Shown here in pieces: positions 1 to 64,000 of a DNA stretch of 64,000 bases (its first letter is position 1; the number at the start of each line of letters is the position of its first letter). This stretch comes from Thermoplasmata archaeon. GTDB lineage: Archaea; Thermoplasmatota; Thermoplasmata; RBG-16-68-12; JAGMCJ01. Made by a program: the position numbers and the translations under genes. The stretch is from the NCBI GenBank assembly GCA_023136265.1, contig JAGLRN010000069.1, positions 8,680 through 72,679 of the forward strand. The letters are read 5' to 3'. The notes below the pieces were generated by a model. It saw only the letters and a program-made list of their open reading frames with translations. It was not told the DNA's origin and did not search any database.

Positions 1-460
1 ACTTTATGTTGGGATTGAGCGCTTGCGGCGGGTTCCTTCTCCATTTTGACGTGGTCAGCCGAAGGCCTTGCTCCGCCTTCTCCTCGTACAGGGGTGCCAG
101 CGTCGTGGCGATGACTATTACCGTCGGTCTCTCGGTCCTTCGCGGGTCGAGGCCGAGTGTGCCCGCTCCCCTCGTCACGATGGGCCTTATGTAGCCCTCC
201 TGGACCTCGTTCCTGCGGCAGACTTCCAGAATCACGTCCCTGAAATCGGCCTGGCCCAGTGGAACCTCCAGGCTTATCATCCCGGCCGATTGATAGAGTC
301 GCTCGAGGTGCCTGTCGAGCTTGAAGACCCTCCCGCCATAGGTCCGGATGCCCTCGAAGATGCCGTCCCCGTACAGAAGGCCGTGATCGAAAACCGATAT
401 CTTCGCGTCCTTCTTCGGAAGGTACTGACCGTCGATGTAGACTATCGGTTCCATACAGAC
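1..460 (-). CDS. ilvE: Branched-chain amino acid aminotransferase (class IV aminotransferase), N-terminal part; the gene continues past the window start
   Basis: The reverse-strand translation from the ATG at 458-460 gives MEPIVYIDGQYLPKKDAKISVFDHGLLYGDGIFEGIRTYGGRVFKLDRHLERLYQSA..., a typical BCAT/DAAT N-terminus. The open frame runs off the window edge, so it is not in the ORF track. Confidence 0.75.
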
Positions 461-572
461 CTACGAGATTCGTACTGACTATTAAAGCCCTTCATTGCGC
501 GCCCCCAGCACCTGCTTTGGAGCGGACCGACGGGAACGATTAATACCATGAGAGCGGATTGTATGACCGCCC

Positions 573-1244
573 ATGGATCCCCTGAACCACGCGCTCATTG
601 CCTGGATGATCGCCAACAGCTTCGACGTGGATACCCGAACCCGCCGATTCTGCCTGCTCGCGGGGGTCATCCCCGACCTCGACGGGATCCCGATTCTGTT
701 CGACGAGCAGTTGTTCCAGGCCGTGCACCACACGTTCGGGCACACGCTCCTTTTCGGAGTGCTCGTGTCGCTCGTCCTTGCCCTCTTCCTGGAGAAGAAG
801 AGGCTGGGATTCTCCGTGATCCTGCTGGGCTTCGCTGCCCACCTCGGGGCTGACATCATAGGCTCGAATTGGCCTGTTCCCGTGTTCGCGCCATTCCTTC
901 CCGCTCAGATCTCCGTCTCCCCGTACGTATCGGATTTCGTCATCTACAGCGTAATAGGCCCGGCGTTCCTGGTCCTGGGGACTTTGGCGGCGGTTCTCAT
1001 ACTGGTCCGACTGAAGAGAACACCGATGGAGTTCTTCTCCAAGAGATGGGACGGGATCATGGTCAACTTCCTGACACTGCCGTTCAAGGAGAGATGCTAC
1101 CTCTGCGGCAAGCGGGCGTTCCTTGTGTGCGAGGACTGCAATAGGACGGTGTGCATGTCTCACGTTGACGAGTCGACAAAGCGCATACTTTGCACTCCAT
1201 GCACTGACTCGACGGGGAATGTGAACCAGAGAGCGGACACCTAG
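573..1244 (+). CDS. Membrane-bound metal-dependent hydrolase (DUF457/YdjM-like) with a C-terminal Cys4 zinc ribbon
   Basis: N-terminal MDPLNHALIAW followed by several hydrophobic helices, as in DUF457. The C-terminus is CYLCGKRAFLVCEDC...CTPC (CxxC...CxxC...CxxC). Confidence 0.5.
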   Translation: MDPLNHALIAWMIANSFDVDTRTRRFCLLAGVIPDLDGIPILFDEQLFQAVHHTFGHTLLFGVLVSLVLALFLEKKRLGFSVILLGFAAHLGADIIGSNWPVPVFAPFLPAQISVSPYVSDFVIYSVIGPAFLVLGTLAAVLILVRLKRTPMEFFSKRWDGIMVNFLTLPFKERCYLCGKRAFLVCEDCNRTVCMSHVDESTKRILCTPCTDSTGNVNQRADT

Positions 1245-1420
1245 ATGAAAGAACCGGCACGATTCCCAATGCGACCTGAACCACTCTTCTCAGAGTCTCT
1301 CCCGTCGTTCCACACTCTCCCACTCATCTTGAGAGTAGTGCTCGGATGTAGATGATGTTCTCTGGGGTCATTGGGTGCTTCCGAAGAGTCTGGAAAGGTG
1401 AGTAACCTCTCCCAGAGGAC

Positions 1421-1428
1421 AAAAAAAA
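1421..1428 (-). terminator. Oligo-T tract (T8 on the minus strand) about 20 nt downstream of the pilin stop; candidate archaeal intrinsic terminator
   Basis: A8 run on the plus strand (ggacaaaaaaaatag) immediately 3' of the minus-strand gene that ends at 1446. Confidence 0.4.
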
Positions 1429-1445
1429 TAGAGAGGGGGGAGTGT

Positions 1446-1898
1446 TTAGGTCTCCCAGTCGACACTTCCCCTTATGTTCCCGGAATCTCTCCAGAATATG
1501 TTCAGCTCGTAGCGGCTCTCTGGTTCGCAGGTGATGATGAAGCGGTCACCAGAGGTCAGTCTGCCACCGTCATCGAGGTCGGTGAATCTATAGTTGCCTT
1601 TGCTGACTTCCTCGAGCGGGTCCATTGTGTGAACTCTGGTCCCGTTCTTGAGGATGATCACCTTGTAGAAGCTGAGTTCCTCGTTGGTCGGTGTGCTGGT
1701 GACACGAAACTCCCAAATGTCCGGTCCAATGGGTTCCTTGCTCATCACGACTTGCCCCGGCGGTTCTGGTTCGGGGGGGATGAGGTTGGTCACCAACACG
1801 TACAAAACAGCTGCGAGCACCACGGTGATCGCCACCATCAATATGGTCGCGATAACCGGAGACACGGCTACGTCGTTCCTTATCCAGGCTCTTTCCAA
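1446..1898 (-). CDS. Archaeal type IV pilin-like protein with a class III signal peptide
   Basis: N-terminal MERAWIRNDVAVSPVIATILMVAITVVLAAVLYV: a charged prepilin leader followed by the conserved hydrophobic helix of archaeal pilin_N domains. An upstream TATA-like ACATTTATC lies about 55 nt from the start. Confidence 0.7.
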   Translation of the reverse strand: MERAWIRNDVAVSPVIATILMVAITVVLAAVLYVLVTNLIPPEPEPPGQVVMSKEPIGPDIWEFRVTSTPTNEELSFYKVIILKNGTRVHTMDPLEEVSKGNYRFTDLDDGGRLTSGDRFIITCEPESRYELNIFWRDSGNIRGSVDWET

Positions 1899-2045
1899 GT
1901 TTTGTCCTCCTGCAGACTTTCGCCTGCAGTTAGTAGACTCTGTAATCGGAGCCAGATAAATGTTTCGGTGGAAACGAGGGTTTTGCAGTGCTCCAGCTCC
2001 GCGTCTGGAAAATAGTGACTAGAGGGCCTTGCGTGAAAGCCTTCC

Positions 2046-2240
2046 CTATTTCGCCCGCTTCATCGGTGCACCGCAGCAGTACGGTGTCGCCTGGGGCTCC
2101 TCATCGAACTCGATGACGCAGCACGTGCAATCGTCCCCACAGTCGCACTCGTACTTGATCGGCTTCCCGGTCTCAGAGCAACCGCATTTCTCGCACACAT
2201 TTACACCTCCCTTCATCTTCAGACCATCAACAGGTATCAC
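2046..2240 (-). CDS. Small cysteine-rich metal-binding protein, last gene of the isc operon
   Basis: 64 aa with 12 Cys (CEKCGCS...CDCGDDCTCC...CCG). The listed ORF overlaps the iscU stop by 14 nt. The true start may be the internal MKGG at about 2216. Confidence 0.4.
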   Translation of the reverse strand: MIPVDGLKMKGGVNVCEKCGCSETGKPIKYECDCGDDCTCCVIEFDEEPQATPYCCGAPMKRAK

Positions 2241-2682
2241 AGTGATTATGGTTGTGCTCGCACGTGTGCCCCGCCGGCTTCTCCTCTTCCTCGACTATCT
2301 CGCCTTTCTTGCGCTTGAAGTCCTTGATGGCCTCGTGAAGCGCGTCCGCTGCCAGGTTCGAGCAATGCATCTTGACGGGCGGGAGGCCGTCCAACTCGTC
2401 CGCCACGTCGTTGCGCGTGATCTTCATCGCCTCGTCCAAGCGCATCCCCTTCGCCATCTCGCTCACCATGCTGCTCGTCGCGATGGCCGAGCCGCAACCG
2501 AACGTCTGGAACCTGATGTCCTCGATCTTGTCGTCCTTGACCTTGATGAAGATCTCCATGAGGTCCCCGCAGATGGGGTTCCCGACCTTTCCGTGACCGT
2601 CTGCGTCGTCCATTGTCCCCACGTTCTTCGGGTTCATGAAGTGCTCCATCACCTTCTTGCTGTATCCTATCTGCTGTGCCAT
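2227..2682 (-). CDS. iscU: Fe-S cluster assembly scaffold IscU/NifU-like
   Basis: GNPICGDLMEIFIKV, TFGCGSAIATSSM and HCSNLAADAL: the three conserved Cys motifs of IscU. Confidence 0.9.
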   Translation of the reverse strand: MAQQIGYSKKVMEHFMNPKNVGTMDDADGHGKVGNPICGDLMEIFIKVKDDKIEDIRFQTFGCGSAIATSSMVSEMAKGMRLDEAMKITRNDVADELDGLPPVKMHCSNLAADALHEAIKDFKRKKGEIVEEEEKPAGHTCEHNHNHCDTC

Positions 2683-2692
2683 TCTATCACCC

Positions 2693-3853
2693 TTATTCCT
2701 TGCCCAAAGATGAAATCTTCCTCAGTTTCACGACCATTTCGTTCACGGCGTCCACGACCCTGGGCACCTGCTCGACCGTGTTCGACCGTCCGAGCGTCAT
2801 GACCATGGAACCGTGCGCCTCCTCGTGCTTCAGCCCGATGGCCAACAGCACGTGTGACGGCTCCAGCGTCTTTGACGAGCACGCCGAGCCTGTCGAGACC
2901 TGTATGCCTTGGGCGTCCATGATCAGGAGTATGCTCTCACCCTCTATGTGGCTGAAACGGAAGCTCGCGTGGTGCGGCAGCCTCTTCGTCGGATGCCCGG
3001 TGAGGTAGGTCTCCTCTATTTTCAGTATCTCCTCGATCAGGCTGTTCCTCATCTCGCTCAGGCGGGCGCTCTCCGTGCCCATCTCCTCACGCGCGATTCT
3101 GGCCGCCTCGCCCATGCCGGCGATTGCGAAGATGTTCTCGGTGCCTGACCTGAGCCCTCGCTCCTGTCCTCCGCCCGGAAGGACCGGCTGGATCCTGACG
3201 CCTGTCTTCACGTACAATGCACCGGCTCCTTGGGGACCGTACATGTCGTTGGAGGACAGCGTCAGCAGGTCTATGCCATCCGCCTGAACATCTATCGGTA
3301 TCCGACCTGCCGCGGCGGTCGCGTCCACATGAAGGTATACGCCCTTTTCATGCACAATCTCGCTGATCTCTCGGATGGGTTCAATCGTCCCGATCTCGTT
3401 GTTCGCGTACATTATCGACGTCACCGTGGTCTCCCTGGTCGCCGAGTCCTCCAGCTTCTCGAGGTCAACAATGCCGCTCGAATCCACGGGAACCGTGGTA
3501 AACTCGAATTCGTTCTTCTGCAGATCCTTCATCGGGTTGAGGACGGACATGTGCTCTATCGCACTGGAGACGACCTTCTTTCCCTTTCCGACATTCCTGA
3601 GAGCCGCACCCTTAATCGCCAGATTGTTCGCCTCGGTTGCCCCGCTCGTGAACAATATCGTCTTCTCTTTCTCCGCGTTGATTAGGGCGGCGACCTTCGT
3701 TCTGGCATCCTCAATGGCCCGCCTGGCTTCCAGACCGACGGAATGAAGGGACGAGGGGTTTCCGTAGCCGCCCGCAAGATACGGTTCAGCGAACCTGAGC
3801 GCTCTCGCGTCGACAGGCGTTACGGATGCGTGATCCAGGAATATTCTCTCCAT
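2693..3853 (-). CDS. iscS: Cysteine desulfurase IscS/NifS (PLP-dependent)
   Basis: 386 aa beginning MERIFLDHASVTPVDARAL..., with GGYGNPSSLHSVG, SGATEANNLAIKG, a PLP-Lys region and active-site SSGSACSS. Confidence 0.9.
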   Translation of the reverse strand: MERIFLDHASVTPVDARALRFAEPYLAGGYGNPSSLHSVGLEARRAIEDARTKVAALINAEKEKTILFTSGATEANNLAIKGAALRNVGKGKKVVSSAIEHMSVLNPMKDLQKNEFEFTTVPVDSSGIVDLEKLEDSATRETTVTSIMYANNEIGTIEPIREISEIVHEKGVYLHVDATAAAGRIPIDVQADGIDLLTLSSNDMYGPQGAGALYVKTGVRIQPVLPGGGQERGLRSGTENIFAIAGMGEAARIAREEMGTESARLSEMRNSLIEEILKIEETYLTGHPTKRLPHHASFRFSHIEGESILLIMDAQGIQVSTGSACSSKTLEPSHVLLAIGLKHEEAHGSMVMTLGRSNTVEQVPRVVDAVNEMVVKLRKISSLGKE

Positions 3854-3869
3854 GGCATTTCCCCGCGGA

Positions 3870-4109
3870 CTACTTCGTCTTCCTGATGTATGCTGTCATC
3901 ATTGTTCCTTCTCTCTCGAACCTGACTATATCGTGTCCCATATTCTTGGCCCAAACCTTGAGGTCGCCCTCATAGGCTGAGTCATCTGCCTCGACCATGA
4001 GTATCTGACCGACATCGAGGCTGTCAATCGCCTGCTTCGTCTTCATGATGGGCATGGGGCAGAAGAGCCCCACACAGTCGAGTTCGGCGTCAGGTACGAT
4101 GTCTTCCAT
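3870..4109 (-). CDS. tusA: TusA-like sulfurtransferase
   Basis: 79 aa with LDCVGLFCPMPIMKTKQAI (CPxP motif). Confidence 0.8.
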   Translation of the reverse strand: MEDIVPDAELDCVGLFCPMPIMKTKQAIDSLDVGQILMVEADDSAYEGDLKVWAKNMGHDIVRFEREGTMMTAYIRKTK

Positions 4110-4121
4110 TCTTTCCCCCGC

Positions 4122-4694
4122 TCAATAGTTCTCCGCCAGGAGCTCGAAGTAAGCCTTTGTGTGCAGGCAGGTCGGGCATTTCTCCGGCGGCTCCGTGCCC
4201 TCGTGGATGTACCCGCAGTTCCTGCACTTCCATTTCATCGGTGCGTCGACTTTGAAGACCTTCCCGCCGCGGACGTTCTCGAGCAGCTTGAGGTAGCGCT
4301 TCTCGTGCTGCCGCTCGACCTTTGCGATGTTCCTGAACTGAGCCGCTATCTCGGGCAAACCCTCTTCCTCGGCCACGTCGCCCATCTCCTTGTAGATCTG
4401 GGTCCACTCCATGTTCTCTCCCTTGGCGGACGCCTCGAGGTTCGCGGCGGTGTCGCCGATCACGCCCGCCGGATAAGCGGCAGTAATCTCGACGTCTCCG
4501 CCTTCCAGATACTGGAAGTATCTCTTGGCATGCTCTCTCTCGTTCTCGGCTGTCTCAAGGAAGATGGCGGCGATCTGCTCATAGCCCTCCTTCTTTGCCA
4601 CGCTCGCGAAATACGAGTATCTGTTCCTCGCCTGCGACTCTCCCGCGAAAGCCGCCAGGAGATTCTTCTCCGTTCTTGTTCCTTTCACACTCAT
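4122..4694 (-). CDS. rbr: Rubrerythrin
   Basis: A ferritin-like diiron domain (EKNLLAAFAGESQARNRY...ENEREHAK...) followed by a C-terminal rubredoxin-like CRNCGY...CPTC. Confidence 0.9.
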   Translation of the reverse strand: MSVKGTRTEKNLLAAFAGESQARNRYSYFASVAKKEGYEQIAAIFLETAENEREHAKRYFQYLEGGDVEITAAYPAGVIGDTAANLEASAKGENMEWTQIYKEMGDVAEEEGLPEIAAQFRNIAKVERQHEKRYLKLLENVRGGKVFKVDAPMKWKCRNCGYIHEGTEPPEKCPTCLHTKAYFELLAENY

Positions 4695-5869
4695 TCTCTC
4701 ACCTTCTTTCCCAATTCCAATCCAATCTGTCTGACCTTGTCCAACTCATCCTCATCGGGAACGAACTTGATGTTGATGCTCTCCAAGGGCATCTCCCACT
4801 TGAGCTCCTTCACGATGTCCTCCATGTGTCCAACAGCTTGCCCGCCCCAGCCGTAGGAGCCGAAGACGAAGCCGATCCTGTTGAGCGGCTTGAGTCCTTT
4901 CATGTAAGTCAGGAACCCGCCCATCGTCGGAAGCATCTGGTTGTTGAGGGTTGGGGAGCCCAGAAGAACGATCTTGGATGTGAGGATATCCGTCATCACA
5001 TCGGACATGTGGCTCACCTTCAGGTTCCTCTTCGTGGCAGGAATCCCGGATTCTCTCAGGCCCTCCTCGAGCTTACGGGCTATCATCTCAGTGGAACCCC
5101 ACATCGTGTCATAGACGATGACCGCCCTGTTCTCGGTCTCGTGGCTGGACCACTTCTTGTACTCCTCAAGAATCCTCGGCAGCCAAGTCCGCCAGATGAT
5201 CCCGTGACTCGGTCCTATCATGTCGATGTCGAGCCCAGAGAGAGCATCCAGTGCTTTGCTCACCTGCCCGTCATAGGGAAGGACTATGTTGCCGTAGTAC
5301 TTGGCGGCCTCCTCCTTGAGTATGTCCCAGCAGATCTCGTCATCGAACCGCTCTGACGTCGCCAGGTGCTGCCCGAAGGCATCGTTCGGCAGCAACAACT
5401 TCTCCTCCGGGATGTAGGTGACCATCGAGTCGGGCCAGTGGACCATCGGGATGTGTACGAACTGTAGTGTTCGTTCCCCTATCTTGAGTGATTCACCAGA
5501 CTCCACCGCTTTCAGGTTCAGATCCTTCTTGTAGTGCCTAACAAGGCCCTTCTTACCGCGAGGGGATGCCAGCACTGTTGCGTTAGGCACTACATCCAGC
5601 ATAAGCGGCAATGAGCCTGAGTGGTCCATCTCAACATGATTCGAAACTATGTAGTCGATCCTGGCGGGGTCAACGATCTCCTTGATCCGAGAGAGCATCT
5701 CATCGAAGAAAGGTCTCTTGACCGTGTCCACGAGCACGATCTTCTCGTCAACTATGAGATATGCGTTGTATGTTGAGCCCCGGTCCGTCGTGTAGCCGTG
5801 GAAGTCCCTGAGGTCCCAGTCAATCGCACCTACCCAGTATATGCCGGGTTTTATCTCGACCTTGTCCAC
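4691..5869 (-). CDS. fprA: Flavodiiron protein (type A flavoprotein FprA; O2/NO reductase)
   Basis: A metallo-beta-lactamase-like domain (NHVEMDHSG...) followed by a flavodoxin-like domain (VIVYDTMWGSTEMIA...GSPTLNN). 392 aa, overlapping the rbr start by 4 nt. Confidence 0.85.
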   Translation of the reverse strand: MDKVEIKPGIYWVGAIDWDLRDFHGYTTDRGSTYNAYLIVDEKIVLVDTVKRPFFDEMLSRIKEIVDPARIDYIVSNHVEMDHSGSLPLMLDVVPNATVLASPRGKKGLVRHYKKDLNLKAVESGESLKIGERTLQFVHIPMVHWPDSMVTYIPEEKLLLPNDAFGQHLATSERFDDEICWDILKEEAAKYYGNIVLPYDGQVSKALDALSGLDIDMIGPSHGIIWRTWLPRILEEYKKWSSHETENRAVIVYDTMWGSTEMIARKLEEGLRESGIPATKRNLKVSHMSDVMTDILTSKIVLLGSPTLNNQMLPTMGGFLTYMKGLKPLNRIGFVFGSYGWGGQAVGHMEDIVKELKWEMPLESINIKFVPDEDELDKVRQIGLELGKKVRE

Positions 5870-5873
5870 CCGA

Positions 5874-6293
5874 TCAGCCTCCGACCCCTTTCAGACAATC
5901 CCTGCAGGTGCCCTTGAAATAGCCGTGGACCTCTTCAACCTTATGACCCTTCTCGGGCATGCAATCCATGCAGAGCCCCTTGATGTGGATGTCCACTATC
6001 CGTCCGCAGCTGGTGCATAGGAAGTGCTGATGTCGAGTCGATTTGTAGTCGTATCTGGACTCGGTGCCGGATATCGTTAGAACCTCAACCAGCCCATACT
6101 TGCTCAGGATGTCCAAGACATTATAGACCGTCGTCTTCGATAGAGAAGGGTTGTCCTTCTTCAGTGCCCTGTAGATGTCGTCGGCGGTGGGATGGATTCT
6201 ATTCTTATCCAGGAATCTCAGGACCTCGAGTCTCTGTGGTGTTACTTTTATTCCGTTTTCGCGGAGTATTCCAGTGTACTTCTCTGTATCCAT
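5874..6293 (-). CDS. fur: Fur-family transcriptional regulator (PerR/Fur-like)
   Basis: The DNA-binding helix region TPQRLEVLRFL, and CxxC...CxxC (CTSCGRIVDIH...CMDC) typical of Fur/PerR. Confidence 0.85.
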   Translation of the reverse strand: MDTEKYTGILRENGIKVTPQRLEVLRFLDKNRIHPTADDIYRALKKDNPSLSKTTVYNVLDILSKYGLVEVLTISGTESRYDYKSTRHQHFLCTSCGRIVDIHIKGLCMDCMPEKGHKVEEVHGYFKGTCRDCLKGVGG

Positions 6294-6318
6294 CCGTTCA
6301 CCCTCTGGGCACCTTATC

Positions 6319-6347
6319 TGTAATGATTACAATGTAGTATTCAATAC
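6319..6347. promoter_or_regulatory. Two adjacent palindromes (TGTAATgATTACA and GTATTcAATAC) in the fur/perR divergent promoter; candidate Fur/PerR operator
   Basis: Perfect 6-1-6 and 5-1-5 inverted repeats 26-55 nt upstream of the fur start, in an AT-rich intergenic stretch. They resemble the PerR-box TTATAATnATTATAA. Confidence 0.45.
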
Positions 6348-6400
6348 AAGTTATCTATTAAAGGCTTACGAGGTTCACTCTCCCCCGAGGGAAGCGTTAA

Positions 6401-7249
6401 ATGGGCTCACAAGCTATCCGGGACTGTGAGTTCATGAATGCCATTATGCTAAGGGCGGACCCGCTCGATTTCCTGGAGGATCTGGAATCGCCAATCGGAG
6501 TGTACCTCAGGAGGGCTGTGTTCAGCAAGAAGGGGGATGCAGGCCTACGGAGAAACCTGCATGAAGAAATCACCTCCGAACAGTCCGATGACGGAAGCTG
6601 GAATCAGCTGTTCGTCCACACCGCCAACAACCTCTGGAAGCTCGCGCTTCTCGGGTACGGGGAGAATGATAGGAGCATGAAGAAGGGACTGGACTGGCTG
6701 CTGACGACCCAGAAATCCACGTATCACGACCATCCGGGGTTCTTCTACTCCGGAAACAGGAGGGACCCGAGCCTCATGCGCGAGACATCATACGGAGAGT
6801 TCGGTCCAGGATGTACGATATTCTATCAGACGGCGTACGCGGTCCATCTTTTCCACGTTCTCGGTCTTGACGACAAGGAAGAGGTCCAGCAGACCGTGAG
6901 GTCGTACCTCAAGTTCTGGACGCCCACCTGGTGCGGTGCGTGGTGCACGATCAACGTACTCCGCGTGCTGATAGAGCACCCGCTCAGCGCGAGGACAAAG
7001 CGGGTCCAGGAGGGCCTGAAGTATCTAGCGGAGAAGCAGACTAGGACAGGAGCGTGGAAGAGCTATCCGTTCTATCACACGTTCCACGGCATTTCCCGGG
7101 CGAAGTCCAAGATGGCGAGGATGCAGATCGAGAACGCGCTGCCCTCCGTCATCAGAAGGCAGAACAAGGACGGAAGCTGGGGAAAGAAGGACAGGGAGAG
7201 CAGTACGTTCCTGGTACTTGACGGATTGAGGAACGCGGGAGCCTTATAG
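6401..7249 (+). CDS. Hypothetical protein with three prenyltransferase/squalene-cyclase-type Q-x-x-D-G-S/A-W repeats
   Basis: SEQSDDGSWNQ, AEKQTRTGAWKS and RRQNKDGSWGKK motifs spaced about 100 aa apart. No signal peptide. Confidence 0.4.
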   Translation: MGSQAIRDCEFMNAIMLRADPLDFLEDLESPIGVYLRRAVFSKKGDAGLRRNLHEEITSEQSDDGSWNQLFVHTANNLWKLALLGYGENDRSMKKGLDWLLTTQKSTYHDHPGFFYSGNRRDPSLMRETSYGEFGPGCTIFYQTAYAVHLFHVLGLDDKEEVQQTVRSYLKFWTPTWCGAWCTINVLRVLIEHPLSARTKRVQEGLKYLAEKQTRTGAWKSYPFYHTFHGISRAKSKMARMQIENALPSVIRRQNKDGSWGKKDRESSTFLVLDGLRNAGAL

Positions 7250-7758
7250 GTTCTCCTATCTCTCCCCTATGATCCTCGCATCTTTTAGCTTCTTCCTCGC
7301 ATGTTTCACGCTTGGGGGTCGCATGTGGGTCGCATGGGCTCGCATGCAGCATGCTTGTAGCCTGCTTCTAGCCTGCTTGCAGCCTGCTCACGGCCCGCAC
7401 GCGGGTAGCTTGAATCGCTACGACCGTCCTACATGCTCCATTGTCGCCTCACCCTGCCCTGTTCCAGCCCCCTCCGAGGAATCCCTATGCATTCTCATCA
7501 TTTTGTCCCAATGGCGACGGCTTGCGAGTCGAAACCACATGTATGTGTGATACCTGCTGTGATATTCCACTTCTCAATACAGGAAGCAAAAGCCTTATTT
7601 GGTGACCAGACAATCCATGTCCTGGACTCGTGCGGTGTTCAATCCATGAGGTTCTCGGTCACCGCTCGTCATGCAGAAGAACGGGAAGACATATGTGGGC
7701 AGGAAAACTCAGACACAACGACTGTTCATATTCCATTTCCCACTCAAGGAGATAATTC

Positions 7759-10700
7759 ATGTCACGGAACGAGAGTGGATCTACCATCCAGACCTGGATT
7801 CTGGCTGTCATACTCATGGCGACATCGGCCTTTGCGTTTGCAGGCGGGCAGTTGGCCACGCCAGAGTCAGAAGCTCCCGCGAGAGAGCTCACGGATGTCC
7901 AGGCGGATTCGGTTTTCCACTACGAATCTCACGTTATCACCGCGGAGGAGGTCGAGAGGCTCAAGGCGGAGTTCGGCGTGCGGGACCCGCAGAAGAACTA
8001 CAACATACTGTTCGACGGGTTCGGCACAGGACTCGCCCCGCCGACGGAGGCTGAATGGCAGGCCATGATCGGCATATTGTGGATCGACGGCGTCAACGAC
8101 CCGATGCTCGAGCCCATGGTCGACCACTCACAGGAGCCGCACTTTCCGAAAGTTCGAAGCCAGCAGAGCCAGGGCTCCTGCTCGGCCTGGTCCGTCGCAT
8201 ACTACATAAACGGTTATAACCAGGCGAAGGACCTGAACTGGACGGACGCATCCACGGGGAACAACAACCATCTTATGAGCCCGGCCTTCGTGTACAACAA
8301 GGCAAACTCGGGCTTCGACTCCGGCTCCTGGCCGTCGGGAAACATGGAGGTCATCAAGACCGTCGGGAACTCCGTCTGGGCGGAGATGCCCTACGACGAT
8401 GGCGACGCGATCTCCTGGGGCGATGAGGACGCGTGGAGAAGTGCACCCGAGTTCCGCGGACTGGACTACCAGTTCACGGATCCGTCCAACACGGACATCA
8501 TCAAGGCGTGGGTCGCCGAGGGATACGCCATCTCGATAGTCCTGGATGCAGGCAACTACGGAAGGGGACTCGGAAGCGGCGACGACATTATCAATTCTAC
8601 CGAGCATGTAACGGGGAATCCCAATCACGCGAACACCATCGTGGGATACAACGACAGCAAGGAGGACGACGGTGAGATCGGCGCCTTCAAGGTCGTCAAT
8701 TCCTGGGGCGCTGGCTGGGGCTCTGCTTGGGGAGGCAACGGCTACTACTGGATGACCTACGAGGCCGCGGACGAGCTTCCAAACATGGCCATCAGATTCC
8801 GCGACAGGATCAACCACGAGCCGTCCCTGCTCGGCATCGTGAACATGGACCCCCAGGGCGGCAGAAACGCTCCCGTGACTCTTGGCATCGGTCCGATCAA
8901 CGACCCCACCGCCACTAGATTACCCTGGTGGAGGGGAGGGAACCACGACTTCCCGGCCTTCATGGCGCTGGACTACACCGACTTCAAGAACGAGTGGAGG
9001 ACCGGGCAAAACCTCTTCTTCCTCAGCGTCGGCACGGGGACAGACTACTCGACGATGACATCCTACAAGATTGAGCTTTACGAGGGCGGATACAGTCCAG
9101 GCGTCTACACGCGTGTATCGGACGAATCCCCTGACACGCCGGAGGACACGCCGGGGACTGTAACGGTCTCCTTCTACCCGAGCATGAGGATGTTGAGCCC
9201 TCTCGACGGCGACAACATCAACGGGCTCGTGAACATCTCGGGACTGGCGACGAACCCGATGTGGACGGTCGTTCTCAGAGAGGACTTCGAGGGCTCGTGG
9301 CCCGGCACCTGGGTCGTGGGCGACAGCACGAGCTCTGGAGGTGAGGACTACTGGGGCTTGACCAACACCACGTACTACGATGGTGTGACGAGCGTGTGGT
9401 CCGCGGCATTCGGAGAGTACCTCGAGACCGCTCATACGGAGGATTTCGACAGCGGCGGCCTCATGCCGCCGGATTGGACGACCCTCAGCATGGGTCCGGA
9501 CTCGCACCCGTGGGAGATGAAGCTGGAATCGGGAAGCGACTACATCGCGGAGTGTAGCAGCTTGAATGCGGGACCGGGTACCGACATCACGGAATGGTTA
9601 CAGATGAGCACGGGCTTCGATGCCAGCTCCCAGTCCTCGCTCAACCTCACGTTCTATTTGGACTATCAGCATGGCGACGGAGACGAGTACGCGAGCGTGC
9701 TGTACTCCACGAGCGCCAACTACCCTGCGTTCACGGGACTTCGAACGTGGATGTCCACGACGCAGGGGATTCAAAGCATCGATCTCTCGGCTGCGGCCGG
9801 AGACCCCTCCGTCTATCTCGCGTTCCTCTATCACGGCACGAGTGACCAGCACATGCGGGTCGACGACATCGAGGTCATCGGCGGGCTGCCCAACGGCAAC
9901 AGGCAGCAGTACGACAACGACATGGACGCCTATATGCAGCACGACGTCGACTTGAGCGGGCACGACCTGGCCACTCTCACGTACAACTACTGGGTGGACT
10001 CCGAGAGCGGCGTCGACTACATCTACGTCACATATTACGATGGGGCATGGAACTACGTCGATCCGCACACGGGTGACAGCGGCGGATGGCAGGGCTCGAC
10101 GGTCCCGATCCCGACGACCGCAACCAAGATAGGATTCCACTTCCACAGCGATGGCAGCGGCATGGCAGAGGGCGCCTACGTGGACGACGTCCTACTGCTC
10201 GGCCACGGCGTCATCGATGAGGTCTACGTTAAGATAGACGACGCCTCTTGGACGCTTGCGACGGGGACGGCGAACTGGTACTACGAATGGGACACATCGT
10301 CCCTGCTGGAGGGCTGGCACACCGTGTACGCGAGAGCGGACTACGGTTCCGACTCCACGGAGGACTCCGCTCGGGTCACGATCGACGACACGCTCCCGAT
10401 GAACCCGAACGGCCACACCTCCTCGCACACGCCATCGGTTTGGTCGAACGACGATACCGTGTGGATACGGTGGTATGGGGCTTGGGACAACGTTAGCGGG
10501 ATCGGGGGCTTCGCGGTCGAATGGACGATGAGTCCGACCTCAGTACCCGCGGAGACCGTCGACACGACGGAGGCAGAGACTACCAGCTTCGCGCTCACCG
10601 ACGGCAACAGCTGGTACGTGCATGTCAGGACCGTCGACAAAGCTGGCAACTGGGCAGTAGGTGCATACCACGTCGGACCGTTCTACATAGACACGACGCC

Positions 10701-12564
10701 GCCCGAGAATCCGAACAGCCACAGCTCCAGCCATGCGATACTCGTGTGGTCAGGCGACGACACTATATACATGGAGTGGGCAGGGGCCTCCGACACCATG
10801 AGCGGCGTCTACGGCTACTCGCACAGCTGGTCGTTGAACCCCAACACACTGCCGATCAATATGATAAGTTCCGTTTTCACGAATACCACCAGCTTCCCGC
10901 TGGGTCCGAGCGATAGCTGGTACTTCCACATCAGGGCGAGGGATAACGCGGAAAATTGGGCCTCGACCGCCTATCACGTAGGCCCGTTCTACATAGATGT
11001 TCAGGATCCGTGGACCACTCACGCCTTCACCGGAACGGTGGGCGACTTCGGCTGGTTCGTATCCGACGTCAACATCATTCTCATGCCTGCGGACAATCAC
11101 AGCGGCGTGGACGTGACGACCTACAGGATCAACGGTGCACCATGGACCGTGTACTTCTCGCCGCCGGATGTCGTTGTCGACGGGAACTACCTGGTGGAGT
11201 ACTACTCGGTGGACAACGTCGGCAACTTCGAGATGACGAACATCGGCACCTTCGACAGGGATGCCACCGCCCCGCTCAACCCCGACGGCTTCTCATCGAG
11301 TCATGGTGTCGGGATTTGGTCAGAGGACGACACTATAGACGTCAGCTGGACAGGCGCTTGGGATGCGACGAGCGGCGTATACGGCTACTCGTTCGATTGG
11401 ACGCAGTCACCCGCTACACTTCCTGACACGAACGTGGACTCGACAAGCCCGAGCACGACGAGCCCGCCACTCGGGACGGGCAGCGACTGGTACTTCCACG
11501 TGAGGACTCGAGATGTGGCAGGCAACTGGGCTCCTGACGCCTATCATGTGGGACCGTTCTGCATCGACGTCAGCCCGCCTACAACACTGGACGACGTATG
11601 GGCAGTCCTTGAAGGTGTCGGATGGCGGGATGTCAACATCACTTGGACGTTCGCAACGGACCTCGAATCGGGCGTCCAGAGGTATGACATATACTACGGC
11701 ACGACCTACGATCCGTTGGGGACTGGCTACGTGCTCCTTGGCTCTGTACCTGCTGACACGGACTACCTCGTTCATGCTAGTGGCGGAGAGGGGGACTTCA
11801 GCAACCACTTCTATCAGATCAGGGCGGTGGACCAAGCCAACAACTCGGCGCCTTACGCGACCCAGGCAGGTAAGTATGTGAAGAACCTTGCTCCGGGTTG
11901 GAAGCTTCTCTCGGTCCCGCTGGAGCAGAAGGATGAGTCCGTAGGTGCGGTACTCAGGACATTGGACTTCGACACCGCGCGCTACTACTATGCAGGAAGC
12001 TGGAAGAGCTACTCCACGCAGAAGAACTACTGCACACTGGAACAGATTGGCACGAACATGGGGATATGGGTAAACGTCATGAGCGGCTCCAATCTGACCG
12101 TAGCCGGCAGGGTCCCAACGGCGACCCTCGTAAACCTGGAAAAAGGGTGGAACCTCGTTGGCTTTCCGTCATTTGGTACAAGCTACACAATCGCGGACCT
12201 GAAATTCGATTCAGGGGCGATTAGAGTGGAGACGTTCAACGCATTCTCGCCACCTTACTTCCTTAGGGTCGCGAACGACATCGAGACGATGACAGCGGGC
12301 AATGGCTACTGGATCGAGGTCTCTATGTCGGGAACATGGACTGTGATGAATGAGGCGGGCAATCCGCAGGACCCGAAGGATTCCGCGGGCAATGAAGGAC
12401 TCAAATCTCTCCCGCCAGGAAACCAGGGCACATCAACCTCGGAGCCGGATCCCGCTCAAGTCGCTGGAGTTCAGGCCGCTCAGCAAATCGATATTCCCAG
12501 CCTGCTAGCACTCGCGCTCGTTTCGCTAATCGCTCTGCTGGGCACTGTTTTTCGCCGCCACTGA
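7759..12564 (+). CDS. Giant secreted, membrane-anchored protein. Its domains are an N-terminal signal peptide, a papain-like (C1) peptidase domain, about 100-aa SSH/W-DDT repeats, an FN3-like domain, a C-terminal module shared with two other proteins in the window, a low-complexity linker and a C-terminal TM anchor
   Basis: Signal peptide MSRNESGSTIQTWILAVILMATSAFAFAG. C1 peptidase motifs QGSCSAWSVAYY (Cys region), HANTIVGYND (His) and NSWGAGWGSAWGGNGYYWM (Asn/Trp). The repeat is ...SSH...W..DDT...W.GA.D..SG..GY...W...P.TLP...WY.H.R..D.AGNWA..AYHVGPFYID. The C-terminus is ...LLALALVSLIALLGTVFRRH. Confidence 0.75.
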   Translation: MSRNESGSTIQTWILAVILMATSAFAFAGGQLATPESEAPARELTDVQADSVFHYESHVITAEEVERLKAEFGVRDPQKNYNILFDGFGTGLAPPTEAEWQAMIGILWIDGVNDPMLEPMVDHSQEPHFPKVRSQQSQGSCSAWSVAYYINGYNQAKDLNWTDASTGNNNHLMSPAFVYNKANSGFDSGSWPSGNMEVIKTVGNSVWAEMPYDDGDAISWGDEDAWRSAPEFRGLDYQFTDPSNTDIIKAWVAEGYAISIVLDAGNYGRGLGSGDDIINSTEHVTGNPNHANTIVGYNDSKEDDGEIGAFKVVNSWGAGWGSAWGGNGYYWMTYEAADELPNMAIRFRDRINHEPSLLGIVNMDPQGGRNAPVTLGIGPINDPTATRLPWWRGGNHDFPAFMALDYTDFKNEWRTGQNLFFLSVGTGTDYSTMTSYKIELYEGGYSPGVYTRVSDESPDTPEDTPGTVTVSFYPSMRMLSPLDGDNINGLVNISGLATNPMWTVVLREDFEGSWPGTWVVGDSTSSGGEDYWGLTNTTYYDGVTSVWSAAFGEYLETAHTEDFDSGGLMPPDWTTLSMGPDSHPWEMKLESGSDYIAECSSLNAGPGTDITEWLQMSTGFDASSQSSLNLTFYLDYQHGDGDEYASVLYSTSANYPAFTGLRTWMSTTQGIQSIDLSAAAGDPSVYLAFLYHGTSDQHMRVDDIEVIGGLPNGNRQQYDNDMDAYMQHDVDLSGHDLATLTYNYWVDSESGVDYIYVTYYDGAWNYVDPHTGDSGGWQGSTVPIPTTATKIGFHFHSDGSGMAEGAYVDDVLLLGHGVIDEVYVKIDDASWTLATGTANWYYEWDTSSLLEGWHTVYARADYGSDSTEDSARVTIDDTLPMNPNGHTSSHTPSVWSNDDTVWIRWYGAWDNVSGIGGFAVEWTMSPTSVPAETVDTTEAETTSFALTDGNSWYVHVRTVDKAGNWAVGAYHVGPFYIDTTPPENPNSHSSSHAILVWSGDDTIYMEWAGASDTMSGVYGYSHSWSLNPNTLPINMISSVFTNTTSFPLGPSDSWYFHIRARDNAENWASTAYHVGPFYIDVQDPWTTHAFTGTVGDFGWFVSDVNIILMPADNHSGVDVTTYRINGAPWTVYFSPPDVVVDGNYLVEYYSVDNVGNFEMTNIGTFDRDATAPLNPDGFSSSHGVGIWSEDDTIDVSWTGAWDATSGVYGYSFDWTQSPATLPDTNVDSTSPSTTSPPLGTGSDWYFHVRTRDVAGNWAPDAYHVGPFCIDVSPPTTLDDVWAVLEGVGWRDVNITWTFATDLESGVQRYDIYYGTTYDPLGTGYVLLGSVPADTDYLVHASGGEGDFSNHFYQIRAVDQANNSAPYATQAGKYVKNLAPGWKLLSVPLEQKDESVGAVLRTLDFDTARYYYAGSWKSYSTQKNYCTLEQIGTNMGIWVNVMSGSNLTVAGRVPTATLVNLEKGWNLVGFPSFGTSYTIADLKFDSGAIRVETFNAFSPPYFLRVANDIETMTAGNGYWIEVSMSGTWTVMNEAGNPQDPKDSAGNEGLKSLPPGNQGTSTSEPDPAQVAGVQAAQQIDIPSLLALALVSLIALLGTVFRRH
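10400..11580 (+). repeat. Three or four tandem coding repeats of about 300 nt (100 aa) inside the giant protease-like gene
   Basis: Repeated peptide NP(N/D)GH(T/S)SSH...VWS.DDT...W.GAWD..SG..GYS..W...P.TLP...WY.HVRT.D.AGNWA..AYHVGPFYID at 10400, 10700 and 11270, with an unrelated insert between copies 2 and 3. Confidence 0.6.
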
Positions 12565-12583
12565 GTTCGGAGACCAACAACGA

Positions 12584-12964
12584 CTATTCCTGAGGCTGAG
12601 GCAAGCTCTCGAAGAGCGCCTGAACAGCCCCGTCGGGATCCTGGAAGACAGCAAACCAGCCTATGTTCGGGATCTCAGTCTTTGGAACGAGTATCTTACC
12701 ACCTAGGTCTTCGATCTTCTTCGACGTCTCGTCGACCGAGTCCACATTGATGTGGTTCAGAACTCCGTGTGAAGGCTGGCCCTCTTCTGGGACGAACAGC
12801 CCACCATGCGGCGGTGTCGGCGCGTAGAAAAGAGTGTAATCCATCTCGGGAACGTCCTCAAACTTCCAACCAAAGACCTCGCCATAGAACTCCTTGCTCT
12901 TCTCCTTGTCCTTCACAGGGATTTCTATGTGGGTGAAGCTTCCATGCTTAGGTTCTTCCGGCAT
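12584..12964 (-). CDS. Glyoxalase/bleomycin-resistance/VOC family protein
   Basis: HIEIPVKDKEKSKEFYGEVFGWKFED...HINVDSVDETSKKIEDLGGKIL...GWFAVFQDPDGAVQALFE. The likely start is the internal MPEEPKHG; the listed ORF extends to 13075. Confidence 0.7.
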   Translation of the reverse strand: MPEEPKHGSFTHIEIPVKDKEKSKEFYGEVFGWKFEDVPEMDYTLFYAPTPPHGGLFVPEEGQPSHGVLNHINVDSVDETSKKIEDLGGKILVPKTEIPNIGWFAVFQDPDGAVQALFESLPQPQE

Positions 12965-13400
12965 AATCAACCCCCTATGACCGACCCGAGTGAATACGAG
13001 ACTTAAAAGCTTGCGGGGGGAGATGAGTGAAAGCAGAAAATGCAGAGAGGGGTCCAGCTCGATCGCTGCGTTCATGGGACGGACCTGTCCGCCCCGTATG
13101 ACCCCTTTCCTACTGGGGGCGAAGGGCTCTGGCAGCCAGCCAGTCAGCGCCTGCGTTCCCCGCCTCGTTCCGAACGTACCTCACTCCTCCATACGAGGAC
13201 GTTCCAGTTCCCCTGTGGGGGGTTGCGCTTCTTGTGGTTCTTCCGGACGTTTCAATCACCTCAACCTATACTGAGGATGGTCACAGGGTTAGACTTGAGC
13301 GGTAAGAAGTGAACGAAAAGTGACCACTTTCGGGCACTTTCGGGCGCCATCCCGTGCGCTGAACAAGGTTTATTTACCAATCCAGCCGATGACATGACGG

Positions 13401-14180
13401 ATGAAGAAGATCAGAATCAAGAGATGGAGAGACGGCGATGTTCAGGAGGTCGAGGATGTCGTCGCCGAAGAGACGTTCCTCCATCTGGAGATCAACGAGA
13501 AGATCGGTTTTGACACGATAGTCTCCTCTCAGAACATCAAGGAGTTCGCTTACGGTAATCTCTTCGCCGAGGGCTTCATCGATGAGCCCTCTGACATCAA
13601 GACGTACTCGGAGAGGGAGAAGGACGGGAACTTCCAGATAGACGTCACGATCGACATGGACTCGGACATCTCCTACAGAAGGAACTACAACATACTCTGG
13701 ACGGACTGCACGGCGCCCTCGGACATACAGAAGAGGATCGGGGACAGGATCGGCAAGATCGACTCCCCGCTCAAGGTCAGGGCCTCGGACATCCCGCTCG
13801 TGCACAAGAGGATATCCGACCACGTGGACGTGTACAAGCAGACCGGCGCTTACCACTACGCGTTCCTCTTCGACGGAGAGATGGAGATCATGTCGGTGGC
13901 CTTCGACGTCAGCCGCCACAACGCGGTGGACAAGGTCATCGGATCCACATTCCTCGCGGGCGACACTTTCACGGACAAGGCCCTCTTCGTGACTGGCCGG
14001 ATAACGTCCAACATGATTTGGAAATGCCTGCGGGCGGGGATTCCGCTCGCCATGTCCAGGAGCGCACCACTGTTGGAGGCCATCGAGCTGGCGAAGGCGT
14101 ATGACATGGGAGTGATAGGCTTCGCCCGCGGGAAGCGGTTCAACCTGTACTGCGGGGACAGATTCATCGAGTTCGGGTGA
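13401..14180 (+). CDS. fdhD: Formate dehydrogenase accessory sulfurtransferase FdhD
   Basis: The conserved SRHNAVDKVIGS motif of the FdhD/NarQ family and a Cys in WTDCTAP. 259 aa. Confidence 0.7.
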   Translation: MKKIRIKRWRDGDVQEVEDVVAEETFLHLEINEKIGFDTIVSSQNIKEFAYGNLFAEGFIDEPSDIKTYSEREKDGNFQIDVTIDMDSDISYRRNYNILWTDCTAPSDIQKRIGDRIGKIDSPLKVRASDIPLVHKRISDHVDVYKQTGAYHYAFLFDGEMEIMSVAFDVSRHNAVDKVIGSTFLAGDTFTDKALFVTGRITSNMIWKCLRAGIPLAMSRSAPLLEAIELAKAYDMGVIGFARGKRFNLYCGDRFIEFG

Positions 14181-14187
14181 TTGCCTG

Positions 14188-14748
14188 ATGCATGTCTCCG
14201 TGGCGATTCTGACCGGCGGGAACTCCTCCCGCTTCGGGCGGTCCAAGCAGCTCCACGAGATCGAGGGCAGACCGCTCTACAGCATGTGCTACGAGAAGTT
14301 CACGCCCCTATCGGACGACGTCTTCCTCCAGGGAGGCTTCGCGGGCGCTGACGTTGACGTTCGTGGGGACATTGTGAGCGGCGTGGGACCGATCGGAGGG
14401 CTCTACTCGGCCCTCATGAACGCGAGACACGAGCGAGTGTTCGTCCTCGCGTGCGACATGCCGCATCTGGACCCGAGGATCCTGACCCTCCTCCTGGAGC
14501 ACGGGGAGAGCGAGCTCGTCGTTCCGAAATGGAGGAACGGGTATCTGGAGCCGCTCTGCTCGCTCTATTCGAAAACGCAGGCGCCGATCCTGAGGGAGAT
14601 GATGGACGGAGGCGTCCTCAAGATATCGAGGCTCTTCACGAAGGTGGAGAGGTCAGAGTTCCCCGTGATCGATGATTGGATCGAGGAAGGCCTCATCTCG
14701 AAGGACTGCTTCCTCAACATGAACGAGATGCCGGACTACAGGGACTAG
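14188..14748 (+). CDS. mobA: Molybdenum cofactor guanylyltransferase MobA
   Basis: N-terminal AILTGGNSSRFGRSK (the GGxSxRxG nucleotide-binding motif) and ACDMPHL. 186 aa. Confidence 0.8.
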   Translation: MHVSVAILTGGNSSRFGRSKQLHEIEGRPLYSMCYEKFTPLSDDVFLQGGFAGADVDVRGDIVSGVGPIGGLYSALMNARHERVFVLACDMPHLDPRILTLLLEHGESELVVPKWRNGYLEPLCSLYSKTQAPILREMMDGGVLKISRLFTKVERSEFPVIDDWIEEGLISKDCFLNMNEMPDYRD

Positions 14749-14749
14749 C

Positions 14750-17700
14750 CTACTCTTCCTGGGGCTCTTCCTGAATCAAGAGCCTGGGCAGCATTCTGGC
14801 TGTCTCGATCGTCGCCTTGCCAGAGCTCAAGAGCTCCTGGACATCCTTCTTGAGGAGCTTCGCTCCCCTTGGCGGGTAGACCATCCCGATGAGCGCGTCC
14901 TCGACCACGTACTTCCTCGGGATGAGTGCCAAACCGTGCTGGACGCCTTCGACGACGATGCAGCTCGTCACCTCTCCGATGACCGCCTTCCCTCTCACAA
15001 CGAACAATCCCGGACGGACGACCCTTATGCCCTTCCTCTCCATTCTGAAGCGGACGACCTCCCGCTTCCTGTCGAACGCCTTCTCGACGGCCCTCTGCCT
15101 GCCGACGAAGAACGGCTTGTGGAGCTTGACGAACGACCCGTATCCAGCCTCAGTCGGGAAGAGGTCGTGCTTGCCCGCCAGCTCGTTGCCCCAGAGCGGG
15201 AATCCCGCCTCGGTCCTCGTCGAGTCCCTCGCCCCCAGCCCCGCCGGCTTCACGCCGAAGAGTTTGCCCGCCTCAAGGATGAGATTCCACAGCTTGGGCG
15301 CCTTCTTCGGATGAATGAATAGCTCGTAGCCGTACTCCTCTCCCGTGTATCCTGTGCGGGAGATAATCAGAGGGGTGGCGGCTATCCTCGCTCTCATCAG
15401 TTCAAACCTACCGAGCGACCAGAGCTTCCTCCTGTCCTTCTCCCCTTGGACGAGTTCCATGAGGACCTCGCGGGACTTGGGTCCCTGCAGCGCGATGTCC
15501 ACCCGCTGGTCCCTCCCGCTCGATAGGTCCTTCAGGTCCCTCACGGAGACATCCCTGGTCGCCTCGACCGTTGGGTGCTCGCGGCTCAGGAGATATTCCC
15601 CGGTGCTCGCAGCCTGAAGCCAGGCGAACACCTTCTCCGCGTTCACGGCGTTCGCGACGACCATGTAATCGTCCTCGCCGATCTTGTAGATGAAGATGTC
15701 ATCGATGACGCGCCCCTCGATGTCCAGCACGTAGGAGTACTGCGACTCGCCGGGTCTGAGCCATCGTACGTAGTTCGTCGTCACGGCATCCAGGAACTCC
15801 GTCGCATCCCTGCCCTGAACGCTCAGGACGCCCATGTGGCTCACGTCGAAGAGCCCGGCCGTCTCGCGGACCGCCCTGTGCTCCTCCGCGATGCTCGTGT
15901 AGAGTATGGGCATCTCCCAGCCTGCGAAGGGCTTCATCGAGGTCTCCTTGGTCAGCTTCAGGTGCTCCTCGTACAGGCAGCTCCTCCGCAGCGGGATGTC
16001 CTCCGGCTCGTACCTGTATATCCTCTTCCGCGACCTCTGGCGAAGGAAGTCCCGCTGACCGATAAAGTAGGGTTTCGTCATGTCCATGAACTCCTTGCGC
16101 CTCAGGACGATCTCGCTCGCGTGGGCCTTCCTCCTGCCGTAGATGGGGAGGTAGCGCCTCTTCCGCATCTCCAGCTCGGCGTCCATCCCCGCCGGGCCCA
16201 CGCCCATCCTCTTTCCGGCGTCCAGTAGAGCGTTCCAGAGGTCCACGCACTTGCGCCTGCTGACGATCAGATGATATCTCTCGCACTTGAGGTGCATCCC
16301 GGACCATCCGATCGTGACTCTGATGCCATCCAGGGAGGCCTTCACCGCACCTCTGCCGTCCCATTTCTTCAGCTCTGGTGAGAGCTTGTTCAGCATCCTT
16401 AGGCTCTTATGCCCATGCAGGATTATGCTCGTCTTCCCATCACGCTTCAGGTCCCTCACTATGACGGGACCTTGGACCTTTCTGAAGATGTCGTCATCGA
16501 ATATGACGTAGGAATCGGAAAGCGCGCGGAACCACAGCTTGACCGTGTCCGCGTTCTGAGGGTTTGCAACAACGATGAACCTGTCCCTTCCCGTCTTGTC
16601 GGGGGTTTCCCTCATCACGACGACATCGTCGATTATCCTCCCCTCCTTGTCCAGAACCAGGGTCCTCAGGCTGTCACCGAATTCCATCCCACGAATCGGC
16701 CCCGTGCAGACCTCATCGAGGAAGGGTCTTGCCCGCCACCCGACGACCTCAAGCAGCCCGTGCGTCCAGCCGTCCAGGACGCCCGCCGTTTTCGAGATCT
16801 TCTCGAGGTCCTTCTTCGGCGTGTGATAGACCGCAGGAATCCTCCACCCGCCGACCCTCCTCATTTTGGCGCGGGACATCCTGTGAATCCCCTCAAGAGG
16901 ATTCTCGACTTCCTCACCTTCGCCGGTGCCATAGTGCGGATAGCCGTGTCTCGGTGCGGGCACCTCGCTCCTTGCCTCCTTGACAAGCTCGTCGACGTCT
17001 CGCTTGACCTCCTCGAGTATCCTGAGCTCGATCTTCCCCCTGCCCACGTCCTTCTCCCGACCGACGTAGTGGAAGGGCTGGATGTTCGTCAGGACCCTGT
17101 GGGCCAAGGCGGCGATCTTCTCCATCTGGCTCTTCCCGAACCCTCGCTGCGTCACCCACGTCGTGCCGAAGCGTACCGCGCTCGGGTGTATGGCATTCTC
17201 ATCGTACGGGATCGTGTTCTTGTTGATGACGATACCGCAGAGCTCCATGATGCGGGAGGCTATCTCGCCCGTGAGCGGGTAGCCGGTCTTCGTCTTGATG
17301 TCCCTGAGGTCAATGAGCAACAGGTGGCTGTCAGTCCCGCCGTAGGCCACCGTGAGCCCGAGCTTCTTGAACGAGCTCACCAGATGCTTCGCGTTCTCCA
17401 CGATCCTCCTCGTCAGCTCCCTGAACTCGGGCGTCTTGGCTATCTCGAAGCACACGGCCTTCGCGATGACGTTGTTCAGGTGCGGCCCGCTCTGCTCTCC
17501 CGGGAAGACCGCCCGGTCCAGCGCCTTCGCCTTCTCCTTGTCCGTGGTCAGGAGGACGGCCCCGCGAGGACCGCAGATCGACTTCTGGGTCGTGAACATG
17601 ACCACGTCCGCGTATCCTATCGGGTTGTTGAACTGCCCGCCGACGATGAGACCTGCGACGTGAGCCATGTCCGCGAGGAGAATGGCCCCGCCAGCCGCGT

Positions 17701-18409
17701 CGGCGACCTCCCTGAACTTCTTCCAATTGATGTTCCACGGGTAGGCGCTGTACCCCGCGATGACAAGCTTCGGTCTGTGCTCCTTGGCGAGCCTCTTCAG
17801 CTCTTTGAAGTTGAACTTGCCGGTCCTGTCGTCCGGGTAGTAGGGGATCACGTTGTAGTACCGTCCGGAGCGGTTCACCTCGCTCCCGTGGGTGAGATGT
17901 CCGCCCGCGTTCAGCGCCATCCCCATGACCGTGTCGCCGGGCTCAAGGAAGGCGTTGTAGACGGCGTTGTTGGCGATAGCGCCCGAGAGCGGCTGGACGT
18001 TCGTGTGAATCTCGTCCGCGGATATCTCGTCCGTCGCGAAGATCTCCGCCAGTCTCTTCTCCGCCAGGTTCTCCATGACGTTGACGTACTCACAGCCCTT
18101 GTAGTACCTCCTGTCCGCGTATCTGCGCTGATGCGTCATCTGGTGCTCGTAGTCCGTTGCCAGCCCCCTGTCCTCCTTGTCCATCCTGACCGATGGATGC
18201 CCCTCGGCGTAGAGGTTCGCGAAGGCGGACGCGACCGCCTCCCTCACCGGGCTGGGACAATAGCTCTCGGATGCGATCATTATGAGCTTCCTATCCTGCC
18301 TCTCCTCCTCGAAGCCTATGAGGTCAGCGACCTCCTTGTCGATATCCTCGAGGCGAGCGTTGAAGACCAAATCCGCGTAAGTTCTCTTGGCCATGCGACC
18401 ACTCCTCAT
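14750..18409 (-). CDS. glyA: Tri-domain fusion: serine hydroxymethyltransferase (GlyA/SHMT, about aa 1-480) fused to two tandem aminomethyltransferase (glycine-cleavage T protein, GcvT)-like units (about aa 500-790 and 800-1219)
   Basis: SHMT motifs: [46 protein letters not shown] (PLP-Lys region). Canonical GcvT unit: [48 protein letters not shown]...[17 protein letters not shown]...[23 protein letters not shown]. A degenerate paralogous GcvT unit lies upstream of it ([15 protein letters not shown]...DDVVVMR...[17 protein letters not shown]). It is one continuous 1219-aa ORF. Confidence 0.8.
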   Translation of the reverse strand: [1219 protein letters not shown]

Positions 18410-18735
18410 GCTATTGCCAAGTGATAGTTGCTCATAAGATTATTCTTTTGGAATCGCTCATTGTCCGAGTGGGGGCAAACCCAACCTAGCGCATCTCAAA
18501 GGGACTGAACAAGCAAGGGCGATGCTATGACAATCCGAGAGAGACAAGATCGACTTCCTGCATGGGTGGGAAAGGAGTCTAGTTCGAGGAGGATGTTCCA
18601 GCACAACTGAGGGGGTGTCAGTATGTGGAATATCGCGGTGGCTGTACTTGACGGTCGGCTGGTGCAAAACATGGTATGTACCACAATAGTTTCAAATAGT
18701 CTGGAGAGGTTCGAACACAAAGTGGAGGCCTCAAG

Positions 18736-19875
18736 ATGAAAGGGAAGGTATTGGCAATCTTCGCGGTGACTTCGCTCGGATTCCTCTTCATTCCGCTCTC
18801 CATTTCTGAGCCAGCGGCCGCTTCTTCGGTGACTCTTTTCGAACCGACCGAGATTGAGAGCAGTTCACTGCGATTGCGTTATTCAGATCACCCATATCAG
18901 GAACCAGATCCTGACGGAGAGGGAATCTGCTATTTTGACGGGATGGAAGTTCACACATCAACCGTACCTAGTTTCGCACCAGGCTTGGACACTCGGTATG
19001 GAACCGCCTATGGCTCTGGATCGACTCGCGTGCATGGCCTGACGCCTTCCACAACTCACTACTTCAAGATCGTCGTATTGCACAGAAGTGGATATGGCCA
19101 GGGGGAACCTTCATGTTCTCTCGAGGGAGAAGCCTCAAATGAGGTCTCTGCGACCACCCTACCATCTGCGGTATACTTCCGGGAAGCTGTCGCCAATCCC
19201 GATAGGCCATGGGACACTCTTGATCTGTCCTGGAGAGCGAACAGGGACGTAGAGGGCTTCCAGAAATATGTCGTCGAACGCGCTTCTGCTGCGAATTTTT
19301 CGGATGCCATCACGGCAGCCACTATCGAGAATCAGGCAACGGAGCAGTATTCAATTCGCGGACTGTCACCATCCACCGCCTATTTCTTCAGAATAGCAGT
19401 CCACGCTACAACGGGAGAAACAAGTCTCTCATCTCTGATTGCCGCGACTACGGAAGATGTGCCAGATGTAATCGCGGTTTCGCTTTATGTACCCTTCAGT
19501 TCGGATGTCACACAAACCAGCGTCGGCCTGAGCTGGCATCACGCACATGATAGATATTGCGAGAAACATGTCATCGAAAGAGCCACATCACCTGATTTCA
19601 CTGGTTCTGTATCCATCATCGTGAAAGACTGCAACATCACGGAATACAACTGGGGAGGTCTGAAAGCTGGTACGAAGTACTACTTCAGAGTGGTATCACA
19701 CAACACTGCTGGCATCGAGGCAACATCCAACACCGTCACTGCAACCACGAGGTCTCAGTCGGTACCCGTGACTGAAATCGTGATTGCTGCGAATACCGTA
19801 ATCTTGGTCATGATCCTGCTGCTGGTCCTGATATCACTAATGAGGAAGAAGACCAAATCCGGCAAGCAAGAATAA
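18736..19875 (+). CDS. Surface protein with a signal peptide, three fibronectin type III-like domains and a C-terminal TM anchor
   Basis: Signal peptide MKGKVLAIFAVTSLGFLFIPLSISEPAAA. Three FN3-like blocks ending GLTPSTTHYFKIVV, GLSPSTAYFFRIAV and GLKAGTKYYFRVVS. C-terminal IVIAANTVILVMILLLVLISLMRKKTKSGKQE. The gene and its upstream region are visibly less GC-rich than the neighbours. Confidence 0.7.
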   Translation: MKGKVLAIFAVTSLGFLFIPLSISEPAAASSVTLFEPTEIESSSLRLRYSDHPYQEPDPDGEGICYFDGMEVHTSTVPSFAPGLDTRYGTAYGSGSTRVHGLTPSTTHYFKIVVLHRSGYGQGEPSCSLEGEASNEVSATTLPSAVYFREAVANPDRPWDTLDLSWRANRDVEGFQKYVVERASAANFSDAITAATIENQATEQYSIRGLSPSTAYFFRIAVHATTGETSLSSLIAATTEDVPDVIAVSLYVPFSSDVTQTSVGLSWHHAHDRYCEKHVIERATSPDFTGSVSIIVKDCNITEYNWGGLKAGTKYYFRVVSHNTAGIEATSNTVTATTRSQSVPVTEIVIAANTVILVMILLLVLISLMRKKTKSGKQE

Positions 19876-19948
19876 TGTCCATCGTCCTGCGGCTTGCAGG
19901 AAATGCATAGGTTCATCAGATGCATTCTGTATCTGCAGAGTCTGGGAT

Positions 19949-20551
19949 ATGGTCATCGTGAGGGTCTGTGGGATCGTCGGCAGTCCGGTCAAGAAGGGGA
20001 ACGTGGACCTGCTCGTGTCGCGAGTTCTGGAGGGCGCCAAGAGCGAGGGAGCGGAGACCGAGAAGATATATCTGAACGACCTGAAGATCAGGCCCTGCCA
20101 GGACTGCGTGAAGGACCCCGATCCCGAGTACTGCCTCTTCGACGATGACATGAATGTCATCTATGACGCCCTGGACTCGTGCGACGTCATCGTCCTGGGT
20201 TCTCCCTTGTACTTCGACACCGTGAGTGCACAGACGAAGCTGATGATTGACCGCTGCAACTGTCTGATGCCCTACGTGAAGCATGAGGACGGCACGTATG
20301 GTTTTGAGAGAAGGAAAAAGAGTCGGAACAAGGGAGTATTCGTCGCGGTCGGCGGGCAGGACAGGGACTTCACGCCCATCCTGACGACCGTGAAGGCGTT
20401 CTTCAAGTGGGCGAACATCGAGTTTGTTGACAAGATTTTCTACGGTCAGACGGACGAGGTCAGGGGCGGCGTCAAGGACGACGAGGAGACCATGGCTAAG
20501 GCATTTGAGATTGGCGTCAGAATCACCGCGCCAGCAGAACGGACGGAATAG
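19949..20551 (+). CDS. NAD(P)H-dependent FMN reductase / flavodoxin-fold oxidoreductase
   Basis: MVIVRVCGIVGSPVKKGNVDLL...DVIVLGSPLYFDTVSAQTKLMIDR, as in the NADPH-dependent FMN reductase / iron-sulfur flavoprotein family. 200 aa. Confidence 0.65.
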   Translation: MVIVRVCGIVGSPVKKGNVDLLVSRVLEGAKSEGAETEKIYLNDLKIRPCQDCVKDPDPEYCLFDDDMNVIYDALDSCDVIVLGSPLYFDTVSAQTKLMIDRCNCLMPYVKHEDGTYGFERRKKSRNKGVFVAVGGQDRDFTPILTTVKAFFKWANIEFVDKIFYGQTDEVRGGVKDDEETMAKAFEIGVRITAPAERTE

Positions 20552-20554
20552 TCG

Positions 20555-20680
20555 CTATTCGACCTTCACCATAGCCTGGCCGCAGCAGATGAGCTCTCCG
20601 CCACCAGCTTCCTTGACCTCGACGACGTTCCCGCAGACCTCGCACCGAAACACTTCACCCACTTCGCTAACATGAACCAT
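20555..20680 (-). CDS. dsr: Desulforedoxin (a 41-aa rubredoxin-type Fe(Cys)4 protein). It is absent from the ORF track because it is shorter than 60 aa
   Basis: The minus-strand translation [41 protein letters not shown] matches the desulforedoxin signature C-x2-C-G...GGG.L.CCG..M. It is preceded by GGTGG about 6 nt upstream. It sits between the FMN reductase and ubiE genes. Confidence 0.7.
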
Positions 20681-20816
20681 TCTTCCACCTGGAGTCTGAG
20701 TCTCACAATTCAAAGAGCTTATGTAAATCTTACGACTTCTTCATAGGGTGGAACGGTCCGATGGAATGGTTAGGAATGACGCACACGCGGGTTATCGACC
20801 TGGATCGCTCAGGAAG

Positions 20817-21509
20817 ATGTTTCAGGACGTCTCGGATGAGTACGACTTGCTGAACCGTCTCCTGACCTTCGGACTGGACCGTCGTTGGAGGGCGAGGGCC
20901 ACGACATCATGCCTCGAGGACTCTCCCGGAGCGATTCTGGATCTGTGCTGCGGGACGGGCGACCTTCTCTTCACGATCCTGAGGCGGGCCCACGGCGGGT
21001 CAAGGGTGCTCGGCTTGGACTTCACAGAAGCGATGATAGGCAGGGCCAGCATGGCGGCGGGCCGGTCGAAGCCGCTGGTCCTCGCGGACGCGGGCCATCT
21101 GCCGTTCAGGGGCGAATCGTTCGACTGCGTGGCAATCGCCTTCTCGTTCAGGAACCTGCTCTACAAGAACCCCGCCATCGACAGGTACCTGGCCGAGGTC
21201 CTGAGGGTGCTGAGACCTGGCGGGCACTTCGTCATCGTGGAGACAAGCCAACCCGAATCGGACGTCCTCAGGAAGGTCTACCACGCGTATCTGAGGACGA
21301 TCGTGCCCTTCGTTGGCGGGGCGGCATCGGGGAACAAGGGCGCGTACACGTATCTCAGCAAATCCGCGACGAATTTCCCCGCTCCGGAGGAGGTTGCCAC
21401 CGTCCTGCGCGGGGCGGGCTTCAGCGAGGTCGGCTTCGAACCCCTCCTCCTCGGGATGGTCGGGATACACAAAGCCACGAAACAGGCGGGTTCGGAGAAA
21501 GAATCATAA
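20817..21509 (+). CDS. ubiE: UbiE/MenG-family SAM-dependent methyltransferase
   Basis: N-terminal MFQDVSDEYDLLNRLLTFGLDRRWR (a UbiE-type N-terminus), a SAM motif ILDLCCGTGD, and LRPGGHFVIVE. The listed ORF starts earlier, at 20748. Confidence 0.7.
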   Translation: MFQDVSDEYDLLNRLLTFGLDRRWRARATTSCLEDSPGAILDLCCGTGDLLFTILRRAHGGSRVLGLDFTEAMIGRASMAAGRSKPLVLADAGHLPFRGESFDCVAIAFSFRNLLYKNPAIDRYLAEVLRVLRPGGHFVIVETSQPESDVLRKVYHAYLRTIVPFVGGAASGNKGAYTYLSKSATNFPAPEEVATVLRGAGFSEVGFEPLLLGMVGIHKATKQAGSEKES

Positions 21510-21532
21510 ATGTGAACTCAGATGGCGAAGTC

Positions 21533-21967
21533 ATGAGAATGAAGAGCAACGACTTCGAGGATGGTGGAGACATCCCCTCTGGCTTCACTTGCGACGGAGA
21601 GGACATATCGCCCCATCTCGTCTGGGAGGAGGTCCCGGAGGGAGCGAAGAGCCTGGCGCTCATCATGGACGACCCTGATGCTCCAATGGGGACCTGGGTG
21701 CACTGGCTTCTGAGCGACATCCCGCCCGACACAAGAGAGATGCCTCAGAACTCGAGGCCCGAGGGCTCCCGCCAAGTGACGAACGATTTCGGGAGGGAGG
21801 ACTACGGAGGGCCTTGCCCGCCGAGTGGGACTCACAGGTACTACTTCAAGCTGTACGCGCTCAACGTCGAGAAGATCCTGGCGACCGAGAAGAGGGCCTT
21901 CTACCGCGAAGTGGAGGAGCACAAGATCGGCGAAGCCGTCATCATGGGAAGGTTCACCCGGAAGTAG
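21533..21967 (+). CDS. YbhB/YbcL-family phosphatidylethanolamine-binding (PEBP/RKIP) protein
   Basis: ISPHLVWEEVPEGAKSLALIMDDPDAP...GTWVHWLLSDIP...YGGPCPPSGTHRYYFKLYAL is the classic PEBP core. The longer listed ORF (from 20885) is an out-of-context N-terminal extension overlapping ubiE. Confidence 0.75.
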   Translation: MRMKSNDFEDGGDIPSGFTCDGEDISPHLVWEEVPEGAKSLALIMDDPDAPMGTWVHWLLSDIPPDTREMPQNSRPEGSRQVTNDFGREDYGGPCPPSGTHRYYFKLYALNVEKILATEKRAFYREVEEHKIGEAVIMGRFTRK

Positions 21968-21987
21968 CCTGAGCCGCCGAAAAACCG

Positions 21988-21994
21988 TTAAATA
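21988..21994 (+). promoter_or_regulatory. TATA-like box (TTAAATA) about 32 nt upstream of cooT
   Basis: An AT-rich element within a GC-rich intergenic region, at an archaeal-promoter distance from the ATG at 22026. Confidence 0.3.
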
Positions 21995-22025
21995 CCTTCC
22001 TTACTTTCTCCGAGCCAGTGAGAAC

Positions 22026-22214
22026 ATGTGCGAATCCACTGTATACGTTGAGATGGGCGGAGAGGAGACCGAGCTCATGAAGGACGTCGCCAAGATCGAG
22101 GTGAACGGCAAGACGATAACCTGCATAGACATCATGGGCGAGATGAAGACCGTCCAGGGGACGGTGAAGAGAGCTGACTTCGTGAACCACCGGTTCCTCA
22201 TTTCCTCCAAGTAG
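22026..22214 (+). CDS. cooT: CooT-like nickel-binding CODH maturation factor (62 aa, N-terminal Met-Cys)
   Basis: MCESTVYVEMGGEETELMKDVAKIEVNGKTITCIDIMGEMKTVQGTVKRADFVNHRFLISSK: the invariant Cys2, the size, and the ...DLxxHRxxI tail typical of the CooT family. It sits immediately upstream of cooC. Confidence 0.6.
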   Translation: MCESTVYVEMGGEETELMKDVAKIEVNGKTITCIDIMGEMKTVQGTVKRADFVNHRFLISSK

Positions 22215-22221
22215 GTCTCCG

Positions 22222-23013
22222 ATGGCCCAGAGGATAGGAATTGCCGGCAAAGGCGGCGTGGGCAAGACCACGCTAGCGGGAACCCTGGCGAGACTTCTAG
22301 CCAGGCGCGGAAAGAAGGTGCTGGCGGTCGACATCGACCCGTCTCCCAGCCTCGCGTCCGCGGTGGGGATACCGGAGGAGGAGAGAAAGAACCTGGTCCC
22401 GCTCTCCCGCATGCTGGACCTCATAGAGGAGAGGACGGGCGTGAGGCCAGGATCCTCCTACGGACAGATGTTCAAGCTCAACCCGAAGGTGGACGACCTC
22501 GTTGACACGTACGGCGCGATCGCGAAGGACGGCGTGAGACTCATCGTCCTAGGTACCATCGAACTGGGCGGGAGCGGATGCTTCTGCCCCGAGAACGCGT
22601 TGCTGAAGCGGCTCCTGAGGCACCTCGTTCTGGACAGGGACGAGGTCCTGATAATGGACATGGAGGCAGGGGTCGAGCATCTGGGCAGGGGCACGGCGGA
22701 GGGCGTAGACGTTCTCGTCATCGTAGTGGAGCCCGGGACGAAGTCCATCGAGACGGCGGGGAGGATAAGGAAGCTGGCGGAGGACGTGGGCATCGGCAGG
22801 GTTGTCGCGGTCCTGAACAAATCGCTCGGACAGGACGACTTCACCCGCTCGAAGCTTGCGGACATAGGCATAGAGCTGGTCGGGTCGATTCCATATAGGC
22901 CGTGCATAATCGAGGCGGACATGAAGGATATCCCACCAATCGACGACGAGGACTGCTCGGAGATCGTCGCGGCAATCGAGGACATCGGGGAGAAACTGGG
23001 ACTCCCGGACTGA
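22222..23013 (+). CDS. cooC: CO dehydrogenase maturation ATPase CooC (MinD/ParA-type, Ni insertion)
   Basis: Walker A GIAGKGGVGKTT, deviant P-loop architecture, and the CxC nickel-binding motif GSGCFCPENALL. Confidence 0.85.
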   Translation: MAQRIGIAGKGGVGKTTLAGTLARLLARRGKKVLAVDIDPSPSLASAVGIPEEERKNLVPLSRMLDLIEERTGVRPGSSYGQMFKLNPKVDDLVDTYGAIAKDGVRLIVLGTIELGGSGCFCPENALLKRLLRHLVLDRDEVLIMDMEAGVEHLGRGTAEGVDVLVIVVEPGTKSIETAGRIRKLAEDVGIGRVVAVLNKSLGQDDFTRSKLADIGIELVGSIPYRPCIIEADMKDIPPIDDEDCSEIVAAIEDIGEKLGLPD

Positions 23014-23063
23014 ACGATAGCTTTTTTCACAGGAAGGCATTCCGCTCTGCAAGGAGGTGCAAC

Positions 23064-23246
23064 ATGCCATTCATAAACGTCTACATGTGGCCAAGGGACA
23101 AGGAGAAGAAGCAGAAGCTCGCGCGAGCTATAACGGACGCCTTCGTGAGAATTGCGGGTATCCCACCAGACTCGATCTGGATCGTCTTCAACGACGTGGA
23201 GAAGTCCAATTGGGCCTCGGCGGGAGAGCTTGTCTCCGAGGATTAG
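23064..23246 (+). CDS. 4-oxalocrotonate tautomerase-family protein (60 aa, Pro1)
   Basis: MPFINVYMWPRDKEKKQKLARAITDAFVRIAGIPPDSIWIVFNDVEK..., the tautomerase-superfamily beta-alpha-beta fold signature with Pro after the initiator Met. A strong SD AAGGAGGTG lies 5 nt upstream. Confidence 0.65.
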   Translation: MPFINVYMWPRDKEKKQKLARAITDAFVRIAGIPPDSIWIVFNDVEKSNWASAGELVSED

Positions 23247-23354
23247 CATCCGTCGCAGCAAGTCGAACTTCGTCTTTTGCCGAAGATGATTCGCAAAAGC
23301 CAGCATCTGGCGGTTCGTGAAATGGGAAAAGAATCGGTGGCCAAGTAGGTCAGG

Positions 23355-23362
23355 TTTATAAA
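23355..23362 (+). promoter_or_regulatory. TATA box (TTTATAAA) about 55 nt upstream of the GTG start of the ferredoxin/cooS/acs genes
   Basis: A perfect archaeal TATA consensus in the 170-nt intergenic region, with GGGGGT SD-like sequence just before the start at 23417. Confidence 0.45.
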
Positions 23363-23416
23363 CAAGCGGTGTATACGACATAACCGGATTGTTGGCCATC
23401 TAATCGGGGGTAGTGA

Positions 23417-23845
23417 GTGAAGAAAGTCAAGTTTGACAAGGATATCTGCATGAGTTGCAGGGCTTGCGAGACCGCGTGCGGGGAGAGGCATTCCGACCAC
23501 TTGAATTGGCCGGACATCCTTCTTACGGAGCCGAGGCCGATCCCGCGTGTCAGGGTCTCTCTGAAGAAGGGTAACCCGTACCTCGCAAGGTGCCAGTTCT
23601 GCAAGAACCCGAAGTGCATGGAGGTCTGCGAGTTCGATGCCATCACGCAGGAAGAGGACGGGTTCGTGAGATTCGACGCGGAGAAGTGCACGGGATGTTG
23701 GGAGTGCTTGGAGGCATGCCCATTCGACTGCATAGAGAAGGACGAGGTCAACGAAGTCGCGATCAGGTGCGATCTCTGCGAGGAGTATGAGAACCTAGCC
23801 TGCGTCTCGGCCTGTCCGACTGATGCTTTGACGGTGAAGGAATAG
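23417..23845 (+). CDS. cooF: CooF-like ferredoxin with four [4Fe-4S] cluster motifs
   Basis: Four Cys clusters: CMSCRACETAC, CQFCKNPKCMEVC, CTGCWECLEACP, CDLCEEYENLACVSACP. The gene has a GTG start. Confidence 0.7.
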   Translation: MKKVKFDKDICMSCRACETACGERHSDHLNWPDILLTEPRPIPRVRVSLKKGNPYLARCQFCKNPKCMEVCEFDAITQEEDGFVRFDAEKCTGCWECLEACPFDCIEKDEVNEVAIRCDLCEEYENLACVSACPTDALTVKE

Positions 23846-23855
23846 GAGGAATAAC

Positions 23856-25871
23856 ATGGCTAAGGAATCTGAAATGAAACAGAAGTCAGTAGACCCAGCG
23901 ACACTGGAGATGTTGGAGAAGGTGCGCGATTCGGACGTGGATGCCACAACGATGTGGGACCGCTACGAGACGATGCAGCCACAGTGCCGCTTCGGAGAGC
24001 TGGGAATATGCTGCACGATATGTCTTCAGGGACCGTGCAGGATCAATCCGTTCGGCAAGGAACCCTCGCGAGGCATATGCGGGGCGACGGCCTACACGAT
24101 CGTCTCGAGGAACCTTCTCAGGAAGATAGCGGCAGGATGCTCTGCCCACTCCGACCACGGAAGACACATAGCCCATACCATGAAGGCTCTTGTCGACGGA
24201 AAAGCCGACGCCTACTCGATCAAGGACGAGGACAAGCTCAGAGTCGTCGCGCAGAGGGTTGGCATAGATGTAGATGGAAAGGACACGATGGAGCTGACGA
24301 AGGAGCTTCTCGGGGAGGCATTCGAGGACTTCTCAAGGGTAGAGCACGAACCACTCACCTGGTTGCGGACCACGCTCACTCCCAGGAGGCTGGAAATGTT
24401 GGACAGATATGGTGTCCTTCCAAGCAACATCGATGCCGCGGTCGTGGAAATCATGCATCGCACCCACATAGGTGTGGATGCAGATCCCGTTCCCCTCATC
24501 TTCAGCGGGATAAAATGCGCTCTCGCCGATCTGGCCGGTGAGCACATATCCACGGACCTGAGCGACATCCTGTTCGGAACTCCCATGCTCACGTTCACTG
24601 AGTCGAACCTCGGTGTGCTCAAGAAGGAGTCCGTCAACATCGCGATGAACGGTCACAACCCCGTACTGAGCGAGATCATGTGCGATATTGCAGAGGAGAT
24701 GAAGGGTGCCGCCGAGGAAGTTGGAGCGGACGGCATAAACATCGTAGGGATATGTTGCACCGGAAACGAACTGCTCATGCGGCGGGGGATTCCGCTTGCG
24801 ACCAACTTCGCCTCCCAGGAGCTGGCCATCATGACTGGTGTCCTTGACGCCATGGTCATCGACTATCAGTGTATATTGCCCTCGCTTGGGATGTGGGCGA
24901 ACTGCTTCCACACGAAGCTGATATCGACGTCCGACCTCTGCAGGCAGACAGGTGATATCCACATAGAGTTCAATCCCGCGAGCGCGAAGGAGGATGCACG
25001 GAGGATACTCCTTCTGGCCATCAACGCCTACAAGGACAGGAATGAGAATGCCATTCACATACCGGATGTGAAGGAGACTTCCTGTGTCGGATTCAGCGTG
25101 GAACAGATCATGGAGATTCTGTCCAAGGCCTCCGATGATCCTCTTCAATATCTTGCGGACAAGCTCAAAGAGGGAAAGATCCAAGGATTCGCAGCACTCG
25201 TTGGGTGCAACAATGTGAAGACCTGCCATGACCTCAATCATCTGACCCTCGCAAAGGAGTTCATCAAGAACGATATCCTTGTCATCTCGACAGGCTGTGC
25301 CGCGGGCGCCTACGTCAGAGCGGGACTCACGAACTCCAAGGCGACCAAGGACCTCGCGGGAGAAGGTCTGAAGGAAGTGCTCACCGAGCTTGGAGAGAAG
25401 TTTGGCTTCGACGGCCCGTTCCCGCCCGTCTGGCACATGGGGTCCTGCGTTGATAACTCACGAATACACGACTTCATGACGATGCTCGCGAACAAGATGG
25501 GAATTGACATCAAGGACCTTCCCGTCGTGGCGAGTGCGCCCGAGGACATGAGCGAGAAGGCGGTCGTGATAGGGACGTGGCTGGTGGCGACTGGCTGGCC
25601 GACCCACGTGGCGGTGCTACCGTTCATACATGGAAGTCCCCTCGTGGTGCAGATAGCCGAGAACACCGCCCGCGACGTTTACGGAGGCTACTTCGTCTTC
25701 GAGGAGGACCCGGACGAAGCTGCCAGGAAACTGGTCAACATAGTGAAGAACCGACGCTGGAGGTTGGGCATTGGTGAGGACAAGGAGACCATCTATTGGT
25801 CCGGCGAGACCAAGGAGGATGTTTTCGCGGAGAAACCTGAGGTCGCGGCTGACGGAGGTGAGGAGGAATGA
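23856..25871 (+). CDS. cooS: Ni-dependent carbon monoxide dehydrogenase catalytic subunit (CooS/AcsA)
   Basis: 671 aa with D/B-cluster cysteines CRFGELGICCTICLQGPCRI, C-cluster region HSDHGRH, and CCTGNELLMRRGIPLATNFASQELA...GCNNV. Confidence 0.9.
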   Translation: MAKESEMKQKSVDPATLEMLEKVRDSDVDATTMWDRYETMQPQCRFGELGICCTICLQGPCRINPFGKEPSRGICGATAYTIVSRNLLRKIAAGCSAHSDHGRHIAHTMKALVDGKADAYSIKDEDKLRVVAQRVGIDVDGKDTMELTKELLGEAFEDFSRVEHEPLTWLRTTLTPRRLEMLDRYGVLPSNIDAAVVEIMHRTHIGVDADPVPLIFSGIKCALADLAGEHISTDLSDILFGTPMLTFTESNLGVLKKESVNIAMNGHNPVLSEIMCDIAEEMKGAAEEVGADGINIVGICCTGNELLMRRGIPLATNFASQELAIMTGVLDAMVIDYQCILPSLGMWANCFHTKLISTSDLCRQTGDIHIEFNPASAKEDARRILLLAINAYKDRNENAIHIPDVKETSCVGFSVEQIMEILSKASDDPLQYLADKLKEGKIQGFAALVGCNNVKTCHDLNHLTLAKEFIKNDILVISTGCAAGAYVRAGLTNSKATKDLAGEGLKEVLTELGEKFGFDGPFPPVWHMGSCVDNSRIHDFMTMLANKMGIDIKDLPVVASAPEDMSEKAVVIGTWLVATGWPTHVAVLPFIHGSPLVVQIAENTARDVYGGYFVFEEDPDEAARKLVNIVKNRRWRLGIGEDKETIYWSGETKEDVFAEKPEVAADGGEEE

Positions 25872-28024
25872 CCAAGGTCACACAGACGGAACTGTTCAGC
25901 ATGGCGATTTCCGGAGCCATAACGGCAACCGGCTACGCTGACGTTCTCCTGAACCGCGCCCTGAGGAAATACGGTCCTAACCAGACGATCGAGTATCCAG
26001 ACACGGGATACGAGCTTCCCTGCTTCTACGGCTGGACGACGACGCCCGTGAAGACGCTCAGTGACCTTCCCGCCCTCCTCGGAGAGGTCAGGGGGAAGAT
26101 AAGGCACGAGCCTACTCTCGAGAACGCGCTAACGGCCGGTGAGGCCACCATGTGGTCCGCCGAGATCGTGGAGGCGCTTCGGTACATCAATAACGATAAG
26201 CCGTTCGAGAACGAGGCCCCGCCAGGAAAGCAGGAGTACTGCGGTTTCGTGGGCGATCCCGTCCTCAGGAATCTGGGCATAGCGTTCGTCGACGATACCA
26301 TCCCTGGTGCTGTAGTCTTCGTCGGAAAGGCGAAGGACCCGGAGGCGCTAGCGAGGATAGTGAGGGACTTCCAGAACAAGGGCATGCTGCTCATGGCGAC
26401 ATTCGACATAATCAGGCAGCTCGAGGACCAGGGAATCAAGATGGGGACTGACATAATGCTCTTTCCCCTCGGCGAGTTCACGCAGGCGATACACGGCCTG
26501 AGCTTCGCCATCAGGGCCGCCCTCGCTTTCGGCGGGATAAAGCGCGGAGACCGAGAGGGACTGCTGAAATACCTCAAGACGAGACCCAAGGTCGTGGTGT
26601 TCCAGTTCGGCCCGCTCGACCAGATTAAGGTCGCAGCCGAGTTCGCCGTGATGTTCAACGGCTCCCCGACGATCACGGACCAGGATGTAGAGGAGATCCC
26701 GGGCAAGTACATCGTGCAGAAGGACTACGACCAGATGGTTCAGACGGCCATCGAAGTAAGGGACATGCAGGTCAAGCTCGCAGCCGTCGACATCCCGGTC
26801 CCGTACGGACCCGCGTTCGAGGGCGAGACCGTCAGGAAACCGGACACATACGTGGAATGCGGTGGACCCTCCAAGACGCCCGTCTTCGAGCTGGTGAAGA
26901 TGCGAGAGGCGGACGAGGTCGAGGACGGCAAGATAACCATGATCGGGAAGGATGTCGACGAGCTCGAGGAAGGGAGCGGCAGCCCGCTCGGGATCGTAGT
27001 CGAGGTTTACGGAAAGGACATGCAGAAGGACTTCGAGTCTGTCCTGGAGAGGAGGATACATCAGTTCATCAACTTCACCGAGGGCGGGTGGCACACGGGC
27101 CAGAGGAACCTTCTTTGGATAAGGCTCAGCAAGGACGGTGTCGGCCAGGGACTGAGGTTCAAGCACTTCGGCGACGTGCTGCACGCCAAGTTCCACGACG
27201 ACTTTGGCGGACTGTTGAGCCGTGTTCAGGTGACCATAACAACGGACCCGGCGGAAATCGAGAAGCACCTTCCGGAGGCGATGGAATCCTACGATTACAG
27301 GGACGAACGCCTGAGAGGCATGACCGACGAGGCCGTGGAAACGTTCTACACCTGCACTCTGTGCCAGAGCTTTGCCCCGAACCACGTGTGTATCATCACT
27401 CCCGAGAGGCTCGGGCTCTGCGGCGCCATCAACTGGCTGGACGCCAAGGCCAGTAATCAGATTACGCCGACGGGTCCGAATCAACCCATTGACAAGAAGA
27501 CCACTATAGAGGAGGTCAAGGGCCAGTGGGAGGGCGTGAACGAGGCGGTAATCGAGCACTCTCACGGGAAGCTGGACAAGTTCAACATCTACACCATGAT
27601 GGAGGACCCGATGACATCGTGCGGCTGCTTCGAATGCATCGTCGGCATAGTTCCTGAGGCGAACGGCGTCGTCGTTGTAAACCGGGAGCACGGCGGGATG
27701 ACGCCCCTGGGGATGAAGTTCTCCACGCTCGCTGGAACTGTGGGCGGCGGACTGCAGATGCCTGGGTTCATAGGCGTCGGAAGGTACTACCTACTGTCGA
27801 ACAAGTTCATAAGCGCGGATGGCGGATTCCAGAGGATCGTCTGGATGCCGAAGGAGCTCAAGGACGCGATGTACGACAAACTTAAAGAGAGAGCAGAGGA
27901 ATTGGGCATTCCCGATTTCGTGGACAAGATCGCTGACGAGACGGTCGCAACGGAATCGGCGGAGCTGCTTGAGTTCCTCGCAGAGAAGGAGCATCCAGCT
28001 CTGAAGTTACCATCTATGCTGTAG
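25868..28024 (+). CDS. acsB: Acetyl-CoA synthase catalytic subunit, full-length bacterial type (AcsB)
   Basis: 718 aa with the N-terminal domain present (SGAITATGYADVLLNRALRKYGP), the A-cluster motif TSCGCFECIVGI, FYTCTLCQSFAPNHVCIITPERLGLCGAINWLD, and C-terminal ...HPALKLPSML. It is collinear with the Moorella-type AcsB rather than the about 470-aa archaeal CdhC. Confidence 0.9.
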   Translation: MTKVTQTELFSMAISGAITATGYADVLLNRALRKYGPNQTIEYPDTGYELPCFYGWTTTPVKTLSDLPALLGEVRGKIRHEPTLENALTAGEATMWSAEIVEALRYINNDKPFENEAPPGKQEYCGFVGDPVLRNLGIAFVDDTIPGAVVFVGKAKDPEALARIVRDFQNKGMLLMATFDIIRQLEDQGIKMGTDIMLFPLGEFTQAIHGLSFAIRAALAFGGIKRGDREGLLKYLKTRPKVVVFQFGPLDQIKVAAEFAVMFNGSPTITDQDVEEIPGKYIVQKDYDQMVQTAIEVRDMQVKLAAVDIPVPYGPAFEGETVRKPDTYVECGGPSKTPVFELVKMREADEVEDGKITMIGKDVDELEEGSGSPLGIVVEVYGKDMQKDFESVLERRIHQFINFTEGGWHTGQRNLLWIRLSKDGVGQGLRFKHFGDVLHAKFHDDFGGLLSRVQVTITTDPAEIEKHLPEAMESYDYRDERLRGMTDEAVETFYTCTLCQSFAPNHVCIITPERLGLCGAINWLDAKASNQITPTGPNQPIDKKTTIEEVKGQWEGVNEAVIEHSHGKLDKFNIYTMMEDPMTSCGCFECIVGIVPEANGVVVVNREHGGMTPLGMKFSTLAGTVGGGLQMPGFIGVGRYYLLSNKFISADGGFQRIVWMPKELKDAMYDKLKERAEELGIPDFVDKIADETVATESAELLEFLAEKEHPALKLPSML

Positions 28025-28036
28025 GGGCTTGGTACA

Positions 28037-28999
28037 ATGGCATTGGAGTTGCCCAAGGAGAAGTGGGTAGGGAAGATTGGACAAGTCGTCATCGGAGCCC
28101 TCGAGAGCGAGGGGGGAACGCGGACGAGCAAAGTTGCCCTGGGAGGGGCAACGAGCCTGCCTTTCCTCGGCTTTGAGGGCGAGTATCCGAACGAGCCGCC
28201 GATAGGGATGGAGATTTTCGACATCGTCCGAGAGGACTATCCAGAGGTTGCGAGGAAGCCCTTCGAGGATGTCATCGACGACCCCGGTAAGTGGGCCAAG
28301 AAGTGCGTCGAGGAATACGGCGCGGACATGATCTGCATCAGGATGATCGGCACGAACCCGGAGGAGGAGAACCGCTCGGTCGAGGACGCTGAACAGACGA
28401 TCAAGGAACTCAAGGAAGCGGTCGGAGTCCCGCTCCTGATCTACGGCTCCGGAGATGAGGAGAAGGACGCCAAGGTCCTCGAGATGGCCTCGAACGTTAT
28501 GGCCGGCGAGAGATGCCTTCTCGGTCTCGCGGAGGAGGCCGCGTACAAGTCGATATCCGTCGCGACCATGTCCAACGACCATGGAATCGTGGCGTTCAGC
28601 AATCTGGACATCAACCTGGCGAAGCAGATGAACATCCTGCTCACGGATTTCGGTGTCAAGCTCGGGAACATCGTCATGGACCCGCTTCAGGCGGGCCTAG
28701 GATACGGGCTCGAGTACTCGTACTCGGTCATCGAGAGGATCCGGCTCGCCGCGCTCATGGGAGATAAGATTCTTCAGGTTCCCATGATGTGCGGGACAGC
28801 GCGCGTCTGGAACGCGAGGGAGGCGTTCAAGGAGGACGCCGACACCGGGGATTCCACCTCCCGAGCGATATTCTGGGAGGCCACGACCGGTCTGTCCGCC
28901 CTACTGGCGGGCGCGGACGCGCTTCTCATGAGACATCCGGATGCCGTCAAGCACGTCAAGGAGTCCGTCAAGAACCTCTACGGAGGAGGCGAGCAGTAA
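28037..28999 (+). CDS. acsD: Corrinoid iron-sulfur protein small subunit (AcsD/CdhD-like TIM barrel, bacterial length)
   Basis: 320 aa, MALELPKEKWVGKIGQVVIGA...VALGGATSLPFLGFEG, typical of the CoFeSP delta subunit. Confidence 0.8.
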   Translation: MALELPKEKWVGKIGQVVIGALESEGGTRTSKVALGGATSLPFLGFEGEYPNEPPIGMEIFDIVREDYPEVARKPFEDVIDDPGKWAKKCVEEYGADMICIRMIGTNPEEENRSVEDAEQTIKELKEAVGVPLLIYGSGDEEKDAKVLEMASNVMAGERCLLGLAEEAAYKSISVATMSNDHGIVAFSNLDINLAKQMNILLTDFGVKLGNIVMDPLQAGLGYGLEYSYSVIERIRLAALMGDKILQVPMMCGTARVWNAREAFKEDADTGDSTSRAIFWEATTGLSALLAGADALLMRHPDAVKHVKESVKNLYGGGEQ

Positions 29000-30333
29000 T
29001 GGCGCTCACTGCCCTGGACATCTACAAGAAACTGCCGCAGACGAACTGCGGGAAATGTGGGTTCCCAACATGCCTGGCATTCGCGATGCAGCTGGCCAAC
29101 AAGAAGGCGAGCATCGACGCCTGTCCGGACGTCTCGGACGAGGCAAAGGAACTGCTGGAATCCTCAGCCGCACCGCCGATAAAACTGGTGAAGGTGGGCT
29201 CTGGGGACAGGGAGATTGAGATGGGAGACGAGGTCGTCATGCATAGGCACGAGAAGACGTTCTACCATCCTGTCGCGTACGCCCTGATGGTCGATGATGA
29301 CTCTCCAGACATAGAGTCCAAGGTCCAGGCGGCCGGGGAGATGAAGTTCGAGCGAGTGGGGCAGGAGATGCAACTCGACATGATCGCAATTCGCTCGAAA
29401 TCGGACGATCCAGCGAAGTTCTCCTCTGCCGTCTCCGCGGTGAAGGGAAAGACGTCAGTACCGCTCGCGCTCGTGTCGCAGAACCCAGCGGTCATAGAGG
29501 AAGGGCTGAAGGTCTGCGGCTCTGACAGACCGCTCATTCACGCCGCGACCAAAGACAACTTCGAGAAGATGGCGGAGCTCGCGAAGGCGAACAACTGCCC
29601 GCTGGCGGTCCTCGAGGACTCGGGACTGGAGGAGCTCGCTGAACTGAGCAAGAAGGTGAAGGAGGCGGGCGTGGAGGACATAGTCCTTGACCTCGGCAAG
29701 AAACCCCTGGGCAAGCTGTTCCAGGAGCTCACGCTGATCAGGCGGCTCGCCATCAAGAAGCTCTTCAGACCTCTCGGCTATCCGATCATCATGTTCGCCG
29801 AGGGCGAGGGGGCAAGCGAGGGTCTGGAAGCCGCGATCGGAACCCTGAAGTACGCTTCCATCGTCGTTATGAAGGAGGCGGACAGGGCCATCATGTATCC
29901 GCTGTTCACGCTCAGGCAGAACATCTACACAGACCCGCAGAAGCCCATACAGGTGAAGCCTGGCATATACGAACTCAACGGACCCGCCGAGGACTCACCG
30001 GTGATGATCACCACGAACTTCTCGCTCACTTACTTCACCGTCGCGGGGGACATCGAGACCAGCAAGGTCCCGAGCTATCTCCTCGTGGCCGATTCCGAGG
30101 GTCTGTCCGTGATGACGGCGTTCGCGGCGGACAAGTTCACCGCCGACACCGCTACGGAGCTGATAGAGAGCTGCGGGATTGCGGACAAGGTCAATCACAA
30201 GAAGATCATCATCCCCGGACAGGTGGCGAGGATGAGTGGAAAGCTCAACGAGAACTCCGGCTGGGAAGTGGTCGTGGGACCGAGGGATTCCTCCGGCCTT
30301 CCGAAGTACCTGAGAGAATACACTAGCGCCTAG
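28999..30333 (+). CDS. acsC: Corrinoid iron-sulfur protein large subunit (AcsC/CdhE) with an N-terminal [4Fe-4S] motif
   Basis: Starts MALTALDIYKKLPQTNCGKCGFPTCLAFAMQLA (Cx2Cx4C...C), with the ATG overlapping the acsD stop (TAATG), followed by TIM-barrel and B12-binding regions. The listed ORF has a spurious 70-aa N-terminal extension. Confidence 0.85.
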   Translation: MALTALDIYKKLPQTNCGKCGFPTCLAFAMQLANKKASIDACPDVSDEAKELLESSAAPPIKLVKVGSGDREIEMGDEVVMHRHEKTFYHPVAYALMVDDDSPDIESKVQAAGEMKFERVGQEMQLDMIAIRSKSDDPAKFSSAVSAVKGKTSVPLALVSQNPAVIEEGLKVCGSDRPLIHAATKDNFEKMAELAKANNCPLAVLEDSGLEELAELSKKVKEAGVEDIVLDLGKKPLGKLFQELTLIRRLAIKKLFRPLGYPIIMFAEGEGASEGLEAAIGTLKYASIVVMKEADRAIMYPLFTLRQNIYTDPQKPIQVKPGIYELNGPAEDSPVMITTNFSLTYFTVAGDIETSKVPSYLLVADSEGLSVMTAFAADKFTADTATELIESCGIADKVNHKKIIIPGQVARMSGKLNENSGWEVVVGPRDSSGLPKYLREYTSA

Positions 30334-31473
30334 CTACATCTGCGTCGGGTCCAGGTAGCTCGCTTCCTTCTTCCTGATCGGCTCGAGTGACTTGTCCACG
30401 GTCTTTTTCATCTGCAGACCGGAGACGTGCATCAGAGTGTCCCCGAGGTCGTCCTCGACGTTCATCGAGCACAGGCATGGATAGTGATGGTGCGCCAGCC
30501 CCGCCTTTTCCACGGCATCCCTGACCTCAGTTCCTGGGAGTTTATCGGCAACGAACCTCCCGCAGCCGCAGGGCGAGTCACGCACGACCTCCGTCCCCGT
30601 CACGGTGTTCTTCTCGACCTTCACGTCCAGTATGGGCCTTCCGAAGAATTCAGCGAACTTGTCGATGATAGGATTGCCCACCGCATCGAGGGTGCAAAAG
30701 GGCCTCGGGAACGCGGTTGCGATTCCGGTCTTTGAGAGTTCCCGCTTGATTTGCGTCTTCATCCCGAGTGGTAGCCACTGTGAGCTGTCCACCGGTGCGA
30801 TTAATGCCATCGCATCTGCGGCCTTCACTATGTCTACGATCAGTTGAGCGGCGCTCGAGTTCTCCTGCAGGGCGAGCACTAGGTCCGCTTTGGGCACGGA
30901 CTCTGGCAGGAACTCAGCGGGGTCGTCGATGACGAGTGGCAGGTCCACCGGGAGCATCAGTGTCTCCACCTTGAAGCCCTCGGGACCGTTGTCCTGAACA
31001 TTCTTGGCGATGCGCTCACCGTACTCACCCTGAACGAGCGCGAGAATCGTCATTTCTCCTTTGCCTACCCGCTCGAGTTCCTCGGCGGTCAGCTCCCGCT
31101 TCTGGATTTCCTCCTCCTTCTCCGCGGCCCGCTCGACGTGATAGGTCGGCCCTCTCTCCAGAGCCTCAAGAAGCCGCTTCTCGAAGGCCTCCATTTCGTC
31201 CCAATCTAGCTCTTCGCCTATGTCCAGAGCGATCGCCGAGTGCTTCGCCTCCCCCTGGAGCGTGTTCTTCTCGCCCGCGAGAACGGAGATCTCCGTCTCT
31301 CCAACGATCAATCGGAGGTTCGAGAAGACCTCCTTCTTCTTCTGAGCCTTGAGATATACCCTCTCAGGAGTGTAGTCGAAACGGCACGATCCTGTGCTGA
31401 GCGCCGCCGATCTGAGGGCCGCAACGACATCGCTTCCAGAGTATTCCTTGCCGAATGTGACTTCCTTTCTCAT
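30334..31473 (-). CDS. Hypothetical protein with a C-terminal Cys/His motif, embedded in the acs cluster
   Basis: 379 aa with no recognisable catalytic motif. C-terminal SPCGCGRFVADK...HHHYPCLCS. It is convergent with acsC with zero gap, and sits upstream of acsF/cooC2 on the same strand. Confidence 0.4.
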   Translation of the reverse strand: MRKEVTFGKEYSGSDVVAALRSAALSTGSCRFDYTPERVYLKAQKKKEVFSNLRLIVGETEISVLAGEKNTLQGEAKHSAIALDIGEELDWDEMEAFEKRLLEALERGPTYHVERAAEKEEEIQKRELTAEELERVGKGEMTILALVQGEYGERIAKNVQDNGPEGFKVETLMLPVDLPLVIDDPAEFLPESVPKADLVLALQENSSAAQLIVDIVKAADAMALIAPVDSSQWLPLGMKTQIKRELSKTGIATAFPRPFCTLDAVGNPIIDKFAEFFGRPILDVKVEKNTVTGTEVVRDSPCGCGRFVADKLPGTEVRDAVEKAGLAHHHYPCLCSMNVEDDLGDTLMHVSGLQMKKTVDKSLEPIRKKEASYLDPTQM

Positions 31474-31506
31474 GTTCTGCCTCTGCCGACTAGAAGTTGG
31501 CGCTGG

Positions 31507-32253
31507 CTAGATGTTCAGCTTGGCGAGGATCTCCTTGGCCCGCGCGTAGGCGACGCTGTCCGTGGGGAGGTCGATGAGCGGATCCCCGGTCAGGGAGAGC
31601 TCTTTTATGTTCTGGTCCTCGGGGAACACTTCCCTGCAGTTAAAACCAGCCTCCTCGATGACCGGGCTCAGGAGCTCCGGGATCTCGGCGGTGCGGCTGA
31701 TGACCAGGCATCTATCCTTCACCTTCAGGTCTAGGCTACCGCTCAGTTCCCTGATCCTTCCAGCGGTCACCACGCCGTGTTTGGTCGGGTCCGACAGTAT
31801 GAACATCATGTCGACGTTCCTTGTGGTCCTCCTGCTGAGGTGCTCCATCCCGGCCTCGTTGTCTATGACCACGTAATCGTAGTTCGCCGAGAGCTGGTCC
31901 AGATACGTCCGAAGGATGTTGTTGATGTAGCAGTAGCAACCCGGACCCTCCTGTCTGCCCATCGCGACTAGGTCGAACTTGTCGCCCTCGACCATGGCCA
32001 TACGGAGGTTATAGTCCACGTAGTCCTGCTTGGACATAGCGGGGGATGAATCACCAACGTTCTTGAGCAGGTCCTCTCTGAGATCGCCGATCGTCTGGTT
32101 CACTTCGACCCCGAGCATCACGTCGAGCGTCGAGTTTGGGTCTGCGTCGACCGCCAGAACCACGGACTTCTCGCTGAGCGCCTTTATCAGAAGCGTCGCG
32201 AACGTGGACTTCCCCACGCCGCCCTTGCCCGAAACGGCGATGGTCTTTCCCAT
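31507..32253 (-). CDS. acsF: Second CooC-family Ni-insertion ATPase (AcsF-like)
   Basis: MGKTIAVSGKGGVGKST Walker A and the CxC motif GPGCYCYINN. A GGAGGA SD lies 6 nt upstream of the internal ATG; the listed ORF begins 9 codons earlier. Confidence 0.8.
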   Translation of the reverse strand: MGKTIAVSGKGGVGKSTFATLLIKALSEKSVVLAVDADPNSTLDVMLGVEVNQTIGDLREDLLKNVGDSSPAMSKQDYVDYNLRMAMVEGDKFDLVAMGRQEGPGCYCYINNILRTYLDQLSANYDYVVIDNEAGMEHLSRRTTRNVDMMFILSDPTKHGVVTAGRIRELSGSLDLKVKDRCLVISRTAEIPELLSPVIEEAGFNCREVFPEDQNIKELSLTGDPLIDLPTDSVAYARAKEILAKLNI

Positions 32254-32254
32254 C

Positions 32255-33256
32255 TCAGTCCTCCAGACCGTACTTCTCACGCATGTGGCTGGACAGTTCC
32301 CTCGTCATCCTCAGGGCCGCCTCCGCCTGTTCCTCGCTCAGGCCTGATAGGCCGCACATGGGCGTCACAAGGGACTGCCTGCGAATCCTTTCCTCGTCCA
32401 CACCTTTCCCTGCCAGCAGTCCAATATTACTTTCAAGCTTCCCTATAAGACTTTGCAGATTCTCAGCTGCAAAGGCGTCGGGTGTCGATGGGACCACGCC
32501 CCACGCGATAAGGCCTCCCCGGTCCAGGAAGGCTGACACATCCTCGGGATAGAGCGAGAGCGTGTGACCATAGTTGTACGCGTCGAAGGAGAGCATGCTG
32601 GCAGGAGACCGCAGGATGAGCGGCCATTCCGTGTTCCCGCAGCAGTGGAACCCGCTCAGCCCGCCAAGGTCGTTGACCACGTCCTCGAACAATGTGAGGA
32701 CCTCGTCCTTGCTGATGTTCAGGAATGCCGAGCCATACATGTTGAGATACGGCTCGTCGAAGACGACCAGTGTGTTCTCGTGAAGACCGGAGAGGCGGTT
32801 TGCCATCCAACGCGCGGTCATGTTCACCGTCTTCGTGACGATCTCCTTGTACGTGTCGTCGTACAGAAGCGATCTCTTGTCCTCGTACGTCAGGTTGAGA
32901 CCCAGGCTGATGGGTCCCGTGACCTGCCCTCGAACAATCTTGGCGGGGGTTCCCTTCACCGCCCTCTCGAACTCGAAGAATGCGGTGGCGAACTCGGGTG
33001 ACAGCGAGAAGTATTCCAAATCCTCCTCAATGACCTTCTCGTAGAAGGACTCGATCTCAGATGCCTCCCCCGGTTCTACGAATATCCTGTCATCCTCCAT
33101 CCGGACGCCAGGGATGCTCTGCGAGTACTGGGCGTACATGTTCTCCTTGAATCCCCGGCGGGGAAGCTGTGGCCAGGTCGGGATCTCGGGCGTGTACTTC
33201 AGAACGAGCTCCACGGCCTTTTTGACGTCGGTGTGCGGGAGGCTTCCGACGGTCAT
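32255..33256 (-). CDS. Core MetE-like (cobalamin-independent methionine synthase C-terminal domain / URO-D fold) Zn-dependent methyltransferase
   Basis: LVVFDEPYLN (MetE IQIDEPAL-like), His-x-Cys FHCCGN, and a distal Cys in TPMCGLSGL (MetE PDCGL-like). 333 aa, without the N-terminal folate-binding barrel of full MetE. Confidence 0.6.
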   Translation of the reverse strand: MTVGSLPHTDVKKAVELVLKYTPEIPTWPQLPRRGFKENMYAQYSQSIPGVRMEDDRIFVEPGEASEIESFYEKVIEEDLEYFSLSPEFATAFFEFERAVKGTPAKIVRGQVTGPISLGLNLTYEDKRSLLYDDTYKEIVTKTVNMTARWMANRLSGLHENTLVVFDEPYLNMYGSAFLNISKDEVLTLFEDVVNDLGGLSGFHCCGNTEWPLILRSPASMLSFDAYNYGHTLSLYPEDVSAFLDRGGLIAWGVVPSTPDAFAAENLQSLIGKLESNIGLLAGKGVDEERIRRQSLVTPMCGLSGLSEEQAEAALRMTRELSSHMREKYGLED

Positions 33257-33279
33257 CGGAAGGAAATCCGCACGGAAGG

Positions 33280-35184
33280 TCAGATGACCAGCTCCCTGGC
33301 GCTCGGGAACTTCTCCAGGTTGGTATGAGGCAAGAACATGGCAGAGGTGAACTCATTGAAGAATGACGGTGTGACGCTAAGCTCGATGTAGGTCATCTTC
33401 TTGGCGATGTCTGTCGCCTCCTGCTTGCTCTTCTTCGACAGGATCGTCAAACGGGCGCCCGCCAAAGACCCGTTCCCGATGAACCTGAACTTGTTAGGGT
33501 CCACGTCAGGAAGCAGGCCGAGCCATATGCTCTTCCTCGTGTCCAGATAGTTCCCGAAGCCACCAGCGATGAATATCTGCTCGACATCGTCGAAGGAGTA
33601 GTTCATCGTCTTCAGTAGCACGGTCGCGGCCGCGTAGACCGCCGCCTTCGTTCGGATGATGTTCCTGATGTCGACCTCCGTGATGACCATGTCCTTGTAT
33701 ATCCTGGTCTCGTCCGCCCAGACGACGACGAACTCCTTGCCTTCGGGGCCGTCACGGACCCTCGGGATCTTGAGCGGTCTGATCCTCCCTGAACGGTCGA
33801 TGACACCGTGCATGAACATCTCCGCGAGCAGGTCGATGAGACCGGTGCCGCAGATGCCTTTCGGCTTCACATCCCCTATCGTCTTGTACTTGACCTCAAG
33901 GTCCGTGGTGAGAGCCACTTTCTCTATCGCACCGACCATCGCCCGGATGCCGTAATCGACCTCGCCGCCCTCGAACGCCGGGCCCGCCGAGCACGAACAG
34001 GAGACCATCCAGTCCTTGTTCCCGAGAACGACCTCGCCGTTCGTCCCGACGTCTATCAGCATGGAGAGCTTGTCCGTCTTGTGCAGCGCTGACGCCAGCA
34101 CATCCGCCGTGATGTCCCCGCCGACGTAGCTGCTGCGACACGGCAGGATGTAGACGTAGCCCTCCGGGTTGATCTTGATGCCAGTCTCCCTGGCCTTGAT
34201 GAGCGGGAAGAAGTTCGCCGACGGGATGTACGGCTCCCGCCTGATGTGCGCGGGGTTCAGTCCGAGAAGCAGATGAGTCATCACCGTGTTGCCAGCCGCG
34301 GCGGCGTAGCAGATCTCGTTCCGACGCACTCCCGCATCGTCCATCATCTCCTTGAGGAGGTAGTTAATCGTCTCCACAATCAGCATTCTGAGAACCTTCA
34401 GCCCGCCCTTCTCCTCCTCGGCGTGAAGAATCCTGGTGAGGACGTCCTCGCCGTGGATTACCTGCTTATTATAGGCTGCCTTCTTCGCGACTATCTCCCC
34501 GCTACTCAGGTTCACGAGCTCGGCGACGACAGTCGTGGTTCCCACGTCCACCGCCAGACTGAAGTTCCTCGCGGACGTATCTCCGCCCTGCAGATGCACG
34601 AGCTCGTGGCACTCGCCGTCCTCCACGACCGTGGCCGTCACGTCCCACTCGCTCTTCCTGAAGAGGTTGCTCATCCTCCTCATCACGGGCAGGGGGCCCA
34701 TGATGTCCTCGATTCCGTGGTCGCTCAGCGCTCGCTTCAGGCGGTCCAGATCGCTCAGGTTGTCCGTCAGCGTCGGTTCGCTCAGCTCAAAATAGAATTT
34801 CATGATGGGCGGGTCCAGCTTCTCCGCCTCCACGACGTCGGCCTTCATCAGTATCTGAAGCATCCCGACGCGGCTCTCTTCAGGGACGAGGACTTCGACA
34901 TCGCCCTCCGCCCTGGTCATGCATGCGAGGTGATAACCCTTCTTGATCTCGCTAGGTTCGAGAAGCTCCGTCTTCTCGGCGGTAACGTCTCCCGCCTGAA
35001 CGATGACCTTGCACTTGCCGCACTTGCCTCGACCGCCACAGATGGAATCGACGTAGATGTCGGCCTCGATCGCTGCGTCGAGGAGGTCCGTGCCCTTGTC
35101 GACCTCTATCGTCTTGTCGTCTGGTAGGAACCTGACCTGCACCTTCTTAGCCATGTCTCCCAGCATTCCGAAGTCTTGCGCCAT
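33280..35184 (-). CDS. acsV: Reductive activator of the corrinoid Fe-S protein (RACo/AcsV): an N-terminal [2Fe-2S] ferredoxin fused to an ASKHA-fold ATPase (DUF4445)
   Basis: N-terminal plant-type ferredoxin VDSICGGRGKCGKCKV...HLACMT followed by about 500 aa of ATPase-like domain. 634 aa. Confidence 0.75.
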   Translation of the reverse strand: MAQDFGMLGDMAKKVQVRFLPDDKTIEVDKGTDLLDAAIEADIYVDSICGGRGKCGKCKVIVQAGDVTAEKTELLEPSEIKKGYHLACMTRAEGDVEVLVPEESRVGMLQILMKADVVEAEKLDPPIMKFYFELSEPTLTDNLSDLDRLKRALSDHGIEDIMGPLPVMRRMSNLFRKSEWDVTATVVEDGECHELVHLQGGDTSARNFSLAVDVGTTTVVAELVNLSSGEIVAKKAAYNKQVIHGEDVLTRILHAEEEKGGLKVLRMLIVETINYLLKEMMDDAGVRRNEICYAAAAGNTVMTHLLLGLNPAHIRREPYIPSANFFPLIKARETGIKINPEGYVYILPCRSSYVGGDITADVLASALHKTDKLSMLIDVGTNGEVVLGNKDWMVSCSCSAGPAFEGGEVDYGIRAMVGAIEKVALTTDLEVKYKTIGDVKPKGICGTGLIDLLAEMFMHGVIDRSGRIRPLKIPRVRDGPEGKEFVVVWADETRIYKDMVITEVDIRNIIRTKAAVYAAATVLLKTMNYSFDDVEQIFIAGGFGNYLDTRKSIWLGLLPDVDPNKFRFIGNGSLAGARLTILSKKSKQEATDIAKKMTYIELSVTPSFFNEFTSAMFLPHTNLEKFPSARELVI

Positions 35185-35231
35185 AGATAAACGTTTTCGA
35201 CTGCCTGCAGGGAGAAGCGCCTTCTCTTCCG

Positions 35232-36059
35232 CTAGGTGGATACTGCCTTGTCAATCGCCTTCGAGAGATCGTACCCGCCAGGGACTGGTTGGCCATGGGC
35301 AACGACCGTTCCGTCCTCGATCCGGACCTCCCCCTCAGCGAATACTCTCAGTGTATGAACGATGAGCGGCAGCTCGCGTATGAAGCCCAGCCTGCGTATC
35401 TCCGCGAACAGTGGATTGCCCTCTCCGTCTTTCTTGGCGATGTCTCCCACCGTCTCGCTCTCCAATCTCGCGTCGAAGTCCCGCCAAAGCGGTCCCAAAT
35501 CCCCGCCAACGATCGGGAAAACACAGTACGTTATCACGGGTCCGCGGTCCAACTCCTCCGTGACGAGGTGCAGCATCACCCCTGTCCTGTCCACTCTTTT
35601 TTCGAGAAGCTCCCATATCACCTCCTGCCACGTTCCTTTGGGCCCGTCCGGAGCGGCTGGATGGAGGTTGATCATATCGTAGACCTTGCACATCTCGTCG
35701 CCGACAATGAGCATATAGCCCGCCAGAACGCCGAGGTCCATCTCGTGCCCCTCGAGGCGCTTCACTATCTCCCTGTCGTACTCCCTCCTCCACTGCTTCA
35801 GTATCCCCTCGTCCTTCCTGCCCTCGGCCCTCATCTCCGGCTTGAACTTGCTCGAGGAGAACTGGATGAGCGTGTATCCGAAGCTCCTCACAAGATCGAA
35901 GAAAAGGTCGCTCTGCTCGAACTCGCCGTCCTCGCGGTTGCTGAACACGAAGGATATCTTCCCTGGTATCGTCCCGTCCTCAATCCCGTCGTGCGCTTCG
36001 ATGAGTAGCTCCCGCGCGGCGGGGTCCCTTCCCGTGGAGAACCATCCAATCCTGAACAT
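35232..36059 (-). CDS. PurN-like formyltransferase-family protein
   Basis: INLHPAAPDGPKGTWQEVIWELLEKRVDRTGVMLHLVTEELDRGPVITYCVFPI resembles the formyl_trans_N HxSLLP...G...H.v.e.lD.GpII motif. Confidence 0.55.
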   Translation of the reverse strand: MFRIGWFSTGRDPAARELLIEAHDGIEDGTIPGKISFVFSNREDGEFEQSDLFFDLVRSFGYTLIQFSSSKFKPEMRAEGRKDEGILKQWRREYDREIVKRLEGHEMDLGVLAGYMLIVGDEMCKVYDMINLHPAAPDGPKGTWQEVIWELLEKRVDRTGVMLHLVTEELDRGPVITYCVFPIVGGDLGPLWRDFDARLESETVGDIAKKDGEGNPLFAEIRRLGFIRELPLIVHTLRVFAEGEVRIEDGTVVAHGQPVPGGYDLSKAIDKAVST

Positions 36060-36110
36060 GACCTCCCCGCCACCGGATTCGTTCTCCCGCCTAAAACCTT
36101 TCGCGTTCGA

Positions 36111-36737
36111 CTAGGAGTGGTGCTTCCCGGATTCCTGCGGGATCCCCTTCTTCAGCTTCTCATATCTCTCTCGATAGAGTTTCAAGCAGGACTCGCAGCA
36201 GAGGTAATGAGTTCTCCCGTCCATCTTGAGCGTGACAGGATCGTCCGTGATAGGTTTCCTGCACAGGTAGCAGGGAACGACTATCGATATCCCTTCCGAG
36301 ATGACCGCATCGGGCTCCTTCTTCGTCGTCCGAACGACGCGGTCGATGGAGTATCTGTCGATCTCCTCCAGCCCCTCAAGCCAGGCAAGGAAGCTGTTGA
36401 TCGTAGCTTCGCTTTCGGATACAAGCCTGCACATGAGCTTGGAGCCGCTGAGGACGAGGACCTCACGGATGTTCTCCTTCTCCGAAAGGCTCTTGGCCAG
36501 CTTCTCCAGGTGCTTCGGCTGACATTCTACCGAGACAATCGAGGTGGTCTCCCGGATCGCTTCCGTATCGATCAATGCCGAGTATCCTCTGATGACTCCC
36601 CGTTCCTCCAAAGCCTTGATCCTCGAACTCACGGTCGGAGTGCTGACACCGATGGTCTTGCCAAGCTCCCTGAAAGAGATCCGGGCATCCTCCTGAAGCT
36701 GCTTCAGTATTCTCGCGTCGGTCTCGTCGAGTTCCAT
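36111..36737 (-). CDS. Lrp/AsnC-family transcriptional regulator with a C-terminal TRASH metal-binding domain (CopR-like)
   Basis: N-terminal HTH MELDETDARILKQLQEDARISFRELGKTIGVSTPTVSSRIKALEE, a RAM-like middle region, and C-terminal CYLCRKPI...THYLCCESC (TRASH Cx2C...Cx3C). Confidence 0.75.
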   Translation of the reverse strand: MELDETDARILKQLQEDARISFRELGKTIGVSTPTVSSRIKALEERGVIRGYSALIDTEAIRETTSIVSVECQPKHLEKLAKSLSEKENIREVLVLSGSKLMCRLVSESEATINSFLAWLEGLEEIDRYSIDRVVRTTKKEPDAVISEGISIVVPCYLCRKPITDDPVTLKMDGRTHYLCCESCLKLYRERYEKLKKGIPQESGKHHS

Positions 36738-36870
36738 GGTTTGGTACTAGGCAGCCTCACCTATTATACCTTTGTAAAGCGGGCGGTTGCATCTCCTTAC
36801 AAACGTGAGAGGGAAGTAGGATAGATTGGCTTTCCCTAGTACCCTCCGTACTTCCTGAGAGTGAATCTCA

Positions 36871-37824
36871 ATGATAGCTCAGTTTCTACTCGTACTGAGA
36901 GAAGGTTTGGAAGCGGCCCTAATCGTCGGCATAGTCTTCGCCTATCTGAGGAGGATTGGCAAGGGCCCGCTCACAAGATTCCTGACTCTGGGTGCCGCAT
37001 CGGCAATCGGCGTCAGCATACTTGCGGCCCTGCTCATCTTCATGCTGGTGGGACAACTCTCGGACCCCCAGATGGAGATTTTCGAGGGTGTGGCGTCCCT
37101 CCTCGCGGTGGGCGTTCTGACCATCATGATCTTTTGGATGTCCAAGAAGGGACCTGAGCTGAAGAGGGAAATCGAAAGCAAACTGGACAGCAGGGTATCG
37201 AGAGGTGAGGTCTTCGCCGTGTTTGGGATATCCTTCGTCGCCGTCGTGCGGGAAGGTCTTGAGACGGTGCTCTTCCTCTTCCCGCTGGCTCTGTCTGATA
37301 GCGCGGCAACCATTCTAGGCCTAGTTGCCGGACTCGCTGTCGTCCTTCTCCTCCTCGTCCTCCTGATGAAGGGGATCGAGAGGCTGGACATCAAGAAGTT
37401 CTTCACAGTCACAGGAGTCCTCCTGATCGTCTTCGCCGCAGGCCTCACTGCGACCGCGGTCCACGAGTTCAACGAGGCTGGGGTCGTTCCGCCTGTCGTG
37501 AATGAGGTTTGGAACATCAACCCCCCGCGAAACCCAGATGGAAGCTATCCTGTGCTCCACGAGAAGGGAGCAATAGGCGGGATCATGAAGTCCCTCTTGG
37601 GATACAACGGAAACCCGTCCTTGACCGAGGTCACAGCCTATGTTTCGTATTGGATAGTGATCTCTGGATACCTGTTCCTCACAAACGCGGAGACTGTGAA
37701 GAGCATGCTTCGCGCGATGGGGGCCAAAGTCAGATCGCCATTGAGAAAGGGTCGGATGGCAGCGGTTCCTAGTGAGGACATACGGCTGGATGAAGCGACC
37801 GCCCGAGGGAGTGTCGAGAGGTGA
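36871..37824 (+). CDS. efeU: FTR1/EfeU-family high-affinity iron (or metal) permease
   Basis: Two REGLE motifs (LREGLEAALIVG and VREGLETVLFLF) in a polytopic membrane protein of 317 aa. Confidence 0.75.
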   Translation: MIAQFLLVLREGLEAALIVGIVFAYLRRIGKGPLTRFLTLGAASAIGVSILAALLIFMLVGQLSDPQMEIFEGVASLLAVGVLTIMIFWMSKKGPELKREIESKLDSRVSRGEVFAVFGISFVAVVREGLETVLFLFPLALSDSAATILGLVAGLAVVLLLLVLLMKGIERLDIKKFFTVTGVLLIVFAAGLTATAVHEFNEAGVVPPVVNEVWNINPPRNPDGSYPVLHEKGAIGGIMKSLLGYNGNPSLTEVTAYVSYWIVISGYLFLTNAETVKSMLRAMGAKVRSPLRKGRMAAVPSEDIRLDEATARGSVER

Positions 37825-38381
37825 GTGCTTTGACGGAATCGAGTAATAGAAACAGCCTGATCCTTGCCGGGCTCCTGGCGGGAGCCATCATCCTGATAGT
37901 TGGCATCACGTTGACCCTGTGGGACGCTGGGGGCATGACCGAAGACATGTGGAGCCATCACGGCATGGGACTGTCATTTCCCATGGGCATGTCTTTCGTG
38001 GTCTTAGGTGGAGTTGTCCTTGTCATCCTTTTCGTCCTCGCCATTCCTCAGCCCCGCGGTGTCGAGAGGCCCGTGGCAGCCTACATCCCGATGACTCCCC
38101 TTCAGAATAATGAGGATTGGACACCAGAAATGCGGAATCTGGCACTGAGGCTCCTCCAAGGGGATGAGCGCAGAATGCTAAGGCAGATTTTCGACGCGGG
38201 TGGTCAGATACTTCAGAAGGACCTGGTGTATCGAGCAGGCTTCTCGAAGGCCAAGGTGACGAGGCTGCTCGACAAGTTGGAGAGGAGAGGTCTAATCATC
38301 AGGGAGAGACACGGTTCAACGAACCTCGTCCGAGTGCTAGAGGACCTAGGAGGTAAGAACGATGGAATTTCAGAAAAGTGA
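37821..38381 (+). CDS. Membrane-tethered winged-helix transcriptional regulator: two N-terminal TM helices with a Met/His-rich extracytoplasmic loop, and a C-terminal wHTH
   Basis: TM1 LILAGLLAGAIILIVGITLTLW, loop DAGGMTEDMWSHHGMGLSFPMGMSF, TM2 VVLGGVVLVILFVLAI, then LRQIFDAGGQILQKDLVYRAGFSKAKVTRLLDKLERRGLIIRER (MarR/TrmB-like wHTH). The start overlaps the efeU stop (ATGA-type). Confidence 0.55.
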   Translation: MSALTESSNRNSLILAGLLAGAIILIVGITLTLWDAGGMTEDMWSHHGMGLSFPMGMSFVVLGGVVLVILFVLAIPQPRGVERPVAAYIPMTPLQNNEDWTPEMRNLALRLLQGDERRMLRQIFDAGGQILQKDLVYRAGFSKAKVTRLLDKLERRGLIIRERHGSTNLVRVLEDLGGKNDGISEK

Positions 38382-38459
38382 AACTCATTTCGCATCAATG
38401 ACTAATATCGTTTCATCCGTCAAACTCACAACGATTACCAAAAGCAAAGAGGTGATAGA

Positions 38460-38831
38460 ATGGAAGCAGGAATGATAGCGACTCTCGTGATAGGATCGCT
38501 TCTGACGACGGGAGCGGTGGTCGGTGTTGCATCGACGAACGGAGACATGATGCAGGGAACGACGGACGGCGGACACATGGGTGGATGGTATCACTCGATG
38601 GGTCACGGAATGATGCACGACCATGATGAGCACGACGAATGCGAAGAACACATGGAAGAATGGGAACACGAGTACTGTGAGGAGTACGAGGAAGAGTGCG
38701 AGGACTCGGAGAACGGGAACCACGCGGAAATGCACGAGGAATGTGAGGAGCACATGGAAGAGCGGGAGAACGAGGACTCCTCTGACGACGAGGACCACGA
38801 AGAGCACGACCATTGCGGCATGATGGGGTAA
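38460..38831 (+). CDS. Secreted or membrane-anchored His/Glu/Cys/Met-rich metal-binding protein
   Basis: N-terminal hydrophobic segment, then MMQGTTDGGHMGGWYHSMGHGMMHDHDEHDECEEHMEEWEHEYCEE...EDHEEHDHCGMMG. SD AGAGGTGA lies upstream. The local GC is lower than the surroundings. Confidence 0.55.
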   Translation: MEAGMIATLVIGSLLTTGAVVGVASTNGDMMQGTTDGGHMGGWYHSMGHGMMHDHDEHDECEEHMEEWEHEYCEEYEEECEDSENGNHAEMHEECEEHMEERENEDSSDDEDHEEHDHCGMMG

Positions 38832-39049
38832 GCTGTCCGCGCGCCAAGCGGGAGAAGTCCCCTTCACAGACGAGGATTGTCCTTTTCAGGTCTTGAGACC
38901 CCCAGATGGTGTGGGACTTACATACATCAATCCAACTGAGGCATTGGCATTCAATTGTCAAGGAGAATCCACAAAAGGAGGAAGCTGCCTAGCAACACCA
39001 GGAGGAGGACACGGATCAGGCGTGCCCTCGGCGTTCAACGCGTGATAAG

Positions 39050-39652
39050 ATGGGTCTCGTTAGCTGTCCTGTATGCAATGTGAAGGTCAAGGCTGAGAAC
39101 CTGCCCAATCACATAAAGAAGGTCCATCCTGGATCAGATGTGCGGGTGAAACCGGTGGGGAGGAAGATGAGGAATTCCTCGAGAGAAGGGGGCAGCAGAA
39201 GAATCGTCTATGCGGTCTCGGCGGCCATAATCCTTGTCGTTGGTTCGCTTCTCGTCTACAGCATGATCAGTAGTCCAGGCACACCGGAAATATCCGTCAG
39301 TCCGCTCAGCTACAGCTTCGGAGACATATCCCAGCGCGAGGTTTCAACGACTGTCCAAGTCAGAAACACCGGAGATTCGGATTTAGTGATAACGGGCATC
39401 TCTACGTCATGCGGGTGCACATCTGCGGTTCTCACGGTCGGAGGCAGGAGGAGTCCCACCTTCGGAATGCACAACAATCCCTCGGGTTGGAGCGAGACTC
39501 TTCTTCCTGGACAAACCGCGTCTCTCGACATCACATACGATGCGACTCTACATCCGGACGACGGCCCGGTGCTAAGAATCGTCTACATAGGGAGCAACGA
39601 CCCCGCCAGGCCCGAGGTCGAGATAGAGCTCACGGCCATTGTGATCCCATGA
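39050..39652 (+). CDS. Bitopic protein: an N-terminal C2H2-like zinc finger, one TM helix, and a C-terminal DUF1573-like beta-sandwich domain with a CGC motif
   Basis: CPVCNVKVKAENLPNHIKKVH (C-x2-C-x11-H-x4-H), TM IVYAVSAAIILVVGSLLVYSMI, then VQVRNTGDSDLVITGISTSCGCTSAVL...LRIVYIGSNDPARPEVEIEL. Confidence 0.6.
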   Translation: MGLVSCPVCNVKVKAENLPNHIKKVHPGSDVRVKPVGRKMRNSSREGGSRRIVYAVSAAIILVVGSLLVYSMISSPGTPEISVSPLSYSFGDISQREVSTTVQVRNTGDSDLVITGISTSCGCTSAVLTVGGRRSPTFGMHNNPSGWSETLLPGQTASLDITYDATLHPDDGPVLRIVYIGSNDPARPEVEIELTAIVIP

Positions 39653-40959
39653 ACGACGATTCCTGTCATGAACCGCCTTCTGACATGGAGAGGTACTCGA
39701 AGGAAAAGCAACCCGAGAAGCGATTCCAGAACCTTGTTTTCGTTTCGATAGTCCTATCATTGGGTGCGATAATGGTCATCGGCTCTCTCGCCCCATATTT
39801 CTTCCTGCCCCGGCCCAGTGACATAACGCTCAACGAGGGCGAGGGTCTCATCTACTACAACGAGGCGTGCGGGGAGTGCGCCATATACATCGACGACGAG
39901 CTCATTCCCACGCTGCGAATAGGAGGGATATCGACAGTTCACAAGAAGGATTACATCAACGAGAGGAGCTACAGAGGGGAGTTGAGTGCAATCAACGACC
40001 AGCTGGGCATTCCCCCGCATCTGCAGAGCCACATCGCGACGTTCGTCAAGAAGAACACGACCATGGTCTTCGAGGGTCATGTCCCGGAGCATGTGATATC
40101 GGACCTGATGACCAACTCATCCGCACTGAATCTGAGCAAGATACTCGTCTACCAGGAGGAGATGAGGGATCCCACGACGTATACCGCCTGGGGCTTCGAG
40201 GGTGAGGACCGAGAATATGCCATCGACGTTCCCATCAGCGAGTTCCTTCTCTGGTACGGCCAAGGTTCTCCTTCCACCAGCACAGAGGAGTCTCTCCTGC
40301 CGCTGGTGCTGATCACAGGATTCCTCGACGGTATAAATCCCTGCGCGATTGCCGTCCTGTTGTTCTTCATCACCTTTCTCTTCGTGATAAGGAGAACGAG
40401 AGGAAATGTGGCCACGATGGGCGCGGTATACATACTCTCGATCTTCTTTGTCTATTTCTTCATTGGCATCGGGCTACTCAGGGCCATCGTCTTGAGTGGG
40501 CAACCGCATCTCCTGGCCTACGTCGGGTCGTCACTCATACTTGTACTGGGAACGCTGAGTCTATTGCAGTACTTCTTTCCCAACCTCCCCCTCACGTTCA
40601 AGATGCCTGAGAGGACATGGACAAAGACCAAGGATTGGATCTCCAGGGCAACGCTCCCTTCCTCCTTGGTGGCCGGTCTGCTAGTCGGATTGTGCACATT
40701 CCCTTGCTCCGGTGGAATATATGTAGCTGTGCTGACCCTAATCGCTTCGGAGACGACCTATTTCGAGGGCGTTGGCTATCTTTATCTGTACAACATCATG
40801 TTCGTGCTTCCCCTAATACTGATACTCGTCTTCACATCAAACAGGTTTGTGGCCAGAAAACTCACAGGTTGGGAGAGATCGAACAGCAGGCTAATCGTCC
40901 TTTTCTCTGGAATCGTCATGATTCTGTTGGGTGTGGCCTTCCTGTTGTTTCTGATCTAA
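39649..40959 (+). CDS. ccdA: CcdA/DsbD-family thiol:disulfide transmembrane electron-transfer protein with an N-terminal extracytoplasmic CxxC domain
   Basis: A signal-anchor, then a roughly 200-aa soluble domain with YYNEACGECAIY. The CcdA-type 6-TM core carries the two conserved Cys motifs GFLDGINPCAIAV and GLCTFPCSGG. The start ATG overlaps the upstream stop (ATGA); the listed ORF carries a spurious 80-aa N-extension. Confidence 0.7.
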   Translation: MNDDSCHEPPSDMERYSKEKQPEKRFQNLVFVSIVLSLGAIMVIGSLAPYFFLPRPSDITLNEGEGLIYYNEACGECAIYIDDELIPTLRIGGISTVHKKDYINERSYRGELSAINDQLGIPPHLQSHIATFVKKNTTMVFEGHVPEHVISDLMTNSSALNLSKILVYQEEMRDPTTYTAWGFEGEDREYAIDVPISEFLLWYGQGSPSTSTEESLLPLVLITGFLDGINPCAIAVLLFFITFLFVIRRTRGNVATMGAVYILSIFFVYFFIGIGLLRAIVLSGQPHLLAYVGSSLILVLGTLSLLQYFFPNLPLTFKMPERTWTKTKDWISRATLPSSLVAGLLVGLCTFPCSGGIYVAVLTLIASETTYFEGVGYLYLYNIMFVLPLILILVFTSNRFVARKLTGWERSNSRLIVLFSGIVMILLGVAFLLFLI

Positions 40960-41094
40960 GGAGCCACAGATGAGGACCGGCAGACGATTATAGGCGGACT
41001 GGCAATCGCAGTCGTGGTATGATCTTGGTGGGAAATGCCTGTGTAAGGCGCAAAGATTAACTGGCCTAAGTCTTCTGCCCTTTGGCAGGAAGTC

Positions 41095-41703
41095 ATGGGT
41101 GGTAAAATGCCCTCGGAAAGATGTCCTGTTTGCGGCGTGAAGGTCAAGTCGGAGAACCTGTCAAGGCACATCAAGAAGGTCCATCCAGATGCGGAGGCGG
41201 GTGCGGAGAAGAAGGCCAAGAAGGCAAGGCGCCCGTCCGTGGGGGGAAGGAAAGCCATCTATGCGGTTGTGGCGGTAATCATAATCGTCGTGCTGGTGGC
41301 TTCCGCATTCGTTCTGCTCCCCGCAGCAGAAGAGCCCAAGATTGGCGTCGAGCCATCCAGCTACGACTTCGGGACCATCCCGAGGGTGCTGCAGACTGTC
41401 AACATAGAGGTTCGCAACGACGGAGAGGCCAACCTCGAGATAACGAGAATCTGGACTTCCTGTATGTGCACCTCGGCCGTACTGAGGGTCGGAGGAAGGA
41501 ACAGTCCCGTGTTTCAGGGCGATTCCCAGACATCTTGGATTGGTGAGACGCTGCTCCCGGGACAGCACGGATATCTGGATGTGACGTATGACCCCACGTA
41601 CATACCCGATTCCGGTTCCATTGCCAGGGCGGTCTACATACAGAGCAACGACCCCGACAGATCCGAAGTCCAGGTCACGATAACGGCTTACGTGACGCCT
41701 TGA
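41095..41703 (+). CDS. Paralogue of the 39050 gene, with the same C2H2-like zinc finger + TM + DUF1573-like (CMC motif) architecture
   Basis: CPVCGVKVKSENLSRHIKKVH, TM IYAVVAVIIIVVLVASAFVLL, then VEVRNDGEANLEITRIWTSCMCTSAVL...VYIQSNDPDRSEVQVTI. It is about 45% identical to the 39050 product by eye. Confidence 0.6.
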   Translation: MGGKMPSERCPVCGVKVKSENLSRHIKKVHPDAEAGAEKKAKKARRPSVGGRKAIYAVVAVIIIVVLVASAFVLLPAAEEPKIGVEPSSYDFGTIPRVLQTVNIEVRNDGEANLEITRIWTSCMCTSAVLRVGGRNSPVFQGDSQTSWIGETLLPGQHGYLDVTYDPTYIPDSGSIARAVYIQSNDPDRSEVQVTITAYVTP

Positions 41704-42665
41704 TTGCTCCGTCCTTTTCGAGGCGCGTACTTGAGCGTCTCGTAGTCGGTCCTGACCGCGTATCCGCCGTCCTGGATGATGCTCACGAACTGACCGCAGT
41801 TGCTCCCTATCTTGTTCTCCTCGAGCTCGCCGATGCTGAGAAGCACATCGAACCCGAAATCGCGGAAGCTGTCCGTGATCTGACGGGAGGAGTCCTCGTC
41901 GTGCGGGTCGACGACGGACCTCAGTCTCTTCCGCTTGACGTTCGCCGTCGGGTTCAGCGGTGTGATCTTGATGAAGAACTTGGCGGGGTCGAAGTGCTCC
42001 GCGATGACCTCCGGGTCGACCGGATAACCCTGAGTCATAGCGAAGTTCAGCGTGAGTTTCCTGTCCCCCTTGCGGAAGTAACTCTCGCCGTACTCCGAGA
42101 TCTGCGGGAGCCCCCACTTCTTGATCGGCATCAGCTCGTCCCGCCTCTGTCCGTTCGTCGTGTGCACGGAGAACTGCAACTGGAACCGTCCCGAGTAGTG
42201 GGCGTCCTTGATGTCGATGAGCTCGTCGAAGAAGCTCCCCCTGCCAACGGGAGCGAGCGTTGAGATGCAGGGCATGAGGCCAGGGGCATCGTACACATCC
42301 GCCAAAGCCCGCAGGGCGTCCGGCACGTCCGGGTTCAGCGAGGGCTCGCCCATACGGGCGAACTGCACCTTGAACTTCGGGATTGGCACCCGCCCGTCCG
42401 GAAACCGCCTCCGCACCATGTGGTCTATCTGCTGCAGGATCTCGTCCTTCGTCAGTTTCCCGAGGTAGTGCCCGCCAGCGTCGCACATCTTGCAGTTCAC
42501 CGGGCAACCGAAGGACGACGAGATTATCAGCACCCACTTCTCCTCGCGCGGCACCGGCGGCTGCAGCGATTCGACGAACTCGACGAGGTAGCCGTTGCCC
42601 TCCCTCATGGATGCCACGTAGACCTTCGCCAGATCCTCCTTTCCGAACTCACCCAGAATCCTCAT
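41688..42665 (-). CDS. Radical SAM enzyme of the RlmN/Cfr family (RNA C-methyltransferase-like)
   Basis: CPVNCKMC (Cx3Cx2C), ARMGEPSLNPD (RlmN MGMGEPLLN-like), CISTLAPVG (RlmN STSG region, with the conserved Cys), ITPLNPT (WNP-like), and C-terminal SNCGQFV (the RlmN catalytic CGQ). Confidence 0.6.
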   Translation of the reverse strand: MRILGEFGKEDLAKVYVASMREGNGYLVEFVESLQPPVPREEKWVLIISSSFGCPVNCKMCDAGGHYLGKLTKDEILQQIDHMVRRRFPDGRVPIPKFKVQFARMGEPSLNPDVPDALRALADVYDAPGLMPCISTLAPVGRGSFFDELIDIKDAHYSGRFQLQFSVHTTNGQRRDELMPIKKWGLPQISEYGESYFRKGDRKLTLNFAMTQGYPVDPEVIAEHFDPAKFFIKITPLNPTANVKRKRLRSVVDPHDEDSSRQITDSFRDFGFDVLLSIGELEENKIGSNCGQFVSIIQDGGYAVRTDYETLKYAPRKGRSNQGVT

Positions 42666-43600
42666 TTCCCGCTCCCCATTGACTCGATAATCGACATGGC
42701 CGCGAGGATGCCGTCGCCAACCGCAATCCCCACCTGCCTGTGGTTCCCCCGTCTCACGTCACCGACGAGGTATAAACCTGACGCCTCCTTCCAGTTCTCC
42801 GCGAGCTCGGGCGGCAGGACGCTGACGTCCGGCTCCCTCCCGCACGCGATAAGCCCGTAGTCGGCGACGATTTCCTTCTCGGTCCCCTCCTGCTCCAAGG
42901 TGAAGACGAGCTGACGTTCTTCCTCCTTCACTGACTTGAGCTCCGTTCCCGCGTGCGTCCTGATCTTCTCTGAACGGCTCGCCCTCTCGAGAAGCAGGGG
43001 AAGGCACCTGGGTTCTCCCCGGAATGCCACATCCACGTGGATGCCCCTTGAAGCCAGGTTGAGAGCGTAGTCGAACGCCGCGTCGCCACCGCCGATTACG
43101 AGGAAATTGCCTTTGACGGCCGGGGGCACGTCCCTGATCTCGTAGAAGACCTTGGACAGCTCCACGTCCTCGAGGCCTTGGATGTCGACCCGCTTGGGTC
43201 TCGTACCCGTGGCCACGATGACGGACTTCGCATATGCCTCTCCTGACTCGGAGGACACGTTGAAGATGTCCCCCTCCTTCGAGACGCTATGGACCTCCTC
43301 CATGCGAGTGTCGATCCTCCAGCGCACGAGGTGTCGCTTGAACAGCTCAACGAGTTCCGGCCCGCCGATGCCTTCGGGGAAGCCAGGGTAGTTCTCGACG
43401 AGGTGTGCGTTCCTCAGAAGCCCGCCGATCTCGTCCCGCTCGAAAACCAGCGGGTCAGCTCCCGCCCGCTTGAGATAGACGGCAGCGGCTATGCCCGCCG
43501 GACCTGCCCCAATGATGACGGCAACGTAAGTCTTCCCCTTCGCCTTCGATACCGCCAGAGTCGCCGACTGCGGAAGGAGCACAGACTCGCTTTCACCCAT
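42662..43600 (-). CDS. Thioredoxin-reductase-like FAD/NAD(P)-binding flavoprotein lacking the redox-active CxxC (TrxR-type ferredoxin/flavodoxin reductase-like)
   Basis: FAD motif VAVIIGAGPAGIAAAVYL, NAD(P) motif FLVIGGGDAAFDYALNL, and a C-terminal GD motif GLYLVGDV. No CATCD-type dithiol. It overlaps the radical SAM start by 4 nt. The start may be 43600 (MGESES) or 43660. Confidence 0.6.
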   Translation of the reverse strand: MGESESVLLPQSATLAVSKAKGKTYVAVIIGAGPAGIAAAVYLKRAGADPLVFERDEIGGLLRNAHLVENYPGFPEGIGGPELVELFKRHLVRWRIDTRMEEVHSVSKEGDIFNVSSESGEAYAKSVIVATGTRPKRVDIQGLEDVELSKVFYEIRDVPPAVKGNFLVIGGGDAAFDYALNLASRGIHVDVAFRGEPRCLPLLLERASRSEKIRTHAGTELKSVKEEERQLVFTLEQEGTEKEIVADYGLIACGREPDVSVLPPELAENWKEASGLYLVGDVRRGNHRQVGIAVGDGILAAMSIIESMGSGK

Positions 43601-43730
43601 GTTCTCAACCTTCGAGCCTTTTCCTGGATTGTGTGGCTGGAAAAGGCAAAACAATGCCACCTCCCCGCGGATGGTAGGGAGATATGGCAGGATATCTTAA
43701 GCATTTCGCAGTCGAGAAGCCACGTGGCGT

Positions 43731-46700
43731 TCAGTCCTCCACGTCTTCGTCCGCCTCGTCTTCGGTCTCCTCTTGCGGGGGCTCCTTCTTCCTCCAGAAC
43801 ATAAGCAGGATCAGGAGTGTCGTGATCGCCAGCAACGCGATGAGGGCCGCCCAGAAGAGCGCGTCCTCGAATCCGCCTCCTTCTTCCGCCACCAGCGGGT
43901 TCGGGTCGTTGCCGTCCCTGATGCCGTCCCCGTCCGTGTCTGCGTCGTTGGGATCGGTCTCAATCGAATACTCCTGAAGATTCGACAGTCCGTCGCTGTC
44001 GGGATCGTCATCCGCTCCCTGGCTCAGGTCCCCGAAGTTCTCACCCTCCCAATCGTCCGGCAGTCCGTCATGGTCCGTGTCGTCTTGCGCGACAGCCACC
44101 GTGAACACCCACGCAACGACCGCTCTGTTGGGCGGGTCAACCAGGTCCTCGACCTCCAGGTAGACAGTGTACGTCCCGTCCTCCAAGGGCATGAGGAACG
44201 TGAGCGTTATCGCGCTCCCCGTCACCACGGCAGAGCCGGTGACGTCCGCCGAGGCGAGCTTCAGAGCCACGCTTGTCGTGTCGATCCCCGATGCATCGCT
44301 GTAGGTCGCGCTGATCGTCGGTGTGTTGTCGCTAAGCGTAGATCCGTTCACAGGCAGCATGTTCGAGATTGTCGGCGGGGACGTGTCAACCGTGAACTGC
44401 CAGGTCACTGTGGCGACGTTCTGCGGTGTCGACTGATCCTTCACTTCTAGGTAGACGTTGTGCGTGCCTTCCGAGAGGGCGCTCGCGGGCGTGTAACTCA
44501 TCGAATTCGCGGTCACCGTGGCCGAGGCAGTGACATCCACCGAGTCGACCTTCAGTGTGACGCTCGAAACGTCAATCCCAGAATCGTCGGTGTAGCTCGC
44601 ACTCACGAGGGGCTTCGTCTCCCCGATCGTCGCCAGATCGATGGGCTGCAGGTCGGTGATCGCCGGAGTCACTGTGTCCACTGTGAACCACCACGTCTCC
44701 GTCGCCTTGTTGCGGTTGGACGAGTCGTCCTCCACCTCCAAGAGCACGGTGTGAGTTCCTTCCGAGAGGGGGGCCATCGGAGTGTAAGTCACGCCCGAGG
44801 ACGTGACCGTCGCCAGTGAGGAGATGTCCACAGAATCGACTTCGAGGACAACGCTGCCCTCATCGATTCCGTTCTCATCGCTGTAGGTGGCCCCTATGAC
44901 TGGCGTGCTGTCGCTTACGGTCGACCCGTCAACAGGTTGCGCACCTGCTATCTCGGGTGGTGTCACGTCGAGCATGGTCGTGTCAATCGTGAAGTACCAG
45001 TTCTCTTCCGCAGGATTCTGGGGCGAGGAGGTGTCGCTGACCTCCACATGCACAGTGTGAATCCCGTTCGTGAGAGGAGCAATGGGAACGTACGTTGCCC
45101 CGCCAGAAGTCACGGTCGCGGACCCAGTAACGTCGACCGCGTCGACGACCACCCTGACGCTCGATAAGTCGATCCCGGTGGCGTCGTTGAAGCTCACGCC
45201 GATCGTCGGGGTCGTATCCGGGATGGTCGACATATGGGCGGGCTGAGCGTTCGAGATCACTGGAGGTAACGTGTCCACAGTGAACCACCAGGTCATCGTG
45301 GCGGTGTTCTGGGGCGTAGCCTGGTCCTTCACCTCAAGGTAGACATCGTGTATGCCTTCCGACAGAGAGCTGGGGACATAGACCACCTGATTCACGCCCA
45401 CAGCCGCGGATGCGGTCACGTCGATCGAGTCCACCAGGAGCACGACGCTCGCCAGGTCAATCCCCGAATCGTCCCCGTAGCTGGCGCCTATGGCGGGAGT
45501 GCTGTCACTGATCACAGACTGATCCGAGGGCTGCAAGTTCGATATGCTGGGTTCGACAGTATCTACAGTGAATGACCACGTCTCGGTCGCGATGTTCTGG
45601 CCTGGCGAGTCATCCGCGACCTCGAGATACACGCTGTGAACGCCCTCGGACAGAGGTGACGATGGCGTGTATGTCACATCCAAGAGAGTCACTGTCGCTT
45701 GAGCGGTGACGTCGAACCCGTCCACCCTGAGAAGGACGCTCGCGGTGTCTATCCCAGACACGTCGGTATAGCTCGCTCCTATCCCGGGTGTGCTGTCACT
45801 TACGATTGATAGATCGGCGGGCTGCAGGTCAGAAATCGTTGGCGGGTCCGGGTCGATGATGCTTGTGTCGATCGTGAACGACCACATCTTCTTCGCCACA
45901 TTGGCGGGAGAGGAGTTGTCAAGAACCTCAACGTAGACGTCGTGCGGTCCATCCGCCATTGGGGAGGGCACGAGATAGGTGACCCTGTCGAACTCCACCG
46001 TCGCCTGGGCGGTAACGTCCACCGAGTCCACTTCCAGCACAACGGTCGAGATGTCTATCCCAGACAGGTCGCCGTAGGATGCGCTTATCGTGGGTGTGTC
46101 GTCAGCTATCGTGGATTGATTGGCGGGCTGCGGGTCCGTGATCGTCGGGGGCAGCGTGTCCACAGCGAACCACCAGGCCCTCACGGCCACGTTCATTGGT
46201 GTGGAATTGTCACCCGCGTGGAGGCTCACGGTATGTGGCCCTTCTGAGAGGGGAGATGCAGGAGCATAGGCGATGTCGGAGAAGGTGATCGTGGAGCTGT
46301 TCGTCACGTCGACGCCGTCCACTTCCAGCAGCAAGTTCTGTGGAAAGATGGAGGAATCGTCACTGAAGTCCGCGCCGATGGTCGGCGTGTCGTCGCTTAC
46401 TATCGACTGATTGACGGGTTGCAGGTTGGTGATGTCCGGCGGGACCGTGTCAACAACGAACCACCAGGACTCTGTCGCGGTGTTCGGCGGTGAAGAAAGA
46501 TCCTCGATGTCAAGGTCGACCCAGTGAGGTCCTTCCGTCAAGGGCGCCGATGTGTACGTTATGCTCGTCCCGGTGACCGTCGCAGAGGCGGTCACATCCA
46601 CGGCGTCCAGTTGCAGCGTCACAGCGGATGAGTTGACTCCTGACGGATCTGTGTAGTTCGCTGCGATCCCGGGAGAATCGTCACTGATGATGGTCTTCCA

Positions 46701-48494
46701 TGGTCGGGGGTCCGCGATCTGCGGGGGCTGAGTGTCCACCGTGAACGACCACGACTCGGTCGCCAGGTTATGGATGAGTGAGGCGTCCCTGACCTCCAGG
46801 GAGACATCGTGAATGCCATCCGGCAGAGGAGGTGACGGCGTGTATGTCACATCCGAGGGAGTTACTGTCGCTTGAGCGGTGATGTCGAACCCGTCCACCC
46901 TCAGGACCACGCTGCCCGTGTCAATGCCTGACGCGTCGCTGTAGCTGGCACCTATCCCGGGCGTCGTGTCGCCTATTACCGACCCGTTGGCGGGCTGTAT
47001 GTCCGATATCACGGGCGGGTCCGTCTCGACGCCGATGATCGTGAACGACCCATTGCTCTTGTCCCAGTTCGTCTTGGCGGTCGAGTCGGTCACGTTCACC
47101 CTGACGTAGCAGTCCGCGGAGGGCGTGTTGTTGACCGTCCACAGATACGAGCCGTCGTTCGCCTCATCGTCACTGATCTCCGCATATGGCCCGAAGAGAC
47201 CGCTCACGGAGTATTCTATCCTGATAGTCAGAGGTGGCGTGCCGCCAGAAGCTGTCCAGTTGATGTAATGCTGCGTCAACGCGTCCCAACTCTCACCGCC
47301 GTTGGGCCCGTCAACTTCAACCGTCAGCGGTGGTGCGGTCTCGTCATTCTTCAGCACCCGAACTCCGAAGCCCTCGCCGGCCGCACCGATGTCCAGGTAC
47401 CCGTCACCGTCAATATCGCCCGCCGTTACGCCTATCACCGATCCAGTTGGAAGGCCCAGTGATGCATCGGTCCAGGAATCCCCTCCATCCCCCTTCCAGA
47501 TCTGAATCCCGCCGCTGGTGTACTTCGCTGTCAGGATGTCAGGGTATTTGTCCCCGACCATGTCGGCAAGAATGACGCCGTAGTAGGTACCAGTCGTCGG
47601 CAAGCCGCTGGAAGCCAGGGTCCAATTGCTCGTTCCGTCGCCAAGCCATGCGCGAAGGCCATGTCCGTCCTGATCCATCGCCGCAACGAGGTCCAAGTGT
47701 CCATCGAGGTTGAGATCCCCGAGCGTGACGCTGTTCCACTGATCGGTCCACGGGAGGCCGTTCGAGGCCTCGGTCCAGCCGCCCGTTCCATCTCCCAGCC
47801 AGACATGCATGCCCGCACCGGCGACGGCGAGGTCCGTATGATTGTCATGGTTCACATCGTCCATCCACACGCTGAAGTACTTCCCGGTCGTGGGCAAGTT
47901 GGTCGATGACTCGGTCCATGAGCCCGCTCCATTGCCGAGGTAGACCTCCACACCGCCGCCGTCGTTGGCGACGGCGAGGTCCAGATTATCGTCGTGGTTG
48001 ACATCCGCCAGGAATATCCCCGTGCGCATCGAGGTCGTCGGCAGACCAGTGTTGGCAAGGGTCCAAGTCCCTGCGCCGTCCCCGGTCCAAACGGAGACAC
48101 CGCCAGAACCGTAGGCGTAGTTCGTGGCCGCGATGTCCAGGTCGCCGTCGTTGTTTATGTCTCCCAGGAAAACGCCTCCGTCGTAGGCGTTGTCCGGCAG
48201 GCCGTTGGCGGCAAGCGTCCATGTTCCCGCACCGTCGCCCGTCCACACTTTCACACCGAAGTAGCCCGCGGTCGCGATGTCCAGGTTGGTATCATTGTTG
48301 ATATCACCGAACCAAACGGAGAAGTGGCTCTCACCCGACGGCAGACCGTTCGAAGCAGAGACAAAGCCCGTGACGGCAGGGCCATCGTCCTCGGAGGCTT
48401 CGACAAGAACGACCAGAAGTCCGTTGGCCATGAGTCCGGCGACGAGGACCGCCGCCATCAAGGATGAGAACGTGAATCGAAGCCTGCGATCCAT
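43731..48494 (-). CDS. Giant surface protein: a signal peptide, an FG-GAP/VCBS beta-propeller (about 6 blades), about 10 tandem Ig-like (Big-like) domains, thrombospondin-type-3-like Ca-binding repeats, and a C-terminal TM followed by an acidic tail
   Basis: Signal peptide MDRRLRFTFSSLMAAVLVAGLMANGLLVVLVEA, taken from the internal ATG with GGTGG SD (the listed ORF starts 24 codons earlier and would overlap the neighbouring gene). Propeller repeats GDINND(T/G)(N/D)LDIA...WTGDGAGTWT. The Ig-like repeat is TVDTQPPQI.N.QP...S..SD.TP.IGA.Y.D.SGID..SV.L.VD.VDVTA.ATVT...TY.P...L.EG.H.V.LEV.D. C-terminal DTDHDGLPDDWEGENFGDLSQGADDDPDSDGLSN...DTDGDGIRDGNDPN, then ALIALLAITTLLILLMFWRKKEPPQEETEDEADEDVED. 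Confidence 0.75.
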   Translation of the reverse strand: MDRRLRFTFSSLMAAVLVAGLMANGLLVVLVEASEDDGPAVTGFVSASNGLPSGESHFSVWFGDINNDTNLDIATAGYFGVKVWTGDGAGTWTLAANGLPDNAYDGGVFLGDINNDGDLDIAATNYAYGSGGVSVWTGDGAGTWTLANTGLPTTSMRTGIFLADVNHDDNLDLAVANDGGGVEVYLGNGAGSWTESSTNLPTTGKYFSVWMDDVNHDNHTDLAVAGAGMHVWLGDGTGGWTEASNGLPWTDQWNSVTLGDLNLDGHLDLVAAMDQDGHGLRAWLGDGTSNWTLASSGLPTTGTYYGVILADMVGDKYPDILTAKYTSGGIQIWKGDGGDSWTDASLGLPTGSVIGVTAGDIDGDGYLDIGAAGEGFGVRVLKNDETAPPLTVEVDGPNGGESWDALTQHYINWTASGGTPPLTIRIEYSVSGLFGPYAEISDDEANDGSYLWTVNNTPSADCYVRVNVTDSTAKTNWDKSNGSFTIIGVETDPPVISDIQPANGSVIGDTTPGIGASYSDASGIDTGSVVLRVDGFDITAQATVTPSDVTYTPSPPLPDGIHDVSLEVRDASLIHNLATESWSFTVDTQPPQIADPRPWKTIISDDSPGIAANYTDPSGVNSSAVTLQLDAVDVTASATVTGTSITYTSAPLTEGPHWVDLDIEDLSSPPNTATESWWFVVDTVPPDITNLQPVNQSIVSDDTPTIGADFSDDSSIFPQNLLLEVDGVDVTNSSTITFSDIAYAPASPLSEGPHTVSLHAGDNSTPMNVAVRAWWFAVDTLPPTITDPQPANQSTIADDTPTISASYGDLSGIDISTVVLEVDSVDVTAQATVEFDRVTYLVPSPMADGPHDVYVEVLDNSSPANVAKKMWSFTIDTSIIDPDPPTISDLQPADLSIVSDSTPGIGASYTDVSGIDTASVLLRVDGFDVTAQATVTLLDVTYTPSSPLSEGVHSVYLEVADDSPGQNIATETWSFTVDTVEPSISNLQPSDQSVISDSTPAIGASYGDDSGIDLASVVLLVDSIDVTASAAVGVNQVVYVPSSLSEGIHDVYLEVKDQATPQNTATMTWWFTVDTLPPVISNAQPAHMSTIPDTTPTIGVSFNDATGIDLSSVRVVVDAVDVTGSATVTSGGATYVPIAPLTNGIHTVHVEVSDTSSPQNPAEENWYFTIDTTMLDVTPPEIAGAQPVDGSTVSDSTPVIGATYSDENGIDEGSVVLEVDSVDISSLATVTSSGVTYTPMAPLSEGTHTVLLEVEDDSSNRNKATETWWFTVDTVTPAITDLQPIDLATIGETKPLVSASYTDDSGIDVSSVTLKVDSVDVTASATVTANSMSYTPASALSEGTHNVYLEVKDQSTPQNVATVTWQFTVDTSPPTISNMLPVNGSTLSDNTPTISATYSDASGIDTTSVALKLASADVTGSAVVTGSAITLTFLMPLEDGTYTVYLEVEDLVDPPNRAVVAWVFTVAVAQDDTDHDGLPDDWEGENFGDLSQGADDDPDSDGLSNLQEYSIETDPNDADTDGDGIRDGNDPNPLVAEEGGGFEDALFWAALIALLAITTLLILLMFWRKKEPPQEETEDEADEDVED
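44100..47030 (-). repeat. About 10 tandem coding repeats of roughly 300 nt (Ig-like domains) within the 43731 gene
   Basis: The periodic recurrence of the TVDTQPPQI...SGID...VDVTA.ATVT...EG.H.VYLEV.D motif is visible in the translation. Antisense ORFs in the track also show periodicity. Confidence 0.65.
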
Positions 48495-48507
48495 ATGACC
48501 ACCGTGT

Positions 48508-51500
48508 TTACTCCTCGTCCTGCTCCTCGGGTTCCTCTTCCTTTCTCCTTCTCCAGAACAGGACAACGAGCAGCATTAGGATTATGACAACAAGCAATAT
48601 CAGCACCCACCAGGGGAACTCACCAGATACTTCCTGAGAGGCGAACGTGATCGTGACCGTGTCCGTGTCGCTGTTCCCCGCGCGGTCCACGACCGTCAGC
48701 GTCACAACGTACACGTCCCTGTCCTCGAACGTGAATGAGGGTGTTGCATTGCTGAGCGTCCTGGTCGAGCCCCTGTATGTGAATGTCCACGTGTAGCTCA
48801 CTATCCCGCTCCCGATGGGTCCGTCGTCCGAGCCGCTTCCATCGAAGAGGATAGTGTCGCCCTTGCGGATCTCCACGTCGTCACCCGCATCGGCGATCGG
48901 CGGCGCGGTGTCCAGGAAGACAATGATGAGATTGATCTCCTCCTCGTTCCCCACGTTGTCTGTGCTCTTGTAGTAGATGTTGTGCGGGCCCTCGCTCATC
49001 GCTCCCGCGATCAGTGGCCCAGCATAGGTCGAGGGACAGTTCGGGTCGTCCACCCCGTAGCTGATCGAGCCCACGTCCGAGCCGTCATCCGTCGCGGTGA
49101 TGGCTATCGTCGCCAACGAGCTGCTGATATAGTTCGTGCTCACCGGGTCATATCCCGGCACAGAGCTCGTCGGCGGGGTTTCGTCCAGGAAGACGTACTC
49201 AATGACCTCGACTTCCTCGTTGCCGAGGTTGTCCATGCTCCTGAATCGTATCTCCCTCTGACCGTCATCCCCTGACACGGAGACCGATCCGGATATGAAC
49301 TGCGTCCAGTCCACCTCCGCGGTCCCGCCCTTGAAGATGGCGTACGACGTGGACGCCGCGCCGCTCCCCGCTCCGTCGTCGGCGGAGAAAGAAATCGGCG
49401 TCGATGATGTGATGAACGTAACGCCAGAGTCCGCGTGACTGGGCACACCAACCACGATGCTCGAGCTCGGCGGGGTGTTGTCCAAGTACACTGTCTCGAC
49501 CACCGCGTTCTCCTCGTTGTCGAGGACGTCGATGCTCTTGACCTGTATCTCCCTCAGCCCGTCGTCACCGGACAGGAGGACCGTTCCCGTCGAGTACGGA
49601 GTCCAATCCACCTCCACCGTGGCGCCCTTCATGACCCTGTATAACGTAGTCGTCGTGGTGCTCACGAAATCGTCCTTGTAGAACCTGACGGGAGTGAACG
49701 ACGTCATGTACGTGACGCCGGAATCCACGTGCTTCGGGTCCTCCACTGAGATGCTCGACACGGGCGGCGTGTTGTCCAGGTAGACCTCCATGGTCTTCGG
49801 GATCTCTTCATTCCCGTAATCGTCCACGCTCTTGTACTTGATAAACGTCAATCCGTCGCTCTTCGAGGTCGGAATCCAGAACTCGGACGTGTACTGACCG
49901 TATGCGGGCTCGGGTTCACCCGAGCTGTAGTACATGTACCAGATCGCCTCGATGCCAGCCGGGTCCTCCGCTGTCAGGCGGAACGACGTGAGAGAGCTGA
50001 CGTATGTCTCGCCCAGACCGCCAGTATAGTTGATTCCAAGAACCGCGAGTGAGGTCGTTGGAGGCGTCGCGTCAATGATGAATGACCACGACTCCGTCGT
50101 AACCCGCGTGTCGATGTCCGCCACGGACAGGAAGACGTCATGGGCCCCATCCGACAGAGGAGTCGAGGGCACATAGAGCACGCCGGTCTGCGTCACTGTC
50201 GCTTGCGCGGTCACGTCCACAGCATCGACCCTAAGAACAACGCTGCTCACATCGATGCCCGTGTCGTCGCTGTAGCTAGCACTTATGGCAGGCGTTGTGT
50301 CGCCTATCGTTGCCTGGTCGGCGGGCTGCAGGTTCGTTATCTCGGGCGGCTGAATGTCCACAGAGAACCACCATGTCTTCATGGCAACGTTCTGCGGATT
50401 GGAGTTGTCACCTACCGCCAGATAGACATCGTGAACGCCATCCGAGAGCGGCACGCTCGGAACATACGTGATCCCGCCAGAAGTCACAGTAGCGAGATGA
50501 GTGACGTCGACCGCATCCACCCTCATTGTCACGCTGGCGGTGTCTATCCCAGACAAGTCGATATAGCTCGCTCCTATCGTGGGCATCGTCTCGCCGACGG
50601 ACGACTCGTTCGCGGGCTGCAGGTTCGAGATGAGCGGCGACTGCGTGTCCACGGTGAAGGACCATATCTCAACGGCCACGTTCGCCGGTACGGCCTGATC
50701 GCCGACCTCCAGGCGGATGTTGTGCGTCCCTTCCGACAGGGCAATCGTCGGCGCATAGGTTACCATGTTGGGGCCTACGGTCGCCTGGGCCGTGATATCG
50801 ACTCCGTCGAGTTCGAGCAGCACGCTGGCCAAATCAATCCCGGAATCGTCGCTGTACATCGCGCTTATGTCAGGCGTGCTGTCGCCTGTCGTAGACTGAT
50901 TCGCAGGCAGAATATTGAATATCGACGGGTCGGTCGCATCCACCGTGAACGACCACATCTCGGTCGCCAGGTTCTGCGGCGCGGAGTTATCCTTCACCTC
51001 CAAGTAAGCGCTATGGATTCCATCCCAGAGGAGGATGCCTGGAACGTACGTGATGTCGCTCGCGGTAACCGTCGCGGAAGGCGTGACATTGATCCCATCC
51101 ACCTGGAAGAACACGCTGCCCACGTCTATCCCGGAAACGTCGCTGTAGTCCGCGCCTATGGCGGGCATTGCATCGCTGACGATCGATAGATGCGCTGGCT
51201 GCATGTTAGCTATCTGGGGAGGCTGGGTGTCCACCGTAAAGGACCAAGTCTCCATCGCAGTGTTCTGCGGCGCGGAGTTGTCCCCGACCTCTAGATAGAC
51301 GTTATGAGCACCTTCCGAGAGAGGACTCATCGGAACGTACGTGATGTCCGTGCCCGTCACGGTTGCGGACGCCGTCACATCGATCGCATCCACCCAGAGG
51401 GCGACGCTCGAAGTGTCGATTCCTGAGGGATCGCTGTAACTTGCACCCATAATCGGTGTCGCATCGCTCGTGAAGGAGCCATTGGCTGGCTGGAGGTTCG

Positions 51501-52698
51501 TGATGGTGGGCGGTTGCGTGTCCACGATAAACCACCACGTGGCCGCAGCCGCGTTCTGAGGGCTCGACAGATCCCTCACCTCGACGCGGACGTCATGCAC
51601 CCCATCTGCGAGAGGGACCGCCGGCACATAGCTCACGTCCGTGGCGGTGACCGTCGCCTGAGCGGTGACGTCTATTGAATCGATATACAGGACGACGCTG
51701 CCAGCATCGATGCCCGAAGCGTCACTATAGCTCGCAGCGATCGTGGGTGTCGTATCACCGATGGAGGATTCGTTCACAGGCTGGAGGTCTGTGATTGAAG
51801 GTCCGAGCGTGTCCACGATGAACCACCAGGACACCGTTGCCTTGTTGTCGTTCGGGGTATCGTCCTGAACCTCCAGGTAGACGTTGTGGACTCCCTCGGA
51901 CAGTGCCACCGCCGGAGTGTAGGACACATCAGAGGCGGTTGCGGTCGCCTGGGAGGTGCGGTCAACTCCGTCAACGCGCAGCAGGACGCTACTCACATCT
52001 ATACCAGACGCGTCGCTGTACGACGCCCCTATGACAGGTGTGTTGTCGCTGACGGTCGATTGGTTGACGGGCTGGAGGTTTGATATCGTTGGCGGGACGA
52101 AGTCATCGCTCACGCCCGTTATGTTCACCAGATCGACATAGCAGCTCCTGAGCGGATTCATTGGGTACCACGTATTGTAGCACCCCAAAGCGGCATAGAC
52201 CTGTCCCGTTGGCCCGGACATGAACGCATTTGAGTGAGTGTACTCCAACCAGGTACCCGCCTGGTCGACCACGCCTACGACCGTGAAGTCCGGGTAGTCC
52301 TCGGGGTCATCGTTGCCCAGGTACGCAACGACTTCGATCATCTCGCCCACTGGGCCTTCGCTGTACAGTTGGAATTGGAGACCTGCGACAAGCCATGTAT
52401 TGGGAGGACCCTGTACGGTCCGCTCAATCCAAGCCGTGTTCATGTCAGGAAGAGGGAGCCCGTGGGACGTGAGCTTGACTGAGAAGGAGCCGTCAAAGGC
52501 ATACAAGCTAGATATCGCTATGTCGAAGTACGCGGGGTCCTGGTTCATGTCGGGAGACCAATCGCCGAATCCTGTCTCGAAGCTCTCCGTGATCAGTGCC
52601 GAGGCAACCATTGTAGCCTGATTGAAGGTCACGAGAATTAGCATAGCACACAGCAATGCTGAGAGTATTCTCCCAGCGTGTCCGTTTTCCGTTCTCAT
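48508..52698 (-). CDS. Giant surface protein: a signal peptide, an N-terminal beta domain, 7 tandem Ig-like domains (same family as in the 43731 gene), beta-sandwich repeats, a PKD domain, and a C-terminal TM followed by an acidic tail
   Basis: MRTENGHAGRILSALLCAMLILVTFNQATMVASA. Repeats beginning VPPTISNLQPVNQS, TLGPSITDLQPVNES, TQPPTITNLQPANGS and so on. The PKD domain is PIADAGDDVEIRKGDTILFDGSGSDDGPIGSGIVSYTWTF...YVVTLTVVDRAGNSDTDTVTITF. The C-terminus is FPWWVLILLVVIILMLLVVLFWRRRKEEEPEEQDEE. Confidence 0.75.
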   Translation of the reverse strand: MRTENGHAGRILSALLCAMLILVTFNQATMVASALITESFETGFGDWSPDMNQDPAYFDIAISSLYAFDGSFSVKLTSHGLPLPDMNTAWIERTVQGPPNTWLVAGLQFQLYSEGPVGEMIEVVAYLGNDDPEDYPDFTVVGVVDQAGTWLEYTHSNAFMSGPTGQVYAALGCYNTWYPMNPLRSCYVDLVNITGVSDDFVPPTISNLQPVNQSTVSDNTPVIGASYSDASGIDVSSVLLRVDGVDRTSQATATASDVSYTPAVALSEGVHNVYLEVQDDTPNDNKATVSWWFIVDTLGPSITDLQPVNESSIGDTTPTIAASYSDASGIDAGSVVLYIDSIDVTAQATVTATDVSYVPAVPLADGVHDVRVEVRDLSSPQNAAAATWWFIVDTQPPTITNLQPANGSFTSDATPIMGASYSDPSGIDTSSVALWVDAIDVTASATVTGTDITYVPMSPLSEGAHNVYLEVGDNSAPQNTAMETWSFTVDTQPPQIANMQPAHLSIVSDAMPAIGADYSDVSGIDVGSVFFQVDGINVTPSATVTASDITYVPGILLWDGIHSAYLEVKDNSAPQNLATEMWSFTVDATDPSIFNILPANQSTTGDSTPDISAMYSDDSGIDLASVLLELDGVDITAQATVGPNMVTYAPTIALSEGTHNIRLEVGDQAVPANVAVEIWSFTVDTQSPLISNLQPANESSVGETMPTIGASYIDLSGIDTASVTMRVDAVDVTHLATVTSGGITYVPSVPLSDGVHDVYLAVGDNSNPQNVAMKTWWFSVDIQPPEITNLQPADQATIGDTTPAISASYSDDTGIDVSSVVLRVDAVDVTAQATVTQTGVLYVPSTPLSDGAHDVFLSVADIDTRVTTESWSFIIDATPPTTSLAVLGINYTGGLGETYVSSLTSFRLTAEDPAGIEAIWYMYYSSGEPEPAYGQYTSEFWIPTSKSDGLTFIKYKSVDDYGNEEIPKTMEVYLDNTPPVSSISVEDPKHVDSGVTYMTSFTPVRFYKDDFVSTTTTTLYRVMKGATVEVDWTPYSTGTVLLSGDDGLREIQVKSIDVLDNEENAVVETVYLDNTPPSSSIVVGVPSHADSGVTFITSSTPISFSADDGAGSGAASTSYAIFKGGTAEVDWTQFISGSVSVSGDDGQREIRFRSMDNLGNEEVEVIEYVFLDETPPTSSVPGYDPVSTNYISSSLATIAITATDDGSDVGSISYGVDDPNCPSTYAGPLIAGAMSEGPHNIYYKSTDNVGNEEEINLIIVFLDTAPPIADAGDDVEIRKGDTILFDGSGSDDGPIGSGIVSYTWTFTYRGSTRTLSNATPSFTFEDRDVYVVTLTVVDRAGNSDTDTVTITFASQEVSGEFPWWVLILLVVIILMLLVVLFWRRRKEEEPEEQDEE
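50010..52100 (-). repeat. About 7 tandem coding repeats of roughly 300 nt (Ig-like domains of the same family) within the 48508 gene
   Basis: The same repeat family as 44100-47030. The antisense ORF 50140..51189 shows the same periodic motif (GLQVRD...). Confidence 0.65.
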
Positions 52699-52775
52699 CG
52701 TTTCGCCCCGCCTCTCCCCTGTTAAGCCAGCAGAATGACAGTCTGGATAATAACGGACTATTAAAGTGCATCGTA

Positions 52776-55700
52776 TTAGAAACTTTCCAAACTCTCTTGC
52801 TCTTCTGGCGGCTCTTCAGGCTCTTCGGCAGTCCCGCCTCTTCTCCTACTCAGAATCAACATGGCAAAGAGGACTACGATGGCGATTGCGACGATCAATG
52901 GTATGAGAATCCACAGCCAATTGAACTGCTCAACGGACTCAGTCGTGCCGAAGGCCTCATCCGAATCTGGAGATTCATTTCCCCGTTTGTCCACTGCGGT
53001 CACGACATAGTAGTATGTCTTCCCGTTCTCTAACGGGGTGTCCAGGAATGTGGTTGTGCTTACCGGATTGTCATTGACCAATGTCTTCGGTCCTCCTGAC
53101 GAGGTCATCCTGTAGATGTTGTAGCCCGCCAAATCGGTCAGAGGAGATCCGTCTGTGTTGTTGGCGGGAGCGGTCCAGTTTAGGGAGAGGGTGCCTTCCT
53201 CATCGCCGGTTGTCACAATCAAATCTGTTGGTGCTGAGGGGCTCAGGGTGTCTGGATTGATCTCAATGATGAAGACAGCCGTCATGGCGACGTTGCCTTC
53301 CGTGTCCTCAGCCCAGACGAAGTAGCTCACGGACCCAGTGGAGTCCTGAGCGGGAATCTGATAGGTGTGGTTGTCTCCCGAGAGGGTCATCGTGTGATTG
53401 TGAGATGAACCGCCAACGTCCGTGAAGTTGAGATTGACCAAACTGACCTGCAGGTTGTCGGTGACAACCGCCTCGATCTGTATCGAATCGAGTACTATCG
53501 TGCTTGTCACGGGAATGTGAGAAATCGTGGGCGGTGTAGTATCCTCCATGACGAACTCACCTGGTGTGGATGCCCAATTGCCGAAGACATCCGTTGCGGA
53601 GATCGTGAGGCTGAACGTTCCCACATCCGAATAGCTACGATTGTGGTAGTATCGCCCCGCCAAAGAGTCGTAGTACATGGAGTAGTTGCCCACTCCGGTT
53701 ACGTCAATCCAGACGCCTTCAACACCACTAACATCCTCCACAACGGCGGATACGTTCACATAGCCGTGGACTTCCTGTGGGGAAGGATTGATGCGAACGT
53801 CGGAAATCGAGGGAGGAGTGAACAGGTGTGTGACGTTGAGACATGCCTCGCTGGAGGGGATGGACTCAATCGATGAGTCCTTTGCCGTGATGACATAGCA
53901 GTAGTCGCCGTTCGGGCCCAGACTTGGGTCGACAAAGGAAGTCCGAGGTGCTACTTCATCGATAAGCTGGTAGGGGCCTCCGCTCACAGAGGACCTGTAC
54001 ACGGCGTAGCCTTGGAGGTCAATCTCCTCGTTTGCCTTCCATGTGAGGGTTATGTTGGAATCTTGATTGAGAAAAGCGCGCAGTCCAAGGGGTCTGTCCG
54101 TCACAGTGTCAAAGAGCGAATAGACTTCCATGAACGACCAGAAGTTGTTGATTCCGCCTGGCATCTGCACCCAACCCTCAAAGCGGGTTTCATTGTAGAT
54201 CTCTATCGTCTCATATCGTAGGACTGGGATCAGAGGGACCTTCTCCGAGATGATTCCCAGCGCTTTCTTCACATGGGCAGCCCTCTCGGTCACGTTCAGG
54301 GCGTCATCTGCTTCCTGAAGAGCGAGGGACAGCTCCGCGTCGGCAAAGTTCACAATCTCCGCTATCGAGGAGATTCCACTCGGGTCCAAGGAGAGATGTC
54401 CAACGCCAAGATAGATATCGTGGTCTGCGGGATCAGCAGAGGAGTCAAGAACAGCGCTTGCGTTGAGTCCAGCCCACCATAGTCCCCCGGCCAACACTTG
54501 GGCTACAGTGGCTTTCAGAAGGTCGACCGCAAGCGACGGCCCCAAAACAGAGAGGGAGAGATTCTGTCCGTCAGGCTTCTCCCGCCAACCGTCGTCATCC
54601 ACATCGAAGTAGCCCGAAGCTTCCAGATGAGCTACTGCTGGGTATATGTTAGTGGCTTGCCAGCCATCTATGAAAGTATATCCGGCATTGAACTCCCGAA
54701 GGCTCGAATTGTACCAAGGGATGTTCCTGTTAGACATCACCGAATGCGCCATCCCCGAGAAGGGCTCAATCATCTCGAGCAGTTCCTTGTTCATCAACTT
54801 CGATATCGACAGCCTGAGATTGAGATCGTCGAGTGAGTTGCTCGCCTTGGGATTGAGACCGAAGTAGAGGTAATCCAGTCCCGGTGTAATCCTGACTGCT
54901 GCCTCCTCCAAAAGAAGAAGCATTCTTCCACCGATCCTGGGATCCGTGAGGTCTTGGGGTTCGAGTTCCCAGCCGATGAAGTCGATTGTTCCGTTTATGA
55001 ACGCATTCGCAGCCTCGTTGATGCCTGAGACACGGATGAAGTCGACACCTCCGACCATAGGACCTTCGGTGAAGTAATCTCGATATACCTCGACTAGGGT
55101 GTGAGCTGGGCTGTAGGAAATGAGTTCGAATGGACCGCATCCCTCAACGGGATTGATGTCACCGCTCTTCACCAACGGCATCAGGAGGCCAGTGGTCATG
55201 AACCTCCCTCCGCCACCCGCAGAGAAGTCGAAGTATACCGACGTCGGGGAAATCACCGTGACATCGTATCCTCCGTAGAACTCCTCGAATGTGTATCTGA
55301 CATCGTCTGCAGTGACCGGAGAACCATCGTGCCACTTGGCCTCCGGTCTGAGTGCGACGGTTATGAGACCTGACACATCGTCTGCTGACCAACTGCTGGC
55401 CACCCACGGAACGATCTCAAGAGTGTTCTGATCTCTCCTTCCGAGTGAGTCGTAGAGAAGGTCGATGATTCTCTTGCTTGTAGGATTCGAGGCCAACCGT
55501 GGGTCGGGTTCAACGTCCTCCATCACCGCGACCTTCATGACTTCTGGCGATTCTTCCAAAGGTATCTCTTCACCAGGGGGCGGTGGGTCGACGTACAGAA
55601 CAAGATGCGGTGCTTGTGAATCAAGGGGATGTGTAATGGCGTTGACGCCATCTGAACCCTGGATGTAGTAATTCACTGAGGATTGGGAAATCGCGCTGCC

Positions 55701-57449
55701 TGGAATCATTCCTTCATAGACATGGCCGCCCAAGTTCACCATGGCTGTCGAGTTGTAGATGGTTGCCGACGCATTCTTGTAGAAGAGATTCACACTCGAT
55801 ATCGCTTGGTCATCTGAAACCAGGACAGTCACAGTGATGTTCTCACCAGTGTGAGCCTCCACTGGCTTGTGAGTGATTTTCGGGAACCCGAAGGGTTGGA
55901 TTTCGATTTCAAAGGGGTTCGAAGCTGGGACAGTCCCAGGAAGAGTTGCGACGTTACCAGAGCTGTCCTTTGCGCTCAGATAGTATTGAATGCTCAAGGG
56001 GAACTGCTGCGGTGGTATTGTGGCCACGTAGTTGTTCGATCGGTCGACCTGATTCATAAGCAACGCCAGATAGGAAGGGTCTCCAGGTCGCCGATACAAC
56101 AAGGAGATGTTGCCCAGAGTGAAGTTCTCGTGGACACGCGCAGTTATCGGGATGGCATATCCTTCGCTGCTCATAGTCTCAGGCGTGTGGTATATCACGG
56201 GAGGGGTCTCGTCGGCAGTCACGAAGGACCACTGTCTCTGGGCTATGTTGCCAGCGTAGTCTCCGACCTCCAGAGTGACCTGATGAAGCCCGAATGGGAT
56301 GTCATAAAGAGGTGTGAAAATTACACGTCCCGAATAGTATCCATACTCGCCATCAGGGTCCTGGCTGAAATGCAGATGCACTTCGGTCATGTAGGTGACG
56401 TTCACGCCGTCGAGAAAGAGCTTGACAGTATCGCGGGAGAGTTCCCCGTCCGAGTCGCTGAAGAAGGCGTATATGAGCGGCCTGAGGTCCTCTACAGGCG
56501 GTGGGGATTCTGGGGACACCTCATCGATCTCTGGCGCCGACCTATCGAGTTTGAGCGACACTCGAACATAGGTCACGTGCGGACTGGACGCATACCCCAG
56601 ATAGAGACCAGCATAATACCAGTTGTCCATTGTTGCGCCTGAAAAATCCCACTCGAGGTCGAAACTGGCAACCTGGAAGGACGGAACTGTTCCGGTCGGG
56701 ATGTTGGTGGCTCTGAGCCAACCGGTTCCGCTCTCTGCCACCGCGACCGTTAAATCGAAGTAGCCAGGATTTCCAGAAACCTCAAAGCCAGCGACTTTGA
56801 TGATGTAGGTCCCATTCTCGGGCTCAATGAGTTCGATTGACTCCGAGCTTGATGCCGTGGCAGAATATTCTATGAATTCACCGGCCTGGGCTATGCCGTC
56901 CAAGGGATTCCCATCCTTTCCATCCAGGAACAAGCCAAGATCTATGTCGGCCACACCAGCGCCGCCGACTGTTGAGACCCTCAGCTCCGGTGATGACGAA
57001 ATCGTCACCGTCCTATTGTAGGTCACGTTTGCTAGATAGTCTACGAAGGTCCCTCCGGGGTAGGGGTCATTATAGATTTCCTCATCGGGATAGTACGTCT
57101 CGTTGAGGAAGTACGTCTCCACAGTCATGTCGATGAAGGATTCGTTGCTCCATACACCGACGGCGATGGATCCGCTGAGGTCATTTGTGAATATCGTCAC
57201 GGGTCCCCCGCTCAGCTGGAAGTCTGCGGGGCTGCCACTCACTGGGGAGACAATCAGCGTCGATGTGAAGAAGCACAACGCTAGAACGCCCGCCCACACT
57301 CTTCTCAGGATTGCCAAATCCTCCACTCCAGATAGGTTCAACACTACAGCTGGTATTATTACTTTCGGCTCACATGAACTCGATGTTTGGAGGCTAGCTT
57401 TTCCAAGATGAAGTATGTGAATGCTCAATGAATCCTTATATATTACCAA
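52776..57449 (-). CDS. Giant surface protein containing an embedded family-5 solute-binding (OppA/DppA/NikA-like) domain, Ig-like/beta-sandwich repeats, an FN3 domain, and a C-terminal TM followed by an acidic tail
   Basis: The listed start is a TTG; the true start is uncertain (a signal-peptide-like AILRRVWAGVLALCFFTSTLIVSPVSG lies about 45 codons in). The SBP_bac_5-like region runs from about aa 640 to 1110 (RIIDLLYDSLGRRDQNTLEIVPWVASSWSADDVSGLITVALRPEAKWHDGSPVTADDVRYTFEEF...). The FN3 is SAPTDLIVTTGDEEGTLSLNWTAPAN...GYNIYRMTSSGGP...GKTYYYVVTAVDKRGNES. The C-terminus is WLWILIPLIVAIAIVVLFAMLILSRRRGGTAEEPEEPPEEQESLESF. Confidence 0.65.
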   Translation of the reverse strand: MVIYKDSLSIHILHLGKASLQTSSSCEPKVIIPAVVLNLSGVEDLAILRRVWAGVLALCFFTSTLIVSPVSGSPADFQLSGGPVTIFTNDLSGSIAVGVWSNESFIDMTVETYFLNETYYPDEEIYNDPYPGGTFVDYLANVTYNRTVTISSSPELRVSTVGGAGVADIDLGLFLDGKDGNPLDGIAQAGEFIEYSATASSSESIELIEPENGTYIIKVAGFEVSGNPGYFDLTVAVAESGTGWLRATNIPTGTVPSFQVASFDLEWDFSGATMDNWYYAGLYLGYASSPHVTYVRVSLKLDRSAPEIDEVSPESPPPVEDLRPLIYAFFSDSDGELSRDTVKLFLDGVNVTYMTEVHLHFSQDPDGEYGYYSGRVIFTPLYDIPFGLHQVTLEVGDYAGNIAQRQWSFVTADETPPVIYHTPETMSSEGYAIPITARVHENFTLGNISLLYRRPGDPSYLALLMNQVDRSNNYVATIPPQQFPLSIQYYLSAKDSSGNVATLPGTVPASNPFEIEIQPFGFPKITHKPVEAHTGENITVTVLVSDDQAISSVNLFYKNASATIYNSTAMVNLGGHVYEGMIPGSAISQSSVNYYIQGSDGVNAITHPLDSQAPHLVLYVDPPPPGEEIPLEESPEVMKVAVMEDVEPDPRLASNPTSKRIIDLLYDSLGRRDQNTLEIVPWVASSWSADDVSGLITVALRPEAKWHDGSPVTADDVRYTFEEFYGGYDVTVISPTSVYFDFSAGGGGRFMTTGLLMPLVKSGDINPVEGCGPFELISYSPAHTLVEVYRDYFTEGPMVGGVDFIRVSGINEAANAFINGTIDFIGWELEPQDLTDPRIGGRMLLLLEEAAVRITPGLDYLYFGLNPKASNSLDDLNLRLSISKLMNKELLEMIEPFSGMAHSVMSNRNIPWYNSSLREFNAGYTFIDGWQATNIYPAVAHLEASGYFDVDDDGWREKPDGQNLSLSVLGPSLAVDLLKATVAQVLAGGLWWAGLNASAVLDSSADPADHDIYLGVGHLSLDPSGISSIAEIVNFADAELSLALQEADDALNVTERAAHVKKALGIISEKVPLIPVLRYETIEIYNETRFEGWVQMPGGINNFWSFMEVYSLFDTVTDRPLGLRAFLNQDSNITLTWKANEEIDLQGYAVYRSSVSGGPYQLIDEVAPRTSFVDPSLGPNGDYCYVITAKDSSIESIPSSEACLNVTHLFTPPSISDVRINPSPQEVHGYVNVSAVVEDVSGVEGVWIDVTGVGNYSMYYDSLAGRYYHNRSYSDVGTFSLTISATDVFGNWASTPGEFVMEDTTPPTISHIPVTSTIVLDSIQIEAVVTDNLQVSLVNLNFTDVGGSSHNHTMTLSGDNHTYQIPAQDSTGSVSYFVWAEDTEGNVAMTAVFIIEINPDTLSPSAPTDLIVTTGDEEGTLSLNWTAPANNTDGSPLTDLAGYNIYRMTSSGGPKTLVNDNPVSTTTFLDTPLENGKTYYYVVTAVDKRGNESPDSDEAFGTTESVEQFNWLWILIPLIVAIAIVVLFAMLILSRRRGGTAEEPEEPPEEQESLESF
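57436..57443 (+). promoter_or_regulatory. TATA-like element (TTATATAT) about 90 nt upstream of the probable start of the 57529 gene, in a divergent intergenic region
   Basis: An AT-rich octamer in an otherwise GC-rich region. The downstream gene has a strong SD GAAGGAGTG just before the ATG at 57529. Confidence 0.3.
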
Positions 57450-57528
57450 TCAGATGAGAAACGAGGGAGAGGGTCGCTTGTCTGGAGGAGGAAGTGCAGG
57501 GGCCGATTCTTGTGCCAGAAGGAGTGCG

Positions 57529-59793
57529 GTTATGTCCGCTTTGATTCTCCTCATACTCATCCTGGCTTCGCAGTCTCCACAGCTGTCCTCGTCCTCAAGG
57601 GATCCCCGTCCGAATTGGGATGGCCCCATCAACGACGTCAACAACGCCCAATACGTCAACTTCACGAACCCCTCGTGGAACTGGACCGCGTGGTTCCACA
57701 ACGTCTCGTTCCCGCAGGGCTCGTGGGAAAAGATTGAGCTCACGTTGACGCTAATCAACCACGGCGACCCGTGGGACAGAGCCAACATCGTTGGGGTCAA
57801 CTCTGTCATCCTCCTGGAGATGACGACCAAGGAGAACGGCACGGTCCTCATCAATCCCGTCCAGACGTTCACGAAGGACGTTACGATATACGCGAACCTG
57901 TTCAACGAATCGGCATCGGTCTACTGGTCTGGAATGCCCAACTTCGACGGTGGCTGGAACTGCAGCCTCAGCTTCGCCTTCTATCCAGGAACGCCTCCGT
58001 TCGTCCTGCCAGAGATCGTGCCTGCCATATTCCATCGGCACTTGAGCGCGTCGAACACGACGAGCGTCAACGTTACGTTCCCGCCAGGCATAACGTCCGC
58101 CAAGGCTGTCCTCATCGAGAGGGGGGGCTCCGCCGAGGAGTTCTGGTTCGCGAACGTGCCGCCCACGGTGAGGGACTTCACGCTCGACGTGAACGGGACG
58201 AGGGTCTTCGACATCACGGGCTATCCGTTCTTGAACTCGGGTGCCTGCCTGAACCCGCCAAACTGCTGGACGCTCTACGAATGGAACGGCACTCCCCCGC
58301 CCGGGACGGGTCTGAGACCGCAGTTCGAGATCGACATCTCGCCCTACGTGTCACTGCTCAATGGAACCCAGCCCATCACGTTCAGCGTCGGGAACGGGGG
58401 GAACTACTGGAAGATCAGCCTCTCGTTCTTCATCTGGAGGAATCCCCGCCTGACGGCCTACATCCTGGACGCCTCCTCGTTCTACAGGAGCGCCACGAGC
58501 TCCGTGCAGTACCTCGAATCGAGCTCGACAGCCCATAGACCAGTGGCCAACGGGGTGGAGACCGTCGAGGTCGCTTACAAGGCATGGCTCAACGGCAGCT
58601 TCCCTGACGTTACCGCGCACTCCATCGCGACCGTCTCGCGGACGATCACTTCCTCGACCGTGACAGTCCACTTGGACGAGAAGGAGGAGATCTTCCACAA
58701 CGTCACGAGGGACGGGTCCGGCGCGGGCGATGTAACATACATCATCAGGCACTCCAACACGACGACCTCCTTGGGGAACGGGCAGGACTACGTCAGAATA
58801 GACAACCACTCTTCGTTCAACTTCATCGACGGCGACAACGGTGGGCGGGCCTCCGTTCAAACGCGGCTGTGGAGCGACTACAGCTATGGAGACTACACGA
58901 ATCTGGGGATCTCGTGGGAGCGCACGTCGCTGCTATGGCATAACCGTACGTCCTCGTTCGGCACGGGAGTTGACGAGCCGCAGTACCTGTATGAGGATTT
59001 GAGGGGGGCGGCGCATCCTTTCCCCGCCATACTCTTCGTCGAGCCCGCCCGCGACAGCGAGGTGGGCGACACGATGACCGTCTTCGACTTCGTCTTCGCG
59101 GATGACAACATTGTGAATGCTTCCCTCTCAATTGGTAATGCCACGTATGACATCTCTGGTGCACAGAGCTTCACGTGGAACTCCACGGCCGCGTACGGAC
59201 CCTATTTCACAGCGAACGCGAGCGCGACGAATGTCATCAACGTCACGAGTCACAACGAGCTCCCGCTCAGGGGAACGAAGTGGCGCTTCGCGATGAACTT
59301 CACGGTGGCGGACCTGGGATGGCACTTCATCTCGGTCCCGATCCCGCTGACCGACGACTCGGTCGAGAACGTCCTCTCCTCGATAGACGGCAAGTACAAC
59401 GCCCTGCGCTACTACGATGCATCGGACCCGGGCGACAGATGGAAGACCTATCACACCTTCAAGCCCTATCGGGACCTGTTGTCAATCGACTCACGAACGG
59501 GCTTCTGGATAAACATAACGGCACCCGCCAATCTCGATATCATCGGCCCACTCCCGAACGTCACGTCGATCCTCCTGCGCAAGGGTTGGAACATGGTGGG
59601 CTTTCCGTCTCTTGCTGATGGCTACACTGTCTCAGACCTGATGGCGGACACGGGCGCGATGAGTGTGGAGGGATACGCGGATGCACCGCCGTACCATTTG
59701 GCGGAGCTTCCGGGCAGCCATGTCATGAGACAGGGAGAGGGGTACTGGATCCAGCTTCCAGCGAACGCGGACTGGTTTGTCCCATCCGTCTAG
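57529..59793 (+). CDS. Secreted N-glycosylation-sequon-rich protein carrying the shared C-terminal module of about 150 aa
   Basis: Signal peptide MSALILLILILASQSPQLSSSS. More than 30 N-x-S/T sequons. The C-terminal GWHFISVPIPLTDDSVENVL...RYYDASDPGDRWKTYH...GFWINIT...LLRKGWNMVGFPS...GEGYWIQL is homologous to the C-termini of the 7759 and 60391 products. The listed ORF begins at 57421; the start at 57529 is preferred on the basis of the signal peptide and SD. Confidence 0.65.
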   Translation, partial: VMSALILLILILASQSPQLSSSSRDPRPNWDGPINDVNNAQYVNFTNPSWNWTAWFHNVSFPQGSWEKIELTLTLINHGDPWDRANIVGVNSVILLEMTTKENGTVLINPVQTFTKDVTIYANLFNESASVYWSGMPNFDGGWNCSLSFAFYPGTPPFVLPEIVPAIFHRHLSASNTTSVNVTFPPGITSAKAVLIERGGSAEEFWFANVPPTVRDFTLDVNGTRVFDITGYPFLNSGACLNPPNCWTLYEWNGTPPPGTGLRPQFEIDISPYVSLLNGTQPITFSVGNGGNYWKISLSFFIWRNPRLTAYILDASSFYRSATSSVQYLESSSTAHRPVANGVETVEVAYKAWLNGSFPDVTAHSIATVSRTITSSTVTVHLDEKEEIFHNVTRDGSGAGDVTYIIRHSNTTTSLGNGQDYVRIDNHSSFNFIDGDNGGRASVQTRLWSDYSYGDYTNLGISWERTSLLWHNRTSSFGTGVDEPQYLYEDLRGAAHPFPAILFVEPARDSEVGDTMTVFDFVFADDNIVNASLSIGNATYDISGAQSFTWNSTAAYGPYFTANASATNVINVTSHNELPLRGTKWRFAMNFTVADLGWHFISVPIPLTDDSVENVLSSIDGKYNALRYYDASDPGDRWKTYHTFKPYRDLLSIDSRTGFWINITAPANLDIIGPLPNVTSILLRKGWNMVGFPSLADGYTVSDLMADTGAMSVEGYADAPPYHLAELPGSHVMRQGEGYWIQLPANADWFVPSV

Positions 59794-59815
59794 CGTCTCA
59801 CTGCCCCTTCGCCGA

Positions 59816-60130
59816 TCAGAACATGTCCTTCAGCATCGTCTTCGAGTCCGTCACCTGCTTCTCTTCCACGGCGGCGCTGAGAAGGTACCTGTCCTTGACG
59901 AAACTGGTGGTCGGTCCGGAGATCACGTACTCGTACAGCCTCGCGGAGGGGTACACTGTCACCTTGTCATCCTCGAACACCGCCATCGTCTCGTGCGAAG
60001 AGAAGAGGTACACGTTCTCGTGCGTAATGAAATCCAGGTCATCGACCTTCCCGCCCTCCTTGTGCTTGTAGAACGTAACCCTGTCGACCCTAGCCCGCTC
60101 CATGAACTCTTCCTCGGTTATCTTAGCCAT
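59816..60130 (-). CDS. Hypothetical cytoplasmic protein (104 aa)
   Basis: Clean ORF with SD AAGGTGGA 6 nt upstream of the ATG. No recognisable motif. Confidence 0.45.
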   Translation of the reverse strand: MAKITEEEFMERARVDRVTFYKHKEGGKVDDLDFITHENVYLFSSHETMAVFEDDKVTVYPSARLYEYVISGPTTSFVKDRYLLSAAVEEKQVTDSKTMLKDMF

Positions 60131-60390
60131 CGGTTTTCCACCTTGCTCCCCAACGTCTCAAGCGGTAGATAATCCATTCGTTTATGGTGGTTTCTGCGGG
60201 TGCCGCTTCCCCGCTCTGCCCACCTCGGACGTCCTGTGGTCTGCCCATCCACCCAGCCAAAGGGTCCCGTCCATAACTATAAATGTCCGCGACAATTTGT
60301 GGCATTCAGCATCTGGCGGGGTCTTTCACCTGCGCTGGGGGGTCGAAGATGGAGCATAGTCGATGTTTGTCCGATGTGGGCATTGTTGTG

Positions 60391-63300
60391 ATGATTGTAA
60401 CCGTACTTGTTGTCTCTCTCTGTGGGACGATTTCAACCGTGACCGAGAGGGATGAATTGCTGGGGACCGACGTAACCACAAGTGTTCGTTCGGACCAGGT
60501 CGGAGATACACTTCCCTTTGATGTCATTCAAGAGATCTCCGCGCAGATAACAGTACCTGCTGGAAGGGAGTACTACGTCGTCTACGACAGCGCGAGTCAG
60601 ACCCTGACGGAGATCCCGATAGCCAGCCCCACGTTTGGGTTCCCGCAGAGCGCCTTGGACGCGATCGACAGAAGCCCGAACTGGATCAAGGACAACCTCA
60701 CCCGCAAGTTCGAGCAAATGGCGGATGAGCCCATACAGGTACAAGGCTTCGCGGCGCCCGCCTTCGCGGACCTCGATGCCGATGGCGATCTGGACCTCGT
60801 CGTCGGGACGGAGAACGACGGGCTCAAGTACTTCGAGAATGTCGAAGAAGGACTGCATTACTACGAGGCCTATGACGTCTATGTCGGAGGCGTTCTTGTC
60901 TCAAACGACTCGATGTTTGGAGCCCTTGCCCTGACAAGGGCGGACCCGGCAGTTACGGACCTGGACGGCGACAACGACCTTGACATCCTCATCGGCGTCA
61001 GCAACGGCGTCTGGTTCCTTACGAACCTCGGCACCCCGCAGGCGCCTTCCTGGAGTAGCATCCAGTCGACGAGCATACCTCTCCAGTACAGCTCGATTGA
61101 TGTGGGGGACGTGGATGCGGACGGGGACCCCGACCTCGTCATCGGCGATCAGGAAGGGAAGCTGTACCTCTCAGAGAACCTCGCGTCTAACCCGCAATAC
61201 ATCTCTGACGGCAACCCCGCAACCGTGACCACTTCGGCCTTCGCGACGATCGTGAATCTCGCTCTTGACGTGGGTGACTACGCGAGCCCCGCACTTGCTG
61301 ACGTGGACGCTGACGGGGACCTGGACATGGTGTCAGGCAACCTGGCCGGAGAGCTGAGCTTCCACGAGAACATCTGGGACCCCACGAGCCCCAACTGGGC
61401 GCCCAACGACCCGACCGTGTTCGAGAACCTCGACATCGGGGACAACAGCGTGCCCACGTTCGCGGACGTGGACCTTGACATGCTTCCAGAGATTGTGATA
61501 GGGGACGAGGACGGGAAGGTCCACTACCTGCCAAATGTGGGGACCGCGTCGAATCCGTTGTTCCTCGTTTGGGACAACGTTCCCACGACGTTCTACCAAT
61601 GGTCCAATCGCGACTACTACTACATCGATGACTCGGATGTCCTTCTCAAGGAAAGGACGATTCCCGCCAGAATGATAGACTACGCCAACCTGATAAACTC
61701 CGTCCCGGACCACATGGTCGATGAGCTTGCCTTCTCGATCGCCAACACCGCAACGGCATCACTGATGCACAGCTCTACTTATCCCGACGCGTACAGGAAC
61801 AACACGGAGGCCCTCTACTACAACGACATGTTCATCGACTACGCGGACATCCTCGACCTCGTTGACGCTGCCACCGGGGACCGCTACTCCACATTGAGAT
61901 ACTGGGTCAATGAGAGCGGAACTAGAGTGGCGTACATCGTTCCCAGGGATGTCTACTACTGGAACCTCGCCCATCCGAGGGTCTCCTACGAGTTGCCGAC
62001 GTTCATCAACCCGAACGTGGTGACCAATCTCCACGGAGGCGCTGCCGCTCCTCCCGCGGGGAAATTCTGGCGGTGGTATCTCTTCAACGAGAACGATACT
62101 GTCTGGCCTGCGGATCCTGGGAGCGTCAAGTACCCGAAGGACGAAGGCCCTCCTTTGCTGAAAGAGAAACTGGCGGGAGTGACGACCGCGTGGAACGTGA
62201 CCAATCACATCTCGCCGGCCGGCTACGGCAACGACGGTCACAACAACTCGAGGCCTTGGAACTACAGCGACCACGCGGTCGAGAAGGTCAGCCACTGGGT
62301 CAGCCTCACGCTTGCTCTGAACGTTGCCGAGCACAACGACGGGAACAGGCCGAGGCAGCCCGTCAGGATAGCTCACGAGCACAACGGCAACTGCGGAGAG
62401 CTATCCGATCTGACCGCGGCGGCCTTCAGGGCGGCCCTTATCCCAGCATATGGGGTGATGAGCATGGCGGAGGATCACTGCTGGAACGAGTTCTGGCATA
62501 ACGGTTGGCATCACCATGACAACTACTGGAGCAACTCCGCATCGATCATCGGGAACAACGACTTCAAGCACTACACGCCTGGATGGAACAGGGACTGGAC
62601 TGCGATATATGGTTGGAAAGGAGACACTAGGGTGACGAACCACATCAACACGTACCATCACGAGGAGGATCACAACGGCGATGGATTCCAGGACAGGGGT
62701 AACGTCAGCGTCAAGGTTGTTGATTCGGCAGGCAATCCTATTGATGGAGCCAAGGTTTCGATTGCAGGGTGGAGCTTCGGCCCACCCTATACTAACATTG
62801 GCGACTTCTCCACATACACGGGCCCGGATGGCGTGGCGTTCTTCACCACCAGCGAGGCCCGCCAGAACGACACCTTCGATGACGGCATCCAGATAGACGT
62901 CAGCAGCAAGTTCGGGGGCGGCTCGCTGAACCAGGGCTACGCCAACAGGTTCAAGATATGCATCGACCCGCCAAATCTCCCTCTGTACAGCTATCAGTAT
63001 CAGGTGAGCGACACCGTGCCCCGGCCTTGGCTGGAGGCGAACGTGGTTGCGCCGCCGCAGGGGGAGGGGTATTGGCTGGATGTGGACTTTGATGTGCAGT
63101 TCGGTATCCAGCACCCGCTCGCGGATGCGACGTCCCACGCCGATGACCAGGTCAATGGTGACAGGGTCGCCCATCCCGAGTACTTCTGGGACAACATCAC
63201 ACTGGATACATTCATCGCGGACGAGCAGAACTTCCAGAAATATGTCAGAGGGGAGGCATTCGATTCCACCAATCTCTCGTTGAATGTCTCTTCCGGCAGC

Positions 63301-64000
63301 GTGTTCCTCGGCCTCCCCTTGAGCGGGAACTGGTACTTCGTGCTCTCGAACAGGGATTCGCTGGAGACGAAGAAGCTCGTGAACGTCACCATCAGGCTGA
63401 TAGAGGACCTGCGTCCAGGGGCACCCCACATCACAAGAGGGGCATTCACTGGTGTCTCACAGGAGGATATCACGCTGACTTGGGAGAGGAGCACTGACGA
63501 CGGACAGGGCGAGGATGATATCCTCGCGTACACCGTGCACAGGGCGCTTGACTACCACGGACCGTACTCGGTGGTGGACACGGTTGCGGCGGATGGTCGC
63601 CTTTACTACAACTGGACCGATCCCGGACTGGGAATCGGGGATCTGACGGACTACTTCTACTATATTGTGTGTCACGACAACCTCTCGGTGATGAGAAGCC
63701 CGGAGACGGTGGGCAAAGTGGTCCAGTACATGTACCCCGGTGCGAACCTGCTCTCGGTTCCTGTGTATACGGAGGACGACAGCGTTCCGGGGGTCCTGGC
63801 GACCGTTGGATTCAACGAGGTCAGGCTGTACGATGCGAGCGATGCTGGCGACCCGTGGAAGTCCTACCACAAGGCCAAATACATCAACGACCTGCAGGGA
63901 ATCCACCCGCTCGACGGCATATGGGTCAATGCTCTCTCCGAGGGGAACCTGACGGTTATCGGTCTGATCCAACCTTACCACTCGGTCGATCTGGAGCAGG
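60391..64000 (+). CDS. Giant secreted protein, partial (runs off the window): a signal-anchor, an FG-GAP/VCBS beta-propeller, a transglutaminase-like Cys-His-Asp core, beta-sandwich domains, and the shared C-terminal module
   Basis: Signal-anchor MIVTVLVVSLCGTIST. FG-GAP blades (FADLDADGDLDLVVGTENDG, TDLDGDNDLDILIGVSNG, GDVDADGDPDLVIGDQEG, ADVDADGDLDMVSGNLAG, ADVDLDMLPEIVIGDEDG). The transglutaminase-like core is GNCGELSDLTAAAFRAALIPAYGVMSMAEDHCWNEFWHNGWHHHD. The end of the window reads NLLSVPVYTEDDSVPGVLATV...RLYDASDAGDPWKSYH...GIWVN.... It is not in the ORF track because there is no stop within the window. Confidence 0.7.
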   Translation, partial: MIVTVLVVSLCGTISTVTERDELLGTDVTTSVRSDQVGDTLPFDVIQEISAQITVPAGREYYVVYDSASQTLTEIPIASPTFGFPQSALDAIDRSPNWIKDNLTRKFEQMADEPIQVQGFAAPAFADLDADGDLDLVVGTENDGLKYFENVEEGLHYYEAYDVYVGGVLVSNDSMFGALALTRADPAVTDLDGDNDLDILIGVSNGVWFLTNLGTPQAPSWSSIQSTSIPLQYSSIDVGDVDADGDPDLVIGDQEGKLYLSENLASNPQYISDGNPATVTTSAFATIVNLALDVGDYASPALADVDADGDLDMVSGNLAGELSFHENIWDPTSPNWAPNDPTVFENLDIGDNSVPTFADVDLDMLPEIVIGDEDGKVHYLPNVGTASNPLFLVWDNVPTTFYQWSNRDYYYIDDSDVLLKERTIPARMIDYANLINSVPDHMVDELAFSIANTATASLMHSSTYPDAYRNNTEALYYNDMFIDYADILDLVDAATGDRYSTLRYWVNESGTRVAYIVPRDVYYWNLAHPRVSYELPTFINPNVVTNLHGGAAAPPAGKFWRWYLFNENDTVWPADPGSVKYPKDEGPPLLKEKLAGVTTAWNVTNHISPAGYGNDGHNNSRPWNYSDHAVEKVSHWVSLTLALNVAEHNDGNRPRQPVRIAHEHNGNCGELSDLTAAAFRAALIPAYGVMSMAEDHCWNEFWHNGWHHHDNYWSNSASIIGNNDFKHYTPGWNRDWTAIYGWKGDTRVTNHINTYHHEEDHNGDGFQDRGNVSVKVVDSAGNPIDGAKVSIAGWSFGPPYTNIGDFSTYTGPDGVAFFTTSEARQNDTFDDGIQIDVSSKFGGGSLNQGYANRFKICIDPPNLPLYSYQYQVSDTVPRPWLEANVVAPPQGEGYWLDVDFDVQFGIQHPLADATSHADDQVNGDRVAHPEYFWDNITLDTFIADEQNFQKYVRGEAFDSTNLSLNVSSGSVFLGLPLSGNWYFVLSNRDSLETKKLVNVTIRLIEDLRPGAPHITRGAFTGVSQEDITLTWERSTDDGQGEDDILAYTVHRALDYHGPYSVVDTVAADGRLYYNWTDPGLGIGDLTDYFYYIVCHDNLSVMRSPETVGKVVQYMYPGANLLSVPVYTEDDSVPGVLATVGFNEVRLYDASDAGDPWKSYHKAKYINDLQGIHPLDGIWVNALSEGNLTVIGLIQPYHSVDLEQ

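Follow-up and report, generated by a model that had tools for sequence, protein, structure and literature searches.

A gene module of DUF1573 proteins and a CcdA-like membrane protein with an external CopG-like domain, associated with copper genes in archaea and bacteria

Three genes of a Thermoplasmata archaeon, here called A, B and C, make up a module that occurs in many archaea and bacteria and is without prior description; none was found in Pfam, the NCBIfam models or the literature, in agreement with the first-pass annotation of this DNA. A and C expose Cys-x-Cys domains outside the membrane, such domains are conservedly paired with, and in places fused to, relatives of the membrane protein B, and the pair stands in a context of copper genes. 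We propose, with a confidence that we put at about even, that A-B-C works as a thiol relay in the envelope, linked to copper, with the build of a DsbD/ScsB that has been split and re-ordered. The genes and their upstream neighbours in the window (the whole 64-kb stretch of DNA analysed) are listed in Table 1.

Table 1. Genes A, B and C and their upstream neighbours in the window
Gene	Coordinates	Strand	Product and parts	Residues or Pfam score
Lrp/AsnC HTH regulator with C-terminal TRASH domain	36111..36737	-		HTH_AsnC-type, 63 bits; TRASH_HVO_1752_C, 46.8 bits
FTR1-family permease	36871..37824	+		FTR1, 158.6 bits
MarR/DUF7343 HTH protein	37821..38381	+	TM-anchored	DUF7343, 49.1 bits
Met/His/Cys/Glu-rich protein	38460..38831	+	123 aa; membrane-anchored, very acidic; directly 5' of A	
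A	39050..39652	+	200 aa; bitopic; C2H2-like tail, TM ~52-70, DUF1573	C6, C9, H21, H26 (cytoplasmic tail); C121-G-C123 (extracytoplasmic DUF1573 beta-sandwich)
B	39649..40959	+	436-aa membrane protein; cytoplasmic 'SCHE' tail; anchor helix 29-47; external CopG/DUF411-like domain; 6-TM CcdA-like core	external C74-GE-C77, H128, H144-V-P146, M172; N-P-C232 (TM1); C349-TFP-C353 (TM4)
C	41095..41703	+	202 aa; paralogue of A; TM ~57-75	C10, C13, H25, H30 (C2H2-like tail); C123-M-C125 (DUF1573)

As first annotated, two paralogues flank a CcdA-like gene in the window: the three ORFs were recovered, with A and C 49% identical over 195 aa (E 7e-52), and the stop of A and the start of B do overlap in a shared 'ATGA' at 39649-39652, this start of B being supported by 436-aa homologues that align over their full length at 97-99% identity. 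The flanking arrangement holds in the window, and two or three DUF1573 paralogues adjoining B are common, but only the upstream DUF1573 gene is present in the syntenic relative L084, whose B is 83% identical. Gene C is thus best seen as a recent addition to the locus.

Both A and C exceed the Pfam gathering cut-off for DUF1573 (43.4 and 42.1 bits vs 26.1), as the proposed homology demanded, and with their C-x-C motif (TSCGCT in A, TSCMCT in C) they belong to the DUF1573 (PF07610)/OS_HP2 (seleno)protein family; the domain is a PapD/ASH-like beta-sandwich carrying the motif [ST][ST]-C-x-C-T. Hydropathy and the positive-inside rule, used for the topology of A, B and C alike, place the N-terminus of A and C inside (12 and 15 K/R in the tails), followed by one TM helix and an acidic DUF1573 domain outside. 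The external position of the CGC and CMC domains, first suggested from the letters alone, is borne out also by a fused relative, P0098, which opens with a lipoprotein signal peptide and continues with DUF1573, then the CxxC domain and last the TM core, an order that puts both soluble domains outside. Since a homologue search with A returned 19 close relatives only, the diversity of partner domains was taken from the fetched loci. There, C-x-C is present in 127/127 partner DUF1573 domains, its middle residue being Met in ~20% of them, and a further conserved position holds His in 118/127 and Met in 7/127. A selenocysteine form of DUF1573 (UGC) is on record (PMC9312934, PMC13188914), which argues that the Cys-x-Cys position is reactive; a scan of 85 loci for an in-frame TGA at this position found none. 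Adjacency to B concerns one subgroup of DUF1573, most DUF1573 proteins (for example those of Bacteroidota) lying outside this comparison, and within it an 'SPTFGMHNNPxGW' insertion together with the N-terminal zinc-finger tail is specific to a Thermoplasmatota subgroup.

The tails of A and C have the pattern C-x2-C-x11-H-x4-H, whose spacer is a residue shorter than in the classical C2H2 finger (C-x2-4-C-x12-H-x3-5-H). Of the cytoplasmic C2H2-like finger annotated at the outset, the motif, the location inside and a predicted beta-beta-alpha fold stood up (AlphaFold, residues 3-25, pLDDT 82-88), but the Pfam match to zf-Di19 or zf-C2H2 is weak and below cut-off (E 0.008-0.05). This bitopic architecture, the retention of the motif in six Thermoplasmatota-type loci including the window, and the nearby DUF7343 HTH protein and TRASH regulator would fit a sensor in which A and C read the external redox or metal state by Cys-x-Cys and signal inward through their fingers. 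We nevertheless hold such a sensor to be very improbable: the finger spans ~25 residues, is tethered to the membrane, has no recognisable effector domain and matches Pfam only below threshold, and the great majority of the DUF1573 partners of B do without it. Indeed, among the 70 loci with DUF1573 partners, the C2H2-like tail is restricted to the window and five Thermoplasmata/Methanomassiliicoccales loci, and in bacteria the partners begin with an ordinary signal peptide or anchor. The finger, a lineage-specific add-on outside the core mechanism, is an accessory of Thermoplasmatota, and its confinement to this lineage, together with the missing second paralogue in the close syntenic relative L084, leaves the earlier idea of a zinc-finger signalling output unsupported.

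The pairing of DUF1573 with B is widespread. In 70/81 loci, from at least 10 phyla (including Chloroflexota, Patescibacteria, Thermoplasmata, Hydrothermarchaeota, Bipolaricaulota, Alphaproteobacteria and cyanobacteria), a DUF1573 gene adjoins B on the same strand, which makes the A-B pairing more than chance; together with the Rosetta-stone fusions DUF1573-CxxC domain-core (P0098, P0111) and DUF1573-core (P0201), this upholds the conserved genomic association that the first reading had anticipated. Relatives of B were found in at least 594 species-level genomes, forming 560 clusters at 50% identity (E <= 1e-30), and tblastn against PLSDB gave no match to a plasmid-borne B. The 11 loci without DUF1573 are mostly from Anaerolineae; among them, a cysteine-free 'GGHH' lipoprotein adjoins B in seven and an 'ACCxHH' membrane protein in eight, proteins that are incapable of serving as a disulfide substrate.

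B is predicted to have a short tail inside, the anchor helix, an acidic CxxC domain (48-215) outside and then six TM helices, so B is soundly annotated as related to CcdA, with a CxxC domain added on the outside. HHalign matched the core to CcdA with 97.5% probability (E 6.9e-12, 208 columns) and aligned NPC232 and FPC353 with both catalytic 'PC' motifs of canonical CcdA, one conserved Pro-Cys lying in TM1 and one in TM4; on this evidence the core is homologous to CcdA and keeps both catalytic cysteines. The Pfam DsbD_TM model (PF02683) scores below cut-off on B itself (22.7 bits vs gathering 27.1, E 6.6e-5), matches 14/25 family members at E <= 0.05 and reaches 7.5e-7 at best, and a PDB sequence search with B returned nothing significant. 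Compared with CcdA (PF02683; structure 5VKV), B adds the N-terminal anchor and a 160-residue external CxxC domain, has D227 and N230 invariant in its subfamily, and possesses C349, a membrane Cys that is the third to be nearly invariant (78/81, with His in two) and lies one helical turn from C353. Elsewhere, the position of the external domain on this core is taken by ordinary CxxC domains of the thioredoxin or glutaredoxin-like kind (P0244, P0258, P0259, P0270, P0278), as expected for an electron exporter, and these relatives are without C349. The fusions lend indirect support to electron transfer by the B core from cytoplasmic thioredoxin to an external partner, which may thus be its activity. 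The third Cys of the core and the CopG/DUF411-like nature of the external domain are features that the first-pass annotation did not contain.

Databases name homologues of B 'cytochrome c biogenesis protein CcdA', which would have it reduce apocytochrome c with its thioredoxin domain. Apart from the homology to CcdA, what speaks for this name is a Cytochrom_C_asm gene ~3 kb away in one relative and ORFs with a WWD motif in 5/81 loci, but such ORFs are thereby rare, a multihaem protein occurs in 1/81, and the window contains no ORF with a WWD motif or multiple CxxCH. Unlike CcdA, B shows no linkage to genes for cytochrome c: the partner conserved beside it is DUF1573 and neither a cytochrome nor CcsBA, and many members of its family come from Patescibacteria, a group generally devoid of respiratory cytochromes. 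We therefore rejected cytochrome c maturation as the general role of B and find the database reading scarcely credible.

In the external domain, the CxxC (79/79 sequences) and the cis-Pro, Pro146 (81/81), are invariant and H144 and M172 nearly so; H128 is invariant in a 25-sequence alignment and present in 57/81 overall, with Ser in 23. Fold comparison identified a thioredoxin-like fold closest to CopG, and the domain is a Trx/CopG-like fold located outside. By sequence, the resemblance is sub-threshold: Pfam DUF411 gives 14.6 bits on B vs a gathering cut-off of 27, weak matches in 12/25 members run via an 'EGHVP'-type motif, which CopG/DUF411 (PF04214; 6WIS; periplasmic copper resistance) shares, and a PDB profile search with the domain found nothing significant and no CopG. 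CopG and B are both genetically linked to copA-type loci (PMC7558416). They differ in that the B domain has CxxC in place of the CxCC by which CopG binds its tetranuclear Cu cluster, and in that the B domain is tethered to a CcdA-like core.

Copper genes are frequent around B. A P1B ATPase occurs in 33/81 loci (24/32 of the CopA or CopB type by motif), and other neighbours are CsoR (16 loci), SHOCT (14), YHS (12) and Cupredoxin_1 (6). In total, metal genes are found in 47/81 loci, where they often belong to the gene row on the same strand, and ~40% of loci have none within the available sequence; as many loci lie on short contigs, these counts are lower bounds. In archaeal loci, a CopR-like Lrp-TRASH regulator is divergent from DUF1573-B, with CopA nearby. 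An archaeal cop locus of the CopR-CopA type combines a regulator of this kind, transcribed away from genes for copper handling, with a P1B copper ATPase. Its Lrp-TRASH regulator, divergent from the plus-strand gene row that ends in A-B-C, has by Pfam the architecture of archaeal CopR, whose copper role is documented (PMC7830388), and is probably the metal-responsive regulator of the locus in the window; it is likewise divergent from DUF1573-B in L081, L082/L083 and L084. P1B ATPases are present only in relatives (in the L081 and L082/L083 loci) and nowhere within the 64-kb window. The metal-gene neighbours of A-B-C (regulator, FTR1, DUF7343 protein and Met/His-rich protein) are real; the association with metal homeostasis that was noted first recurs in other loci and there indicates copper in particular.

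Thiol-redox genes (TlpA-like, DsbA-like, double-Trx protein, canonical CcdA) are also neighbours, in 39/81 loci. Together with the CcdA homology, the Trx-fold CxxC domain, the conserved Cys-x-Cys acceptor and the ~40% of loci without a metal gene in the available sequence, they would suit a general envelope disulfide reductase or isomerase, a housekeeping equivalent of DsbD/CcdA for archaea, CPR bacteria and Chloroflexi that has no metal role and whose copper-gene neighbourhood merely reflects shared stress regulation. We judge this improbable, given that metal genes at 47/81, a lower bound with so many short contigs, are by our own estimate far above chance from 1-2 P1B ATPase genes per genome, that in four archaeal contexts, the window among them, the module has a CopR-like regulator immediately beside it in divergent orientation, and that His, Met and extra Cys positions are conserved.

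A thiol relay is, as was first proposed, the natural reading of outward Cys motifs together with a CcdA relative, and the usual place of the module inside copper-resistance loci makes it most likely that it carries reducing power, possibly copper itself, across the membrane. In the relay that we favour, a cytoplasmic thioredoxin-type donor would pass reducing equivalents to the B core via C232 (TM1) and C353 (TM4), and the core would reduce its own outward CopG-like domain at C74-x-x-C77, opposite cis-Pro146. This domain would in turn hold the Cys-x-Cys of the exported Ig-like A and C as thiols, and reduced Cys-x-Cys, with nearby conserved His or Met, would bind or buffer surface Cu(I) or reduce copper-damaged thiols, the locus probably being turned on by the divergent CopR-like regulator. 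Direction of electron flow, donor, copper as ligand and regulation are what we infer in this model. Against it, C349, H144, M172, the Met in Cys-x-Cys and the partner His/Met look more like metal ligands than redox residues, B falls short of the Pfam cut-offs for both DsbD_TM and DUF411, and it has a weak likeness to ArsG; 11 loci do without DUF1573, and in the 13-17 loci where canonical CcdA and a TlpA-like thioredoxin stand beside B, the export of electrons may already be provided for.

The same residues suggest a second, possible but clearly less probable reading, a thiolate-relay metal conduit in which B is a CcdA scaffold turned from electron carrier to carrier of a soft metal, Cu(I) and possibly Ag(I) or Hg(II). 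The Cys-x-Cys of DUF1573, with His/Met, would capture metal outside and hand it to the CopG-like C-x-x-C/His/Met site, from where C232, C349 and C353, as an intramembrane site of three Cys, would move it to or from cytoplasmic ligands, such as the 'CH' tail on B and the C2H2 tails on A and C. We consider it unlikely that such a CcdA-derived conduit actually exists, one in which thiolates hand on Cu(I) or another soft metal in place of electrons. Consistent with a conduit are the near-invariant C349 beside C353, with its His replacements and its absence from Trx- or Grx-bearing relatives; H144 and M172 beside the CxxC, and H128 in most members; CopG, a copper-cluster protein (PMC7558416), as the closest fold; the CMC variants and the His-to-Met change in partner domains; and the copper-rich gene context. 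'PHCHE' or His-rich cytoplasmic tails on many archaeal B proteins and C2H2 tails on DUF1573 partners point the same way, as do the 'GGHH' lipoproteins and 'ACCxHH' membrane proteins as alternative neighbours and the weak resemblance of B to ArsG, a CcdA-fold efflux permease in which this type of fold already serves transport. However, B keeps the two catalytic Cys of CcdA and the cis-Pro thioredoxin architecture in full, sister groups fuse the same core to plain Trx or Grx domains, and the cytoplasmic metal-binding tails are lineage-restricted. We know of no CcdA or DsbD homologue that transports a metal through a Cys relay. The logic of the conduit is that of Mer-type relays (MerP, MerT/MerC, MerA), with paired Cys on an external binder, within the membrane and on the cytoplasmic side, and CopC and CopD may also be named as an analogue; yet Mer proteins have no sequence or fold relationship to A-B-C, the neighbouring ATPases are of the copper type, and no mercuric reductase was found in the neighbourhoods examined.

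For the copper-associated thiol relay, the nearest counterpart is DsbD, in which electrons pass from the membrane domain to the Trx fold and then the Ig fold. A-B-C resembles DsbD/ScsB in that its membrane domain belongs to the DsbD/CcdA superfamily and has an essential Cys in either half, and in its outward Trx-fold CxxC module and Ig-like module with a Cys pair. Nonetheless, the single DsbD/ScsB polypeptide is ordered as N-terminal Ig-like Cys domain, 8-TM core and C-terminal Trx-like domain, an order that A-B-C does not share: here DUF1573, separate or N-terminally fused, is followed by the Trx-like domain and a 6-TM, CcdA-size core, so that the Trx-fold module is N-terminal and CopG-like whereas DsbD-gamma is C-terminal. 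In addition, B has the extra membrane Cys, and the module resides in archaea, CPR bacteria and Chloroflexi rather than proteobacteria. A-B-C is therefore an analogue of DsbD/ScsB, not a member. ScsB/ScsC offers the functional parallel, a copper-induced DsbD-type reductase with Cu(I)-binding thiol proteins in which both ScsB and ScsC bind Cu(I) (PMC10907172).

The module bears on extracytoplasmic thiol and copper management outside proteobacteria, in archaea, CPR/Patescibacteria and Chloroflexi that are without DsbD, ScsB and CopG proper. If true, the relay would give DUF1573 its first function and its UGC selenoprotein form a context, would call for revision of the label 'cytochrome c biogenesis CcdA' on hundreds of proteins whose organisms have no cytochromes c, and would mean that the logic of DsbD (membrane core, Trx fold, Ig fold) was assembled independently from different parts, a convergent design. 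Should B instead conduct metal, a CcdA scaffold would for the first time be seen to transport metal by a Cys relay, in a new metal-transporter class common to archaea, CPR bacteria and Chloroflexi.

Two further candidates in the window were set aside. The 'thioredoxin reductase' at 42662-43660, considered as an electron source, lacks the CxxC redox disulfide, scores far below the TrxR cut-off and is syntenic in the closest relative only. The 9-mer GCTGCCTAG, considered as a shared operator, has just two copies in the window, each in a promoter region of the locus, a count matched in 2/100 shuffles; the L084 relative has it only as a copy with one mismatch, which is not significant. The FTR1 and DUF7343 genes, on the same strand as A-B-C and with the stop of the former overlapping the start of the latter, are variable companions, not core parts: FTR1 adjoins B in 6/81 loci, DUF7343 lies 5' of DUF1573-B in L081 and L085, and both are absent from L084. 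The product of 38460..38831, which has no Pfam or NCBIfam match, is a candidate metal-binding accessory that may belong to the module; positional counterparts of 119-123 aa, alignable with it in the N-terminal anchor only, lie 5' of DUF1573-B in L081 and L084.

Genes A, B and C were found where the first-pass annotation had placed them, A and C encoding paralogues with 49% identity over 195 residues (E 7e-52). The ATG of B and the stop codon of A have an ATGA tetranucleotide in common. A mechanical ORF list gives a longer B ORF, from 39409; the start at 39649 is supported by 436-aa homologues of 97–99% identity and full coverage, the closest being annotated as derived from a Candidatus Thermoplasmatota MAG. 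Between B and C lie 135 nt, and C shares its last 16 nt with the end of a radical-SAM gene transcribed convergently.

Coordinates of genes and sequence elements at and around the A–B–C locus
Feature	Position	Strand	Description
CODH/ACS cluster	23856-35184		Wood-Ljungdahl; with RACo, CbiA-like ATPase and DUF166
Lrp-TRASH regulator	36111-36737	-	
Inverted match	36742-36758 with 38981-38997		17 nt, containing GCTGCCTAG
GCTGCCTAG, first copy	36747-36755	-	9-mer
FTR1 and MarR/DUF7343 genes	36871-38381	+	Permease and membrane-anchored HTH protein
Acidic protein	38460-38831	+	123 aa, membrane-anchored
Direct repeat	38630-38692 and 38732-38794		63 nt, within the acidic-protein gene
GCTGCCTAG, second copy	38984-38992	+	9-mer
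A	39050-39652		200 aa
B	39649-40959		436 aa
C	41095-41703		202 aa
Radical-SAM gene	41688-42665		RlmN/Cfr-like
Flavoprotein	42662-43660	-	Thioredoxin-reductase-like
Surface protein	43731-48566	-	1611 aa

The resemblance of A and C to DUF1573 had been recognized correctly, since they score 43.4 and 42.1 bits, respectively, against a Pfam gathering threshold of 26.1; both also match the related HYDIN/VesB Ig-like model in Pfam and, below threshold, the NCBIfam OS_HP2 (seleno)protein model. In the literature on DUF1573, the sole functional hint that we found was a UGC selenoprotein form. Hydropathy and the positive-inside rule agree with the proposed external location of the DUF1573 domains (N-in, C-out), with 12 and 15 Lys/Arg in the N-terminal tails of A and C, one TM helix and an acidic C-terminal domain. 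In the AlphaFold model of A (mean pLDDT 87.7), a beta-beta-alpha unit (residues 3–25), a disordered linker and a TM helix (49–73) accompany a nine-strand sandwich with pLDDT >90. The N-terminal C-x2-C-x11-H-x4-H motif of both proteins, which matches zinc-finger models weakly (E 0.008–0.05), is plausibly a zinc finger. Such fingers had been proposed as the cytoplasmic output of a system in which A and C sense external redox or metal state through their Cys motifs. That proposal was not supported and signalling of this kind is very unlikely, given that, besides the window, just five loci, all of Thermoplasmatota type, have the finger.

The proposed association between DUF1573 proteins and B was strongly borne out. 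Scanning one genome per GTDB species yielded at least 594 loci encoding a B relative, and the best 80 were fetched. These come from bacteria (Chloroflexota, Patescibacteria, Bipolaricaulota, Nitrospirota, Methylomirabilota, Alphaproteobacteria and Cyanobacteria) and from Thermoplasmata, Methanomassiliicoccales, Hydrothermarchaeota, Micrarchaeota and Halobacteria. With the sequences of A and C plus those of two fusion proteins, we made an HMM that identified a DUF1573-type ORF adjoining B on the same strand in 70 of the 81 loci compared, usually in two or three paralogous copies, upstream or downstream of B, among which a CGC and CMC pair is recurrent; all 127 partner domains contain [ST][ST]-C-x-C-T. 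Natural fusions also occur: the B-related proteins P0098 and P0111 have a lipoprotein signal, DUF1573, the CxxC domain and the core, in that order, DUF1573 is attached directly to the core in P0201, and several loci contain fused ORFs. Together with the 560 clusters of B relatives retrieved at E <= 1e-30 when 1.84 billion representative proteins were scanned in full with HMMER, the adjacency, the invariant motif and the fusions make the case for conserved association a strong one. Where named, B is annotated 'cytochrome c biogenesis CcdA', and we found no dedicated model for it in Pfam or NCBIfam. That it serves cytochrome c maturation is most improbable, as WWD-motif ORFs were detected in only five of the 81 loci and nowhere in the window.

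Clustering of all ORFs in these loci revealed P1B ATPases in 33/81, canonical CcdA in 17, CsoR-type repressors in 16, SHOCT proteins in 14, TlpA-like thioredoxins in 13, YHS and double-thioredoxin proteins in 12 each, and Cupredoxin_1 and FTR1 in six each. Among 32 P1B ATPases inspected, 17 carry CPC/YN/MxxSS and seven CPH motifs, which by the accepted motif classification we take to be CopA and CopB copper pumps, respectively. In Patescibacteria, the genes line up in one long row on the same strand, with a BlaI/CopY-like HTH gene at its start and the ATPase at its end. The module is best classed with the DsbD/ScsB/CcdA systems for electron transfer in the envelope, with a tie to copper in this case; our literature search found no paper linking DUF1573 to the family of B. 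Beside such neighbours, a reductase of purely housekeeping function, uninvolved with metals, seems unlikely.

Unnamed families also adjoin B, in L012, L013, L017, L023, L043, L047 and other related loci: a small four-TM 'ACC[AL]HH' membrane protein (22/81 loci), 'GGHH' lipoproteins of ~145 or 183 aa (19 loci), a protein of 235 aa that is rich in Cys and bears CNFCCG...NCGCAH (14 loci) and a membrane protein of 157 aa (12 loci). None of the four matched any Pfam or NCBIfam model, and the Patescibacteria rows containing such families end in CsoR, Cupredoxin_1 and P1B ATPase genes.

B comprises a 28-residue cytoplasmic tail, an anchor helix (29–47), an acidic external domain (48–215) and six TM helices. 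C74 and C77 are kept in 79/79 sequences, P146 (the thioredoxin cis-Pro position) and D227, N230, P231 and C232 in 81/81, C353 in 80/81, H144 and M172 in 79/81 each, and an extra cysteine, C349, in 78/81. Many archaeal members have a cytoplasmic 'PHCHE'-type motif or His-rich tail at the N-terminus, the motif in the window being 'SCHE'. One homologue, P0024 (593 aa), has an N-terminal tail rich in His (MPHCHEDDAVSDSHEGHAQDAHAHD) followed by a tandemly duplicated CopG-like domain whose second copy has lost the CxxC.

In DsbD, electrons leave the membrane core for a thioredoxin-fold domain, from which they reach an Ig-fold domain. The module would follow the same relay logic with different parts, from the CcdA-like core to the CopG-like thioredoxin-fold CxxC domain and on to the Ig-like DUF1573 Cys-x-Cys domain, three elements that are sometimes fused in one polypeptide. 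We hold, with middling confidence, that this thioredoxin-driven relay maintains the external Cys-x-Cys sites in reduced form, for copper buffering or for repair. In sister proteins, the partners fused to the same core type are CxxC domains of the ordinary thioredoxin or glutaredoxin-like kind, which argues for export of reducing power by the core. The copper gene context matches that of the Scs system, in which thiol proteins that bind Cu(I) are served, during copper stress, by ScsB, a reductase of the DsbD type (PMC10907172), and CopG contributes to copper resistance when conditions are anaerobic (PMC7558416). Judging from the CODH/ACS cluster in the window, this archaeon probably has an anaerobic metabolism of acetogenic type.

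Because several conserved features resemble metal ligands and not redox residues, we kept as a rival, if a rather doubtful one, that B is a thiolate-relay copper conduit. C349, at a distance of one helical turn from C353, gives way to His in two sequences and is confined to the CopG-domain/DUF1573-associated subfamily, sister proteins showing 'FELPCTGG' there; the near-invariant H144 and M172 are located beside the CxxC. In the partner domains, the middle residue of Cys-x-Cys is Met in about a fifth and another position is His in 118/127 and Met in 7/127. Consistent with a conduit, too, are the cytoplasmic Cys/His tails of the archaeal proteins, a weak resemblance of B to the same-fold permease ArsG, and the 11 loci without DUF1573, where B is adjoined by a cysteine-free 'GGHH' lipoprotein in seven and the 'ACCxHH' protein in eight. 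The reducing relay is favoured for its DsbD-like anatomy, the core fusions, the Scs-like copper context, the CopG precedent and the probably anaerobic lifestyle; every functional reading of the module is based on sequence, predicted structure and gene context.

The pattern of metal-gene neighbours recurs among archaeal relatives, of which L084 (B 83% identical) has the order Lrp-TRASH (-), 119-aa protein, DUF1573, B, radical SAM (-), flavoprotein (-), with synteny to the window extending to both sides, and this gene order marks FTR1, DUF7343 and paralogue C as recent gains in the window's lineage. The order is Lrp-TRASH (-), DUF7343, 123-aa protein, DUF1573, B, 81-aa protein (-), HMA-ATPase (-) in L081 (65%), and ATPase, SHOCT, 86-aa protein, YHS, Lrp-TRASH (-), DUF1573, B in L082 and L083 (51%). 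An Lrp-type HTH with TRASH, divergent from copper genes, is the archaeal CopR architecture (PMC7830388). The 64-kb window encodes its own Lrp-TRASH regulator and no P-type ATPase. The 9-mer GCTGCCTAG could be an operator, its only two copies in the window lying beside the Lrp-TRASH gene start and ~60 nt upstream of A, but two hits were reached in 2/100 shuffles, and L084 has a copy only with one mismatch.

The stop codon of the window's FTR1-family gene overlaps the start of the DUF7343 gene; FTR1 is usually discussed as an iron permease. The 123-aa protein encoded upstream of A is extremely acidic, rich in Met, His, Cys and Glu, and matches nothing in Pfam or NCBIfam; its alignment with the 119–123 aa products at the equivalent place in L081 and L084 is limited to the N-terminal anchor. 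The flavoprotein was rejected as a bona fide TrxR, having no CxxC redox-active disulfide and scoring 161.7 bits against a cut-off of 343; its gene and the adjoining radical-SAM gene are syntenic with B in L084 and not in more distant relatives. The surface protein combines FG-GAP repeats and ~12 tandem Ig-like repeats with an anchor at the C-terminus, and its gene adjoins the locus in L084 too.

Follow-up and report, generated by a model that had tools for sequence, protein, structure and literature searches.

Three of the five giant surface proteins encoded in an island of a Thermoplasmata MAG, which derives from an uncultured cold-seep archaeon, are probably type I membrane proteins, in which a stop-transfer anchor is followed by a disordered acidic cytoplasmic tail and not by a sortase signal. 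The signal-like segment at the N-terminus would drive Sec export of giants 1 to 3, and the C-terminal hydrophobic helix would act as the stop-transfer anchor. The three to four Arg/Lys residues behind the helix would keep the C-terminal end in the cytoplasm according to the positive-inside rule, while the remaining 10 to 20 residues would not be cleaved off and would lie on the cytoplasmic face as a short, disordered and acidic tail interrupted by prolines. This tail may offset the polybasic cluster, may be repelled by the anionic inner leaflet, thereby projecting into the cytoplasm, and could serve as a low-specificity acidic handle. Topology, tail retention and the mainly electrostatic role are predictions from sequence, the last of which is suggested by the conservation of tail composition and length without a motif. 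For annotation, the tails should not be labelled as archaeosortase-type signals; the best name for the proteins is membrane-anchored type I surface proteins.

The C-terminal ends of giants 1 to 3

The features are listed in Table 1, with positions counted within the window, i.e., the whole 64-kb stretch of DNA that was analysed. Translation reproduced exactly the C-terminal ends that an earlier reading, made from the sequence alone (the sequence-only reading), had quoted for all three giants; in each case, the helix is followed by the tail and the tail by the stop codon. Giants 1 to 3 have the sequence properties of type I (bitopic, N-out/C-in) proteins, namely an N-terminal hydrophobic segment, a single strong C-terminal helix and Arg/Lys residues after it. 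The best 19-residue windows of the three helices have hydropathy values of 2.7-3.4, and aromatic residues are present at both helix interfaces, the preceding sequences being GGGFEDALFW (giant 1), SGEFPWW (giant 2) and VEQFNWLW (giant 3). A basic cluster of three to four Arg/Lys residues (RKK, RRRK or RRR) comes right after the helix. The proposal of the sequence-only reading is supported in so far as helix and cluster form an anchoring element.

Table 1. Positions and properties of the five giants, their C-terminal elements and two comparator proteins. The starts of giants 1, 3, 4 and 5 (48494, 57317, 57541 and 60349) are those of the public gene calls.
Feature	Position	Strand	Basis and remarks
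Giant 1, 1587 aa	43731..48494	-	translation, Pfam, public gene call
Giant 1, C-terminal transmembrane helix ALFWAALIALLAITTLLILLMFW	43794..43862	-	hydropathy 2.72; coordinates checked
Giant 1, tail RKKEPPQEETEDEADEDVED	43734..43793	-	translation, composition; basic cluster, then Glu/Asp/Pro acidic stretch
Giant 2, 1396 aa	48508..52698	-	translation, Pfam; barrel_OmpL47 1.6e-25
Giant 2, transmembrane helix WWVLILLVVIILMLLVVLFW	48553..48612	-	hydropathy 3.37; GEFP directly before
Giant 2, tail RRRKEEEPEEQDEE	48511..48552	-	translation; no zinc ribbon here, unlike in the orthologues
Giant 3, 1513 aa	52776..57317	-	translation, Pfam, public gene call
Giant 3, transmembrane helix WLWILIPLIVAIAIVVLFAMLILS	52848..52919	-	hydropathy 3.33
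Giant 3, tail RRRGGTAEEPEEPPEEQESLESF	52779..52847	-	translation, composition
Giant 4, 750 aa	57541..59793	+	PNGaseA 2.7e-12; public gene call
Giant 4, two-repeat C-terminal module, ~155 aa	59317..59790	+	unannotated, beta-rich
Giant 5, 1286 aa (complete)	60349..64000	+	last ~70 aa beyond the window, read from the source scaffold
Papain-like giant, 1601 aa (comparator outside the island)	7759..12564	+	two-repeat module 11896-12360
fn3 protein, 379 aa (comparator outside the island)	18736..19875	+	C-terminal helix; basic, non-acidic tail RKKTKSGKQE, then stop

The helix is followed by 20, 14 and 23 mostly acidic residues in giants 1, 2 and 3, respectively. Past the basic cluster, Asp and Glu account for 11 of 17, 8 of 10 and 8 of 20 residues (40-80%), with Pro in addition. 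Measured against a background of 14.4% Asp+Glu, which is the mean of eleven cytoplasmic enzymes in the window, this gives binomial P values of 3e-6, 6e-6 and 5e-3. The DNA encoding the tails uses mixed codons, contains no triplet repeat and is not slippage-prone. In a census of 46 greedy ORF calls of the window, an Asp/Glu share of at least 40% over the last 20 residues is limited to giants 1 to 3 and one CODH subunit; no multi-pass protein has the tail of the giants. The sequence-only reading had considered that the same tail might occur in most membrane proteins; this is not the case in the window, where two other anchored secreted proteins end differently. The papain-like giant has a C-terminal helix followed by just FRRH and the stop, and the fn3 protein ends in RKKTKSGKQE.

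Generic bitopic anchors of type I share with giants 1 to 3 the N-terminal export signal, the single C-terminal helix, the interface aromatics and the basic cluster on the cytoplasmic side. However, a general survey of bitopic proteins describes acidic residues as depleted on the cytoplasmic flank of anchor helices (PMC5525207), whereas the Asp/Glu-rich stretch of the giants starts 3-5 residues past the helix and recurs across a lineage. An acidic stretch so near the helix is thus not the default and may reflect a specific function.

Full-length orthologues of giant 2 on five other Thermoplasmata contigs (49-54% identity) possess the helix, a KRRKKDEEP... stretch and a CxxC..CxxC pattern, the latter with sub-threshold Pfam scores for Zn_Ribbon_1 (24.3 bits, cutoff 25) and Zn_ribbon_3 (17.5 bits, cutoff 27). 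The presence of a zinc ribbon behind the same basic-acidic stretch suggests that the tail is probably cytoplasmic and retained. Since the place behind the helix is taken in related proteins by a zinc ribbon, by a stretch rich in Pro and Gln or by a terminal peptide that is conserved, it resembles an exchangeable cytoplasmic slot and not a recognition signal for a protease or sortase.

Conservation and spread of the tail

In the family of giant 1, an acidic tail of 13-53 aa is found in about 45 of 70 helix-anchored homologues, while 14 have a Pro/Gln-rich tail and three a short basic one. Tail lengths range from 9 to 53 aa overall, and most lie within 17-30 aa. Tail identity falls well below that of the ectodomain (43% versus 79% in one comparison, 16% versus 47% in another), and acidity persists in both. 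Judged from these sequences, the composition of the tails in the giant-1 family is conserved, whereas their sequence is not. A recurrent feature is the start of the tail, which reads [RK]n-E-E-P or E-P-P. The tail of giant 3 is 100% identical in close homologues, the whole proteins being 88-89% identical, and the C-terminus of a sister subfamily, ESDD[VI][QE][TP], is almost invariant and as conserved as its folded domains. Both observations hint at a sequence-specific constraint in some tails.

At a threshold of E<=1e-3, a 49-position tail profile retrieved 280 of 1.84e9 (1.84 billion) proteins, a number to be read with the low information content of the profile and the imperfect HMMER null model for helix-plus-low-complexity queries in mind. 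The 46 long matches located at a C-terminal end contain 94 different Pfam families between them, e.g., PKD (16), Big_5 (10), Big_7 (10) and NosD/Beta_helix (9), and FG-GAP_3 in only two; among the named matches are at least one from Thorarchaeota, a NosD protein, and proteins of Thermoplasmata. Together with giant 3 and a NosD/beta-helix protein, which adjoins the island just beyond the window and ends in a helix followed by KRRKKEES, these matches confirm that one tail style occurs on unrelated ectodomains. The description of the ectodomains as non-homologous fails for giants 1 and 2, which are paralogous: their Ig-like repeats, each ~97 aa long, are 46-47% identical over a length of ~890 aa. 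The aromatic interface, the helix, the polybasic cluster and the Glu/Pro-rich tail make up a recognisable anchor style, which has no curated model and recurs on surface proteins of Thermoplasmata and some Asgard archaea with many different ectodomains.

Specific docking and neutral drift as less likely readings

Alternatively, the acidic tail could be a specific cytoplasmic docking motif, which would link the adhesins to an intracellular partner or clasp giants 1 and 2, which are co-transcribed, to each other by their tails. The stop codon of giant 2 lies 13 nt ahead of the start of giant 1. The synteny of the giant 2-giant 1 pair in other Thermoplasmata speaks for a docking motif, as do the identical giant 3 tail at 88-89% overall identity, the conserved ESDDVQT-type carboxy-terminus of the sister subfamily, and the zinc-ribbon variants, which indicate that the slot can take a folded cytoplasmic element. 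The recurrent tail start also resembles the tails of the integrins alphaIIb and alphaV (KRNRPPLEEDDEEGE and KRVRPPQEE), which follow a basic-Pro-acidic order. However, the clade that includes the window's giant 1 has tails that can barely be aligned, and the close homologues P0006, P0009 and P0020 manage without the acidic part. Moreover, a conserved cytoplasmic neighbour gene was not seen, and the flanks of the orthologous pairs are unlike those in the window. About a hundred types of ectodomain in several lineages have tails of this composition, which a generic property explains better than a single partner does. A docking motif, proposed in the sequence-only reading as a cytoplasmic interaction motif, is possible but considered unlikely.

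The resemblance to integrin alpha extends to the overall layout of giant 1, in which an FG-GAP propeller is followed by a long stalk of Ig-like domains, a single helix and a short tail of the basic-Pro-acidic type. Its propeller region (residues 40-520) was modelled with AF2 at a pLDDT of 90.8 and contains six strict matches to DxNxDxxxD as well as a seventh calcium-loop-like motif recognised by eye (DMVGDKYPD). Giant 1 shares an FG-GAP head with integrin alpha chains, although CRTAC1 (the best PDB match, E 5e-17) outranks integrin alphaV (E 2.3e-9, TM 0.48) structurally. In contrast to integrin alpha, the juxtamembrane sequence is FWRKK and not GFFKR. Among the five giants, Pfam matched no Integrin_alpha2 leg domain, and none of them resembles a beta subunit with a vWA/betaI domain. 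The resemblance is one of architecture only.

It was also considered whether the tail is a functionless, neutrally drifting low-complexity extension, with only the helix and the basic cluster under selection. Fast divergence, lengths between 9 and 53 aa, and the loss of the tail or its swap for other low-complexity tails in close homologues are what drift would produce. However, acidity is kept across lineages with less than 20% tail identity and against a background of 14%, the DNA has no slippage-prone repeat, and most lengths bunch at 17-30 aa; elsewhere, cytoplasmic flanks show a depletion of acidic residues (PMC5525207). Neutral drift of the tail thus appears improbable.

Comparison with known sorting signals

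Archaeosortase/exosortase signals and the ends of giants 1 to 3 have in common that a hydrophobic helix with an Arg/Lys cluster behind it is placed at the very C-terminus of a secreted archaeal surface protein. The ends of the giants differ from these signals by the lack of a pre-helix signature, by 10-20 acidic residues past the basic cluster, by the zinc ribbon of the orthologues and by the absence of any sign of processing. PGF-CTERM signals end within a few basic residues of the helix, and the sequence-only reading rightly noted that the giants' tails exceed archaeosortase-type signals in length and acidity. It had also foreseen that a PGF- or PEF-CTERM motif might be recognised on closer alignment, which did not occur: Pro-Gly-Phe is missing before the helices, TIGR04126 matches none of the three tails at a limit as lax as E<=10, and TIGR03024 does not match them either, despite the GEFPWW of giant 2. 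TIGR03024 reached 15.9 bits (cutoff 23) on a similar tail of another protein, and Heimdall-CTERM reached 12.0 bits (cutoff 24) on giant 1; Heimdall-CTERM, Loki-CTERM and GG_III-CTERM all remained below cutoff on 10 similar tails. Overall, all CTERM models stayed below their cutoffs, both for the three tails and for the 10 similar ones, the pre-helix region of 70 homologues holds no conserved motif, and an archaeosortase-like gene is absent from the 64-kb window and ~10 kb of scaffold flanks. Gram-positive LPXTG anchors also have a C-terminal helix and a positively charged tail, and the TIGR01167 score of giant 2, 16.6 bits, marginally exceeds the cutoff of 15.9. The alignment is limited to model positions 6-33, i.e., the helix and the basic part. 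Giant 2 lacks an LPXTG motif, and the host is an archaeon, in which nothing points to sortase A.

The notion of a dedicated C-terminal sorting signal, which an unknown archaeosortase- or rhomboid-like enzyme would remove before lipid or surface attachment, is not supported and very improbable: it can draw on a superficially tripartite layout of aromatics ([DE][WYF]xW, [GE]FPW), helix and basic cluster and on faint sub-threshold scores for Heimdall-CTERM (giant 1) and for PEF-, Loki- and GG_III-CTERM (similar tails), but the only model above its cutoff, TIGR01167, is matched without LPXTG, the pre-helix residues are not conserved, the tails drift fast, and known signals stop at the basic cluster, whereas tails of the giants' type run on for 10-50 residues, sometimes into a zinc ribbon.

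Domain content of the island and the module of giants 4 and 5

According to translation and public gene calls, the five giants add up to 1587 + 1396 + 1513 + 750 + 1286 = 6532 aa, in agreement with the more than 6500 aa of extracellular protein estimated before. Giants 1 to 3 are co-oriented. Pfam matches across the island comprise FG-GAP, Big_13/Big_5, PKD, fn3, SBP_bac_5, Transglut_core and PNGaseA; the domains named in the sequence-only reading were all recovered except TSP3_bac, which remained just under the cutoff on giant 1 (24.1 versus 25 bits). Giant 1 (FG-GAP_3 3e-33, Big_13 7.5e-33, Big_5) starts with a signal-like hydrophobic N-terminus, followed by the propeller, 9-10 Ig-like repeats of ~97 aa, TSP3-like calcium-binding repeats, the helix and the tail. 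Giant 2 has a signal-like N-terminus, seven Ig-like repeats paralogous to those of giant 1, four OmpL47-type barrels and a PKD domain ahead of helix and tail, and giant 3 a signal-like N-terminus, a PPC-like domain, one Big_13-like module, an embedded SBP_bac_5 solute-binding domain and fn3.

A tail common to all five giants had been assumed, which is correct for giants 1 to 3; giants 4 and 5 share a different module instead and lack the helix. Giant 4 has a PNGase A-like domain and many N-x-S/T sequons, and its translated C-terminus has neither a helix nor an acidic tail. Giant 5 has an N-terminal helix, FG-GAP repeats, a transglutaminase-like core and the two-repeat module from position 63739; no C-terminal helix is present in the protein completed from the source scaffold. 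In giant 4, the module follows the pattern GWxxxSVP...DxWKxY...GxWIN, then GWNMVGFPS...GEGYWIQL...W.VP, and this copy is 45% identical to that of giant 5 and 40% identical to that of the papain-like giant, where it precedes the helix. It has no match in Pfam or NCBIfam, and the AF2 model of the giant 4 module (pLDDT 78.9) found no match in a PDB fold search (best E 0.05).

The domain content is compatible with the suggested role in adhesion or surface remodelling. Scavenging of detrital proteins has been proposed as the lifestyle of sediment Thermoplasmata (PMC6461988), and the PNGase A-like and transglutaminase-like enzymes, the tethered solute-binding domain and the nearby papain-like giant would fit this lifestyle, although the MAG does not necessarily belong to that lineage. 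If the tail or its variants bind cytoplasmic partners, they would help to understand how archaea that lack a wall or are poor in S-layer link huge adhesins and enzymes to the inside of the cell. It may be speculated, with little confidence, that the post-helix region is a modular cytoplasmic adaptor slot, occupied by the acidic tail, the tail ending in an ESDDVQT-type peptide, the Pro-rich tail or the zinc ribbon. In Thermoplasmata and part of the Asgard archaea, such a slot would couple adhesins to intracellular partners and would be the counterpart, in prokaryotes, of signalling through integrin tails, with giants 2 and 1 as a syntenic two-chain receptor.

The C-terminal anchor of giants 1 to 3

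The C-terminal end of giants 1 to 3, the minus-strand members of the five large surface-protein genes at 43731-64000, is best read as an anchor of a known kind, which would tether a type I surface protein to the membrane and leave a charged tail in the cytoplasm. Giants 3, 2 and 1 follow each other in series, with intergenic gaps of 77 nt (giant 3/giant 2) and 13 nt (giant 2/giant 1). All gene starts are those of the public gene calls; the two plus-strand giants, placed by the sequence-only reading at 57529 and 60391, are genes, but start elsewhere in these calls (Table). The proteins of the giants were also found on South China Sea cold-seep metagenome scaffolds and in the MAG GCA_030634705.1, and the database sources label them and their homologues Thermoplasmata or Thermoplasmatota.

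Table. Coordinates of the giants and of other features in the window and on metagenome loci (L handles)
Feature	Position	Strand	Remarks
Giant 1	48494-43731	minus	FG-GAP propeller, Big_13/Big_5 repeats, TSP3-like repeats (Pfam)
Giant 2	52698-48508	minus	Big_13 repeats, four OmpL47-type barrels, PKD (Pfam)
Giant 3	57317-52776	minus	TTG start; embedded SBP_bac_5 and fn3 (Pfam)
Giant 4	57541-59793	plus	PNGase A-like (Pfam)
Giant 5	60349 to beyond window end	plus	FG-GAP and transglutaminase-like core (Pfam)
Aromatic clusters outside the anchor helix	43863-43880, 48613-48624, 52920-52935		[DE][WYF]xW, DWWW, [GE]FPW
Two-repeat module, giant 4	59317-59790
Two-repeat module, giant 5	63739-64000		continues at L091:16199-16666
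Two-repeat module, papain-like giant	11896-12360
Giant 2 orthologues with zinc ribbon	L008:9413-12277, L009:9578-12676, L011-L015
Proteins ending in Y[KR][ST]GRI-COOH	L051:12193-15081, L084:6048-8255, L087:2071-4761		735-962 aa
SHMT-GcvT fusion	14750-18409	minus	single 1219-aa ORF
CODH/ACS cluster	22222-35184

The three tails quoted in the sequence-only reading match the translation letter for letter. Each of the three proteins has a single strong C-terminal hydrophobic window (Kyte-Doolittle 2.7-3.4), followed by RKK, RRRK or RRR, and the residues after this basic cluster comprise 11/17, 8/10 and 8/20 Asp+Glu in giants 1, 2 and 3, respectively. Measured against the cytoplasmic enzymes of the window, which contain on average 14.4% Asp+Glu, this acidity is more than chance (binomial P = 3e-6, 6e-6 and 5e-3). 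A generically acidic proteome was rejected as an explanation because the same enzymes contain 12.4% Lys+Arg beside their 14.4% Asp+Glu, and a triplet-repeat artefact because the tail DNA uses mixed codons and forms no simple repeat. The idea that the tail codons at the giant 2/giant 1 junction act as a ribosome-binding site was also dropped: GAGGAG is too distant from the ATG, and tails in other contexts would be left without explanation. The earlier description of an island of five giants sharing this tail holds for giants 1 to 3, but giants 4 and 5 end otherwise and without a helix.

Distribution of the tail

Two further secreted proteins of the window, likewise with a C-terminal helix, have FRRH and RKKTKSGKQE as their last residues before the stop codon; among the remaining window proteins, an acidic C-terminus occurs in no multi-pass protein and in one soluble protein. 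The occurrence of the pattern in most membrane proteins, considered in the sequence-only reading, was thus not seen in the window, and the acidic tail is not generic in this organism. Just outside the window, a NosD/beta-helix protein ends in a helix followed by KRRKKEES.

Forty helix-plus-tail sequences were used to build a tail profile of 49 positions; tested locally, it gave 20-36 bits for such tails and less than 12 bits for other C-terminal anchors. Searched against 1.84 billion representative proteins, it gave 280 matches at E<=1e-3. From the best 150 of these, 46 long proteins with the match in roughly the last 130 residues were scanned with Pfam, and in most of them the match lay at the very C-terminal end. 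The scanned proteins carry 94 different Pfam families (e.g., PKD in 16, Big_5 and Big_7 in 10 each, NosD/Beta_helix in 9, CarboxypepD_reg in 7 and FG-GAP_3 in only 2); as an anchor type, the tail style therefore recurs on surface proteins that are otherwise unrelated. Judged by these matches, it is not peculiar to the island and probably not confined to the lineage. The matches are seldom named; among those with a name are two Thermoplasmata proteins, a NosD protein of Thorarchaeota and a repeat protein of the TIGR02543 family, the last of which we take to be bacterial. A census of C-terminally anchored proteins on 80 metagenome loci added few proteins of use: the loci were mostly short contigs or distant relatives of the FG-GAP kind, and a crude ORF caller made many spurious calls.

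Evolution and topology of the tail

A C-terminal helix is present in 70 of the best 120 giant-1 homologues. About 45 of these 70 carry acidic tails of 13-53 aa (mostly 17-30), 14 have Pro/Gln-rich tails, three have a short basic end only and the remainder are mixed. In an alignment of 29 close giant-1 homologues, tail and ectodomain identities were 43% vs 79%, 39% vs 69% and 16% vs 47%, and tail acidity was kept despite this divergence. As far as the alignment indicates, composition is conserved and tail sequence is not, as is usual for a disordered region whose charge is constrained; neutral drift, in which the tail would change freely, is less likely. Exceptions to the divergence are the tail of giant 3, which is identical in homologues of 88-89% overall identity, and a sister subfamily of FG-GAP giants with acidic tails among the giant-1 homologues (P0060-P0098), whose nearly invariant end, ESDD[VIA][QE][TP]-COOH, is as conserved as the folded domains of these proteins while the mid-tail varies. 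A smaller group of giant-1 homologues ends in QSEQ[IM]-COOH.

Synteny of the giant 2-giant 1 pair extends to at least five further contigs of Thermoplasmata. The giant 2 orthologues there are 49-54% identical over their full length, and their tail reads KRRKKDEEPKAE...C-x2-C-x10-13-C-x2-C, with sub-threshold Pfam scores for Zn_Ribbon_1 (24.3 bits, cutoff 25) and Zn_ribbon_3 (17.5 bits, cutoff 27). The giant 2 of the window is without this CxxC...CxxC ribbon; the layout of helix, charged linker and zinc ribbon is also found in many unrelated tail-profile matches. Zinc ribbons are typically cytoplasmic elements, and their presence in the orthologue tails, together with the positive-inside pattern, suggests that the tail is cytoplasmic and retained.

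Electrostatic tail, partner binding or sorting signal

Giants 1 to 3 would be type I membrane proteins in which the helix stops translocation, while the Arg/Lys cluster would set the orientation and bind lipid head groups. Behind this cluster, the acidic tail, broken by prolines, would stay on the cytoplasmic side and be disordered, its charge and length counting for more than its sequence. Its role is most likely mainly electrostatic, offsetting the polybasic cluster and projecting the tail off the anionic leaflet.

The main rival is that the tail binds a specific cytoplasmic partner, as an interaction motif. In a published survey, the cytoplasmic flank of anchor helices is reported to be poor in acidic residues (PMC5525207), so that an acidic stretch would not simply be the default, which keeps partner binding in play. 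Terminal peptides of the ESDD[VIA][QE][TP] type may be short linear motifs for such a partner.

A sortase-type processing signal is less likely. The sequence-only reading had proposed a dedicated sorting or anchoring signal. Anchoring is borne out by the helix and Arg/Lys cluster of giants 1 to 3; sorting is not, as no CTERM model scored above cutoff and the sequence ahead of the helix varies. In an NCBIfam search of the three tails (E<=10) and ten similar tails of other proteins (E<=1), the PGF-, PEF-, Heimdall-, Loki-, GG_III-, JDVT- and GlyGly-CTERM models gave no match or stayed well under cutoff, including the PGF/PEF-CTERM motifs that closer alignment might have revealed. The sole model above cutoff was LPXTG_anchor on giant 2 (16.6 vs 15.9 bits), a marginal match that was rejected because only the helix and basic part aligned and the LPXTG motif is absent. 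The 70 giant-1 homologues share no conserved residues before the helix, although aromatic residues recur there in a loose pattern, [DE][WYF]xW and sometimes [GE]FPW. An aromatic cluster before the helix is also recurrent in many tail-profile matches. Literature searches on archaeosortases in Thermoplasmata and on archaeal FG-GAP/integrin-like tails returned nothing on the acidic tail.

Two other endings were observed. Three surface proteins on distant loci end in a helix followed by Y[KR][ST]GRI-COOH; this short, conserved ending resembles a genuine sorting signal far better than the acidic tails. Several giant-1 homologues (P0036, P0037, P0043, P0046, P0047 and others), FG-GAP proteins of about 1800 aa without a C-terminal helix, share the end ...[KR]IYLP[LV][VI]x[KR]xx-COOH; one is named Chloroflexota, and the ending may represent a C-terminal signal of bacteria that has so far gone unrecognised.

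A two-repeat module as an alternative ending

Giants 4 and 5 end in a shared two-repeat module of about 155 aa (45% identical; pattern GWNLVGYPS...GxGYWI...W.VP). In P0124, a giant 3 homologue of 67% identity, the module replaces helix and tail, and it forms the end of many helix-less giant-1 homologues; in the papain-like giant, a surface protein of 1601 aa elsewhere in the window, it occurs together with a helix. No Pfam or NCBIfam model matched the module, and none of its sequence homologues has a name. The AF2 model is mostly beta and of moderate confidence (pLDDT 78.9), and no fold match was found in the PDB (best E 0.05, TM <=0.3). We conjecture that the module is probably an alternative surface-retention device or a protein-protein docking unit. 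This unannotated module is among the most promising leads, along with the zinc-ribbon and conserved-peptide variants of the tail.

Ectodomains of the giants

The domain list of the sequence-only reading was recovered by Pfam. Its view that the tail is conserved across non-homologous ectodomains is right for giant 3, the only one of the three largely unrelated to the other two, but giants 1 and 2 are paralogues along most of their sequence (about 890 aa at 46-47% identity) and share an Ig-like repeat of about 97 aa, with 9-10 copies in giant 1 and seven in giant 2. Giant 4 has many N-x-S/T sequons (3.2 per 100 aa), and both giant 4 and the transglutaminase-core protein giant 5 are predicted to be extracellular. 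Because these two carry enzyme-like domains and giant 3 a surface-tethered SBP_bac_5, the set suggests glycoprotein/peptide capture and processing rather than pure adhesion.

Giant 1 resembles integrin alpha in its FG-GAP propeller, Ig-like stalk, single helix and basic-Pro-acidic tail, and integrin alphaV is among the structural matches of its propeller model (AF2, pLDDT 90.8), with E 2.3e-9. The top match, however, is CRTAC1 (E 5e-17), and giant 1 lacks the leg domains and GFFKR and has no beta partner; membership of the integrins was therefore rejected, and giant 1 is integrin-like in architecture only. A search for literature on the integrin tail sequence found no paper.

Other genes of the window

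The window also encodes a CODH/ACS (Wood-Ljungdahl) cluster, which comprises a CooC-like ATPase, Prismane/CODH, ACS with ACS_CODH_B_C, two CdhD-type subunits, a DUF166 protein and a RACo-type reductive activator. A further ORF fuses serine hydroxymethyltransferase (SHMT) to a glycine-cleavage T-protein (GCV_T) domain.
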